Shown here: piece by piece, positions 1-64,000 of the stretch | Layout of the letters: every line of letters starts with the position of its first letter | Position numbering within the stretch: the stretch's first letter is position 1 | NCBI RefSeq assembly: GCF_000315625.1 | Contig: NW_005434660.1 | Location: forward strand, 62,001 to 126,000 | Origin: Guillardia theta CCMP2712 | Taxonomy: Eukaryota; Protista; Cryptophyta | Length of the DNA: 64,000 bases | Reading direction: 5' to 3' | Notes under the pieces: model-generated | The model's input: only the letters and a program-made list of their open reading frames with translations | The model's database searches: none | What the model was told of the DNA's origin: nothing | Translations under genes and position numbers: made by a program

Positions 1-1836
1 CGAGAGTTTCGGAGGTTAAACCATTTGCACATGTGTCAAGAATCAATCCTGATGATCCGCAGCAAGACAAAGTTGAAACTCCTCGTGTGGACTTGGGATT
101 TGATCGATTACGAAGAAGACAAGACAAGGAGGTTGGGAAATCTCTCAGTATTTATGATCTTTAACCTGATGAGTGAGCAGGAAATGGTTCGAAGAAGTGA
201 TCAACCTTGTTGATGCAGCATTTCTCAACGAGATGGGTCGAGAGTACAAGTTGTGGTTGAAGCAGCACGGAGCAGTGAGTCGACTTGTGAAATGTCATGA
301 AAGATAAGGCAGGAGAAGGAGAAGGAACCAGTGTTGGTTGCAGGAGAGGAGGCGGCAGATAGAAAGATGCTCGAAGATGATGGGATGGAGAGAGGGAGGG
401 AGGGAGGGAGAGAAGCAAGCAGCAGGCAGGCAGGCATGCAGGCATGCATGCATGCAGGCAGGCAGGCAGGAGCATTCGGGTCAAGAGACTAGTTTGACGT
501 CTCTCTGTATTCCGCAGGAAGTCCACTATGTGGATGATGGGACAGTGACGATCGGAGATAGAGGAGGAGGAAGGCGACCAAAAAGATTCCCTTTGATCGA
601 TACAGAAGATGCAGTTGTTTTCGTAGGTAGCAAACATTACCGTTCACTCCACACCTTTCTCTGCTGTACTCCTGTTCAACCTTCTCCTTCTCCTCTTCTT
701 CCTCTTCCTCCTCGTTCTCTACCTGATCCTCCTCCTCCCCCACAACTCCCCTCCTCCTCCTTCGTTGTTCTCTTCCCTTTCCTCGTCCCCTGTCCTCATG
801 CTCTTCTCTCCTACTTCTCACTTCCTCGCCACTGCTGGTGTTCGCAGGCTCCCTCCAAGGAGATGACCCTCTAAGGACCAGAGCGATCAGAGCACTTCTC
901 GATGCCGACATCAAGGTCAAGCTCATCCTTCCTCGTCCTCCTCCTCCTTGCTCTTTCTCTGCTCAATATATCTCTCCTTCCTCCTGCTACTGCCAGCTCT
1001 CTTGTTTCTATCGTACTCCCTCTATTCTCCATCGTCCTCCCTCACCACCTCTCCCTCATCTCGATCTCCATGTCCTCGGCTTTCTCTCTCCTTCTTCAAC
1101 TCTTGTCAGGTGAACATCTACGGGCCGGAGGAGCCGTGGGCGCGAGCAGGGTTCAGGACAGCAGGAGAAGTCTGGGCAGAGGACGCGGCAGCTGTTGACT
1201 CAGCAGCTCAGCTTGTCCTCTGCGTCTCCCGCTCGTCCTCCCCTCTCCTCTCCCTCTACAAGTCCGACAGACTCTTTCGCTCTGCCGGAGCTGGAGCATG
1301 CATCCTCTGTAATGATTTCAGAGGTCTTGACTTGGTCAGTCCCTCGCTCGTCGTTCTTCTCCCCTTCCCCTTTCCTTCCCCCCCTCAACTCACCCCCAGC
1401 TCTCTCTCTCTCCCTCCCTCCCTCCCTCCCTCACGCAAACTNNNNNNNNNNNNNNNNNNNNNNNNNNNNNNNNNNNNNNNNNNNNNNNNNNNNNNNNNNN
1501 NNNNNNNNNNNNNNNNNNNNNNNNNNNNNNNNNNNNNNNNNTTCCGCGTTTTTTCCCCCCCTACTTTGCGCGTCTTTCTTTCCCATTCAGCCTTTTCAAT
1601 TCTTTTTAAGTTCCCCCCCCCCCCCCCCCCCCTCTCTCTCCTTTCTCTCCCCCCAGGTCACTTGCTGCTGCAGCTCCTTCCTCCCGACTCGGTTGCCGTC
1701 CTGCCCATGAAGGGGGATGAAGTCGATCCGCACGCCCTCGTGGCCGCAGCCAAGGAGCTGCTGGCAAACAAGACGAGGAGGAGGATGAACAGAGTCCTTG
1801 TGCAAGGTGACAGATGCTGGAGATGACGAAGATGGA

Positions 1837-1901
<65 letters not shown>

Positions 1902-2321
1902 CGATGACGACGACGACGACGATGACGACGACGACGAAGACGACGACGATGAGGAGGAGGAGGAGGAAGAGGGGGGGGAGGAGGAGGAGATGACGTGGAT
2001 GCAGAGCATATTTGGAGATATCACACCTGGGAGGATGCGGTATTCAAGCTCCTCTACTGGTTCAGAGTGCTCTCCTCCCCTCTCCCTTCGCCTCCTTCTC
2101 CTGCTCAACATCTCCGTTGGACCCGCCGACCTGCATGCCCCGGACTCAGAACTCTCGGAGCTGGCGAGGAGCTGGAGGGAATGGAGAGCTGCGAGGAGAG
2201 GAGGGAGTCCGAATACTTCTTGGCGACAGGCGTCGACATGCTCTGCCTCGATCGCCTACTCGAAGCCACCACCTACTTTACCTCCAGCATGAGCCTCTGC
2301 CCAGCTAGCCCGATCCCGTGA
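1..2321 (+). CDS. Multi-exon glycosyltransferase, CgeB/YkvP-like (Glyco_trans_1_2) C-terminal domain; 5' end probably outside the window
   Basis: Exon peptides VNIYGPEEPW, LYKSDRLFRSAGAGACILCNDF, AAAKELLAN and HIWRYHTWEDAV match the CgeB-type pattern (S.RLFE...CG..., HTW). GT-AG introns lie between them, and the stop is at 2321. Confidence 0.55.
1822..1990 (+). repeat. Intronic (GAT)n/(GAC)n/(GAG)n microsatellite
   Basis: Directly visible; lies between a GT donor (~1808) and an AG acceptor (~2005). Confidence 0.9.
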
Positions 2322-2489
2322 GGAGGAGGGGAGGAGGAGCATGAAGAGATGGGAGGAGTGGAAAGGGTGGGAGGACGAGGAGGGTGAGGGAGCCTGGAGA
2401 GAGCGGGGAAGGGAAGAAGAAGGGCAGGAGGCAGGGAGAGAGTGAAGAGGGGAAGGAAACTTGGACGTGGGAGCAGGAAGTGATTTCAG

Positions 2490-3062
2490 CCTGGCAGGAG
2501 TATGTATGCAGCTGTCTCCGAGCTGCTGCGAGGACAAGTCCAGCTCTCCATCCGACTCGCCTCTGCAGCTCTTAGGACCATCTCCTCCTCCTCCTCCTCC
2601 TCCTCCTTCTCGTCTCTGGATGCCTGGCTCATCACTCCAGCTCCGCCGCTCCCAGACGTAGTCCAGCAGGCCCTGAGGTGAGAAGTCCAGCTGGGGTCCA
2701 GCTGAAGGCACTGGCAGGTTCATCGCCTTCCATTTCGGCTCGCACGTGCGATGGAGGATAGGAGAGGCGCTGGAGGCTGCGGAACGAGGAGAGGGAGAGG
2801 AAGAGAGGAAGTGGGAAGCGGAGGATGTGGAGACAAGAAGAGGAAGGGAAGGGAAGAGCGAGAGAGGGGAGAGGCAGAAGAGAGGGAGAAGCAGCGAGGT
2901 ATTGGCTCTAGAGAGAACTATCATGCTAGCACATCGTTTGTTCGGTTACAAGGAATCTTGAAGTCAAACATGGAAATATTTCGTCTGATCGGTCAAAAGA
3001 CAATCTTGAAATTGTTTCTTCCCTCTCCCTGACGCAGAACTTTGATTTTCTTCTCCTGACAT
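2490..3062 (-). CDS. Possible short hypothetical multi-exon gene
   Basis: Non-repetitive coding-like blocks (e.g. GLLDYVWERRSWSDEPGIQ) between purine-rich intron-like tracts. No family recognised. Confidence 0.25.
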
Positions 3063-3063
3063 G

Positions 3064-4874
3064 TCACGTGTCATACAATGAGATCTCATAACCGTTGCAC
3101 CTACCTCACTCATCTTCTTGTTCTTCTTCTTCTCTGCTTCACCTTGTCAACCTTGTAGAGCATGCAAGTTTGCAATCACCTTTCTTCCAGCTCAAGAACT
3201 TCTCTTTCCTCTTCTGCAGCACCTGAGCACATTTTCACTCCTCAATTAACCCCATTCTCCTCACCCATAGTGAAAGTTTAGTAGTTGACTTAGCGCGCAG
3301 AGCTTTCAGTCCAATTGCTTTCAGTTGTCCCAGCAGAATCTCCTGAGAAGTCCGTCAGCTCTCAACGCAGAAAATCGACGAGGCAACAAGAAGGTTAACA
3401 GGGACTTTGTGTTGCTCAGAAAGAAGTTTGAATGTGTGAGATTCAGACCTTGGTACAGAATCGAGAGTTCGAAGTACAACTTCGAGGGAGGGAGAAAAGC
3501 AATATTCCTCGGTCTCGCAGCATGCTGGTAGCTGCGATCAACATCTTTCCCCTAAGAAAACACAAAGTCAACAGGGGCTGACAGCAAACCACTTTGCTCT
3601 GTGGATTTCGTGTCTCTTCAGATCTTGCCGGTGGCTACATAACTCCTCTTGAAGTTCTCGAAAACAAGGGGTGCTGACCTCAGCTTTGGATCTCCTTCAA
3701 AGTTGAGCACAAGACAAAGAGCAATGCAGTCGAAGCGCTTCTTCTTCTCTTCTTGCTTCCACTTCTTGAAAAAGCTTGTGTAGAGCAGCAGGTCAAGGTC
3801 GCCAAACTGTTATTCCACAAGTTCACCTGAGAAGATCCAGTTGCTCAACTTGGGGTCCACACGGGTTTGGATCCAAACATACTGATCGAACACGTTTCAT
3901 GTTAACATAGGGGTTCGTCATCGAGCCAACATCCAGCAATCGCACATATCCTGCAAGAATGTTGGTATCGGTAGGAGAAGCAAACGTCAACTTCACCCCT
4001 GCCACCCTCCAAGAGGTTGCTGTCGAGCAACTTGTGAAATCTCATCTCTTGGAGAATCCACTCGGTCGAGTTGAAAGTTGTTGTTTGGTTTCTTGAGAAG
4101 ACTTGATCATCTACAGCTGATGTAGGCAGCGGGGCAGAAAAACAAGCTTTCTGATACATCGCACCAATGTCTCAGTGTCCGTCGACCTGCTCGGCTTTTA
4201 CCGAGCCCTCACCGCACCTGATACTCAGGCATCAAGTTGTCATCTGCCATCTTCTTCTTCAGCTTCTTCACTTCCTCCGCCTGTCCTCGTCGTCTTGCCT
4301 GTCAGACTGCAGTCAAGGCAACCAGAGTGACCAGGTTGTTCGCTTCACCGTGGCAAGAACCTTCTGCTGGTGGTGGACGCGATGGATTATGTTGGTGGCT
4401 ATCAGCTCAGTCACAAGACGAACATCTCAACGGACGAGAACCTTTGGTACGATTGAAGAATCCCTGCTCTTTCAGAAGTCTTAGCTTTCTTCTTTGCGTT
4501 TTACCTCTCTTTCCCCCTCTCCTCCTCATCCTCCTCGGTCCTTCAGCCCCTGCTCTCAATCCGCTCTTCAGGGACACATTCTCCTTTCCCGCTCTTGTGT
4601 CGCTTCTGACTCTCTTAGACGCTGAGACCTTCGTCTGCTTGCTACCTCCCGACTCCTTCAGTCTTGATTTCTTCACGCTCAGTTTCTTCACCCCTGTGAG
4701 CTTCTTTTCTCCCCTTGTTTTGCTTTGTTGCATCTTCCCCCCCCTTAGCCGAAGACACCAGATCACTTCATAGCTGTTATGATTCCCGTTGCCTTGTTGT
4801 CCTCTTTGTTCGATGGTTGCCACCATCGATGCAATCAAGACAAGGAGCAAAACAAGAAATGGAGGCAGACTCAT
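3064..4874 (-). CDS. BMT2: BMT2-like 25S rRNA (adenine-N1) methyltransferase with N-terminal signal peptide and LRLRGG presequence
   Basis: Exons encode YQKA...FNSTEWI, LLDVGS (SAM motif I), VEQLDLL, FDCIALCLVLNF and RGKML...LPRSCTSNSRF, in the Bmt2 motif order. Hydrophobic N-terminus MSLPPFLVLLLVLIASMVA. Confidence 0.8.
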
Positions 4875-5263
4875 CGCTTGTCAGCTCTCTCTGTGTGAAA
4901 AATTCACGATCTGCACACTGAGATCCNNNNNNNNNNNNNNNNNNNNNNNNNNNNNNNNNNNNNNNNNNNNNNNNNNNNNNNNNNNNNNNNNNNNNNNNNN
5001 NNNNNNNNNNNNNNNNNNNNNNNNNNGCCTCGCCTGCCTCGCCTGCCTGCCTGCCACTCCCCTCCCTCCACTCCCCTCCCTCCCTCCCTCCGTTCTTGGC
5101 ACCTCGTGTACAGACGCATCCGGAGCAGATTCTCCTCATACAGCTTCCGGAGCGCTGCTCGGCGAAACTCAGTGCAGATGTCACCGGCGCCGGCGGCGGC
5201 CCGGACCCGGCGATCGGACCTGCTGCGGCAGCCGCCTGCTAGATGCCGAGACGTCTGACTGTC

Positions 5264-5360
5264 AGTTTACCTGTACATGTTCAACGTCAGGTAGTTTACC
5301 TGTACATGTTCAACGTCAGGTAGTTTACCTGTACATGTTCAACGTCAGGTAGTTTACCTG
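5264..5360 (+). repeat. 29-bp tandem repeat, 3.3 copies (agtttacctgtacatgttcaacgtcaggt)
   Basis: Copies start at 5264, 5293, 5322 and 5351 (partial). A single near-identical copy lies at 12321-12349. Confidence 0.95.
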
Positions 5361-5364
5361 AAGC

Positions 5365-6990
5365 CTGGGGGCCCCTTTGCTGAACATCTCTCTGTGATCC
5401 ACTTGCTTCCCTCCCGTCTCCATAATCACCTCCCGTATGATAGCTTTGAACTCATCTCGATTCTCTAGCAAGCCTTGGCGAATGAAATCCTTTGCTGATT
5501 GTCCAGACTCATTTGGTACGAAACCAACTTGTCGCCTCTCCGAAACTCCTTCTGCCAATGCCTGGTTGCCCCGGCTAGATTGCTTGAACTCCAGAACTTC
5601 TCTTTGTATTTTTTCTAGGGACGCAATAACCTTGTCATTGGCCAGTGGACATATTGATGAACGTGTGGAGGAATGCCTGTCGCTTCCATTCTGCCCCTTG
5701 CTTCCTTTGGCATGCAGCAAACAATTGATTTCAAAGTATTCAGCATAGCTTCGTCCTGAAACAAGGCTGACTTCCAAAGAGGATGATTCCTCTGCAAATT
5801 CGTTCTCAGGAAGTCTGCATGGTATAACACGGATGCGAGGGCAAACTCCGCAACTCCATACATGCACATTGGTAATGTTGGGAACAGCATCTCAATCGCA
5901 CTTGTAACCATCCCTGACGAATCAGCTTCTTTGAAATGCGGCGGAAGAATTGCAAACTCTGACGAGTCGATGGGAAGCGCGTCCAACAAATGCATCACCT
6001 GCTGCTTCATATCGTAGATAGGTGTTGAAAACTGCTCCATTGGCCTTCCTGCTCGCTCAGACACAGCACTGCTCGATGGACAGTGAGTACTCCCGGATGA
6101 ACAATAAGTTGCTGCCCTTCCTAATAGAGTGACTTCCAAGATCCGCTGGTTGTAAACCGAGTGAACGCAGATGGGCAGTGACTGCAGTCTGCACTGCATC
6201 CATACCATTATGATCATCATGCCTTTCCGCGGTCTCGTCAGTGTCAGAGGGACTCGGGGCTGCTGATTGATTCGGTGGCATCATTATTTTTGAAAGAACC
6301 TGCATGAAACGCTTGCATGCAACCTGCATGAAACGCTTGTATTGTGATCTGCCTGGAAACAGGGACAGTTCATCTGGTAAATAGCAAAGCAAATAGATTC
6401 CTAATGCCAAAATGGGACAGATCTCTGGATAAATTGGATTTGCATAGACTCTCCTGGGGTCTCTGGGCTTGTCACCGCTCTGATCTGTTTTCGAGTGAGC
6501 AAAGAAAATTTGGAGATGATCTTCATTCCAGCACATGTGGTTGAACTGAATAGATTAGGCGTTTCCAGCGCGACACATAAGACTCCAACAAATGATGAGA
6601 AAGGTGCGAGCGAAGATGTAATTTCTCTTGTCGGAAAACATCATGGTTTTGCAAAACAAACGATAGGTTGTCATGCTCATAGGTTCTTTGCCTGTTGTTA
6701 TCTTCAGTACACCTGTTGCATCCATCTGATTCAGATCTTTCTTGAGGCCAACATAGAATTCTTGAAGAGCATTCTTGAATTCCAGCGGTAGGTCTTTCTG
6801 AAAATCTCTGAAAAAGCTGTTTATTGCCGATCGATGATTACTGTAAGTTGCAAAACCATTGTTCGGTGAAACGCTTAGCAGATGCGTGATCCACATACAG
6901 AAGTAGTCTGCGTCTAATTGATCGAAATGAATCCGGTAAACTTTTGGGGCATTCCCTGTTTCAACGTTTCAGAGATAATAATGCCATAAA
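5365..6990 (-). pseudogene. Decayed Crypton-type (CryptonS-like) tyrosine recombinase
   Basis: Across frames: WSLMCRAGN, HSKTDQSG..PRRVYANPIYPEICPILALGIY, GSHSIRKG, AATYCSSGST, RAG, NTYLRYEAAGDAFVGR, LPIDSSEFAILPPHF. These give the R-K-HxxR-Y catalytic pattern. In-frame TAA at ~6555, several frameshifts, and 3' truncation at the 29-bp array. Confidence 0.85.
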
Positions 6991-6999
6991 TGGCAACTT

Positions 7000-7940
7000 C
7001 TAACCTGCCCAAGATACAGAATTCTCGTCCAGTACCGTTCGTATGATCCTCTTCGATGGTAATGGTGGATCTCCTTCTTCCATATCTCTTTCAATCAAAT
7101 CTTTGAATTCCGTTGTCAATAGAAACAAGACATTGTCATATTGTTTATCCTCAAATATCAGAGAAACAGATTTATTGAACAATGTCAATTGTAAAGCTGA
7201 ATTGGTTGTATTATACGTATCGTTAGTGTATTCATCAAATAAATAAACATTATTGTTATCATCTACTAAGAACTGCGCAGGGTCAAAATTATATGTTGTT
7301 CCGCCTCCTGTGCTTGGCAATATGACGTTTTGAGTTGATACGGTTGAATCGCCAAATCTCACAAGCTCATTATTTTGACTGTCTAATAAAACAATCTCAG
7401 GGCAGTTTGTGCCGTCCGACCGCTCCCGATGCCAGTGGTCCTGGGGCTCCTTGCGGTCCTGTGGCTCCTTGCGGTCCTGTGGCTCCTTGCGGTCCTGTGG
7501 CTCCTTGCGGTCCTGTGGCTCCTTGCGGTCCTGTGGCTCCTTGCGGTCCTGTGGCTCCTTGTTTTGACCCTGTTGCTCCTTGCGGGCCTTGCGAGCCAGT
7601 CGCCCCAGGAACTCCTGGGATCCCTGGGGCACCAGGAGCGCCTGGACTCCGGGAAGACCGGGGGCACCAGGAGCACCAGGAGCTCCGAGTCCCGGAGGAC
7701 CCGTCGCGGGCCAGTTGCGCCAGTTGCGCCAGTATCACCCGGTGACCTTTCAACATCGCCTTTGTGAACTGGACGTCCGGCAGCTCTGTCAGCTGCAGCA
7801 TCCGTAAATTATTTCGAAACACTCATCGTTGTCGTTGAAGGGTCAAACACTGTGATATATGCGGGAAAATATGGGGAGGTGTTGATAAACTTGAATGGAA
7901 GGGTCGCTTCGCTCACAGGCCCGGTTTGACGGAGACCCAT
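7000..7940 (-). pseudogene. Collagen-like (Gly-X-Y) protein with an intronless AT-rich C-terminal domain, frameshifted; virus fibre-like
   Basis: 18-bp tandem repeat encoding (GPQGAT)n at ~7440-7590 plus [10 protein letters not shown]. The Gly-X-Y register continues upstream across frameshifts. The C-terminal domain is read in ORF 7000..7632. Confidence 0.7.
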
Positions 7941-9507
7941 TACGTTCGCTTGTTGGGTTTGGGGTTCCTTTTCCTGTGGGGCTCTGACTCAGATACCCGT
8001 CTATTGACACAGATACAGGCGTGGTAGGACTCCGAGAGGGAAATGCACAGGGGTGGGTCCTGTAATACTAATTTATTTGTTTTAATGGTACAAATTACAA
8101 TACTTTTTAGAGCATCAAGATTCGAACATGATGTCGATGAGATATCTTGATAACACGGTCGTTGTGTTGCTTTTGTTTATACAATCATCCTTATCGTAAT
8201 CTAATCTTGCAAGTTCAGAATCAAGCACCATCAAAGTGTTGCTGTGATGATTTTTCCTTTGCATAGTCGACAATGTTATGTTTTTATCAATAAACAAATG
8301 CTTGAGATGTAAATTGTTGCACTAGATATCCAGTGCTGTTTGTCAAAGCAGCTCAACCTTCACTCATGCCATGCCCTCACAAACAAGATGGGACAACGAG
8401 CAGCCTGCTTATGCCTCCTCATAATGCAATCAAGGATTTTGATTTGGCATAGTTCAAGATATTTGATGTCAGTGAGAAATTTGTACCTCAGATTTACAGT
8501 ATGCATTGGAATGGGAGAGGCAACATGTTTCATGGGCATTGGCAAGGTGTATGAACATCCAACTAAGGTCACGAAAGCATGAACTGAGCTGAGTGTACGT
8601 GTTCCATCAAGCATGATTCAAAGCTCATGGCCCTGATTTCAAGCGCGGTTCGTTCTGAGCTCAGCGGAAGCTCGCCACCTGCATGCTGTGCACTGATATG
8701 ATCTTCAGAACTTTATAGTGTTTTAGACAGTAGCAGCTTCGCATGCAGCGAGTAGCAATACTCTGTAACACGATTGTTCTTGGTCAAGGCATCATCAGAA
8801 TGTACGCATTCCATTAAGCATGATCTGGAATCAGTCCACTCAGGCTTGCAAGAGAACTCTTGTGCACATGACTCTGCAAATGCGCTGGAAAGTTGCATGC
8901 AGATCTATTGTGACACGAAGTAAACTCTGGCAGCATGATGATGTGACGCAGAAAATGATGTGACGCAGAAAGCTCACTCCACTGTACAGGTTGTCATCTC
9001 GCAAGATGTAAGGATATGAAGTCAAGCTATGTATGCAACATTGAGATACGTTGCTTCAGATTTGATCCACTGTCATGGATTCATTCAAATCGTCTTTTCT
9101 CCACATGTTGAGCACCAACAGCAAGTAGTCGATACACTTAGATCATCCCTACATTATTTTGTTTTGTCGTGAAACTTGTCTGCTGTCGATATCGTCACGA
9201 GCATGTTAATATGTTACGTATGTTCCTTGTTCTGCTAGGAAGGAAGGTGCCAAGGAAGAAAAGTGCTGTGTTGCTTGTTCATGTGGATGCACGAAGCTTA
9301 CCTGATAAACAAACATGAGAAGATCAATCTTCATTTGATCTCAGCTCACCATGATTCAAGTCGTGATGGGATCTGTTGTTGACAAACAGATTGCCGCTAA
9401 CAGTTGGCGTGTCTTCAAGAATGTTGTTCAAGCTGGAATTGGGGTTCCAAACAATCTAGACCATATAACGTCTGTCATCAACCTGTAAGTGGATCTTCTG
9501 AGTTTTG

Positions 9508-9537
9508 TTAGAAGACCCACCGGCGTGGGTCTTCTAA
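9508..9537. repeat. Perfect 13-bp inverted repeat with a 4-nt loop (ttagaagacccac-cggc-gtgggtcttctaa)
   Basis: Directly visible; overlaps a 22-bp imperfect direct repeat (9489-9510 / 9525-9546). Confidence 0.9.
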
Positions 9538-10381
9538 GTTTTGTTAATTTCATGTCACTGTAATGACGGTTTCCGAAGTTCCTTACGACTCAGGACTCAG
9601 GCGCGTAATGCCCGGGTGGTAAGGGGGGCCGATGAAGAGACAATCGTAGAGAGTCGCATTTAAAAGGCATCAGAGGTGACTCAGGACCTTGTAGGGATCT
9701 TGTAGGGCACTAGAGTAACGAAGCTGTAGAGCAGACTAGTAGAGCAGACTAATCGAAGTTTGGGAATCCCGTGTGTGATTGATTCGCAATCAACAAGTAA
9801 GACCTAATTGTCAACACAGGCTCCCGGAGTCCACACTGACTGGAGTTAGATTTTGTTTACTATGAAAGTAGGCACTCCGCGAGTATCAACGTATGTGAGA
9901 TAACACGACTGAGAGGATTCAGCATACAATGCCAATCACCGAAGTTGTCTTAGTTCGTTTGCACGGACTGTCACACAGAATGCGAACGTAAAATTGATCC
10001 CCGTATTGTGCATTCCCTGCAATGAAAACTTTGCGAGTAATGGGTCAAAATAGCACCCGATTGGTACGGTAACTTGGTTTCTGTTTACCTGGGGACCAAA
10101 CTTGCTATTGTCTTGGAGATACACCCGCTTGTTAAATAGTCGATTGACCGTTCTGAAGAACAGCTCACCGTCGATCACAATCGGAACTCAACGATCTCCA
10201 TAAGTTGAAGTCTACCAGAGTTCCTGGGTCCTACTAAACTAGCTGATAAAACAAAACGGGAAGAGTGGAGGATTGTGCTGAGCGCGCCAAACGGTAAAGT
10301 TTCATCTTCCAAACACACTCAATGCACTGTGCCCGATCCCTTCACCGATCACATCGTTCCACTCTTATCCGGCTGCGAGGC

Positions 10382-11406
10382 TTAACTTGCCCAGGTGGGG
10401 GCCATCAGTGGTAAAACCTTACCTTGGTGAAGTTTACATCTCGGCTTCTTTGATCCATCGATCAGATAGACCATCAGGTCATTCGTTATCAGGTCGTTTT
10501 TCTGAAGATACGTGATCATGCAAGCGACTGCCTGTGCCAAAGGTGGCGACCCTCCTACATAGTACCCTGGCGGTTCGTTTGGCAGAAAGGCTTTGCTGTG
10601 GAGCGATTTTGAGATCTCGTGCATCAGCCCCGACAGTTCTTTTGCTACTGACCTTTCATCTAGACCAAAGTCGTACTGGGCCAGATCCTGACACACTTGT
10701 TTTGAATGAGTGCTCAGCCTTAGCGAGTCCCTGCCCATCAGTAGTTGACTATTTACAGTCTTGCTGACGCCATCGCTCATGCTCATATTGCGGTAAGTTC
10801 TCAGCATTCCAATCTCGATCAAAGCCCTGTTGTTCAGAGTTGCAACGCGTTCTGCATCGAGGCAGACTATTTTTCCAAACATTCAGCCAAATTTGATGAG
10901 TAGACCTTCTCACGCCATTTGTGTTCATTGCGCTTCTCTTTGATCAGCCGTGCAGTTTCATTGCGCTTCTCTTCGATCAGCCTTGCAATCTCATTTCGCT
11001 TCTCTTCGTTGATAGCCTCCTTCTCTTTGATCAGCCTTGCAGTTTCATCGCGCTTCTCTTCCATCAGCCGTGCAGTTTCATTGATTAGCCTAGCAATCTC
11101 CTGGAGTTCTCTCGCATACAGCATAGTCATAATCTTACCATCTTCCCCTCGATCAGATCGTTGTACAATGTCTTTGTACAAGCTCAGCCGTTCAGAGAGG
11201 TCGGCAGGCAAGGAAACGCTGGAACCGCCGCGGAGCCGAACCAAGGGTAGGGGGCACGATCTGAGTGAGGGTATCACTGGTCTTGATATCCCAGTACAAT
11301 TTGGCATAGACGAGCTCGCAGGTGCTACTGGCCAGGGGGCGCGGGCGGCAGCGCGGGCGGCGGCGAAGGCGGCAGCGAGGAGAGTTTTGAGCGAGCATGG
11401 AAGCAT
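10382..11406 (-). pseudogene. Intronless hypothetical protein (signal-like N-terminus, VRLRGG, coiled-coil repeats) split by a 1-nt frameshift
   Basis: ORFs 10867..11406 and 10382..10882 overlap at an A-run (gaaaaatag). The ETARLIxEKR repeat is visible. The frameshift could be a homopolymer sequencing error. Confidence 0.55.
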
Positions 11407-11489
11407 GGCTGATCAGGGAGGGAGGAAGGGAGGGAGAGAAGGGAGAGAATGTATGGGTCTGTTTAAAACAAGGTTTTTGACTGTGCAAA

Positions 11490-12056
11490 GAGCACAGCAT
11501 AAGTAAAACATATGGCTCTGTTTATACAATACAAAACGACTTGTAGTGCCAAATGGTACAAAGAACACAACATAAGTAAAATATATGGCTCTGTTTATAT
11601 AATACAGAACGACTTGTAGTGCCAAATGGTACAAAGAACACAACATAAGTAAAACATATGGCTCTGTTTATATAATACAAAAACTTATAGACCGTGTAAT
11701 GGTAGAAAGAACACAACATAAGTAAAATATATGGCTCTGTTTATATAATACAAAACGACTTGTAGTGCCAAATGGTAGAAAGAACACAACATAAGTAAAA
11801 TGGTAGAAAGAACACAACATAAGTAAAATATATGGCTCTGTTTATATAATACAAAACGACTTGTAGTGCCAAATGGTACAAAGAACACAACATAAGTAAA
11901 ACATATGGCTCTGTTTATATAATACAAAAACTTATAGACCGTGTAATGGTAGAAAGAACACAACATAAGTAAAATATATGGCTCTGTTTATATAATACAA
12001 AACGACTTTTAGTGCCAAATGGTAGAAAGAACACAACATAAGTAAAATATATGGCT
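11490..12056. repeat. AT-rich 73-bp tandem satellite with two unit variants
   Basis: The anchor cataag occurs at 11498, 11571, 11644, 11717, 11790, 11818, 11891, 11964 and 12037: 73-bp spacing with one 28-bp partial unit. Confidence 0.95.
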
Positions 12057-12407
12057 GACGCCCACGAGCTGCATCCAATGGTTGTCGGGCCTACGGTTAC
12101 CTGTTCTCTGACGTTTTCTTCGGCCCCCGATTTGAGGCCTCAACTGCTTCCTGGACCTGCATGTCCTCCAATCGGAGACTCTGACTTGGCCCTATACTCA
12201 TATCTAAAAAGATGGCCTAATCATGGGCCCAGGCTAAACTGTACTGAGTGCAGACCGATGACCGGCGCGGCCCGGACCCGCGGGGACCCGAGCTACGGAG
12301 TAGACGCCGAGACGTCTGTCAGTTTACTTGTACATGTTCAACGTCAGGTCGTTGCCAAGTTGGACCCGCACGCGTTAACGAAGGAAGGAGAGGAAAAGAG
12401 GAGCTGA

Positions 12408-15083
12408 CTAGCGGAGGATGGCGGCGATCGCAAGCCCAACAATAAACCCGACCAGGGTAGCGAAGAGAACAAAAGTCAAATCCCCCTCCTCCTCTTCCTC
12501 CTCGTTCTTCTCCTCCCCTTCTTGCCTTCTGCCCTTCAACTTGGAAGCAGATTCCCCTGACCAGGCTGGCGGGGCCTTGAAAGACGGAAAACCATCCGAG
12601 GAGGAGGTGGGAAGGCCTAGCTTGCTGCTGAGCCAGTCGAACGAGGAGGCAAAAGGCACCACCCACGTCCAGCTCTGCCTTCCGACGCTCTCCAGCAGGG
12701 CATTGAGCGGGAAGGACTCGAGGTGGAGCAGCTGCTGCAGCTCCAGGCGCAACAGGGCGAGCTGGATGGGAAGGACACCCAGCGGCTTCATGTGCCCGTA
12801 CTCCGCGTTCCTCGGCCGCATCCTAGCCGCCTGCATGGCCTCGAGGTAGAGAGTCTTGGCTCGAGTGAGGTTCCTTGCTGTTCCCCTGCCCTCCTCCGTC
12901 AGCCACGCGGCGTTGAAGAGCGAGTGCGGGTCCTCCTTGTTCATAAGGTAGTGCTCCAGCGCTGCCGCAAAGTTCTGCTCCCCTCCGACGCCGGTGTACT
13001 CCATGTCCCCCAGCCTCCTCCTGGCAAGACAGATCAGCACGGGACAAGCATCGAGATCAGCACGGGGCAAGCATCGAGATCAGCACAGGACAAGCATCGA
13101 CTGGCTCCGGACCTGCTGGGGGCATCCCCTTCGACGGCAGCGATGGAGTAGAGGGTCCTTGCAAGCGTCAGGTTCTGCTGCTGCGCATGAGCAACTCCCT
13201 GCTCCACCAGGTACGCCAAGTTGGCGATGCCGCTGGTCCAGCCACAAGCAGCTGCGAGCTTGTACCGCAGATACGCCCCGACGTGGTCGTTGGCCACGAA
13301 GGAAGTCTCTGCCTTGGTCAGCAGGAAGCTCAGCAGGCCTCGCTCGGCCACAAATTTGAAGGCTCGCGCGGCCTCAGCGTGCGACTTTGCCCTCCCCTCC
13401 CCTCCCTCCGCCATCAAGCCCAGATGCCAGACAGCCGCTACCTCCCCTCTCCTCGCTGCGCCTTCCAGGAGGACGCGGGAGGAGGGGAAGTTGATCGCGT
13501 ATCCTAAGTCTCCCTGCCTGATCGCGGCCCCGAGCAGCAGCGATGCCTGCGTGTTCCCCACGTTTGCCGCCTCCTCCAGCAGACTTCGTGCCTTCCCGTG
13601 GTCGATCGAGATGTTTCCGCAGCCGCCATGCACGTAGCACAGCCCCATGTTCGTCTTCCCCCAGTGACTCCCAGCGGCCCCTGCGAACAAGACGGTGCTG
13701 AGCGTCTCGTTCCTGCGCATGCCAAGGCCGAGGAGCGCGAGAGTCCCGAGGTTGAGCTTCTGTTTCACGTCCCCGCCCCTGGCACTGACGGCTGCAGCCT
13801 TGCTGGCTCCCTCGAAGTCTCCGCGAGGGACGGAGTGATCCCGCCCCCACACATAGGAAGTGAAGATCCTGTCAAGAGCGTACAAGAAATCCTGCTGGAA
13901 CGTCGAGAGGTCCCTCTCCCGCGACCCAGCAAATTCACTCCAGCCCACCCCCTTGCCCGCTAGAGCTTCTGATCGATAATCTTCCGACAAATCCTCTAAG
14001 ATTTGCGATAAATCGTCGTACTCGAAGAGTCTCGCAGTCCCCTGCCTCCTCCTCCCTTTCCTCTCGCTCACGAAAGTGCTCCAGAGCGTCTCGCTTGTCC
14101 GAACTGAGATCTCAGCTGCTATCTGTCAAGGATATAAATCACTCCTTGTCAGGAAATTCATCCCTGCTATGCACACGAACATGTCCATTGCAAAAACCAC
14201 AAAACAACCTGCACTACTTGCAAACACACCAACATTTCTCCTTCGATCAAAATACCACAGAACTCCTGACAGAACTCTCACTTCACCTTGTAATGTTTCA
14301 TCGCTCTCGTCAGATTCTGCTCAACACCTAGTCCTCTCCAGAAACGAAAACCCATCGCCATGTGGCATATCGGATGTCCAACCCCTCCCGCCATGGTTTC
14401 GTCGGCACAGTCCCGCAGGTCAGGCGGAGCCTCCGGATCCAGAGGGTTCGGGTGACTGAGGATGGAGTAAAGAGCCTTAGCATGGAGGTTTCCTTGTCGA
14501 GCAGCGAGCAGGAGACGGTCAAGTCCCCTCCTCACCCTCCCCTCGCTGTTCTCTTCCCCATGTTCAACACCGAACAGCTCGCCGACAGCGGTCAGCAGCG
14601 CGTCTCCCTTGCACTCTCCCTCGCACTTCCCTCCCTCCTCCTCCTCCTCCACTACTGCCGCCACCTCCTTCTCGGGATCTGCAAGCTGGCCGCCAGTGCC
14701 ACGTCGCTCCACAGGCTCGAGCACCTGCCTTGCTAGTCAACTTGCCTTCACTCGACTCTCAACAAGCCTGCAGGGGGAGAAGCGACTTGGGCTTTCCTCG
14801 TATGATCCCGTCAAACTCCCGGATGGTCTCAACAGCTGGAGAAGCTCTATTGGGTGGCCTTGAAGGAGAGGAGCACGTGAACGTTCTCATGATGGGATTC
14901 ACACAGCTCGACGGGTTTCTCTCACGATCTGCATGATGGAGGGCAGTCATTTCTTTCCCTTCAACAGCAGCATCACATCAACAACCACACCTATCGCAAA
15001 GATCTTGATCTTGAACGTTCCGGCCTCGTGCACGACAGCGTTGAAATGTAGCAGCCCTTCACGGATCGGCAGCTCCATCTGAT

Positions 15084-15114
<31 letters not shown>

Positions 15115-15481
15115 TCAGAATGTCTTGATGACTTCGATCCCTACACAAAGGTTGCAAGACATGACAAGGTCTACCGGATTGTTCGAACCGACGTAAACAA
15201 GAAGAGCAAGGGTGTCGTCAGGTCTAGACGCGTCGACCCCAACGCTCTTCCACTCTCTGTCAGCTTCACCTCAACTCGTCTTCTCTGCCTCTCACCTCGA
15301 TCACCACCTGCACCTGACATGGCGTCCCTTCAAACGCTGCAGCAGCCGGAGGCGAATGCAGGATCATGTAGCGCTGCGCCGGCCTGAGGTCGAGCGGGAA
15401 AGGCTTCTTGTCCTCTGATGCAGCATTGACCAGCACCGATGACAGATTGGACAAGCAGAGGAAGAGGAAGACGAAGAGCAT
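12408..15481 (-). CDS. SEL1-repeat type I membrane protein, HRD3/SEL1L-like (ERAD)
   Basis: Signal peptide MLFVFLFLCLSNLSSVLVNA; several Sel1 repeats (MGFRFWRGLGVEQNLTRAMKHY, LGLMAEGGEG..SHAEAARAFKFVAERG, SLFNAAWLTEEGRGTARNLTRAKTLY); C-terminal TM segment LTFVLFATLVGFIVGLAIAAIL. Confidence 0.8.
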
Positions 15482-15777
15482 TATGTGATCGGTCTTACGA
15501 GGCATGTGGGAGAGTACCACCTTGCTGCTCGTCTTGTCTTGTTGTAAACCAGGGATCGGATGCGAGAAAGAGCAGCAGGTCATTGAACGGGTGAGACATC
15601 GCATGTTGTTGTGAGATGCACCAAGTCTTCTGCCTCACATGCAAGAACTACAGCTCTCCTCTCTTTCATCTCTCTCTCCTTCGTACCCTGCCGCTCGTCT
15701 CCTTCCTCCTTCCAAGTCCAGCCTATTCCGCACATTCATAGATCGTCGTCCATGTTTTTCTCAGTTCAGCCTACTGT

Positions 15778-15840
15778 TGGAGGAGCAGGAGGAGCAGGAG
15801 GAGCAGGAGGAGCAGGGGGAGCAGGAGCAGGGGTAGGGAT

Positions 15841-15924
<84 letters not shown>

Positions 15925-15940
15925 AGCAGTAGGAGGAGGG
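15778..15940 (+). repeat. (GGAGCA)n hexanucleotide microsatellite, intergenic
   Basis: Directly visible. Confidence 0.9.
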
Positions 15941-15989
15941 TGTTGGTGGGAAAGGAATAATGAGCAGCATGGGGTGCAGAAGATGTCTA

Positions 15990-16260
15990 GAAATTGTTTG
16001 CTGCCCTACTCTACTGCTAGTTCTCTTTGGAGACTACCCCCACCTGCTTCCATTACCGTACCCTTCTTTATAACACCCCCGAAAAGGTATCACCCTACCC
16101 TAGAAGATTCCCAATTCAACGTTCTTCAGTCCTGATACCCCTTATTTCCCATTGTATTACCCCACAATCCACAGCAGATCAATCATTGAAATTATGACTA
16201 CCCTTGCACTAATGACCCCCACCACCCTCTTCTCAGTACCACCCCTAACCAACTGAGAGG
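15990..16260 (+). promoter_or_regulatory. TACCC/ACCCTACCC-rich patch in a divergent intergenic region
   Basis: Dense C-run motifs, with similar patches at 21140-21340, 24925-25010, 31910-32190, 56650-56730 and 61890-62260. Function is inferred from position only. Confidence 0.4.
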
Positions 16261-16721
16261 CGCCGGCCGCCTGCGGAATTATGACGAATGGCGGGAGGAG
16301 GTAAGGGGAGGAGGAGGAAAAGGAGGAGGAAAGAGGAAAGAACAGGCTGAAGAAGCAGCCATGAAGGTCAAGGAAGATGGTATGATTGGGGAGGAAGGAG
16401 GGGAGGAAGGAGGAGGGGCAGCAGGGGCAGTAAGGAGATTGTGTCGAGGACGTGCTCTTGCAGTAGACGGACAGATCAAGTGCCTTTGTGTGAGAGATAG
16501 TGCGAATCAGGGGGGCTGTGATGCTTCTTGGCAATGTTTGTTGATGTACTCTTGTGGTTTTACCTCGACGTCTCATGCGAACTGTTACTTTCGAACCATC
16601 CGATATACAAGGCTCTAACTCCCGTGCTGGGATCCTCAGCCATGTCGATGGTTTTCTTGTGTTGTGGCAAGGAAAACTGCGACTTTCTAGTCTTTTTGTG
16701 CATCATACACGAGTTTGCCTC

Positions 16722-18501
16722 ATGAGTTCGGCTTTTACATCTCTATTTGTACATGTCTGTTCAACTCCGCGTTGATAGCGCTAACAGGTGGTTGACGGTC
16801 TTGGTTGGGATCTGCTGCGCCTCTTTTGCCCACTCGCTTCACAGTGCTTCTGCTACCCTCGGCCTCAGCAAACTTGAGAACCTCAGCCTGAGGGGCGGGG
16901 GATTCGGTCCTTTCTTCAAGAAGCCTCCTCCTCCCCCCCCTCCTCCTGCTCCTGTCAGGAAGTCAATCATGGACATGCTACCAGTCAGCTTCACGGAGCT
17001 TTCAGCTGTGGTCCTTATGGCAGCCATCACCCACCTCTCTAAGCCGAGCAGCTTCCATCCCATCGGCGCTCCTCACACCATCCAGCATGTCTTCTACTAC
17101 GGTTGGATCGCAGCGCTCTCGACGGGCCTCGGGGTCATCCCGCTCCTGTTCATGCACAAGATTCAGGATGTCTGGCTTGGCCTGTCCAACGCTGTTGCTG
17201 CTGGCATGATGATCTCCGCCTGCTATCACCTCGTCGAGGAGGGGCTCACTCTAGAGCCTGACGGTTCAACCTTGTTCAACATGGCTGTCTCGCACCCTGT
17301 CAGGGTGGTAGCTGGACTGCTGCTGGGGGCCGGGTGAGGGAGGGAGGGGAGGGGAGCAGGGGTAGTGATCTAAATTGTTTCCCGTGCTCAGATTCGTGAT
17401 CTCGTCCAAGTCATGGATTGAGAAGCACGAGGATCTCAAATTCGGGAGCCTCACAGGGAAAGATCTCAGAAAAGTTTTCCTCATGGTTGCCGTCATGACC
17501 CTCCACTCCTTCTCTGAGGGACTGGGTACGTCTTCCGCCTGCCCCTCCTGTGCTGACTAGCTTCCAGGGATCGGAGTCAGTTTCACGGGCAAGGATGGAG
17601 CACACTTGGGTGCGATGGTGACGGGTGAGGGAGAGCAGGTGGTCGACTCGTCACGTCGTGACTGTCTGTTCTTGCAGCCACACTTGCCATGCACAACATC
17701 CCGGAGGGTTTGGCTGTCGCCCTCGTGCTCATGCCCAGAGGAGGTCATATTTCCCTCCCTCCCTTCCCCTCCTTCCTCCCCCTCCCTCACATCACCTCCC
17801 TCCCTCCTTTCCTCCCGTGCCCTCCCTTCCTTCCCTTCTCTCTCTCCTCTCTATGTAGAAGATGAACGTTTTCTCAACAGTCAGCAAGTTCAGCACCATC
17901 TTGTGGGCAATCTTCACCAGCATGCCTCAGGTGACCATGAGGATTAGCCCATATGAGCTGATCTTTTATAACAGCCGCTGATCGCCGTGCCTGTCTTCAT
18001 CTTCGCTCGCCATTTCATCTTCTGGCAATCTGTCGGTACGTTGCAATTCCTACCACTTGTGCTATACAGAGGGGCGAGCTTTGTTGGCATGAACGATTTC
18101 TCCTCCTCCTTCCTTCCTCCTCCTCCTTGCTTTCTCCTCTTCTTCCCTTTCTCCTCTTTCTTCCCTTTCTCCTCTTCCTCCTCTTCCTCCTCTTCCTCCT
18201 CTTCCCTTCGTCGTTCTTCTTTCCCTACCTAACACTTATACCTCATGCTCTCCTAGGACTGGGGTTTGCGGCTGGTTCCATGCTTTGGGTCACATTCTTC
18301 GAGTTGTTGGCGGACGCCATGAAGGTCAGCAGCTTTACAGCTCTCGCTTCCTCTGATCTCCCAGCAGGACCTCTCCTTGTCAACAACCGCCTTGACAACG
18401 GTGTGCGTTTACTTGCTGTGTTGTCCCGGTGACGAACGTGGCAGGTTATGTCCTTCGCTGCTGGCCACCTTCTCCGGCATTGGCTCCCGGAGCCATCGTA
18501 G
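16722..18501 (+). CDS. ZIP-family (ZupT/GufA-type) metal transporter with signal peptide and LSLRGG presequence
   Basis: AALSTGLG, NAVAAGMMI, TLHSFSEGLG, AMHNIPEGLAVA and GFAAGSML are ZIP signature motifs; short GT-AG introns. Confidence 0.9.
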
Positions 18502-18689
18502 GGACGATGTTGAATTCTATCCAGTACAATACAATGTAGGAAGCAGAAGCTGCGAAGATTGGCAGACTGGTGTGTGCGATTTGAGCAAGACAGACGTAGA
18601 TGCCCATGTGTTCAACTTGCAGCCATGAGGGCGTTTTCACTTCAATCATCAGTATAAAGAATATCACATGGGCTAGGCAGGGAGGACGA

Positions 18690-20885
18690 TCATCTCAGAA
18701 TAAGATCCAAGTTCTTACTCAACACGTTTGATACCAGCTCGTTCGCTGTGTTCCCCACCATGGCTCCAGCTCGCAAGTCTTCCTTGTAGATGGCATAGAA
18801 CATGCCGAAGAGTTTCGTCTTGCAAGTTTCATACCTGCAGTCTTTACGGTCTATTCGTTCTCCCAGTTGTTTTCCAATGCAATCAAGCACCAGCGCCTTG
18901 TTTGCCTCACTTACTCGTGAAGCTCCCGTGGGCTTTGCAGGGGGCTTGGAATATTTTTCTTTCTTCTGCTGCACCGCAGAAGCTCGTGGAGCAGGAGGAG
19001 GCAGAGACTGAGTAGTTCCCCCAGGTCGCCCCATTCTTCCTTCGCTCAAGGTTGCTGTCTTGCCTTTCACCGGCGCGACACTAATCTCCTTGCTGTTCTC
19101 TGAGCGACGGCGAACTCGTCTCAGCTCCAATTCTACATCTTCCCAGTCGTCGAAACAATAGTCGACTCCATGCGTGCGCTTCGGGTATTGTGGAATTACA
19201 CAATCAAAACCGTCAGCGCCTCGAAAATGCTCAACTGTTGGATGGAAGTTACTGTCACTCATGTCGAAAGCATCGCAGAATCTTGAGTAGTCGACCAATG
19301 TCTCGTGCACCCCTTGATCGTCAAAGTTTGGAGAGACCTTTTGACAAAATGCCTGAGTGTTGAATTTCTTCAATGCAGATCTGATCTTCTTTGCTGCGAG
19401 GTCTCTTGACTCCGGGAAAGGAGGAACTTGATGGTTCTGATTCACTTTTTGAACAGGACTGAGCTGAGAGGAGACGGTTTGTAACTGATGCAGACCCTTT
19501 TCAAAATCCAGGATGATTGGTCGCTCTTTGAAGGATGAAGAAAACTGTGAAATGATAGAGCTGCACTCCATCGCAATTTCCTGTTCATAATATGAGAGAA
19601 GACGATTTCGCATGTCACTTTTGTTCAAATCAAACACACAGTCCTTCAAAATGGCATTGTCAACAGAAGCATCTTTCGTATCTACAGATGCTTCAATGGT
19701 CCTTAACCCCGTTGGAATAGCAGATTTCATCTCCTCAAGCAATGCAGAACCTATTCTGAAATCATAGTTCTTGATAGAATCGTAGTTCTTCAAAATTGTA
19801 ATTCGCCATGAGCCATCCTGACAGCTCTGATGGATGACCAATAATGTTTCACAGTCATCCAACTTTGTGAAATCAGCTTCAAGAATGTGATCTCGAGAGC
19901 CTTTCTCCAAAATTTGCCGAGAAACTACCTTGAGAGGATGTTCCAAGATCTTTTTATAACTACTTAGTTTACAAAGAAAGCCCATATTCCCCTGTGACAT
20001 CTGCAAAAGGTTTTTGAATTTTTCAGCGACAATGTCCCTTTCAAGAAATTCAAGATTCAAAACTGCGGCAAAAAAATGGATGGGGATTGTCAACATGTCA
20101 ATGGGCTTTAAGATTTCTATCGTATTTGCATAAATTGTCAATTCATCTGTTGTTGATTTTGTGTGCTGCTTGCAGAGTTCATAATTGCAAAAGTTGCCAT
20201 TCTGACGGACAAATTGAACCTTGCACTTATGTCGAATGGATGTGCTAGGTCCTAGAAGATCAAACACCATCTGACCTCTCCATTCCGTTGACCATCTCAG
20301 GATGTCTTCGACCTTGGGCCAAATCTTTTCATCCATCGAACATTCTTCCACAACAGCAGGGTTGACAGCATATTGCAAGAATTCTTTTGAGATTTCCGTG
20401 CAATCTGCTTTCAGTAATTCCTGCCAATCCTTCAAGTTGTCTCGGCACTTCGGGTCTGTCAAGTCATCAGGGCAAACTACTATTCGAACACTGGCACCAA
20501 AACAATCCACAGCAGTAATCAAAGGAGCAAACATGATCAGAGCTTCTCCTTGTTCCAAGCTGTAGGAACCATCGGTCAGCCATATGATATCCAGCAAGCT
20601 GTTGCCTTTGATGTCTTGCAGTAGCTGCATCACGACCTCATCGAGGCTTTTGCTAGTCAAATGTTCACCCGTTAATCCTGATCGCTCATGGAGCTCAAAC
20701 CAGCTACACCATGACGTGGCAGAGTAGGATCTGCTCACTGCAGCAACGCGAGAGGCAGAGACATCGAGTCCGTGGTCTTCCAGCAGCTTCAGGACAGCTG
20801 AGGAAGATAAAAGCTCGAGCAACGGACTTCGGTCTTGATCTACGATGAAAAGGTGATGACGGACGTTTGAAACGATCATCACCAT
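18690..20885 (-). CDS. MTBP/Sld7-like replication origin-firing factor, 731 aa, single exon
   Basis: Long uninterrupted ORF. HGVDYCFD resembles the MTBP HGIEYCLD motif. The C-terminal CKTKLF...YKEDL resembles the MTBP C-terminal domain. The N-terminus is vWA-like (LFIVD, DIIWLTDG). Recognised from memory of the family. Confidence 0.65.
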   Translation of the reverse strand: MVMIVSNVRHHLFIVDQDRSPLLELLSSSAVLKLLEDHGLDVSASRVAAVSRSYSATSWCSWFELHERSGLTGEHLTSKSLDEVVMQLLQDIKGNSLLDIIWLTDGSYSLEQGEALIMFAPLITAVDCFGASVRIVVCPDDLTDPKCRDNLKDWQELLKADCTEISKEFLQYAVNPAVVEECSMDEKIWPKVEDILRWSTEWRGQMVFDLLGPSTSIRHKCKVQFVRQNGNFCNYELCKQHTKSTTDELTIYANTIEILKPIDMLTIPIHFFAAVLNLEFLERDIVAEKFKNLLQMSQGNMGFLCKLSSYKKILEHPLKVVSRQILEKGSRDHILEADFTKLDDCETLLVIHQSCQDGSWRITILKNYDSIKNYDFRIGSALLEEMKSAIPTGLRTIEASVDTKDASVDNAILKDCVFDLNKSDMRNRLLSYYEQEIAMECSSIISQFSSSFKERPIILDFEKGLHQLQTVSSQLSPVQKVNQNHQVPPFPESRDLAAKKIRSALKKFNTQAFCQKVSPNFDDQGVHETLVDYSRFCDAFDMSDSNFHPTVEHFRGADGFDCVIPQYPKRTHGVDYCFDDWEDVELELRRVRRRSENSKEISVAPVKGKTATLSEGRMGRPGGTTQSLPPPAPRASAVQQKKEKYSKPPAKPTGASRVSEANKALVLDCIGKQLGERIDRKDCRYETCKTKLFGMFYAIYKEDLRAGAMVGNTANELVSNVLSKNLDLILR

Positions 20886-21389
20886 TACGCGATCGCACTT
20901 GCAAGGGATTCCTTCTTCTCACTGCATGTCTGTCTTGCTCTTCATACTTTCCTCTCCGTTCGCTCCCTCCTCCCTCTCAAGATCCCTTCCCTCCTCTCGG
21001 CCCTTCCATTCCCGCCAAAACACCGCATCTTACCACGACTGTCAGTGCTACCGGCCTTTAACCGGCCCCCGGGCCCGGGCCCGATTACTCGATTATCGCC
21101 TCCGACAGCCTTTACTCAAAGTTACAGCCAGTCCGTCAGCCTTATATCCCCCTACCCCTCCGCAAACCACAGGACCCTACCGTACCCAGGCCTTTCCCTC
21201 GTCACTACCCACCACCTGCTCCTGTGGGAGTAAAATGTCCTCTGAAATACATGCGAGTACCCCTGCATGAGAGTAACAACCCTACCCGCTAATGTGCTAC
21301 AGAGCACCCGCCCCCTGCCACCCCTCCAAAATACCTTAAAATGGAGGAAGAGCGCAGGTGAAAATTGGCAGGTGAGGCAGGGACGAAGC

Positions 21390-21585
21390 AGAGGAGCAGG
21401 CAGAGGAGCAGGGAGTATGGGAGGAGGGAGCAGGGAGCAGGGAGCAGGGAGCAGGGAGCAGGGAGCAGGGAGCAGGGAGCAGGGAGCAGGGAGCAGGGAG
21501 CAGGGAGGAGGATAGGAAGGAGGGAGCAGGGAGGAGGATAGGAAGGAGGGAGCAGGGAGCAGGGAGCAGGGAGCAGGGAGGGAAG
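21390..21585 (+). repeat. (GGGAGCA)n heptanucleotide repeat
   Basis: Directly visible. Confidence 0.9.
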
Positions 21586-21784
21586 GTGCAAGGATCAGGG
21601 GTGTGTACATGTTGGGATACCGCAACTAAGCTCAGCTCAAAGTTTGAGTCAGGAAATTGCATAGAGATGTTCAAAAGTCAGGAATTGAGTTTCGCAAGAA
21701 ATTTCATGACGTAACAACCAATTAATCTCCTCGGGTCGGTTTGCGGTGGCGTGGAAATGTGACTTGGCCTTCATATTCTTCTAG

Positions 21785-23092
21785 ATGAGGTCAAGACCGC
21801 CCGTGCTCGCAGGAGCCACCATGGTGTCTGCCGTCTTCTATGCTTCATACCCCGCACAAGGTAGTTACCTCTCGTCGGCAACTTCTTCTTTTGATCAGTC
21901 CTGCAAGGATTCATGCTGTCAACGCCAATTCATCGCAAAGTTGCGAGAATCTCCGGAAACTACAGGTGTGGAACTCGATTTGATCTGGATTCGATCTACC
22001 GATCTCTCTTGCGCTCATCAAATTATGATGAGTTGTCCCTGCCATCAGAAACAAGGGATTCCCCGCTTCCCTGCTTCGCTCAGATGATAAGATACAAATC
22101 CAGAGGCAATCTACGACGCAGCCTCGTTCCATTTATCCCGTCATGTCGCAGGTTGTTGGAGCTTCGACAAGGTGTGAGAAAGACTGACTGTAAGTCGACA
22201 GAACCGAATAGAACCAGAAAGTCAAGCAGAGAACATGAAACCTCGATCAGCCGTGGTGAGTTGCTTTCTGCCTCATTGTCAATCAAGGATCGTATTTCTC
22301 ATTGGCATCATCTTCACGCGTTTCTCTAGTCTCTTATTGCAGCCCTTGCTTCATCCTTCCTACATCCCTCATGCATCGCTGCAGGCCGTGGCAGGCTGCC
22401 GCCTCCTCCCATCGGGTGAGACTGAGTGGCTGCTGATCAAGCGCGGGAAGGTACGAGAGCGAACTCGAGGGGCTCGTCTGACTTGCAGGGAACAGCCGCC
22501 CTCCTACGGCGAGTGGAGTCTGCCGGGTGGATCAGTGGAGTTGGGCGAGAGCACTATAGCAGCAGCGAGACGCGAGGTGAGCGCCGTCAGAGGAGGGACG
22601 AGGGGCGCCTGAGTTACTGCCCAGCTGTGTGAAGAGACGAGGCTCTCGTCGAATGATGTGAAGTTCTTCGAAGATTCGTTCATGACTAGCGATGCTATTG
22701 TCAAAGATGCAAGAAGCGACGTGACGCTGTTCCATTACGTTATCGCTCAGCTGTTTGCCGAGATCAAGCCAGAGGTCTCTCCTGTCCTCCTCCTTCCCCG
22801 TTTCCTCCTCCTCCTCCTCCTCCTCCTCCTCCTCCTCCTCCTCCTCCTCCTCCTCTGGCGCCTTGTTGACCATGACGTAGGCTCAAGTGGTGGCGGGAGA
22901 TGATGCTCTAGACGTGGGATGGTTTACCAAGGAGAAGATCCGAGAATCTTCCTTCGGCGCAGTATGTCCTACCAAAAGTGTCCTGAGGGCGAGACTGGCG
23001 TTGACCCCAGTTGCCAGGTATCCCCGGGGGTGCTGAGGGTGGTGGAGAGAGCGGAAGAGCTCAGGAGGGCAGGATGTCTTAAGCTCGATTGA
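21785..23092 (+). CDS. Nudix hydrolase
   Basis: WLLIKRGK..PSYGEWSLPGGSVELGESTIAAARRE|LCEET forms the Nudix box across an intron; FHYVI lies downstream. Confidence 0.85.
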
Positions 23093-23128
23093 CCACTCTC
23101 CACTTCCTCCCCCCCCCTCTTCCTCCCC

Positions 23129-23175
<47 letters not shown>

Positions 23176-23207
23176 ACCACAACCGCTGGGGAAACACTCG
23201 ATGCGGA

Positions 23208-24956
23208 TCATCTTCTTGGTTCCAGTTGCCATCCACCGGGTCGTCCTGCAGGAAACAATGAACGAGAGCAGGGTGCCAAAAGGAGCGATTTCACATATTC
23301 GTAGTCGTCGAAAGTTCCCAGCTGTAGCCAGCGGGTGAGGAATGCTGAAGAAGCAAGCATAAACATCCTTACCGATCTCTGAATGACGTTCTCGATGTTG
23401 TACTCGTCCTCCAGCCCGTCGAACTTTGGAGGCTGTGACGCAAGTCAAGAAGGGAGAGCGGGGGTTTGGACTGAGGGGTTCACCTCGAAAGTGAGCTCCT
23501 GGAACCGGTCGTCGTCCACCTCTTTCTTCTTCTCCTTCTCCATCTCGTCGTCGTCTGCCCAGTACGCAAGGTCCACCTGCCGCACAGGTCAGGATACAGC
23601 GCTCTCCTTGCTCCTATATACCTTCTCCACCAGGCTGATGTTGACCCTGTCCGTTCCAAGGTCCCAGTCATTCTTGCGGAAGACGTAGACGAAGTCTGTC
23701 TCGTTGACTGACCAGCTGTTGTCAGCAGTCCTTAGGGGAAATGAGACAAGCATCACTTGTTGAGATGAAACCGTATCGCACTCCACCCTGTTCTGTCTTG
23801 AACGAAACCCTAAAGGTGTCTGAGTTGTTGAAATGTGCAGTCGTTGCATCTCACCAGTCGCCGACCTGTAAGGGTGCGTCTGGTTGGTTCTTGAACGGGG
23901 TGACAAGCTCGCTACTGTTGGCAAAACTCTTCAAGAATTCCTTCCTCTGCTTGGCAAGGTTGTTGGTTTCAACGCTGTCAAGGTGTATGTTCAACAGTTT
24001 GAGATGACTCTCGTTTCTCAGGGGCTCGTGGTGCTGCGTCATCTGTCGAAGCTTCACGTTGAGTACGGGCATGAAACGTCTCTAACCTCAAGGTTTGTGA
24101 TGTTTTCTTGGTTTCTTGAGTTCCATTTGTCTGGGATAGCACAGGCACGTCAGGGAGAACTAAGACTTCAAGGAGATCATCTTTCACCCTCCGCATCTGA
24201 AAGATAGAATTCGTCTTCAATCGCATCTTCATCTTTTTCACCCTGCAGGCAGTCAATGAGAACTCCGGGCTGTCGCATACAACCTTGGCGTCCTTGGTCC
24301 AAATTCTTCCATTCTGCCATCCAAGATCAGGGTTGCGGTGAGAACAGGAGGACAAGGTTGGATCGTTTAACCTTTACGAAGAAATCCAGAAGCTCCTTGG
24401 TGTTCTCAGTCTTCTCGTCGTCATCCTGTGAAAGGAATAAGTGAGGACACGGCAGCGTCCAAGTCCAATCACGTCAACAAACGCTCCATGCGCGGCGGGC
24501 CCTTCATTCTCTTGCATGGCCGCCTTTTCAACATCGATGACAGTGGGTTCTGATCCGGCACTAACAGATTGAACTGCGTCGCAGGTTAGATTTCACTTGT
24601 CCCTCTCCTCCCACTCCTGAAGTTCTCACCATCATATTCGTCAACATTGATGGTCTCATATTCGTCGCCTGCAGAGTTTTCTTCATGTTGGACAAGTTTC
24701 AAGCATCGCCTGTACCTTGCGGCATGTCCATGATCGGGCCATCATCTAAAGGCTCCGACCCCCCTCGCAGGCGCAGCTTCATGCTTGTTTGAGCTTGAGA
24801 GTTGGATGCTCCAAGGAGAGGACTGAGAGGGTTGCAGCCGAGAAGCAAGCATGCAGGCCGAGAGTTTGACGCCCTTCCCTGCATGATCGGCAGGCTTACG
24901 ACCATCATCGCCACCGCTATCGCTGTTGCTATCGTCCGCCCCACCATATTTTCCAC
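23208..24956 (-). CDS. Hypothetical acidic multi-exon protein with signal peptide and LRLRGG presequence
   Basis: N-terminus MENMVGRTIATAIAVAMMVVSLP...MKLRLRGG; several coding-like exons with GT-AG borders. No family recognised. Confidence 0.6.
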
Positions 24957-25281
24957 AATTCAACCACCCCCACCCCTATCTGGACCTCCGATATTACCCG
25001 GTGCTCTGTTCTCCTCCCCCCGATGATCCATGCAGGCAGCCCGGGCAGACCTTAGGGAATGAGGGGAGGGAGACGAGGAGGAGGGAGACGGAGATACGAG
25101 TAGAACCACAAGCTTCCCAGCATCGAGTGTGTCTGCACAATGCCATCATTGCATGTCGGTCTGTCATCACTTTCTCGTCCGCAACAACCTTGCTAGACGC
25201 TGTCTGTTGTGAACCTTGTTGCACTCACTCATAAACCTTGCTTGATTCTCACTGACCCATTCAGATCCTTCAAGGTCTGAG

Positions 25282-26530
25282 ATGACGCTGGGAGAAGCTT
25301 CGAGGTCGTCCATGCATGTGACTGCTCACTCGGCCAACATGCGCTGCTGCAGGCCCATGAGAGTGATGTGTGTGCATGGCTGGCGGACCAGCCCTTCTAT
25401 CATGGAGTTCCAGGTTCACTTAACAACTCTCCGACAGGAGCTGACGGCTCCGTGCGATCAGACTGCCGAGCTACGGAAGCGCTTGCCAGGGCTAGAGTTT
25501 CACTTCATGGCCGGCCACATGAAGGAGAGGTCCGCCATTCCAGTTCATATCTGCATGTCGCTGAACCTCTGGACCTTATGACTGCAGTGAAGCTTGCGAC
25601 CCAACCATCGCCACGCTCTTCGAGGGCCCATACTATGCTCACTGGGGGTTACACCAGGTGTGTGCGAGTCTTCAGTCCCCGGGGTCACTCGAATCTTGCA
25701 GAGCGAATCTGAACAAACAGCCAACATCAAGAAAGCAGTCCATGACGCGCTGGAGTTCATCAAGAAGAATGGACCTTTCCAATGTGTGATTGGCTTCTCA
25801 CAGGTGAAGTATGAGGACTGATGGGGCCGCTGCCATGGTCGAGTGTCATAACCTGTCCTGTTTTCAACACCAGGGCGCGGCTCTTGTAACACTGCTTGCG
25901 TCTTTGTATCAGCGAGAGGGCAAGACAGATTTACCTGTAAGACCTCCCACCCCAATCAAGTATACTCATGCACATGCTATGCGGGCAGGTGATAGTCTGC
26001 GTGTGTGGCGTTCGGCCGGATCATAGGATGCAGAGCTCGTTTGTAGAAGAACTGATTGGGTCAAACCCTTTGAGCAAACAGATTCGCGAAGAAAATCTCT
26101 CAGCGAATATTCTTAAAGTGCGATCTTTGCATATCTTGGGGCTGCAGGTAGGGATTGACTGAAGGTGACCTGGTTTGACAAGCAAGTTTCAGGATCCACT
26201 GCTAGAGAGAGGAAGGGCTCTCCTTCAAGTCTGCAACCTGTCTGAACATGAAACCTGTGCTCACTTGAGTTCAGGTGTATGAAGATGAGACTGCTACAGT
26301 GTTCGAGCATTCGCGGGGGCATCAGGCGAGTGTGTTCTTGTTCTTACACAAGTCTGAAAGCACAATCAGTTTCCGCCGTGGGAGGAGAAGCTGATGTATG
26401 ATGACATTGCAAAGTATCGCTCTTTGAGAAGTGTGTAGATGTGACTGAGATATTTACAGATGCATCACATCCGCCTTGTCAGCTTTGCCAGAAGACTCTG
26501 GGTTCAGTGAACTTCAGTGTACATTAGCGT
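25282..26530 (+). CDS. FSH1/OVCA2-family serine hydrolase
   Basis: VMCVHGWRTS, NGPFQCVIGFSQ|GAAL (GxSxG), SLHILG..DP, FEHSRGH. Confidence 0.85.
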
Positions 26531-26869
26531 AGAAGAACGTCCTGAGATCTGTCTGCCATGTTCTACTGCATAACGATAGTCTCGTGTCAGATGTGTCTTT
26601 CACGATCGTTTGCTCCATGCGAATAGGCTACTTCAGACAGAAAGGAAATATCTGAAAGGGCGACGGGTTGCTCAGAATCCTCAGGACAGCAGAGCATTTC
26701 TGTTGATGACGTCGAGGTGGGGTCCCCTCGGAACAAGACAGACATGTCTGTCAGGGAGTACAAGAAGTGGTGTCATGAGGAAGATTTCTATGTGTATTCT
26801 TCGAATTTACTTCATCTCAATCTTGATCCTGTCATGTGCTACACTCTAAGCGTTGTTGCCCATAATCTG

Positions 26870-27683
26870 CTGGGCCCAGATCTTGCCCTGACAACAAACG
26901 TCAACAAATGTCATGTCATGTCGTAACCTGGAAATTCACCGCAGTAACTCCGGCATCATGTCCGGCATTGAAATTCATCTTTGCGCTATCGCTGCCATCT
27001 TCGAAGTACGGGGTAGACTCGGCGCAAGCGTGGCCAGCAGTATACTCGTTGCAGTCACCATCTCCATCATATTGCTGCAAACATCACATTTAAACCATAA
27101 GGAGAAACCACTGCTTCAGTGTCGGAAAACTTTTATGAGGATAAGGAATATATGCTTTTTGTAGAAAAGTTTTCTTCATCCATGTTGAAATGTGAAAATT
27201 CAAGTTGCAATTCATACCATGGCTGACAAAAATAGCCGAACAAACGCAGCAAGCAATGCATATTGACAGCTGAACAAAAGGGCATTGAAGCATCCATCAT
27301 GTCATGGCTGCAATGCTGCAGACTAACAACAGCTCGTATCAACCATCACAACGGAGACAATAGCAGTCATGTAACCAGACATCCACACTTGACAGCAGTC
27401 GATAAGACATTTGAGGAAAGAAACTCAGAGAGGTCGTAAGGGAATGTTTTCACTGGCTGAAGGGCATATCTTTTACCTCAACTCAAAACTTCACGCCTGC
27501 AACAGCAAACCAAGAGTATGGCTAATTCACACTTGGCAAGTAAGGGAGAGGTTAGACAACTAGGAGGGGGATGAAAACAACTGTCGAGGAAGAGGGAGGA
27601 GGCAGGAGGAGCTCAGATGCATCATTCTTTCACCACTCACATTCCTCTTCACTCACCAGCGATGTGAAGCGCGCGGAAGCCAT
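26870..27683 (-). CDS. Possible small hypothetical multi-exon gene
   Basis: ATG at 27683 followed by a GT donor, plus coding-like blocks. No family recognised. Confidence 0.3.
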
Positions 27684-28096
27684 TCTGAGAAGCTGAAACA
27701 TGATCGGCCCTGCTCTATTTCGGGAAGCGGCGGTGCCTACGCGGGGATGAGGCCCAGTGGTACCGGCGGCCCCCGCCAGTGTGCAGTGCCGCGGTGCCGT
27801 GACCGGGGCCGGCCGCGGGCGGGCAGCCAGCCCGGGCCGCCCTGACACTGTCCGGCGGCGGAATCACCGTCCGATCCTTGCAAGTGACTCCGGGCCAAAG
27901 TGACGGAGCACAAGTTTGTTAGACTTGTACTATGCCAAAGTCACGCAGATATCACATCGACCTTACGGTTGTAACAAGACAGTTCAAGTTTGCTCAAGAC
28001 CGAATTTAATGCACACTAAACCAGAATTGAGGAGCACATGAGAGATAGACTGTATGCTAGTCAACGGTTAACTCGGCGCTATCTGACTGGCACGGC

Positions 28097-28508
28097 TGGC
28101 ATACGCTCCATCCCGGGTCCCCCCGAGTTCAACGGCCCAATTCTGTCCGAGGAAACAGTAGTACGTTACATCGCCGGACGTCACATCGGAAAGTCACACA
28201 AACAAGAGAATGTCAGCAAACTTCTCTCGTCTTCTCTTTTATCTTCTCTCTTCTCAGACACTCTTTACTCTATCTCTCTTCATTGCATCCGCTCGCTATG
28301 CATCTCCCTTATCTCTTTGCTGCACATCTAATAGCCCTGCATGATGGTTATTGCCCGCTCAGCCTAACTGTGAAGTTGACGCCGCAGACAGCCTTATCGT
28401 ATCTCGACTTGGAACTCTGCTGACATTCTCTTGTTTGTGTGACTTTCTGACGTCCGATGTAACGTACTACTGTTTCAGAAACTCGGGGGGAGGATGGAGC
28501 GTATGCCA
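28097..28508. mobile_element. MITE-like non-autonomous element with long terminal inverted repeats
   Basis: 28097-28218 is the reverse complement of 28418-28508 (tggcatacgctccatcc...gaaacagtagtacgttacatcg...gaaagtcacacaaacaagagaatgtcagca). The ~200-bp interior is non-coding. No TSD confirmed. Confidence 0.75.
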
Positions 28509-29337
28509 CTGAAGACCCCGAGGGGGACCACTCAGTGCGGACACTGGCAGGCTGGCAGTCGGCAGGATGAGGGTATGCTCAGTGCCGGGGAGCCAGGCTC
28601 CGAGGCTCGCCGACTCCGAGTCGCCGGACGCCGCGGGGCCCGCGATCCGATCATCAGCCACAGTGCCGCGGGCGGCGGCCGGGCCGGGCCGCCCGGGCCC
28701 GGGCGCCGGGCCCGGGGGCCGGCGCCGCATGGCGCCCCCCGGCCGGCGGCGCCCTGCGCGGCGCCGGTGGGCAGTGGCCCCGGCGCGACGAGGCGGCAAT
28801 AATGCAGCGGCGGCAGCGCACCACGTGCATGCGAGTAGCAAAGGAGCAGGGAGAGAGGACAGCAAGGACGGGGGATATATGATGATAAGAGCAAATTGGA
28901 GGGTGGGCAAGCAGGATTCCTCCAGAGTAGCCTGGAAGACGAGATAATAGAATTAAGATATGCTTGAGGGGAGACAGTAGCTGCGAAGGATATATAGCAG
29001 AAGAAGAAAAGACGAAAGGTCCACAACGAAACTTGAGTAGGTTTGAAATTTGATTAACAAGCAGAGCAATCAAGTGAGATAAGCCGCAAAATAGGGTTTG
29101 GAAAGACCAAGAGCGCATTGCAGGCAGCCCTATCCTTGTTTCCCAAATTTAGGGTTTTGCAAAATTTTGTCCCGAAAGTAGACGATCCTGACTTATGCCA
29201 AGCCATTCATGAGTAAAACGAATTCAGGGATGAATTGAGAAGCCGAAAATCTTTCCACAGCATTCTGACAATATCAATAGTACTGGAGCTGCTTGGAAAC
29301 AGAGTTTGAACGCCTCTTGCTTTTTTCTTGGCAGCAA

Positions 29338-29816
29338 ATGGTATTCAAGCACTTTTCTTTGTGCCTCATTTCTTTTCTGCTTTCACGGTTTCCTTGCCAT
29401 TCATTGCGTTGGAAGTGATTCTCGATCGCAGAACGCTGACAAAAAGCAAGCGGTATTGGACCTCAGCAGACATGTTGATCAGAAAGTTCGCGTCAAATTT
29501 TCAGGAGGTCGTGAAGGTGATAATCTTCTTAGTTTGATGACACTCTCAAATCCATGCAGTGGAGGGCAGGCTGAAGGGGTTTGACACGCTGGTGAATCTG
29601 GTGTTGGATGAGTGCATCGAGTACATCCGCGGTAAGAAACATGCTGAGACAGCGCTGTTGTCTGTGACTCCCTCTTCAGATCCTGACGACCCCTACAAGC
29701 TCACCAATGAAACTCGACAGCTGGGGTTGATTGTGTGCAGAGGAACTGCTGTCACACTAGTTTGTCCATGCGACGGTATGATGGAGATTGCCAACCCTTT
29801 CATTTCAGCTGAGTGA
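29338..29816 (+). CDS. LSM7: U6 snRNA-associated Sm-like protein LSm7
   Basis: KKQAVLDLSRHVDQKVRVKFSGGRE|VEGRLKGFDTLVNLVLDE...RQLGLIVCRGTAV...EIANPF. The first exon appears to be the ATG alone. Confidence 0.95.
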
Positions 29817-30123
29817 TGGGACCCGCACTGTAAACGTTTATCTGGTTACAGAGGTCGTAAAGATATTGAGTTTGTGATTCGAATTGTGAATCAAATGGAT
29901 TTACCCGCAAGGTGTTGCGTGTGATGGAAGCGTACACCTTGCGGGTGATGGAAGCGTTTGTCGGAGACATTTGAGACTACCAGCCGGGAATATCCCAATC
30001 GTGTAACCTAACAGACATGTCGTGGAAGCATCAAACCAGCCCGACACAAGCATGCTTCATATGGCAAAGAACAGAAAGTATCACATGCAATTTCGTTATC
30101 TATTCTTCACAGGTAATGACTTA

Positions 30124-31185
30124 CTAATCGATATACTGTGCTACCCACTGAAACGCTTCCCTGTAACCCATCCTGCGGATCACACTCACCATGAACAATT
30201 CCATCGGGCGAACACCCTTCGGAAGATCGGCCTTTCCTGTCTTTCCTGTCAGGTATGACTGCAGACCCAGTGCCTGTCGCAACTCAGCCTCCGAGGCCGC
30301 ACGAGGCTGATCGATCTTGTTTCCTAAGATAGCAAAGGGGATCCCAGCTAACTGATCGTTGCTCAACAGCTTGTCGAGTTCTGCCTTGGCCTCTCCAAAG
30401 CGATTTCTGTCGTTACAATCCACCAAGAAGATGATAGCATTGACAGCTGTGAAGTAATCTTGCCAGAGCTCGCGTGCTACATCGTGCCCTCCCAAGTCAT
30501 GTACCCTACACAAACATGGATTAGAAAGCCTCCAAAATTCAAGTTTGAAGAGAGCAGGGGAGGTTATCTGCCAGTGATCATGTATGAAATGACAAAAGAA
30601 GAAAAACTATTCAAGCGAGATCAGCACGTAGGATAAAGACAGCATGTGAGGAATGGGAAGACTAACTGCAACAGTCCGTTGAGTGGTAGAGTAATACAGC
30701 AAGGAAATGCAAAGAGGGAGACAAAAGCAAGCAAGTGCACAAATAACAAAGGAGAACAGATCTTGTCTTCTTTTCAACAGCAATCAAAGCGTTCATGAAG
30801 CATATTCTTGTTCAAACGAACATAACCAGAAGCTTGCTGGGTGCAAGGAACTCCTCAAATAGGAAATAAATACAACAGACTCTTATCTGTCCACCTCTAG
30901 CATAGGGCAAGACTGATTCCTTGGAAACTCTCTTCTAATTTATACCCATCGTTCCATCCCCTCTGAAACAATCGCCATGGTTCACCTGAAGCGCAGTTTG
31001 CCCATGGTCAATTCCTCGTCGTGAGGATGCTGAGTGGGCTCCAGCTGAGCAACCTTCTTCTCCTTGAGCATGTGAAGGAGAGTTGTCTTGCCGGCATTGT
31101 CTAGGCCAAGGAAGAGAATCTTCGCGCGCTTGTTGCCGAGCCCCAGCCATGACAGCACCCCCTGGAACCAGTTCACAAGAAACAT
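30124..31185 (-). CDS. SAR1: COPII small GTPase Sar1
   Basis: [46 protein letters not shown]; one ~480-bp intron. Confidence 0.97.
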
Positions 31186-31214
31186 GCCGCTAGCCCCCGC
31201 GATGCCGCAAGAGG

Positions 31215-32190
31215 GACCCGTAAGGACACACGGAGGGTGGGGTATCATTTGGGGAGGGGTGTTTATTTGTACCGGGTACTTCCTAGAAAAATGTCTTATC
31301 ACGAACGGGTACTGTGATTGACTGAACCGGTCATGTTCTCACGGTTGGATTTCATTGGAAGGGTGCAAAGGTAGGGTGGAAGCATTCATGTGTCGATGCG
31401 ATGGGGTAGGTATTCCCTGAGGGTAGGGTGAAGCGAGAAGGCAAGTGCAGGGGTGGGGTACAATCTCCAATTGAATCGACTGAACTTCTGGTTGAACTTT
31501 CAACAAATAGTTACAAATATTGGAGAAATACTCCAAATGTCTTTTTAATATTTGAAAATGTGTGTTCAATATTTGATTTAAACTATATATCCCCATAAAT
31601 TCACTATGAACTTTTGAAGAATGTTAGAGACCTTCCATATTTGGACAGGTGTAGAAAATGTTTCTCTAGATATTTCAAATCTTAGGAAGTGGTTCACAAT
31701 ATTCAAATCTAACACGAATGAAACAACGGAAACAAGAACCTTTGGCACATATTTTCGCCGTTTCATGTTGTGTATGAAAATGTCTCTGAAATTGTTTGAT
31801 TGCTCCAATGTATTCTAATTTGTTCGATATTTTGTCTTATATTTGACTCAATAATTTCAAAGATAATTCATATATTTGGTCTATTGAAAATTCCATTTCT
31901 GCGTGACGTCACCTCCACATCCCGCACCCGTACATACCTACCCCTTGGCTCGAACAACCCTATGAGCAAGTACCCGTCCTTTTGTCGATCTCAAGTACCA
32001 TAGTGACTGGTCATACTACCCTACAACATTATACCCTACCCCCTATTACCCCTCATAATCACCCGTGCTCGGTCTTGGCAGCTTCTCGGCACCCCTCCAG
32101 GGTACTTGAACACCCTACCCCTGGTCCCCTTTCCCTTTATAAGTCGAAAACCGACGGGCCCGACCTTACCGCCGGGGCCACCCGGTGTGT
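31215..32190. promoter_or_regulatory. Symmetric bidirectional promoter-like region: GGGTA-rich arm, AT-rich core, TACCC-rich arm
   Basis: 31215-31465 is G-run rich, 31470-31900 is very AT-rich, tgacgtca lies at ~31904, and 31910-32190 is C-run rich. Sits between divergent SAR1 and the HAUS3-like gene. Confidence 0.5.
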
Positions 32191-32207
32191 CTATTACTGA
32201 GAATTTG

Positions 32208-34200
32208 ATGCGCTTTCAGAGAACCTTTGAAATGGCGTGCCGCTGTGGAGGAAGATCTTTCGGCCAGTCTCTTGACAAGTTAGCGTTGTATCTCCCTCTC
32301 AGTCATCATATAACTTCCGTTTGAACATGATCTCCTCCCCCTCACCTCCTCCTCACTCGAGTCTGCTCTCCTGGCATGTGTTGGCTCATCACTATCCCCA
32401 ACTCCGTTTCATTGTGAAATTGATGCCCAATGATATGAGAGCAATTTAGAGAATACATCGCTTCCAAGAGCACAAATTTGTTTAGATTCTCTATTTCATT
32501 CTCTGTAGTTTGCAACCAGCCTGGAAACTCTATGTATCTATTGAATTTCACCACCATCTATAGTCCAGGTCATTTTGATTTGTTGATTTCTCTCCTAGAT
32601 TCGCTGCATTCAAACTTCAAATGTATTAGCACTAGAAAAGAAATGCATCTGATTGGTAATGACTTGATTTTGTTCAGAATGGAAATAGAAGTGGGAGATG
32701 ATATCTCCTTGTTGGAAGGTGAAATTTCAGCGATGGAATTCAGATTATCGCAGCTCGAGCAGGAGAAGGAAAAGTTAGCAATCTCGAGGACAGTGAACGC
32801 AAACCACATCGCAGCTTTGGTCCAATGCCATGGATCTCTATCCAAGCAGATCCTGCAAAGATTCGATAGCTGTGCTACCTCTGAATCTAGAATGAAAGAA
32901 TGTCTGCATGAGGTGTTCAAGGAAGTCATGGATGAGAAAGAATACTTGAAACAAGTCGACGGAGCCGTTGGGGATCTCAAAACATTCATGGATCGCAATA
33001 GCATGTTTCTGAATACTCTCGTGGAAGCAATTTCGCTCATCAACGATCAAACGGATAAGAAATCAAGGACAAGCGTCTCCTGCCTTGACCAGCTTCGAAA
33101 GGAGGCAGCTTACGAGCTAGCAAGGCTGCAAGATTGTTTTGTGCATTCTGAGATAGACAAGACCGATGCGTTGGTGCAACTGCAACAAAACTTGACACTT
33201 GAGAAGGTTCTCAACGAGCAGATAAAGAAAATCTCTTCCGGAGATCTTGAAGTTGATATGCCCGTGAACAACTCTGTCGAGCAGTCCGTAGTTACGAAAC
33301 AGAACACAATCAACGCTCTGAACAAAGATGCAGATACACTGAGAAGCGAGGTGGAGAGTGTCTTGCTGAATGAGCTGAAGAAGTCGCAGGGGATGTCGAT
33401 CAGGGAAGGCGATGCAGAAGTAAGACTGGAGCAGAGCAAGGAGAATGTGCTGTTTCTTGAGAAGATCTCGAGCATCGCAAAATTGCACGTATTTTGCGTT
33501 GAGTTGTTGAGAGTTGTGATGCAACACCGATGTGAAGAGCAAGACAGGAGCCTTGACTCTCTGCAAACAGTGCTGCAGGTTCTTGAAGTGTTGTCCGGCC
33601 TTCTTCTAAACGCGGGCAGCATCTTTAAGTTTGCTGATGTTGATAAGGAAAATCAACCGACCAACAAGCCGGAAAACTCTGCAATTCTGACGCAGTACAT
33701 GAGCTTGAGGAGGAAGGTAGATAGCCAGGAGCAATGTCAGGCTGAATCTCTATCGTTGTTCTCTCGTTCAGCGAAGGACAACGACGTCAGGATTTCGGCT
33801 TTCAAGAGTCTCGTTTGGGAGACAACAGACAAGAGAAAGTCTCCTGAGTCAAGCTTCGTCTGTGTAGAAGATGCCATGGCGGAGCTGGAGAAGGTGCAGC
33901 TCATGTCTTGAAAACTCCCTATCTTACTGTTGACCAGGTCAAAGCGAAACTTGAAACAAACCTGTTGAAAGTTGGGAAGCTACGATCAGAACCAAGACCA
34001 AAACTTTCAGATGTGTTTGTTGACTTCTTCTTGAACCCACAGGCTTTGATACCCAGATACGATTCGTAGACACTTGGCAAGAAAGTTGTTTCAAAAGCTG
34101 AGAGTTTTCAAAACGCTCAGATACAAACTCCTGCACTTAGGTCCAGTGAAACTTGACATTGAGGCAACAGCTGAGAGTCACGATCTTTTGTAAACATATA
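32208..34200 (+). CDS. HAUS3-like augmin subunit (coiled coil); 3' end uncertain
   Basis: CGGRSFGQSLDKL N-terminus, ELARLQDCF and GDAEVRLEQ resemble HAUS3 motifs; long coiled-coil ORF 32478..33911. Confidence 0.6.
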
Positions 34201-34777
34201 TTGATCGAACGCAAGCGTCTCTGGCCGAGTTTGAATTTTCAAACATTCATTTACCACGCCTCAACCTTAGTTTCAAGTTCCATGCCTGCTGAGCTGGACA
34301 TGTGACTACGGATCTTGCTACCTTCCTTGTGGGGAATTAGAATTGAATTCGTATATTTGAATTCAAAAATATTAAATGAAAATTTGAAAATTTGTAAGAA
34401 TTTTTGGAGTTATGCTTGAAAAGGAGGTCGGGGGAGAGCGCCCAATGCTGTGTGATGTGGCGATGGTGGTGTACATGGCGACAGCGAAGCATGATGGCAG
34501 TGATAGGAGAGCACATGTGATGCAGGGAGGATGACGGGAATCATGTGAAAGATAAGATCGGTGATGATGAGGGAAAGAGAATATGTAGTCTTACTAGAAG
34601 CGGAACTCAAGGATTACGTTGCAAATTGAAAGCCATTCATGGCAGAGCTTCGTTTCTAGGCAGTGACGACGTTTCCTTACAGAGGCGAAGCCCCTGGCAT
34701 TGGCATGAAGAACAAATAGGATAGGATCAGGTTTGTGCTTGAAGACTTGACGCCGGACAGCTATCGTTTCATCCACA

Positions 34778-43976
<9,199 letters not shown>

Positions 43977-44229
43977 GGGGAAGAAATTCTTGAAATGTAG
44001 ATGAAAGTGAAGGAAAACCTTTATCACCGTCATGTTCGAACAAGAAGTTTCAGACGCTGATGGAGCGACAAGGGAGATGGGGGGAGGAGCGAGAGGAGCG
44101 AGAGGGGAGGAGAAGTTTGGAAGAAGATGAGATGGAAGGGGGGAGGAGGAGGAGGAGGAGGAAGGGAAGGAAGGAAGAGGACGAGGACGAGGAGGGGGAG
44201 GAAAGAAGGGAGAGGAGGAGGAGGATGCA

Positions 44230-47200
44230 TCAGGGCAAGCGTGATATCTCCTCCTCCAGCTGGTCGGTGAGGACATGGAGCTCGCGGCGGATGTCGGAGG
44301 AGAGCGACTCGCGCGCCCACCTCCTGCACTCGCCCAGCACGAAATTTCTCAGCTCCTTGAAGTGAGCGCGAACTAGGTCCTCGAACCCCATCTGAAGGCG
44401 AGTGAGGAGACGAGGAAGAGAAGCGAGGAGGGCAGGAGGGAGGGAGAGGGGAAGAGGAAGGGAGGACGAGGTGAGGGAGGGAGGGATGGGCAGTGGAAGA
44501 AGCAGGAGGGCAGGGAGGAAGGGGAGGAGGGGACTGGAGGTCACCGGAGGGTTTCGAAGGTGCTCGAGCATGGCATAGCGAACTGTGTTGAGACGGATAG
44601 TGTCGTTGTACTCCCTGCTCCTCCTCCTCCCCTCCGGCGAGGACTTCTGCAGCTCGTACCCTGATTCACCTGTCAACCCTCCACCTCCCTCCTCTCCCTC
44701 TGTGGTTACAAGACCCTTATCGCTCTCCTCCCTCCTCCCTTTCCTGCCCCCTACATCTCGTTTGGTCTAGTTGACAGCAGATAAGAGGGGAGAAGGAGGA
44801 GAGAAGGGGGAGATGATGAAGAGGAGGGAGGGAGGGAGGGAGGGAGGGAGGGAGGGAGGGAGGGAGGGAGGGAGGGAGGGAGGAGCACCGGGTTCATTGA
44901 AGTAAGGTTGATCAACGAGGATGAGGCTCTGGATGGACACAAGAACCTGCGCGGTCTGAGCGCTGCGGGATGAAGCAGAGAAGGAGGCGGAGCAAGGGCA
45001 GCCGTTGTTAGGAGGAGGAGGAGGAGGAGGAGGAGGAGGAGGAGGAGGAGGAGGAGGAGGAGGAGGAGGAGGAGGAGGAGGAGGAGGGAGGAGGGAGGGA
45101 GGAGGAGGACGAGGATGAGGAGAAGCACTACCACCACCATGGTGGAGGATACCTGAAGGAAGGTGCTTGAGGAAGGGTTCCAGGCTTCTCCGTGCCAGGT
45201 GCCCAGGAGGGAGAGGCAGACCTTGCCGTCGGAGTAGAGGTTGGGGTTGAAGCGGACGAGGCCGTTGCCGGTAGTGCGGAGGAGGAGGAGAGGAGGAACG
45301 TCAGGGTAAAGGTCGGGGAAGAAAACATCGAAGAGGAAGAGACCAAGGGCGTACGGGGAGCCTGTGGGGCCGGAGATGGCGACCTGAGCGACGTCCATGC
45401 GCGTCTCGTCGACAAGGAGGAAGATGGCGGCGGCGGGGGAGGAAGGAAGACTTCCTGCTTGTGCGAGAGCATGCAGCTCCTGGACCAGCCGCTTCACCTT
45501 CCTCCTCGATGCCCCGAGCTTGCTCCCGGCTATCTCGTGCCGGAAGCTGTGCCCCACGTACCGCTCCTCCTCCCCCGCCATGTTCGCGTTCCTGAAGCTC
45601 AGGTGCTTCATCGTCTCAGAGTACAAGAGCCTGTCTGCCTCCTCCGGCTCCCACGCCTTCTCCTCGGCCACCTCTTCTTGTCCTTCAGGCTCGGAGGAGG
45701 CGGAGGAGGCGGCGGGCAGGGAGTGAAGGTCGGAGGGCAGGAGGGAGAGGAGGGAGCTGATATCCTCCTCACTCAGAGAGGAGCTGGAGCGCAGCAGGCG
45801 GAGGAAGTGGTCGTAGCCTCCTGCCTCCTCCCTCGCCCTCGCTCGCAGGGCAGCCCGCAAAGTGTCTGCTCCCCTGAGCTGGAGCAGGAGCAGAGCAAAG
45901 CTCTCCATGAGCTGGGAGGGGAGCAGTCCGTAGGAGGAGGCATCCTCCACCAAGAGCCTCTCCCTCCCCTCCCCGCAGACCTGAGAGGCACAGGAGCAGA
46001 AGAATCCTGCAAGCTTGCTCCCCATCTTCTGCGAGCGGCCGAAAGTCTCCTGCACGTCGTGGAAGAGGAGGAGGCGCCGAACAAGCTCCATGCTCCTCCT
46101 CGTCAGGTTCAGAAAGTGGCGGGCGATCCCCTGCAGCTGCCCAAGGAGGACAAGCCGGTCCCTCCTTTCCTGCTCCTGCAGCTTCAGCCAGCGATCGTCC
46201 TTCTGCTCTCGCTGGATGGAGGCGATGTCCGCAAGGCGACTGAGAGCGTCGCTGACAACGAAGACGCAGTCGCTCAGCACGTCATCCAGCAGAGTCTCCA
46301 CCAGCTCCTCCTCCTCCCACTCGTCAAGAAGGAATGCTCCTCCTCCTCCTCCTCCTCCTCCTGCTGACGGCTGCCTCACAGGAGAAAACAGCTGTGCGCC
46401 ACATCCTGCTCCTGCTGCTCCTCCTCCTTCTGCCTCATCACGGGAGAAGAGGAGGAGGAGGCATCCGAGCTTGTACCTTGCAACGTTCTTGTCGAATACA
46501 TGAGCTTCTGATGACAGAATTCCTTGCACATCACAGTAGACCTCTGCCAGCGACCTCCACATCCTCCTCCTCCTCCCTCCCACGTTCCCCTGCGGCCCTG
46601 CAAGGAAATTTGGTTATTTTTCCTCCTCCTCGCCATCGTTCTGCTGCTGCTGCTCCTCCTCCTCCTCCTCCTCCTCTTCCTCCTTCTAGCTGTCCTCCTC
46701 CTCCTCCTCCTTCACCCCCTCGTTGTGCTCCTCCACCCCCTCGTTGCTGCTGCTGCTGCTGCTGCTCCTCCTCCTCCTCCTCCTCGTTGTGCTCCTTCTG
46801 CTCCTCCTCTCAGCTCACCTGAGATGGGATAGAGTCGACTGTCCCAGGCTGGTCGCCGCTGGCTATCGTCTCTCTCGTACAAGTTGAACAGAAATTCCCC
46901 CAGGCGATAACGGAGGAAATTGCTGGTGACAAACGAGATTTGAATATCAGTATCTCGACATCTCAAGAATTGAAATCTCTCCCCAAGATTACGACATTTC
47001 AAATCAAGAAAGTCTCAAAGCTTTCACACTCCATCCCGTCAATATCCCACATTTCAATCGTCTCATCTCAATTTCCGCATCCCGGTGCTCCGCATTTCAA
47101 CTCACTCATCTACATTTCAAATCTTGTGAAACTCCGTTTCTCACCTCACCAAACCTCCAGCTCGCGACAGCAAGTACGGGAAAGAGTCAACGATCCAGGG

Positions 47201-50200
47201 GCAGGCAACTGACTCGCACAAGAAGGAGTGCTGAGATATAGTTTCATGAGCGACGTGTCATGAGAAAGAAAAAAGTCAAATGTCATGAGAAAGAAACAAG
47301 TCAAAGTCACCTCGTCCATCCAGATCATATTGAGGAATTGCAGACAATCTCTCAAGATGCAAGATGGAACAAAACACAGCTTCTCCCTCGTTTCTAGAGC
47401 CCTTTCCTGCACTCCTCCTCCTCCTCCTCCTCCTCCTCCTCCTCCGTCACTCTCGAAGCGGGAGGAGAAGGATGCTATCCAAGACAAGCAGAATCCAACG
47501 AGTCTGAGCACCAGCTCCTGCGTCCCTCCCTGCTCAACCGCTGAGCCTCGAGGAGCGACCAACAAGCACCGAGAGGGGAAGAAGAGGAGCGAAAGCAGTG
47601 CTTGTAGCTCATTCCTTCCCTCCGTCTGCTTCCTCAGGCGGAAAGCTGGGAGGAGGCACTTGTGAAAGCTGAGGAGGAAGAGCGGCCAGATGGCTGAGAT
47701 AAAAGAAGTCTGTCTCTCCTCCTCCTCCTCCTCCTCCTCTTGCACCACCTGCTCTTCCTGATCAGAAACCAACGAATTTCTCCCCTGCTCTCTTCGAGTG
47801 TTTCCCTTCTTCCCCCTCTTTCTCTCTTCTCCAATGCATTCTTCCCCCTCTCCTCTCCCTTCCCTCCCGTCTCCTCCTCCTCCTCCTCCTTCTCATAAAT
47901 TCTGCTCACCTCAGCTGACTCGCAGATGGCTTCTGCTATCTCCTCCGCCTCCTCCCCGCTCATCAAGAACTTGTCCTGCTGCCCCTTGACCTCCTTGCTG
48001 CTCACTTGCTTCTTCTTCCCAAGCGGATCCTCTTGGCCCTCGTCTATGATGAAGCTGTGGCCTTCCATCAGAAGGAGGAGGGGGAAGAGGGGGAGGAGAG
48101 GAAGGAGGAGGAGGAGGAGAAGCAGGAGGAGCAGGAGGAGCAGGAGCAGGAGCAGCCAGACCACATAAGAGTTGTCGAGAGCAGAAGGATGATGTACGAG
48201 ACAACTGGATGGAAAGAGGAGGCGAGGAGGATTGAAGGTGACAGGGCGTATCAAGGAGGAAGGGAACATCTTGACCTGCTGGGATCGAGTCGGGACCAGT
48301 TGCGATGAAGAGCAGAGTGAGGAGCAGCGAAGGGCTCGCAGAGGAGGGCGAGGAGGAAGGAGAGAAGAAGAGCAGCGGCTTCGGGAGATGCGTGTGAGGA
48401 TTTCGAGTCCTCCAACATCTTTTCCTCGTCGAACTGACAACACTGGAAGAGTTTTGCTGGAGGAGAAAGTCGTAAGTTGAGCAGGAGGAAGACAAGACAA
48501 GACAAGACAAGACAAGACAAGACAAGACAAGACAAAAGCAAAGGAGAGAAGAGAGAAGAAGAGAAGGAGAAAAGGAGAGAGGAGAAGACAGGACAAGAGC
48601 GAAGGGAGGGGGAAAGAGGAGGAAGAGGAAGGAGGAGGAGTACAGGAGAAGCGAGGATTAAGGAGGAGAGGACAATGAGTTACCCACCTGCCATCTGAAA
48701 GAAACTTGATCGCAGATCAGCATCGCGCAGATTCAGCGCAGATTTCAGTCCGAAGAGAGAGAGGAGGAGGAAGCGACGGGACTTGTCGTTGTCTTCCCTC
48801 CCTTCTCTCGCCCTGCCGTCTTACGTCACAAGCGCCGACGCTGTCAGGCAGGTACAAGCTCGTCCATCCTCCTAGCATGCAGCAGATCGCACTTGTAGAG
48901 AATTCTGATCATCAACTCAGTCAATGATTCTCCTGCGTATCCCCTCTGCATCTTCCCTTCCTCTCTCCGTCCCTCCCTCTCTCCTCCTCTCCTCCCGCTT
49001 CTCGCTCCTCTCCTTCGACATGTTGCTAATTACCTTGACGGGGCTGTGGGCTCGCTAACAGATTGGTCGATTCTGAGAAAATCTGCAAACATGTAAAGGA
49101 AGAGAGAAGGAGGGATGGAGGAGAAGCAGAAGAAGGCTAGCGAGGACAAGGAAACAGGACGAAGAGGAGGAGGAGGAGGAGGAGGAGGAGGAGGAGGAGG
49201 AGGAGGAGGAGGAGGAGGAGGAGGAGGAGGAGGAGGAGAAGCAGAAGAAGTCTAGCGAGGACAAGGAAACAGGACGAAGAGGAGGAGGAGGAGGAGGAGG
49301 AGGAGGAGGACGAGGAGGAGGAGGAAGAGGAGGAGGAGGAGGAGGACGAGGAGGAAGAGTTACCTTGATCCATGCTGGTCTCAAGAGTGCTTCCCGCATG
49401 CTCCTGCCAATCGCATCGACCCTCCTGTTTCTGCCCTGCTGCTGCTCCTCCTCCTCCCAGACCCCCCGGGCGACGGCGAGGAGGGCAGGGAGCATCCTTT
49501 CCTCCACGTTGATAGAGATCAGAGAGCAAGGGAGATGTTGGGAGAAGAAGCAACTCGACAGTGACTGAGGATGTGATAGGCTCTGAAAGACATCCTTGGA
49601 AAAGTTTTCATGCTGAAACAGGAACGCTGTTTCTCGGCCCAGATCTGCGCAAGTGCAATGAGCAGAACATCTTCGTCAGAGTCCCCACAGACCGGAAGAT
49701 AGGTTATCTGTGGACGATACTGGAGGAACGACATCGGGAGGGAGAGGGAGAGTTCCCTGTTTGAACAGAGTACCAACATTCACCATGACACTCAGTCTTG
49801 CTACTGCTGCGCATGCTGGAGACATGCAGTCCAGCTTCTGCCAGACCCTGAAACACACAAGAAGAGCTATCTCACTCCTCCTCCCTCCTGCGATCTTGAC
49901 GATCTGATCAGGTTGTGATGGTATCGATTTGTACTTGACCCCCCAGAAATCTTCTGTCATCGCTTCACACATCTTTGCGTTCAGGGATGACAAAAGGTCG
50001 TCGAATGAAACAGCATCTTGCAATCACTTTCAAAAGAGTAGAAAACGTGGCAGAGAGCAGCTCACCGGAAACACGGAACCCTGTCTTGTCCAAAATTTCA
50101 AGCTTCAACGCTTCCAGCTCATCGACTTCACAATTAGTTTCTACAGTATCCTCGTTCAACTCGTCATCTGCCAAGACCACATTCCAATCATTCTGATCAT

Positions 50201-51195
50201 CTTTTCCTGCCTCTATCACTTGCTCCGTCTCATGGCGCAAGAGAGGCTCTTCGCTCTTTTCCCTCTCAATCTTTTGTTCGGATTGCAACATGTCATCCTT
50301 CGGATTCAGAATCGAATTGTGTGCATACTTTCGGAGTAAATCATTCTCGATGTCTGAAAATCTGGAGAACAACAAGAACAACAAAACATTCGTCATTCAA
50401 CAAACAAAACGAAGAAGCTGAGACCGTTGCAAGTATTCTTCGCCGATCATCAAGATCTCCTCTTCTCTCCATGGTGCATTGACATCGATTATCGCAGCAC
50501 TCTGACCTGTGAAGCTGTCAAACTGGTGGAGACAGGTCAGGAGTGGCTAACAGATCCAAGTCATGCAGTCATAGAAAGTGCTCGACACCGAAGAAACCTT
50601 GCTCGAGCTCTCTGCATGATGCAGGAGGGATCTGATCGCTGCTCTTGCAGAAAACCCATCCTTGATCAACCTCTGAAAGACACTTTCCGAACTTGATAGA
50701 AACTCCCGAGCTGACTTGAACCTATCTTGACCTACCAAAGTTCCTCCTTTGAGCACCGGGGATCTCCCTTGTTCCTTGCCAAGACTGGGAAACTCTTCTT
50801 CCTCAGAATAGTTTTCGCCACTTTCTTGTAACAAACTGCTACTCTCTTTCCGCCCTCTGTCGTTCTCCAGTTCGATACCCTCCGACGGCACTTCAGACTC
50901 CTCACATTCTATCCCCTCAAACTGCCTTCCATGGCTTTCTTTGCGATGGCTCACAGTAGAAGGTCTGCAAGAAACAACAATGTCACAATCAAAGTTGAAG
51001 TTCAGAAGCAGCTCACTTTGAAAGAGATGAAATCACGACTTCTGCACGGTCGTCTGCTTTTTGCCGCACCATTTTCTTTCGCTGTTCATCGTCCCTGTTC
51101 GTGTGCTTCTTGCCGCAGCTCTTGAGGAAGAGGAAGAAGAGCAAGGGAGCAAGAATCAGCAACAGCAACATCGATTCATCGTCCGACGCCTCCAT
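44230..51195 (-). CDS. Large ubiquitination enzyme: Ufd2/UBE4-core-like region fused to a BIRC6/UBE2O-type UBC domain; 5' extent uncertain
   Basis: UBC: GPTGSPYALGLFLFD, TTGNGLVRFNPNLYSDGKVCLSLLGTW, LVSIQSLIL..PYFNEP. Ufd2-like motifs in the same ORF: YCDVQ...FDKNVARY, SDCVFVVSDALSRLADI, KLAGF....CG...L.VED..YG..P. Confidence 0.8.
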
Positions 51196-52010
51196 CTCTT
51201 CTGGGTAAAGTGTGGGAGCGCTTGTTCTTTCAGCACAACATGCTTCTCTCTGCAAGAGATCCTAACATGAGCTCTTGACGATAGTCAGTAAGAAGCAACC
51301 GAGGAATGAGGGTTGTGATGACTTGATCGATCTTGATTGATACCTTGTCTGAATTGACGATCAGGAGCTGGGGGTGGGGTTGGGGCAAGGGAGGCAAGGG
51401 GGGCAGAAAGAGCAGGAGGGACAAGATCAGGAGCAGGAGGAGCAGGAGGAGCAGGGGGAGCAAGGAGATACTGAGAGCATGGCAGGTGAAAGGCGGACGG
51501 ACATGGCAGGTCGGGGGGGAGCTGGTCGGGCGAATTCCCGCATCATCAAGTCCCCCACGGGGCCGGCCCGGCCCGGGGAACAGTCTGAGTCTGCCACCGA
51601 CTGTGAGTGGTGACGATCCGGCGGATGAACCCGCCGTGGACGGTGACCCCGGGCCCGGTACTGGCAGGCTGACTGCATTGGGGCCGCGCGGGCTCAGTCA
51701 GGGTTCGGGAGCGCCACGGGTTAGGCAGTAGCTAAAATCTGGGCTAATCCGGGAGTCCGATGATCAGTCAATAAACAGACCCTTTTATTGCAATACTCAG
51801 TGTGCTCGTTGAACAGATGAACGTCACAGAGTCTATCCACCACGGGTAATCTGCTTCTCATGATAAAATAACGGCGTAACGAGATATTTGCAATCCGTCT
51901 CGCAGCTTCCCTCACGACCGATGAGAACACTGCGGCAGCATCTGAGATGTGGAAGACGCAACTCCCACATAACACGTTGGTAGTGGGCGAAGTTTAAATC
52001 ATCTTTAGTC

Positions 52011-52126
52011 ACTCAAAGTTAAGTTAAAAAATAGTACGAGGACAATTAGCCGACTCAGCCTGTCGAGGAGGCTTGACCTTTACACTTTTACTCAAAGTTA
52101 AGTCAAAAAAACAGTACGAGGACAAT
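52011..52126 (+). repeat. Pair of ~36-bp imperfect direct repeats (52011-52046, 52090-52126)
   Basis: actcaaagttaagt(t/c)aaaaaa..agtacgaggacaat occurs twice. Confidence 0.85.
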
Positions 52127-52206
52127 CATGACATGGCCACTGATACGGCGAGAAGAGAAGAGACAGCTTGAGTACAGCCGCTTCTTAGTTCCGAGCCCGT
52201 GCCAGG

Positions 52207-53740
52207 CTATTCATCGGGGAAGATCATTCCCTTGAGACCGAACCATGCTCGTATCTTATCCCTCAGCTTCAGCGCCTCCTCCGCCCAGTAGATCGCCTTG
52301 GCCTCCGCCTTGACAGCCCTCTCTGCTGCCTCCTTGGCGTAAACCTGCTTCGAGCGAGCGTTCTGCACGACTCTGGCGGCTTCTTGGAACTTCTTGTCTG
52401 CATGCATCTCGGCCTCTAGCGCGGGGAGTTCAATCTGTGAGTAGTCGGAGGCGTGGTAGGGGCGGGAGGAGATGTACTGCCCGTGAGTGTACAGCTGAAC
52501 TTCCTTCGAGTTGGCCCGGAGCTGCTGGTATGCGTTGTACGTCACTACGTGCCCGTTGAGTTTGTCTCTCGACCACTGCCCCATGTGCTGCGTGCCGTCG
52601 GAAGCTCTTTGTATGCCCCACCCTTCCCTCATCCCGTCCACGTAGCAGCCCTTGTGATACCCTCCGTCAGCTGTTCGGTAGCAGCCGTTGCCCTCGATCT
52701 TTCCGTTCACCACCTCCCCTTGGTAGTAGTCTCCTGCTATCTCCCCGGAGTCCTGTCCCCACGTGTATCTCCCCAGTCCGTTCTTGAGATCGTGGGTCCA
52801 GTCTCCGACGAAGCTCTCGCCATCCTTGTACCTGAGGACGCCCAGCCCATGAAACTTGCCCTTGAGCCACTGACCGATGTACTCGCCTCCTTGCGGCCTG
52901 TTCCCGTTGGGGTTGAACTGATACACTCCCTGCCCTGTGCGCTGCCCAGCAATGTAGCTTCCTCTGTAGACGTCTCCTGCAAACTCTCCTGTGTCGCCAT
53001 AGCGGTAGACGCCCGACCCCTGGAACTTACCTCCCTCCGTGAACTCTCCCATGTAGATATCCCCGTTGAACCAGCACAGCACGCCGCTGGTGTGCGGTTG
53101 ATCCCCCCGCCACAGGCCCAGGTACTCCTCGCCTCCTCCATCTGGAAATGCAGGTTGTCAGGGAACCAGTTCTAGAGGAAGCGCATGGAGAGTACATGGA
53201 GGGTCTGGCCACTTCGCGACACCTCTTCCATCCTTCCTCCCTTCATCGTCTCGCTCCCCGTGATACTTGAGGCGAGTCGCCGCCTTGAGCTTGTACAGGG
53301 TTGACTCAGACAGCAGCATACGAATCACTCCTGCCTTGCGCATCTGACGAATCCAATCGGATATTTCAACCCTGCGTGATCTGCACAAGTCAAGTCACTG
53401 CCTGGTGAGTTTTGCTCGGATATTGCATCAGTTCTTGCAAAGTTCGACTTCGAACGCACCTTTCCCAACGCTTCGGAGGAGGAGGAGCCGGCGTTAGCAG
53501 CCAGCGCCAAAACCCGATGTCGTTCTGCTGAGGGGACTTCTCTCTCCATGACTTCTCGAGCTGGTAGAGGTCAAGCTTGTCTGACTTCTCCTTCTCCAAA
53601 TCGACGTTCTCCTCACTCGCCGAACTCTTGATCGTGTTCTTTGACTTGTCCGTGTTGATAGTCTGTCTGGACTCGACCGAGACGTTGAGGACATCAAGGC
53701 TGTCGGAGGCCTCAGGAGCGACTCTCCTGCTCTTCTTCAT
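52207..53740 (-). CDS. MORN-repeat protein with C-terminal coiled coil
   Basis: Multiple YxGxW..G..xGxG repeats (YIGQWLKGKFHGLG, FVGDWTHDLKNGLG, and others). Confidence 0.9.
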
Positions 53741-54267
53741 CCTATCTGCACGGCATGAGCTTGCTAAGCTCCGAACACCCCAGTCTCCCTCCTCCTCCTC
53801 CTCGTCCCTCTACTACAAGCGAATTTGACAAGGCGGCTAACCGACTTCGAATTTTTACTCACTTGAACAGCTTCTTAGGCGACTCAGAGGACAGCAACTG
53901 AAACACTTGCAACAATAAAGCGAGTCACTGTCAAGTGTAGCCCTTCAAGCGGGTTTATTCAAGTGCTGGCCCTGGTATGGTACAGCACTCGTATCATGCC
54001 CGGCCTTTGTACACTCAATATATATGATATCGCAGTGAGAAGAAGAAACGAGGAAGATCTTTTACTATAGCACTGCTAAGGTGAAGGACTGGGAACTGAA
54101 TGAAAGAGCAATAAAGTCCCAGTCAAGTTCTCTTGGCCTTCGACAGCCTCAGGTTATCGCTCAGAACTGAGATAAGCTCTGCATCAACTCTCTTCGACGC
54201 TCTAGAAATTCATCTTTCCTGTACAGTCCAGGCTCACAATACAAAACGAACTTTGGATCTCACTAAC

Positions 54268-56293
54268 TCACATTCGGTTGTTCTGCGCATACACCACCAG
54301 CCCGCTTTGCAGCATCCTCCTCCACAACCTTTCGACTCTTGTCAAGATAGTTCGCTCTGCAAGCTCTCGCTCGATCTCACCCGATCCTGTGAGATATTGG
54401 CGCCTCTCCCTGACTCTCATCTGAAGTATCGTCAAGTGGAGCAGGAACAGCCGGGAGAAGCAACAGGGGAGGGGAGGGAGGGGAGTGAGTAAGTGAGAGA
54501 GAGAGAGAGGGAGGGAGGGAGGGAGGGAGGGAGGGAGGGAGGGAGGGTGGGAGGGAGGGAGGGAGGGAGGGAGGGAGCGAGGGAGGGGGAATGGGAGGAG
54601 ATTGCCTTGCTCGTCCAAGTCGACGCGAAGTAGCAGTGAGATGTCGTGAACCGAGTCGTGGGGGAGGATCCCCCACGAGCCTCTGTGACAAGAGCTCAAG
54701 GGAGGCTAGACAACATCGACCCAACCTCGAGATCTCTCCCAGCAGCTGCATCCTGCGGCCAACCATCGTCATCCCTCGACACAAGGCCAGCAGCCCTCAC
54801 CTCGTCCACGTGGCATGTCCAAGAAAGATGTAGACGGGCACACAGATCTTGCCTTCCTTGTCTGATTTCTGAATCCCACACTCTGAGAGCATGAGGGCAA
54901 CTACAAGGGAAGGGACCGGAGAAATACGTCAGAGCGTGCAATAGCGACATGTCAAGATCTTTCTACCTTCCTTTGCATCGCCGAATATTCCAAAGGATTG
55001 TTCACCTGCAGAGCAACTTCAGGGTCCAGGGCTGGCAAGAATTTCTCTTTACCCTGGCATATAACAGATACGCTGCTATTCTCTTGCATACCATCCACTG
55101 AGCTCACAAACTTTGGAACGAAGAGATGTCATCGCAAGGCTCTGGCACGTTTGGCTCCTCACTCACCCCGACTGCTAGAGCGTGATCAGGCATGACAGGT
55201 CCACCCCGGAAGTAGTATGGCTGGCAGAAGACGTCAGCATGCTTGTCTTAGGGAGTTGGGGCAAGTTGCCTCAAGTTTCGACTCAGTGCTGCCCAGCGAT
55301 GAGATAAACTCGTTCAGCTCTGATTGGATCTCCTGATCAACGAGGAGTGAGCGACATCGCGGACAAGGACAAGCGAAAGAATAAGAAGAAATCTCAGACG
55401 AGACAAACAGCAACCAAGGCCCTGCAAGCTGATATCTCACCCGTACGTTGTCCGTTGCGTCCATGATAGCCGTCACATTGACACCCTTCACAGCATCTCC
55501 CGGCAGCAGCTGCCCCTACTTATCCATCACATCTTTCTTCTTTTCAGTCTTCATTCACCTCAGTCTCCTGCACGACTCTTGTTATGAGGTAAACTGCTCG
55601 ATTCCAATGGGACCATCTCCGATGGAACAACACCTTGAATCAAGTCATTCCCCACCCACCGCCGCCCTTGTCACCTCCAGCAACGTCGGCGATTCCGAGT
55701 TGCGAAGCAAGTTTTCGTTTTCCGTTGAGATGAGGGCGAGGCCACTAGAGATATCTAGATCAACAAAGTCACCGATGCCTTGAACGTCATGTCATGAAAC
55801 GCACATCGAGGCGGAACTCCACTGATCTCGGCTATGATGTCCATCCTTGACGCAGGGGGGCAGTTGAAGGGTTGACGACAGACGCTGCAGATCTTATGTC
55901 TGGGTGAGAGAGGATCAGCAAAGGAGCGCGCTGAAGGTAGTCAACTTACCTTTCATCCTGTGATTGGAAGAGCGGATGGTTGGGTGAGCTGATCTGGACG
56001 GAGAATTGCCAAGTTTTCAGGCATTTGCTGTGAATGTACTTCTGACTTCCAGTGCAGTTGCAAGGAGAGATCAACGGGTTGTCTTCATCGTCTTCATGGT
56101 CAAAGCAGATTCGACAGTACCGCTCACTCTCTATCGCCTCAGATGTCTCTCCGACATCCATTTGCTGATGCTCATGTGCTGCATCGTCGCTCGCAGCATC
56201 CTCAGGGTTCAGATCAGGTTCTGATTGTGAGGATCGCTCTGAAGCATCTTCCAAAGCCTCGACATCTGCAGGAACATCTTCGTTGCTGGACAT
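54268..56293 (-). CDS. RING-CH (RINGv) protein fused to a DUF179/AlgH-like domain
   Basis: CRICF...LISPCNCTGSQKYIHSKCLKTW...CSVC. Downstream exons encode YFRGGPV and FSGHATW..|QLLGEI...WG. Confidence 0.75.
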
Positions 56294-57182
56294 CAACGTA
56301 GGCCTGAATTCTCAATTAGACCACAAGAATGGATGACATGTCATATCAGGGATCGACAGAAGACATGTTGTTTGAACACCCTCTCCGTCATCACTTCTGA
56401 TAGTCTATCTACCTGATCTATATCGTGCTTTCATCCCTGTACTCTCCATATAGACACGAAAAACTCCCAACACCTTCCTGAGTCTCCGTCCAACAAACTC
56501 TTAACCCTACATGAATTGCAGCAGAACCAGGCTGATCTAGCTGCACCAATCATTGCAGCATCATCTCTCGTTACAACTCACCTTGTCTCTCCCTCCCTGC
56601 CCCGTCCCTCGCTCCCACCCTCCTCCCCTCGTCCTCTCTGACTAACACCATATTGATCTACGGCTCTAGTTGCGCTACCCTATGTACCCTCCTCCCCCCT
56701 CCTCCCCACTCAACTCTGAGGCTGGCCCGGACATATATTTTTGTTAATACTCTGCCGCAGCACGTGCCGCATGCAGAAATGGCGGGGATGGAGGAGGGAG
56801 GGGGAGAAAGGGGGGGAGAGGGAGGCGAGGAGGAAGGGGAGGGGCGAGAGACGAAGGGATAGGAGGGATAGGAAGGATTGAGGGGCTAGAGCAAGGAACA
56901 TCTGAAAGTAGCAATAGGTCTGCAGCATGTCATAGTAGTCACGATCCATGTTCTTAACTTGTCGTTTCTGATCTCTTCTTTGCAGTCGTTGACACCTCCT
57001 CTCTTTCATACGGCCTGTCCAACATTCTTGCTTTCGGGAGATCAAGTTTGTCAGCAGCAGCTGCTCGGCAGAACTGTTTTGCTTCAGGCCCGCCCGTTCT
57101 ATCCCCCAGCCGCCAATACAACTTTGCATGCCCTGCTAGAAGATCGGTGTCTGGGAGGAGATCGATACTTACCTTGCAGCTC

Positions 57183-58139
57183 ATGGCATCCATGAACGTT
57201 GCTCTTGTATTTGTGAAGCCTCATGCTGTCAACGACAAAGTGCTTTCTCTCACAAGGTGAAAGCGTGTTGTTGCTTGCTCTGAGTGCTGACCCGGGAGCA
57301 GATCGCATCTTGAAGGGAAAGGTATCAAGATCTTGAAGCAAGGAGAGCTGACAGCTGATGTCATCAAGGCCAAGGGGATCATCGACGATCACTATGCTGC
57401 GTTGGCGGCCAATGCTGTCAAGCTTCACCCGCGAGAGCTGCTCGTGTCTGCTGACAGGCAGGCGGACTTTGAGAAGGAGTTCGGCAAGAGCTGGACCCAG
57501 GCCTGCTCGGATGGCTCCGTCATGAACCTCGCGCAGTATCAGGAGAAGAATCCTTCCCTGGACGTGACCACCATCGAGAGCAGATGGAGGGCTGGCAAGA
57601 CGTTCAAGCTCGCCCCTGGCAACTACGTCTCGCTCATCTCCGACGATGGCGCGATAGTGGTCAACGGGTTCTACGGGAGCATGAGGGAGAAGTTCACGGC
57701 CCCGGGCGCGCAGGTCAACTGGATGCAAGTTGAGTTCGACGAGGCGAGCCTGTCCTGGAAGGCCTTCCGCAACGAAGTCATCGGAGCGACTGACCCCAAC
57801 GCTGCTGCCGGCGGGTCGTTGAGAAAGAGAGTCATGGAGGACTGGCAGAGCCTCGGCCTTGCCTTCCAGCCTAACACGAGCGACAACTCGATCCATGCGA
57901 GCGCCGGGCCGTTGGAGGGACTGAGAGAGCGAGAGATCTGGATGCAGGTCAGCCTCGAAGAAGATCCGTTTGGGAAGCAGCTCCTGTCCAAGGGAGTGAA
58001 GCTCGAGACGATAAGGAGACTGTGTGGTAACGAAGTTGTGTCCCTGGGCGGCTCGTCTGGTCCAGCCTTCGACGTGTTCGAGGAGATGGACTCCTCCAAG
58101 GCGATAGAGCATGTGCTGGAGCTGCAGAAGTCCTGGTGA
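57183..58139 (+). CDS. Nucleoside diphosphate kinase-like protein; a possible upstream targeting exon
   Basis: ALVFVKPHA, IDDHY, FRNEVIGATDP..A..GSLR, NSIHASA (catalytic His). Confidence 0.85.
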
Positions 58140-58295
58140 TAGGTGAGGCTGCAGCGAGAGGAGGTTGGGGAAGGGGAGGAATAGGCAGATCAGGGAAGGA
58201 GTGGGGAGGAGCTAGAATTCCGAATGATGTCTGTCAAAAGCACTGGGTTCTGAACACGATGACGATGCTTATGAAATGACAGCCTGACGGGATAG

Positions 58296-58387
58296 CTTGT
58301 GTTATACGGCAGAAGGGGGAGATGAAACTGTCCAGTCATTTCTTGTGTTATACGGCAGAAGGGGGAGATGAAACTGTCTAGTCATTT
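58296..58387 (+). repeat. 46-bp tandem duplication, intergenic
   Basis: cttgtgttatacggcagaagggggagatgaaactgtc(c/t)agtcattt occurs twice. Confidence 0.9.
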
Positions 58388-58746
58388 GACATGTGCGCAG
58401 CAGGTGTAGCAGCGTCGATAATCAACGACATGAGCAAGGTAGAGCGAGAGACTGTTTGCTTGTCGACTCGTTCCCTATCGTTTATATCAACACGATGCAA
58501 ACATATCTGCACATGATTTCCTATGATTGTTTGTGCAAGCCTTCAAAGTTCGCTGATTGCTGCTGTCCCTCTTATCTTGCTGTTCTAGCGCACTCACTGC
58601 TTCGTAACACCGTACCACGGCAGGTGGCGAGGCCCTTCGCTTCTCGTTCCTCCTTCCATTATTTTTTCCCCCTTTCCCTTTAGCTCTTCAAACACCATTG
58701 CCCTCTCTCAATGAAGCATCAGATTGGTTGCCCCTTTACTTGTCTA

Positions 58747-61201
58747 TCACATGTTGGCTCGCTCGTCCTCAGTCTTGTCGATGCGGATCATGTCGTCGAT
58801 GCGGAGAATCGTCACCGCAGCCTCAGTGGCGAACGCGATCGACTTCGTCTTGCTCATCGTCGGCTCTAGGACACCAGCCTGCAGGCAATTGTGGATGACT
58901 CCCGTCCTGCACCAGCCATCACGGAGGCGCGACAACGTTAGCGGTCAGTTACCTCAGGTTGAGGCCCGAGCACGACTTCTCCTTGAACTTGCCCGCGTCC
59001 TTCTCTTGCTGTGAGCAAGTGAGTGTGAGGGTGCAGCGGACTGCAAGTCTTGCCTGAGAGTGGTAGTGGTCGGCTCTGAGCTTCGCGACCAGCTCCGTAG
59101 CGTCGCATGCAGCGTTCACGGCCAGTGTCTTAGGGATAACAAGGAGAGCCTGAGCGAACTCCGCGATGGCCATCTGCAGAGCTGTTATCACACAAGGACG
59201 ATGACGTCCAATCCAATGACCTGCTCACGTGACCCTAACGTGTGCGCAAAGTTCTCGAGGTAGATGGAAAGAGCAGCTTCAACCTGAGGGCAACGGCATT
59301 AGAGCAGTAGGGAACAATGAGTGCGCGTACCGCTCCTCCTCCTGGAACCACTTCGTTTGACTCCAGCACACGTTTCACAACGCACATGGCGTCATGGAGC
59401 GCTCTCTCCATCTCGTCGAGCGTGTACCTATGTCGAGTCAAACATGACCAATGTTCACGTTGATCCTTCCACTTACTCGTTGGGTCCGCGAAGAAGGATG
59501 GAGCCAGATTTTTGGCTGTGCAGGATGTCAGTTTCCATCAAAGTCTCAGCGTTGCACTTGTTACTTTGCGCATCCTTCAATCACGATGAGTTCGTTGTCA
59601 CCAACTCGCTCCTCATAGACTTTGTCTGCTTGACCCAACATGGATGGATCAAAAGATTCTTCGCCTTCCATCCCAGCCATTGAAAGCATGATCGTTCCAC
59701 CAGTCACCTTGGCAATCCTACCACAACGAGTGAGCTCATGCCCCACATCCACGAGAGTTGAAACCTTCTCAAGTCATCCTTCTTCACTCTCCTAACTCCA
59801 ATCGCTCCAGCTTGCACCAGCCATTTCAGGCAAAGGTCATCGATGCCCTTGGAAGTAAGGATGACGTTGGCACCCTGCCCGATGTGTCAGCTTCCGATCC
59901 TCCGCTCCTGTTGGACTTACCGCCTTGATAAGGAGGTCGATTCTTTCCTTCATGATATCTTCTTCTCTATCGCGAATGGCTTGCAACTTGGAAGGATCCG
60001 TCACAACCACCTTCAATGTCCAGGTCATGTCAATTCCAGCAGCAGAAAGCAAGTTGCAGGGTCACCTGTACCCCAAGGCTCATCTTGTATTTCCTCAAGT
60101 CGTAATCTAGCAAAGCGATCTTCGCTTTGTTCACAACGGTCGGCATAGCCTTGATTCAAGATGTCATTTTCGAGTGAGAAACAAGGTAAAACCGATCACC
60201 TGGGAAGCCCTGGTGCAGTTCAAGGCGTAGCCTGCGATGCGTCGACTTTCCTGGCTACTCTTACCGTGGGCCTGGAAGCATAATTAGGCTTCGAAAGTAG
60301 GCAAGGGAACATTTGACCTTCAAGACGTTAATGGCCTTCACAGGATAGCGAACATCGCCAGAGCTGTTGACGGTCTTGACGGACATCACTGAATCAACCG
60401 CCATGGCCGCAAAGAAGTCTTGAATACACCATGAGCAACCATGCAAACAGAACAAGGGAAACATACCGGAATTAATGTTCAAAATCTTGGATGACATGGA
60501 AGTCTTTGCAACATTGATCAAGGCATCCCTCCCCAGCTTGTCAACCTGATCCAAACTGAGCCACTCTTGTGGTCAAACTCTCAAACATCCAAGTACCTTG
60601 GTGCTCAGTTTTTCATTCACATACTTGATCGCTTCCTTTTGAGCCAGTCGAAACCCGCTAATGATCGAGGTTGGGTGAATCTTCATGTTCACCAGCTCAT
60701 TGGCTCTCTGCAATGTCATCACAACTTTGTGCGCACTCAAGGACTAGACAATCACCCGAAGCAATTCTGCCGCTAAGATGACAACAGACGTTGTCCCATC
60801 CCCCACCTCCTTATCCTGAGCGGCAGCGTTACACCCGAGCAACAAAAGTCCATTTCTCGTTACCTGGAGTTGCGCCAGGTCTACCAAGACCTTTCCTGCA
60901 GGGTGATCCACTTCAAGGAGGTTTAAGATGGTAGCTCCGTCATTGGTGACGGTTGTGTCGCCAATATCGTCGACTAACATCTTGTCCAGTCCAACTGGTC
61001 CCAGAGAAGACTTGACAACATTTGCTATAGCCATACAAGCCATGACTGTAATGTGACAAAACAACATCAATTCAATCCACGATAACACAGCGTTCAACAT
61101 GAAGAAATACCATTTTGCGTCCTCACATCCTGACCAGACTTGCGATCGCCTTCAAGTCCTGTAAGGCCTTCTCCACCGAAGGCATTGCTCCCTTTGACCA
61201 T
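58747..61201 (-). CDS. CCT1: T-complex protein 1 subunit alpha
   Basis: [74 protein letters not shown]. Confidence 0.97.
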
Positions 61202-61889
61202 GTCTGGAACAAACAGCATGTGTGAGTTTTCCACTGTGAGAAACGAGAGGCATGATATGGAAAGGAAATTATCTGCATGAGTCAGAACAGTAAACAAAGA
61301 ATCAAAGAATCAAACAGGGTTGATTACAAAGCATGACAGGTTAGATAGTTTGACTGGAAAGACTTCCATGAAGTCTATGGATGCCTTGCAGTGCGTGCAA
61401 GACTGAAAGAAGACTGGGTTGTTTCATACCAGACATTATCCGTTAGATTAGAATGGTTCTGAAAATCCAGTAATTTAATGACACGACATGCATCAATAGG
61501 GAAAATTGATCCCATTGTTAACTCTCCTGACCTCTATTTGCTGGCCTTAGGGAACAGTCATGGAAGGATACAGACTTTCTGCAGAGACCTGAGTTTCTTA
61601 CTCTCCTACACTGTCCGGCCCCCCAAAGGAGCAAGAAGTTACTGATATCCCCTGATATATGATAACCCTGGCCTTCGAATCACTCGTCACGTTAACTGCT
61701 CCTGTAATGTCCAACATTGGTGCCAACATTCTATTCTTTGTTCATAATTCATCTTCTTTGATCCTCCATTGTCTTTCTCCTTGTACAACTCAAGAACTTC
61801 TATGAATCATGTATCTGCCTCCTGCCTCCTGCCTCTCTTCCTCCGCTTCCCCCTCCACCCTCTCTCCTGCTCTTCCATTTCCCTTTCCC

Positions 61890-62260
61890 GCCTTTTCTGG
61901 TTAACTACCCTACCCACATACCCTACCCCCACGATCATCAAGGACCACCTTTAATGATGCCCCTACTTTCCTGATAAATTCATCCCATGAAGCACCGGGT
62001 CCTTAAATTACCACCCCTCAAGGAATCATTTGACCACCCCCTCTTTCTTCAAAAACAGATCGCATGCGGTGTCCTATCCTACCCCCTCGCTCCCTCCCTT
62101 TCTTACCACCCCCACCTCAACCTAATTGTACCCCCTACCCCCATATTGTTCTAGGTCCATTGGAGCCCTATTTCCGACCACCTTCCTAGGACCTCACTCA
62201 TGGTACTACCCTACCCTCTCTATTAGAACGTCTTCCTCGTTCTTCGTACCCCTCCTTGTT
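61890..62260 (+). promoter_or_regulatory. TACCC/ACCCTACCC-rich patch in a divergent intergenic region
   Basis: Dense accctaccc/accacccc motifs between CCT1 (-) and the aminotransferase (+). Function inferred. Confidence 0.4.
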
Positions 62261-62669
62261 GCAGGAGTCGGAGGGCAGTAGTAGTTGAAAACGGATGAGG
62301 GAGGCGCAATGCTTTGTGCGATGAGTCGGAGAGCGAGGCGACATGCAGCAGAAGAGGAAGAGGAGAGGGAGAGGGAGAGGGAGAGGGAGAAGAAGAGTAA
62401 GAGGAAGAGGAAGAAGAAGAGGAAGAGTAAGAGGAAGAAGAAGAGGAGGAGGAAGAGGAAGTGGAAGAGAGGGAGGGGAGGGAGAGAGGAGGGAGAGAGG
62501 AGGGAGAGAGGAGGGCGAGAGGAGGGAGAGGAAGAGCATTTGGAGGAGGGGAAGGGGGGTGAGGGGAAGGAATGGAGAAGCGAAGAAAACAGGGTTAGTT
62601 TGTAAACTGTCAGAGCTGGGATGGTCGTGGACCTTGTTCAACTTGACTGACATCCTTGTTGCCCCCAGG

Positions 62670-63877
62670 ATGCCAGGGCTTCGACAAGACATCGACCCTA
62701 GTGGACTGCTGGAATATTCCGTCGTTTATACAGACAGGGCTCTCAACCACATGAGCCAGTCGTTTCAGGGGGTAATGAAGGATCTCAGTGCGTCGCTGAA
62801 GAGAGCGTACAATGCCAAGGAGCTGGTCGTCATTCCAGGGAGTGGAACCTACGGGATGGAGGCTGTTGCCCGGCAGTTTGCCAAGAACCAGCATGTGCTG
62901 ATCATAAGGAATGGTTGGTTCAGCTTTCGATGGACTCAGATCCTGGAAACGGGAAAGATTGCGTCAAGGACAGTGGTGCTCAAAGCTAGGAGAGAGGGAG
63001 CTGGTGGGGATACAGACAGTTTCCGTCCTCCACCGATCGAAGTAGTGGTGAGTGAGGGGTTGGAATGGTGGCGATCGGATGACAAGTGCTCCAGGAAGAT
63101 ACCATCAAGCGGGAGAAGCCCTCTGTTGTGTTCGCTCCTCATGTTGAAACCAGTGTGGGGTTGATCTTGCCTGACGACTACATCCGACGAGTGGCAGAGG
63201 CGACCAGGTCGGTGGGCGGCATCTTCGTGCTGGACTGCATAGCGAGCGGAGCCCTCTGGATCGACATGGCGAGCCTGGGGGTGGACGTGCTGATCTCAGC
63301 TCCTCAGAAAGGATGGTCGGGCCCAGCATGCTGTGGGCTGGTTCTGCTGGGTGAGCGAGCATGTGCACGAGCTTCGTGCTCCAACTCCGACAGTTTCTCC
63401 ATGGACCTCAACGTCTGGAGAAAGTTGATGGGGACGTACGAGGCTGGCAAGCACATGTACCATGCTACCATGCCAACAGATGCTCTCCGGATGTTCCGAG
63501 ACGTGGTGAAGGAGGCAGAAAAGTTCGGGCTAGACAAGCTGAAGCAGGAGCAAATTCTGCTGGGGAGAGAGGCGAGGGAGCTGGTGCATGCTAAGTTTGG
63601 CTTCAAGAGCGTAGCAGCGGAAGGGTTCCAGTCTCCCTGCGTCATTGTGTCATACACTCAAGACTTGCAGATCAAGAGCGGACAGAGCTTCGCTAAGGTC
63701 GGCATGCAGATCGCTGCTGGCGTTCCGCTCGCCCTAGATGAAGGAGATCGCTACAGCTCCTTCCGCGTCGGACTCTTCGGCCTCGACAAGCTGCTGAATC
63801 GTCGGCGAACGATCAAGTTGCTGGAAGAGGCGATGGAGAAAGTGGTCAAGGGGAGGAGCTCGACGTCGCGCCTCTGA
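62670..63877 (+). CDS. Class V PLP aminotransferase (serine-pyruvate/alanine-glyoxylate type) with C-terminal PTS1 -SRL
   Basis: LLEYSVVYTDRALNHMS, PGSGTYGMEAV, PHVETS, VLDCIASG, SAPQKGW (PLP lysine); one short intron; ends SRL-stop. Confidence 0.92.
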
Positions 63878-64000
63878 GCTCCTCCTGTTCTCTCTCATGT
63901 CCTCTCTTTGTTTCATTACACTGATAACAAATGAGAAGTCTCAACACCAATATCGACACCCTTCCTTGACGCGTCCTCGTCCTCGTCCTCGTCCTCGTCC

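Follow-up and report, generated by a model that had tools for sequence, protein, structure and literature searches.

Nucleus-encoded periplastid proteins have been estimated at about 2,400, and where the cleavage site of the signal peptide is not certain, they are hard to separate from plastid proteins (PMC4494062). For targeting to the cryptophyte periplastid compartment or nucleomorph, the described rule is that the first residue after the signal is not aromatic (Gould et al. 2006, described in PMC4494062 and PMC5443833). The leaders analyzed here, from the cryptophyte Guillardia theta CCMP2712, have the same build as these bipartite targeting sequences, in that the ER signal leads into a short region rich in Ser, Ala, Arg and Pro and low in acidic residues, and they precede the same classes of cargo, histone H2A being a shared example. 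The published rule, however, covers only the first residue of the transit peptide, and the end motif reminiscent of the ubiquitin tail, which we report below, is not described there. In diatoms, haptophytes and chromerids, SELMA operates with the deubiquitinase ptDUP at the same ubiquitin-dependent import step into the same compartment, where a deubiquitinating activity is expected. ptDUP, however, is thought to take ubiquitin off lysines and not to trim leaders, and cryptophytes reportedly lack its clade, so that another enzyme would be expected in these algae.

Coronavirus PLpro, the adenovirus protease and the Z-LRGG-AMC substrates exemplify linear LXGG cut sites, read by cysteine proteases that double as deubiquitinases. 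In these cases a short L-x-G-G without the ubiquitin fold suffices and a protein is released, and in the G. theta leaders [LI]-[RK]-G-G likewise precedes residue 2 of eEF1A or a Met. The known sites lie in viral polyproteins, whereas in G. theta the motif closes a leader for import into an organelle, within a cellular proteome. The commonest form of the motif, LRLRGG, is identical to the C-terminus of ubiquitin, and the next protein starts right after it, as where ubiquitin units are joined in polyubiquitin. Unlike ubiquitin precursors, the leaders have no fold but 10–38 disordered-looking residues, they tolerate variants at −3 and −4 as well as an exchange of R for K, and their cleavage is inferred. 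PEXEL/TEXEL leaders of apicomplexans and RxLR leaders of oomycetes share the arrangement of a signal and, 20–60 residues on, a short motif governing sorting, which in PEXEL/TEXEL is cut by a dedicated protease; they differ in sequence, in that their known proteases are aspartyl enzymes of the ER or Golgi, and in being destined for a host cell and not for an endosymbiont-derived compartment. Identity with these motifs was rejected, since the conserved residues are [LI][RK]GG and not RxLxE/Q/D, RRL or RxLR, and only the build is alike. Bacterial double-glycine leaders also end in GG and are removed during transport by a papain-like C39 peptidase domain, but they carry no Sec signal, follow the consensus LSxxELxxIxGG and serve export, whereas the G. 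theta leaders start with a hydrophobic ER signal.

Six-frame translation of the window (the whole stretch of 64,000 nt that was analyzed) showed that LRGG is encoded 11 times, and that four of these occurrences correspond to the sites at which the first-pass annotation had reported a signal peptide followed by (L/V)xLRGG. All four could be located; three of them lie on the minus strand, a point that the annotation had left unmentioned, and only site 3 is on the plus strand. There is no stop codon between Met and motif at any of them, and the motifs end 46–63 residues from the ATG that opens the hydrophobic signal. At site 1 (4737–4874, minus strand), Met 4874 opens a hydrophobic signal that is followed by a 25-residue spacer and by LRLRGG (4737–4754, residues 41–46), with a Lys/Arg-rich stretch directly downstream. 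Site 2 (10870–11406, minus strand) encodes an orphan protein of 179 residues, which starts at ATG 11406 with an Ala-rich signal and continues through a 38-residue Ser/Pro spacer and VRLRGG (11224–11241, residues 56–61) into a repetitive region resembling a coiled coil. Site 3 is the first exon of a ZIP gene (16753–17337, plus strand), with ATG 16753, a signal, a 20-residue spacer and LSLRGG (16882–16899, residues 44–49), followed by G-FGPFFKK, a poly-Pro run and transmembrane segments. At site 4 (24759–24947, minus strand), in a gene without known function, the signal beginning at ATG 24947 and a 38-residue spacer lead to LRLRGG (24759–24776), and an intron (GTACAG) begins 19 codons past GG. 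This last motif had been placed at residues 61–66; recounting from the ATG gives 58–63, a small miscount. The annotation's view that the motif arose by convergence at the protein level was borne out, as the motif codons differ and the similarity between leader DNAs does not exceed that of shuffled controls, which rules out a DNA repeat as its source.

The gene labels proposed for two of these sites agree with profile evidence. Two exons downstream of site 1 on the same strand (3446–3809, minus strand), searched singly, align with successive stretches of the Pfam Bmt2 profile (PF11968), which describes a 25S rRNA m1A methyltransferase (E 2e-4 for profile positions 92–127 and 3.5e-3 for positions 124–164). 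From strand and distance we infer that the leader exon and the Bmt2 exons form one gene. Exons were searched individually throughout and never joined, and the joins between leaders and downstream exons are predicted. An assembly gap (4927–5026) precedes the start of the site 1 gene and leaves the leader untouched. On the strand of the gene it is 53 bases upstream from ATG 4874, and an in-frame TGA is found two codons ahead of this ATG. The sequence of leader and motif is therefore continuous, and the reading frame is closed toward the gap, although a further 5′ exon may exist beyond it. Homologues of the site 3 protein carry PF02535, in agreement with its ZIP label. For site 2, an identical protein of 179 residues is present among library proteins, and a homologue search gave no orthologues. 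A database look-up for the 731-residue ORF of the window returned no record.

The four sites are members of a class of N-terminal leaders that occurs genome-wide. The sequence that we read, approximately 0.35 Mb of the 87.1 Mb genome (669 contigs), was made up of the window, 30 loci of 3 kb each and 200 kb from contig 1. In about 18–20 of the 30 sampled LRLRGG-coding loci, a Met and a hydrophobic stretch lie in frame 29–60 residues upstream, while permuted tetrapeptides occur in the same context in 5 of 193 cases (2.6%); this enrichment (60% vs 2.6%) corresponds to a Fisher P of 1e-14 or lower. Within the window alone, LRGG is in leader context in 4 of 11 cases, again compared to 5/193 permuted tetrapeptides (P about 1e-4). 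Exact LRLRGG is found at two of the window sites and at 17 sampled leader loci, and one further locus, L003, carries LSLRGG. By contrast, raw pattern counts over the genome (353 for LRLRGG, 193 for GGRLRL, and 255 and 441 for reversed controls) are uninformative, and the enrichment is visible only in leader context. The random 200 kb of contig 1 yielded only one clear motif case and one CRCRGG variant.

The 22 leaders examined from this class consist of an ER signal peptide, a spacer of 10–38 residues and the terminal motif. In all 22, ten residues of high hydropathy come after the Met, on which the assignment as ER signals is based; signal peptides were assigned by hydrophobicity and by eye, without a trained predictor. 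The spacers contain 17% Ser, 9% Ala, 8% Arg and 6% Asp plus Glu, with a mean net charge of +1.2. They are thus rich in Ser, Ala, Arg and Pro, slightly basic and poor in acidic residues, and in composition they resemble transit peptides. At the likely signal cleavage site, located by eye and not by formal prediction, Phe, Tyr or Trp occurs in 0 of 22 leaders, and Pro at +1 after GG is likewise seen in 0/22, a count too small for significance. The general form of the motif is hydrophobic-x-[LI]-[RK]-G-G, its variants include LSLRGG, MMLKGG, ALHLRGG and perhaps CRCRGG, and conservation does not extend upstream of −6. None of the leader-bearing ORFs examined matched the ubiquitin family. Indeed, only the 10–38 residues of the spacer separate signal and motif, where a beta-grasp fold takes about 70, and we rejected the notion of a ubiquitin-like domain, as there is no room for the fold before the motif.

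The position of the motif relative to known proteins supports the earlier proposal that it marks the end of a presequence. In the eEF1A encoded at L015, residues 48–96 align to eEF1A residues 2–50, and GG occupies the place of Met1. Met directly follows GG in 3 of the 22 leaders (P = 0.012). At L027, the junction SLLRLRGG/MKLF was aligned by a structure-database search with the polyubiquitin joint LVLRLRGG/MQIF. The motif sits at the point where the mature, cytosol-type protein starts.

Comparison with other organisms, in the ZIP and eEF1A families, shows that relatives keep the motif although the remainder of their leader has diverged. The six ZIP sequences with a leader can be aligned at [LI][RK]GGG, with different signals and spacers, and five ZIP homologues, 46–50% identical over the aligned segments, retain [LI][RK]GG at the same column. 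An environmental eEF1A reads SLRLRGG/GKEK behind a different spacer. The diatom-type ZIP homologues that were retrieved have neither leader nor motif, and the feature may therefore be specific to cryptophytes. Orthologue searches with the methyltransferase of L010, whose ORF corresponds to GUITHDRAFT_99447 at 100% identity and coverage, with the RETICULATA-like protein of L016 and with the site 2 orphan returned only self or near-identical sequences. The first-pass annotation had suspected that LRGG-like presequence motifs were noticed before in such algae; this could not be confirmed, as none of the papers open to search joins Guillardia, plastid or nucleomorph with LRGG or RGG in a relevant manner, and we found no description of a ubiquitin-tail motif at the end of a leader in the searchable literature.

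The link to the periplastid compartment, also proposed earlier, is strengthened by the nature of the cargo. Exactly one H2A of G. theta has a signal and a transit-peptide-like leader, and it was immunolocalized to the nucleomorph (PMC5443833); histone H2A is also what we find at L017. Other bearers are a starch/glycogen phosphorylase (L006; E 1.5e-44), eEF1A, the Bmt2-like protein of site 1 and, at L027, a protein whose later exon has TRM112 in all of its six best structure-database matches. Two are membrane proteins, ZIP and the RETICULATA-like protein, and several have no known function. It is thus well supported that the motif bearers are unrelated proteins working in the periplastid compartment or nucleomorph, and by class membership the four window proteins would be counted among them. 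Three signal-bearing proteins from the random 200 kb lack the motif, namely one of ClpB type, in which Tyr follows the signal, a GH5 cellulase and a TIG/Kelch/lectin protein.

LRLRGG thus probably marks the place where a protease of the ubiquitin type removes the leader. The signal peptide would bring the chain into the lumen of the ER that surrounds the plastid, and the transit-peptide-like spacer would then direct it through SELMA, the ERAD-derived translocon, to the periplastid compartment. Here the ubiquitin tail would be read by a cysteine protease of the type that processes ubiquitin, with a cut after GG, as at the joints of polyubiquitin and of ubiquitin fusions, freeing a resident protein with a near-native N-terminus. 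Stromal proteins, whose transit peptides start with an aromatic residue, would travel on without the motif. Both the cut after GG and the deubiquitinase-like nature of the enzyme are suggested by the position of the junction together with the identity to the ubiquitin tail, and we consider this course as a whole (ER signal, passage through SELMA, cut after GG by such a protease) to be rather probable. Most deubiquitinases need the ubiquitin fold besides the tail, which counts against the cut, as the leaders are too short for the fold. To a more specific version, in which maturation resembles that of a natural ubiquitin fusion, with the leader ending in a ubiquitin tail and a periplastid deubiquitinase-type enzyme serving as the compartment's long-sought transit peptidase (the UfSP-like peptidase of the nucleomorph, Gt2_270, being one candidate), we give a little less than an even chance.

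One alternative is that the motif is a translocation or retention signal and no cut site. A built-in ubiquitin tail, bound by Cdc48-Ufd1-Npl4, a ubiquitin receptor or an inactive deubiquitinase, would then pull in or hold periplastid residents without ubiquitination of lysines. Transit-peptide lysines are reportedly needed for SELMA import in diatoms. Lysine is absent from 13 of the 22 spacers, and this, the identity of the motif to the ubiquitin tail and the absence from cryptophytes of ptDUP, the usual periplastid deubiquitinase, are what such a signal would explain. Known ubiquitin receptors, however, bind a folded surface and not the tail, and GG at the Met1 place of eEF1A, with Met after GG in several leaders, is what a cut site predicts, whereas a binding site would not be tied to any one position of the leader; we regard this alternative as unlikely. 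The junction, on the other hand, indicates the place of processing and not the enzyme, and the leader could be cut at the motif or near it by a peptidase outside the ubiquitin system (of the M16 type, or another periplastid or ER protease), its likeness to ubiquitin being convergent. Given the variants, only [LI][RK]GG is strict, and so short a motif could converge. Such an enzyme seems to us improbable too, as the commonest form is the exact ubiquitin hexapeptide, in a compartment with ubiquitin-based import and housekeeping, and L-x-G-G followed by a cut is the linear site of cysteine proteases that also act as deubiquitinases.

Since all bearers start with an ER-type signal and several have no known function, the motif could also have a general role in the secretory pathway of the host, as a propeptide or for sorting, with no link to the complex plastid. 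This is very unlikely: the cargo is of cytosolic or nuclear type (eEF1A, H2A, the Trm112-like protein, Bmt2, starch phosphorylase), with no role in a secretory lumen, the leader-bearing H2A localizes to the nucleomorph, and clear secretory proteins in the sample are without the motif. Coincidence, or an artefact of the selection of ORFs by eye, would fit the abundance of LRGG-coding words and a raw LRLRGG count not clearly above that of the reversed controls (193–441). It leaves unaccounted for the enrichment in leader context and the conservation across species in two families, and for two of the ORFs there are full-length matches among deposited or library proteins; its probability is close to nil.

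If cleavage by a ubiquitin-type protease is correct, the ubiquitin logic of SELMA would be written into the cargo itself, and the motif would allow the proteome of the periplastid compartment and nucleomorph to be defined by a simple rule at the sequence level. The motif touches on the removal of leaders from periplastid residents and on the cryptophyte stand-in for the SELMA deubiquitinase, and it is relevant to the way in which machinery derived from ERAD came to serve import. It could be used as a practical marker to tell periplastid from plastid proteins, and its place at the junction between leader and mature protein offers a cut site to mutate, a peptide substrate for assays and a short list of candidate enzymes. 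According to the literature, a separate ubiquitin system and a proteasome operate in the periplastid compartment, and a UfSP/ZUFSP-like peptidase with no assigned role is encoded in all four sequenced cryptophyte nucleomorphs (PMC6559170). A recent preprint places the cryptophyte sUfd1 in the nucleomorph. We also note that a second Ufd1-like locus of G. theta (L052) is heavily fragmented by introns.

A six-frame scan of the 64-kb window found LRGG eleven times. Four of these occurrences have an ATG and a hydrophobic stretch upstream in the same frame, with no intervening stop: LRLRGG at 4737-4754 on the minus strand (site 1; GG ends 46 residues from Met; codons CTT CGG CTA AGG GGG GGG), VRLRGG at 11224-11241, minus (site 2; 61 residues; GTT CGG CTC CGC GGC GGT), LSLRGG at 16882-16899, plus (site 3; 49 residues; CTC AGC CTG AGG GGC GGG), and LRLRGG at 24759-24776, minus (site 4; 63 residues; CTG CGC CTG CGA GGG GGG). 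The first-pass annotation had located all four correctly, and its residue numbers for site 4 were wrong by three. It had also described a likeness between proteins and not a DNA repeat, and this held: codons vary between the sites and the leader DNAs resemble each other no more than shuffled sequences do, so that the feature lies at the protein level. An assembly gap (4927-5026) is located upstream of the site-1 gene; since a TGA stands two codons ahead of the ATG at 4874, the reading frame is closed off from the gap, and the leader itself is unbroken. Downstream on this strand, exons match successive stretches of the Pfam profile for Bmt2, an rRNA methyltransferase. The site-3 protein is a ZIP transporter, and no recognizable family was found for the site-2 and site-4 proteins.

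Context was defined as an upstream Met plus hydrophobic stretch at a distance of 20-100 residues. By this measure, 4 of the 11 LRGG occurrences in the window qualified, versus 5/193 permuted tetrapeptides (11 permutations, in the window and a random 200 kb; P about 1e-4). In the whole assembly (87.1 Mb, 669 contigs, the window being part of contig 14), a degenerate DNA pattern for LRLRGG had 353 matches. An in-frame Met and hydrophobic signal lay 29-60 residues upstream in 18-20 of 30 sampled loci, against a background of 2.6% (Fisher P 1e-14 or lower), the positional enrichment for which the first-pass annotation had called for a check. The raw pattern count did not exceed reversed-pattern controls, and the context alone carries the signal. 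In 200 kb taken at random from contig 1, a single clear case turned up together with a CRCRGG variant, indicating a class that is real but sparse there. The second of these is a 395-residue ORF (L034:8751-9935, minus; contig 1, 238751-239935), without a Pfam family, in which a signal peptide is followed by VCRCRGG/AGKRP 43 residues from Met; it may be a motif variant with Cys replacing Leu. In hydropathy scans, many spurious 'signal-like' ORFs come from long simple-sequence tracts in the window (1596-2292, 15611-16135 and 21152-21674), whose translations consist of PAPCSLL repeats, poly-Ser, poly-Asp/Glu and (GA)n-type Gly/Ala runs.

Leader anatomy was analyzed in 22 cases. The distance from Met to the GG end is 35-64 residues (median 47), and a spacer of 10-38 residues (median 23) separates the hydrophobic core from the motif. 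Judging from its composition (Ser 17%, Ala 9%, Leu 9%, Arg 8%, Gly 8%, Pro 8%; Asp and Glu together 6%) and mean net charge of +1.2, the spacer is transit-peptide-like. No conservation was detected upstream of position -6, and no aromatic residue was seen by eye at the likely signal-cleavage point (0/22). The residue following GG varies (Ser, Gly, Met, Leu, Gln and others), Pro being absent from this small set (0/22).

Alignments show that the motif marks the predicted leader/mature junction, in agreement with the presequence end proposed initially. In the eEF1A locus L015, residues 48-96 align with residues 2-50 of solved eEF1A structures, which puts the motif's second Gly at the position of Met1. 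Met directly follows GG in 3/22 leaders (P = 0.012), and it looks as if the leader was placed ahead of a pre-existing start codon. A structure-database search aligned SLLRLRGG/MKLF of locus L027 to the polyubiquitin joints LVLRLRGG/MQIF; for a later exon of this locus, all six best matches were TRM112, weakly (E 0.014).

The motif is also conserved across related sequences in the alignments. Relatives of the ZIP exon in JGI and Logan assemblies (46-50% identity over aligned N-terminal segments; BLASTP local identities 49-63%) have leaders ending in ALHLRGG, ALRIRGG, GMRLRGG and NMMLKGG, the last read from contig sequence upstream of a mis-called start. All leader-bearing ZIP sequences align at [LI][RK]GGG, while signal and spacer diverge; diatom-type homologues, one labelled Cylindrotheca, carry no leader whatsoever. 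One metagenome contig, found with the pattern R-G-G-G-K-E-K followed by the eEF1A P-loop region, encodes an intronless eEF1A (...SLPSIGSLRLRGG/GKEKLHCSIVV) whose spacer is unlike that of G. theta. The leader-bearing ZIP and eEF1A relatives probably come from other cryptophytes. One Logan transcript contig (L056:1-25) opens with a sequencing-adapter remnant, and a gene call from an internal Met hid the true leader, MSQSS...MMLKGG. In contigs of this sort, automatic calling can cut leaders short.

The source organism, Guillardia theta CCMP2712, belongs to the cryptophytes and not to the diatoms, and has both a nucleomorph and a complex plastid of red-algal origin. One motif bearer, L017, is histone H2A; exactly one of the four H2A genes has a signal peptide and transit-peptide-like extension, and antibodies place its product in the nucleomorph (PMC5443833), making this bearer experimentally a nucleomorph protein. 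Locus L006 encodes a starch/glycogen phosphorylase (E 1.5e-44), and starch synthesis takes place in the cryptophyte periplastid compartment (PMC4494062). With eEF1A and the Bmt2-like protein, these bearers strongly link the motif to the nucleomorph and to the periplastid compartment, the latter as first suspected. Further loci encode CCHC zinc knuckles (L007), a class I methyltransferase whose ORF is identical to GUITHDRAFT_99447 (L010; 100% identity and coverage) and a RETICULATA-like protein (L016). Four signal-bearing proteins of the random sample lack the motif: a ClpB-type chaperone whose signal is followed by Tyr, as is typical of stromal proteins, a GH5 cellulase, an RPE65-family enzyme and a large TIG/Kelch/lectin protein. 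This small set fits a restriction of the motif to periplastid and nucleomorph cargo. Within the window, a neighbouring gene (12408-15480, minus) starts with an obvious signal peptide (ATG near 15480) and has no LRGG; Sel1 repeats (Pfam PF08238), as in the ER protein Hrd3/SEL1L, are weak matches in three ORFs, and the predicted gene model appears to run on into them. This gene would show, at the very locus, that a protein can have a signal peptide and lack the motif.

Following a signal peptide stage and passage dependent on SELMA, the ERAD-derived translocon, a cysteine protease of the ubiquitin-processing type would cut after GG. Such cleavage by a deubiquitinase-type enzyme is plausible, the exact ubiquitin tail being the commonest form of the motif. 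The requirement of most deubiquitinases for the ubiquitin fold counts against it; some deubiquitinase-type proteases do cut short LRGG peptides or LXGG sites without this fold. We consider it unlikely that a non-ubiquitin peptidase removes the leader, the motif having converged on the ubiquitin tail. A binding or retention signal, hinted at by the lysine-free spacers of 13/22 leaders, is similarly improbable. In favour of a deubiquitinase-type cut, a separate ubiquitin system and proteasome operate in the periplastid compartment. A UfSP-like 'putative deubiquitinating enzyme' to which no role has been assigned is encoded in each of the four cryptophyte nucleomorphs sequenced (PMC6559170), and a recent phylogenetic study found the clade of ptDUP, the periplastid deubiquitinase of other algae, in haptophytes, stramenopiles and Vitrella and not in cryptophytes, suggesting an alternative enzyme.

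Among published accounts of G. theta targeting, PMC4494062, PMC5443833 and PMC6559170 go no further than the signal peptide, a transit-peptide-like region and the +1 rule. Searches for LRGG with Guillardia or plastid, and for RGG with nucleomorph, retrieved no relevant description in the searchable literature; an earlier mention elsewhere is possible. The motif would add a variant to a known kind of targeting sequence, one that carries a directly testable mechanistic hypothesis.

Four motif genes lie within 20 kb (window 4737-24776) and three within 22 kb of contig 1 (1200039-1222062; L006, L007 and L008). Random placement of 210-1000 motif genes would give a 20-kb stretch with four less than 0.5 times per genome. 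Physical clustering is only suggestive, because the 100 listed pattern matches are not spaced clearly closer than expected at random. A 731-residue uninterrupted ORF between the ZIP gene and site 4 (18690-20885, minus) has neither a Pfam family nor an identical product on record in the contig index. At 5325-7000 (minus) and 7000-7822, ORFs with tyrosine-recombinase-like motifs adjoin a collagen-like GATGPQ / KEPQDR repeat array; these ORFs may belong to a mobile element of Crypton or DIRS type.
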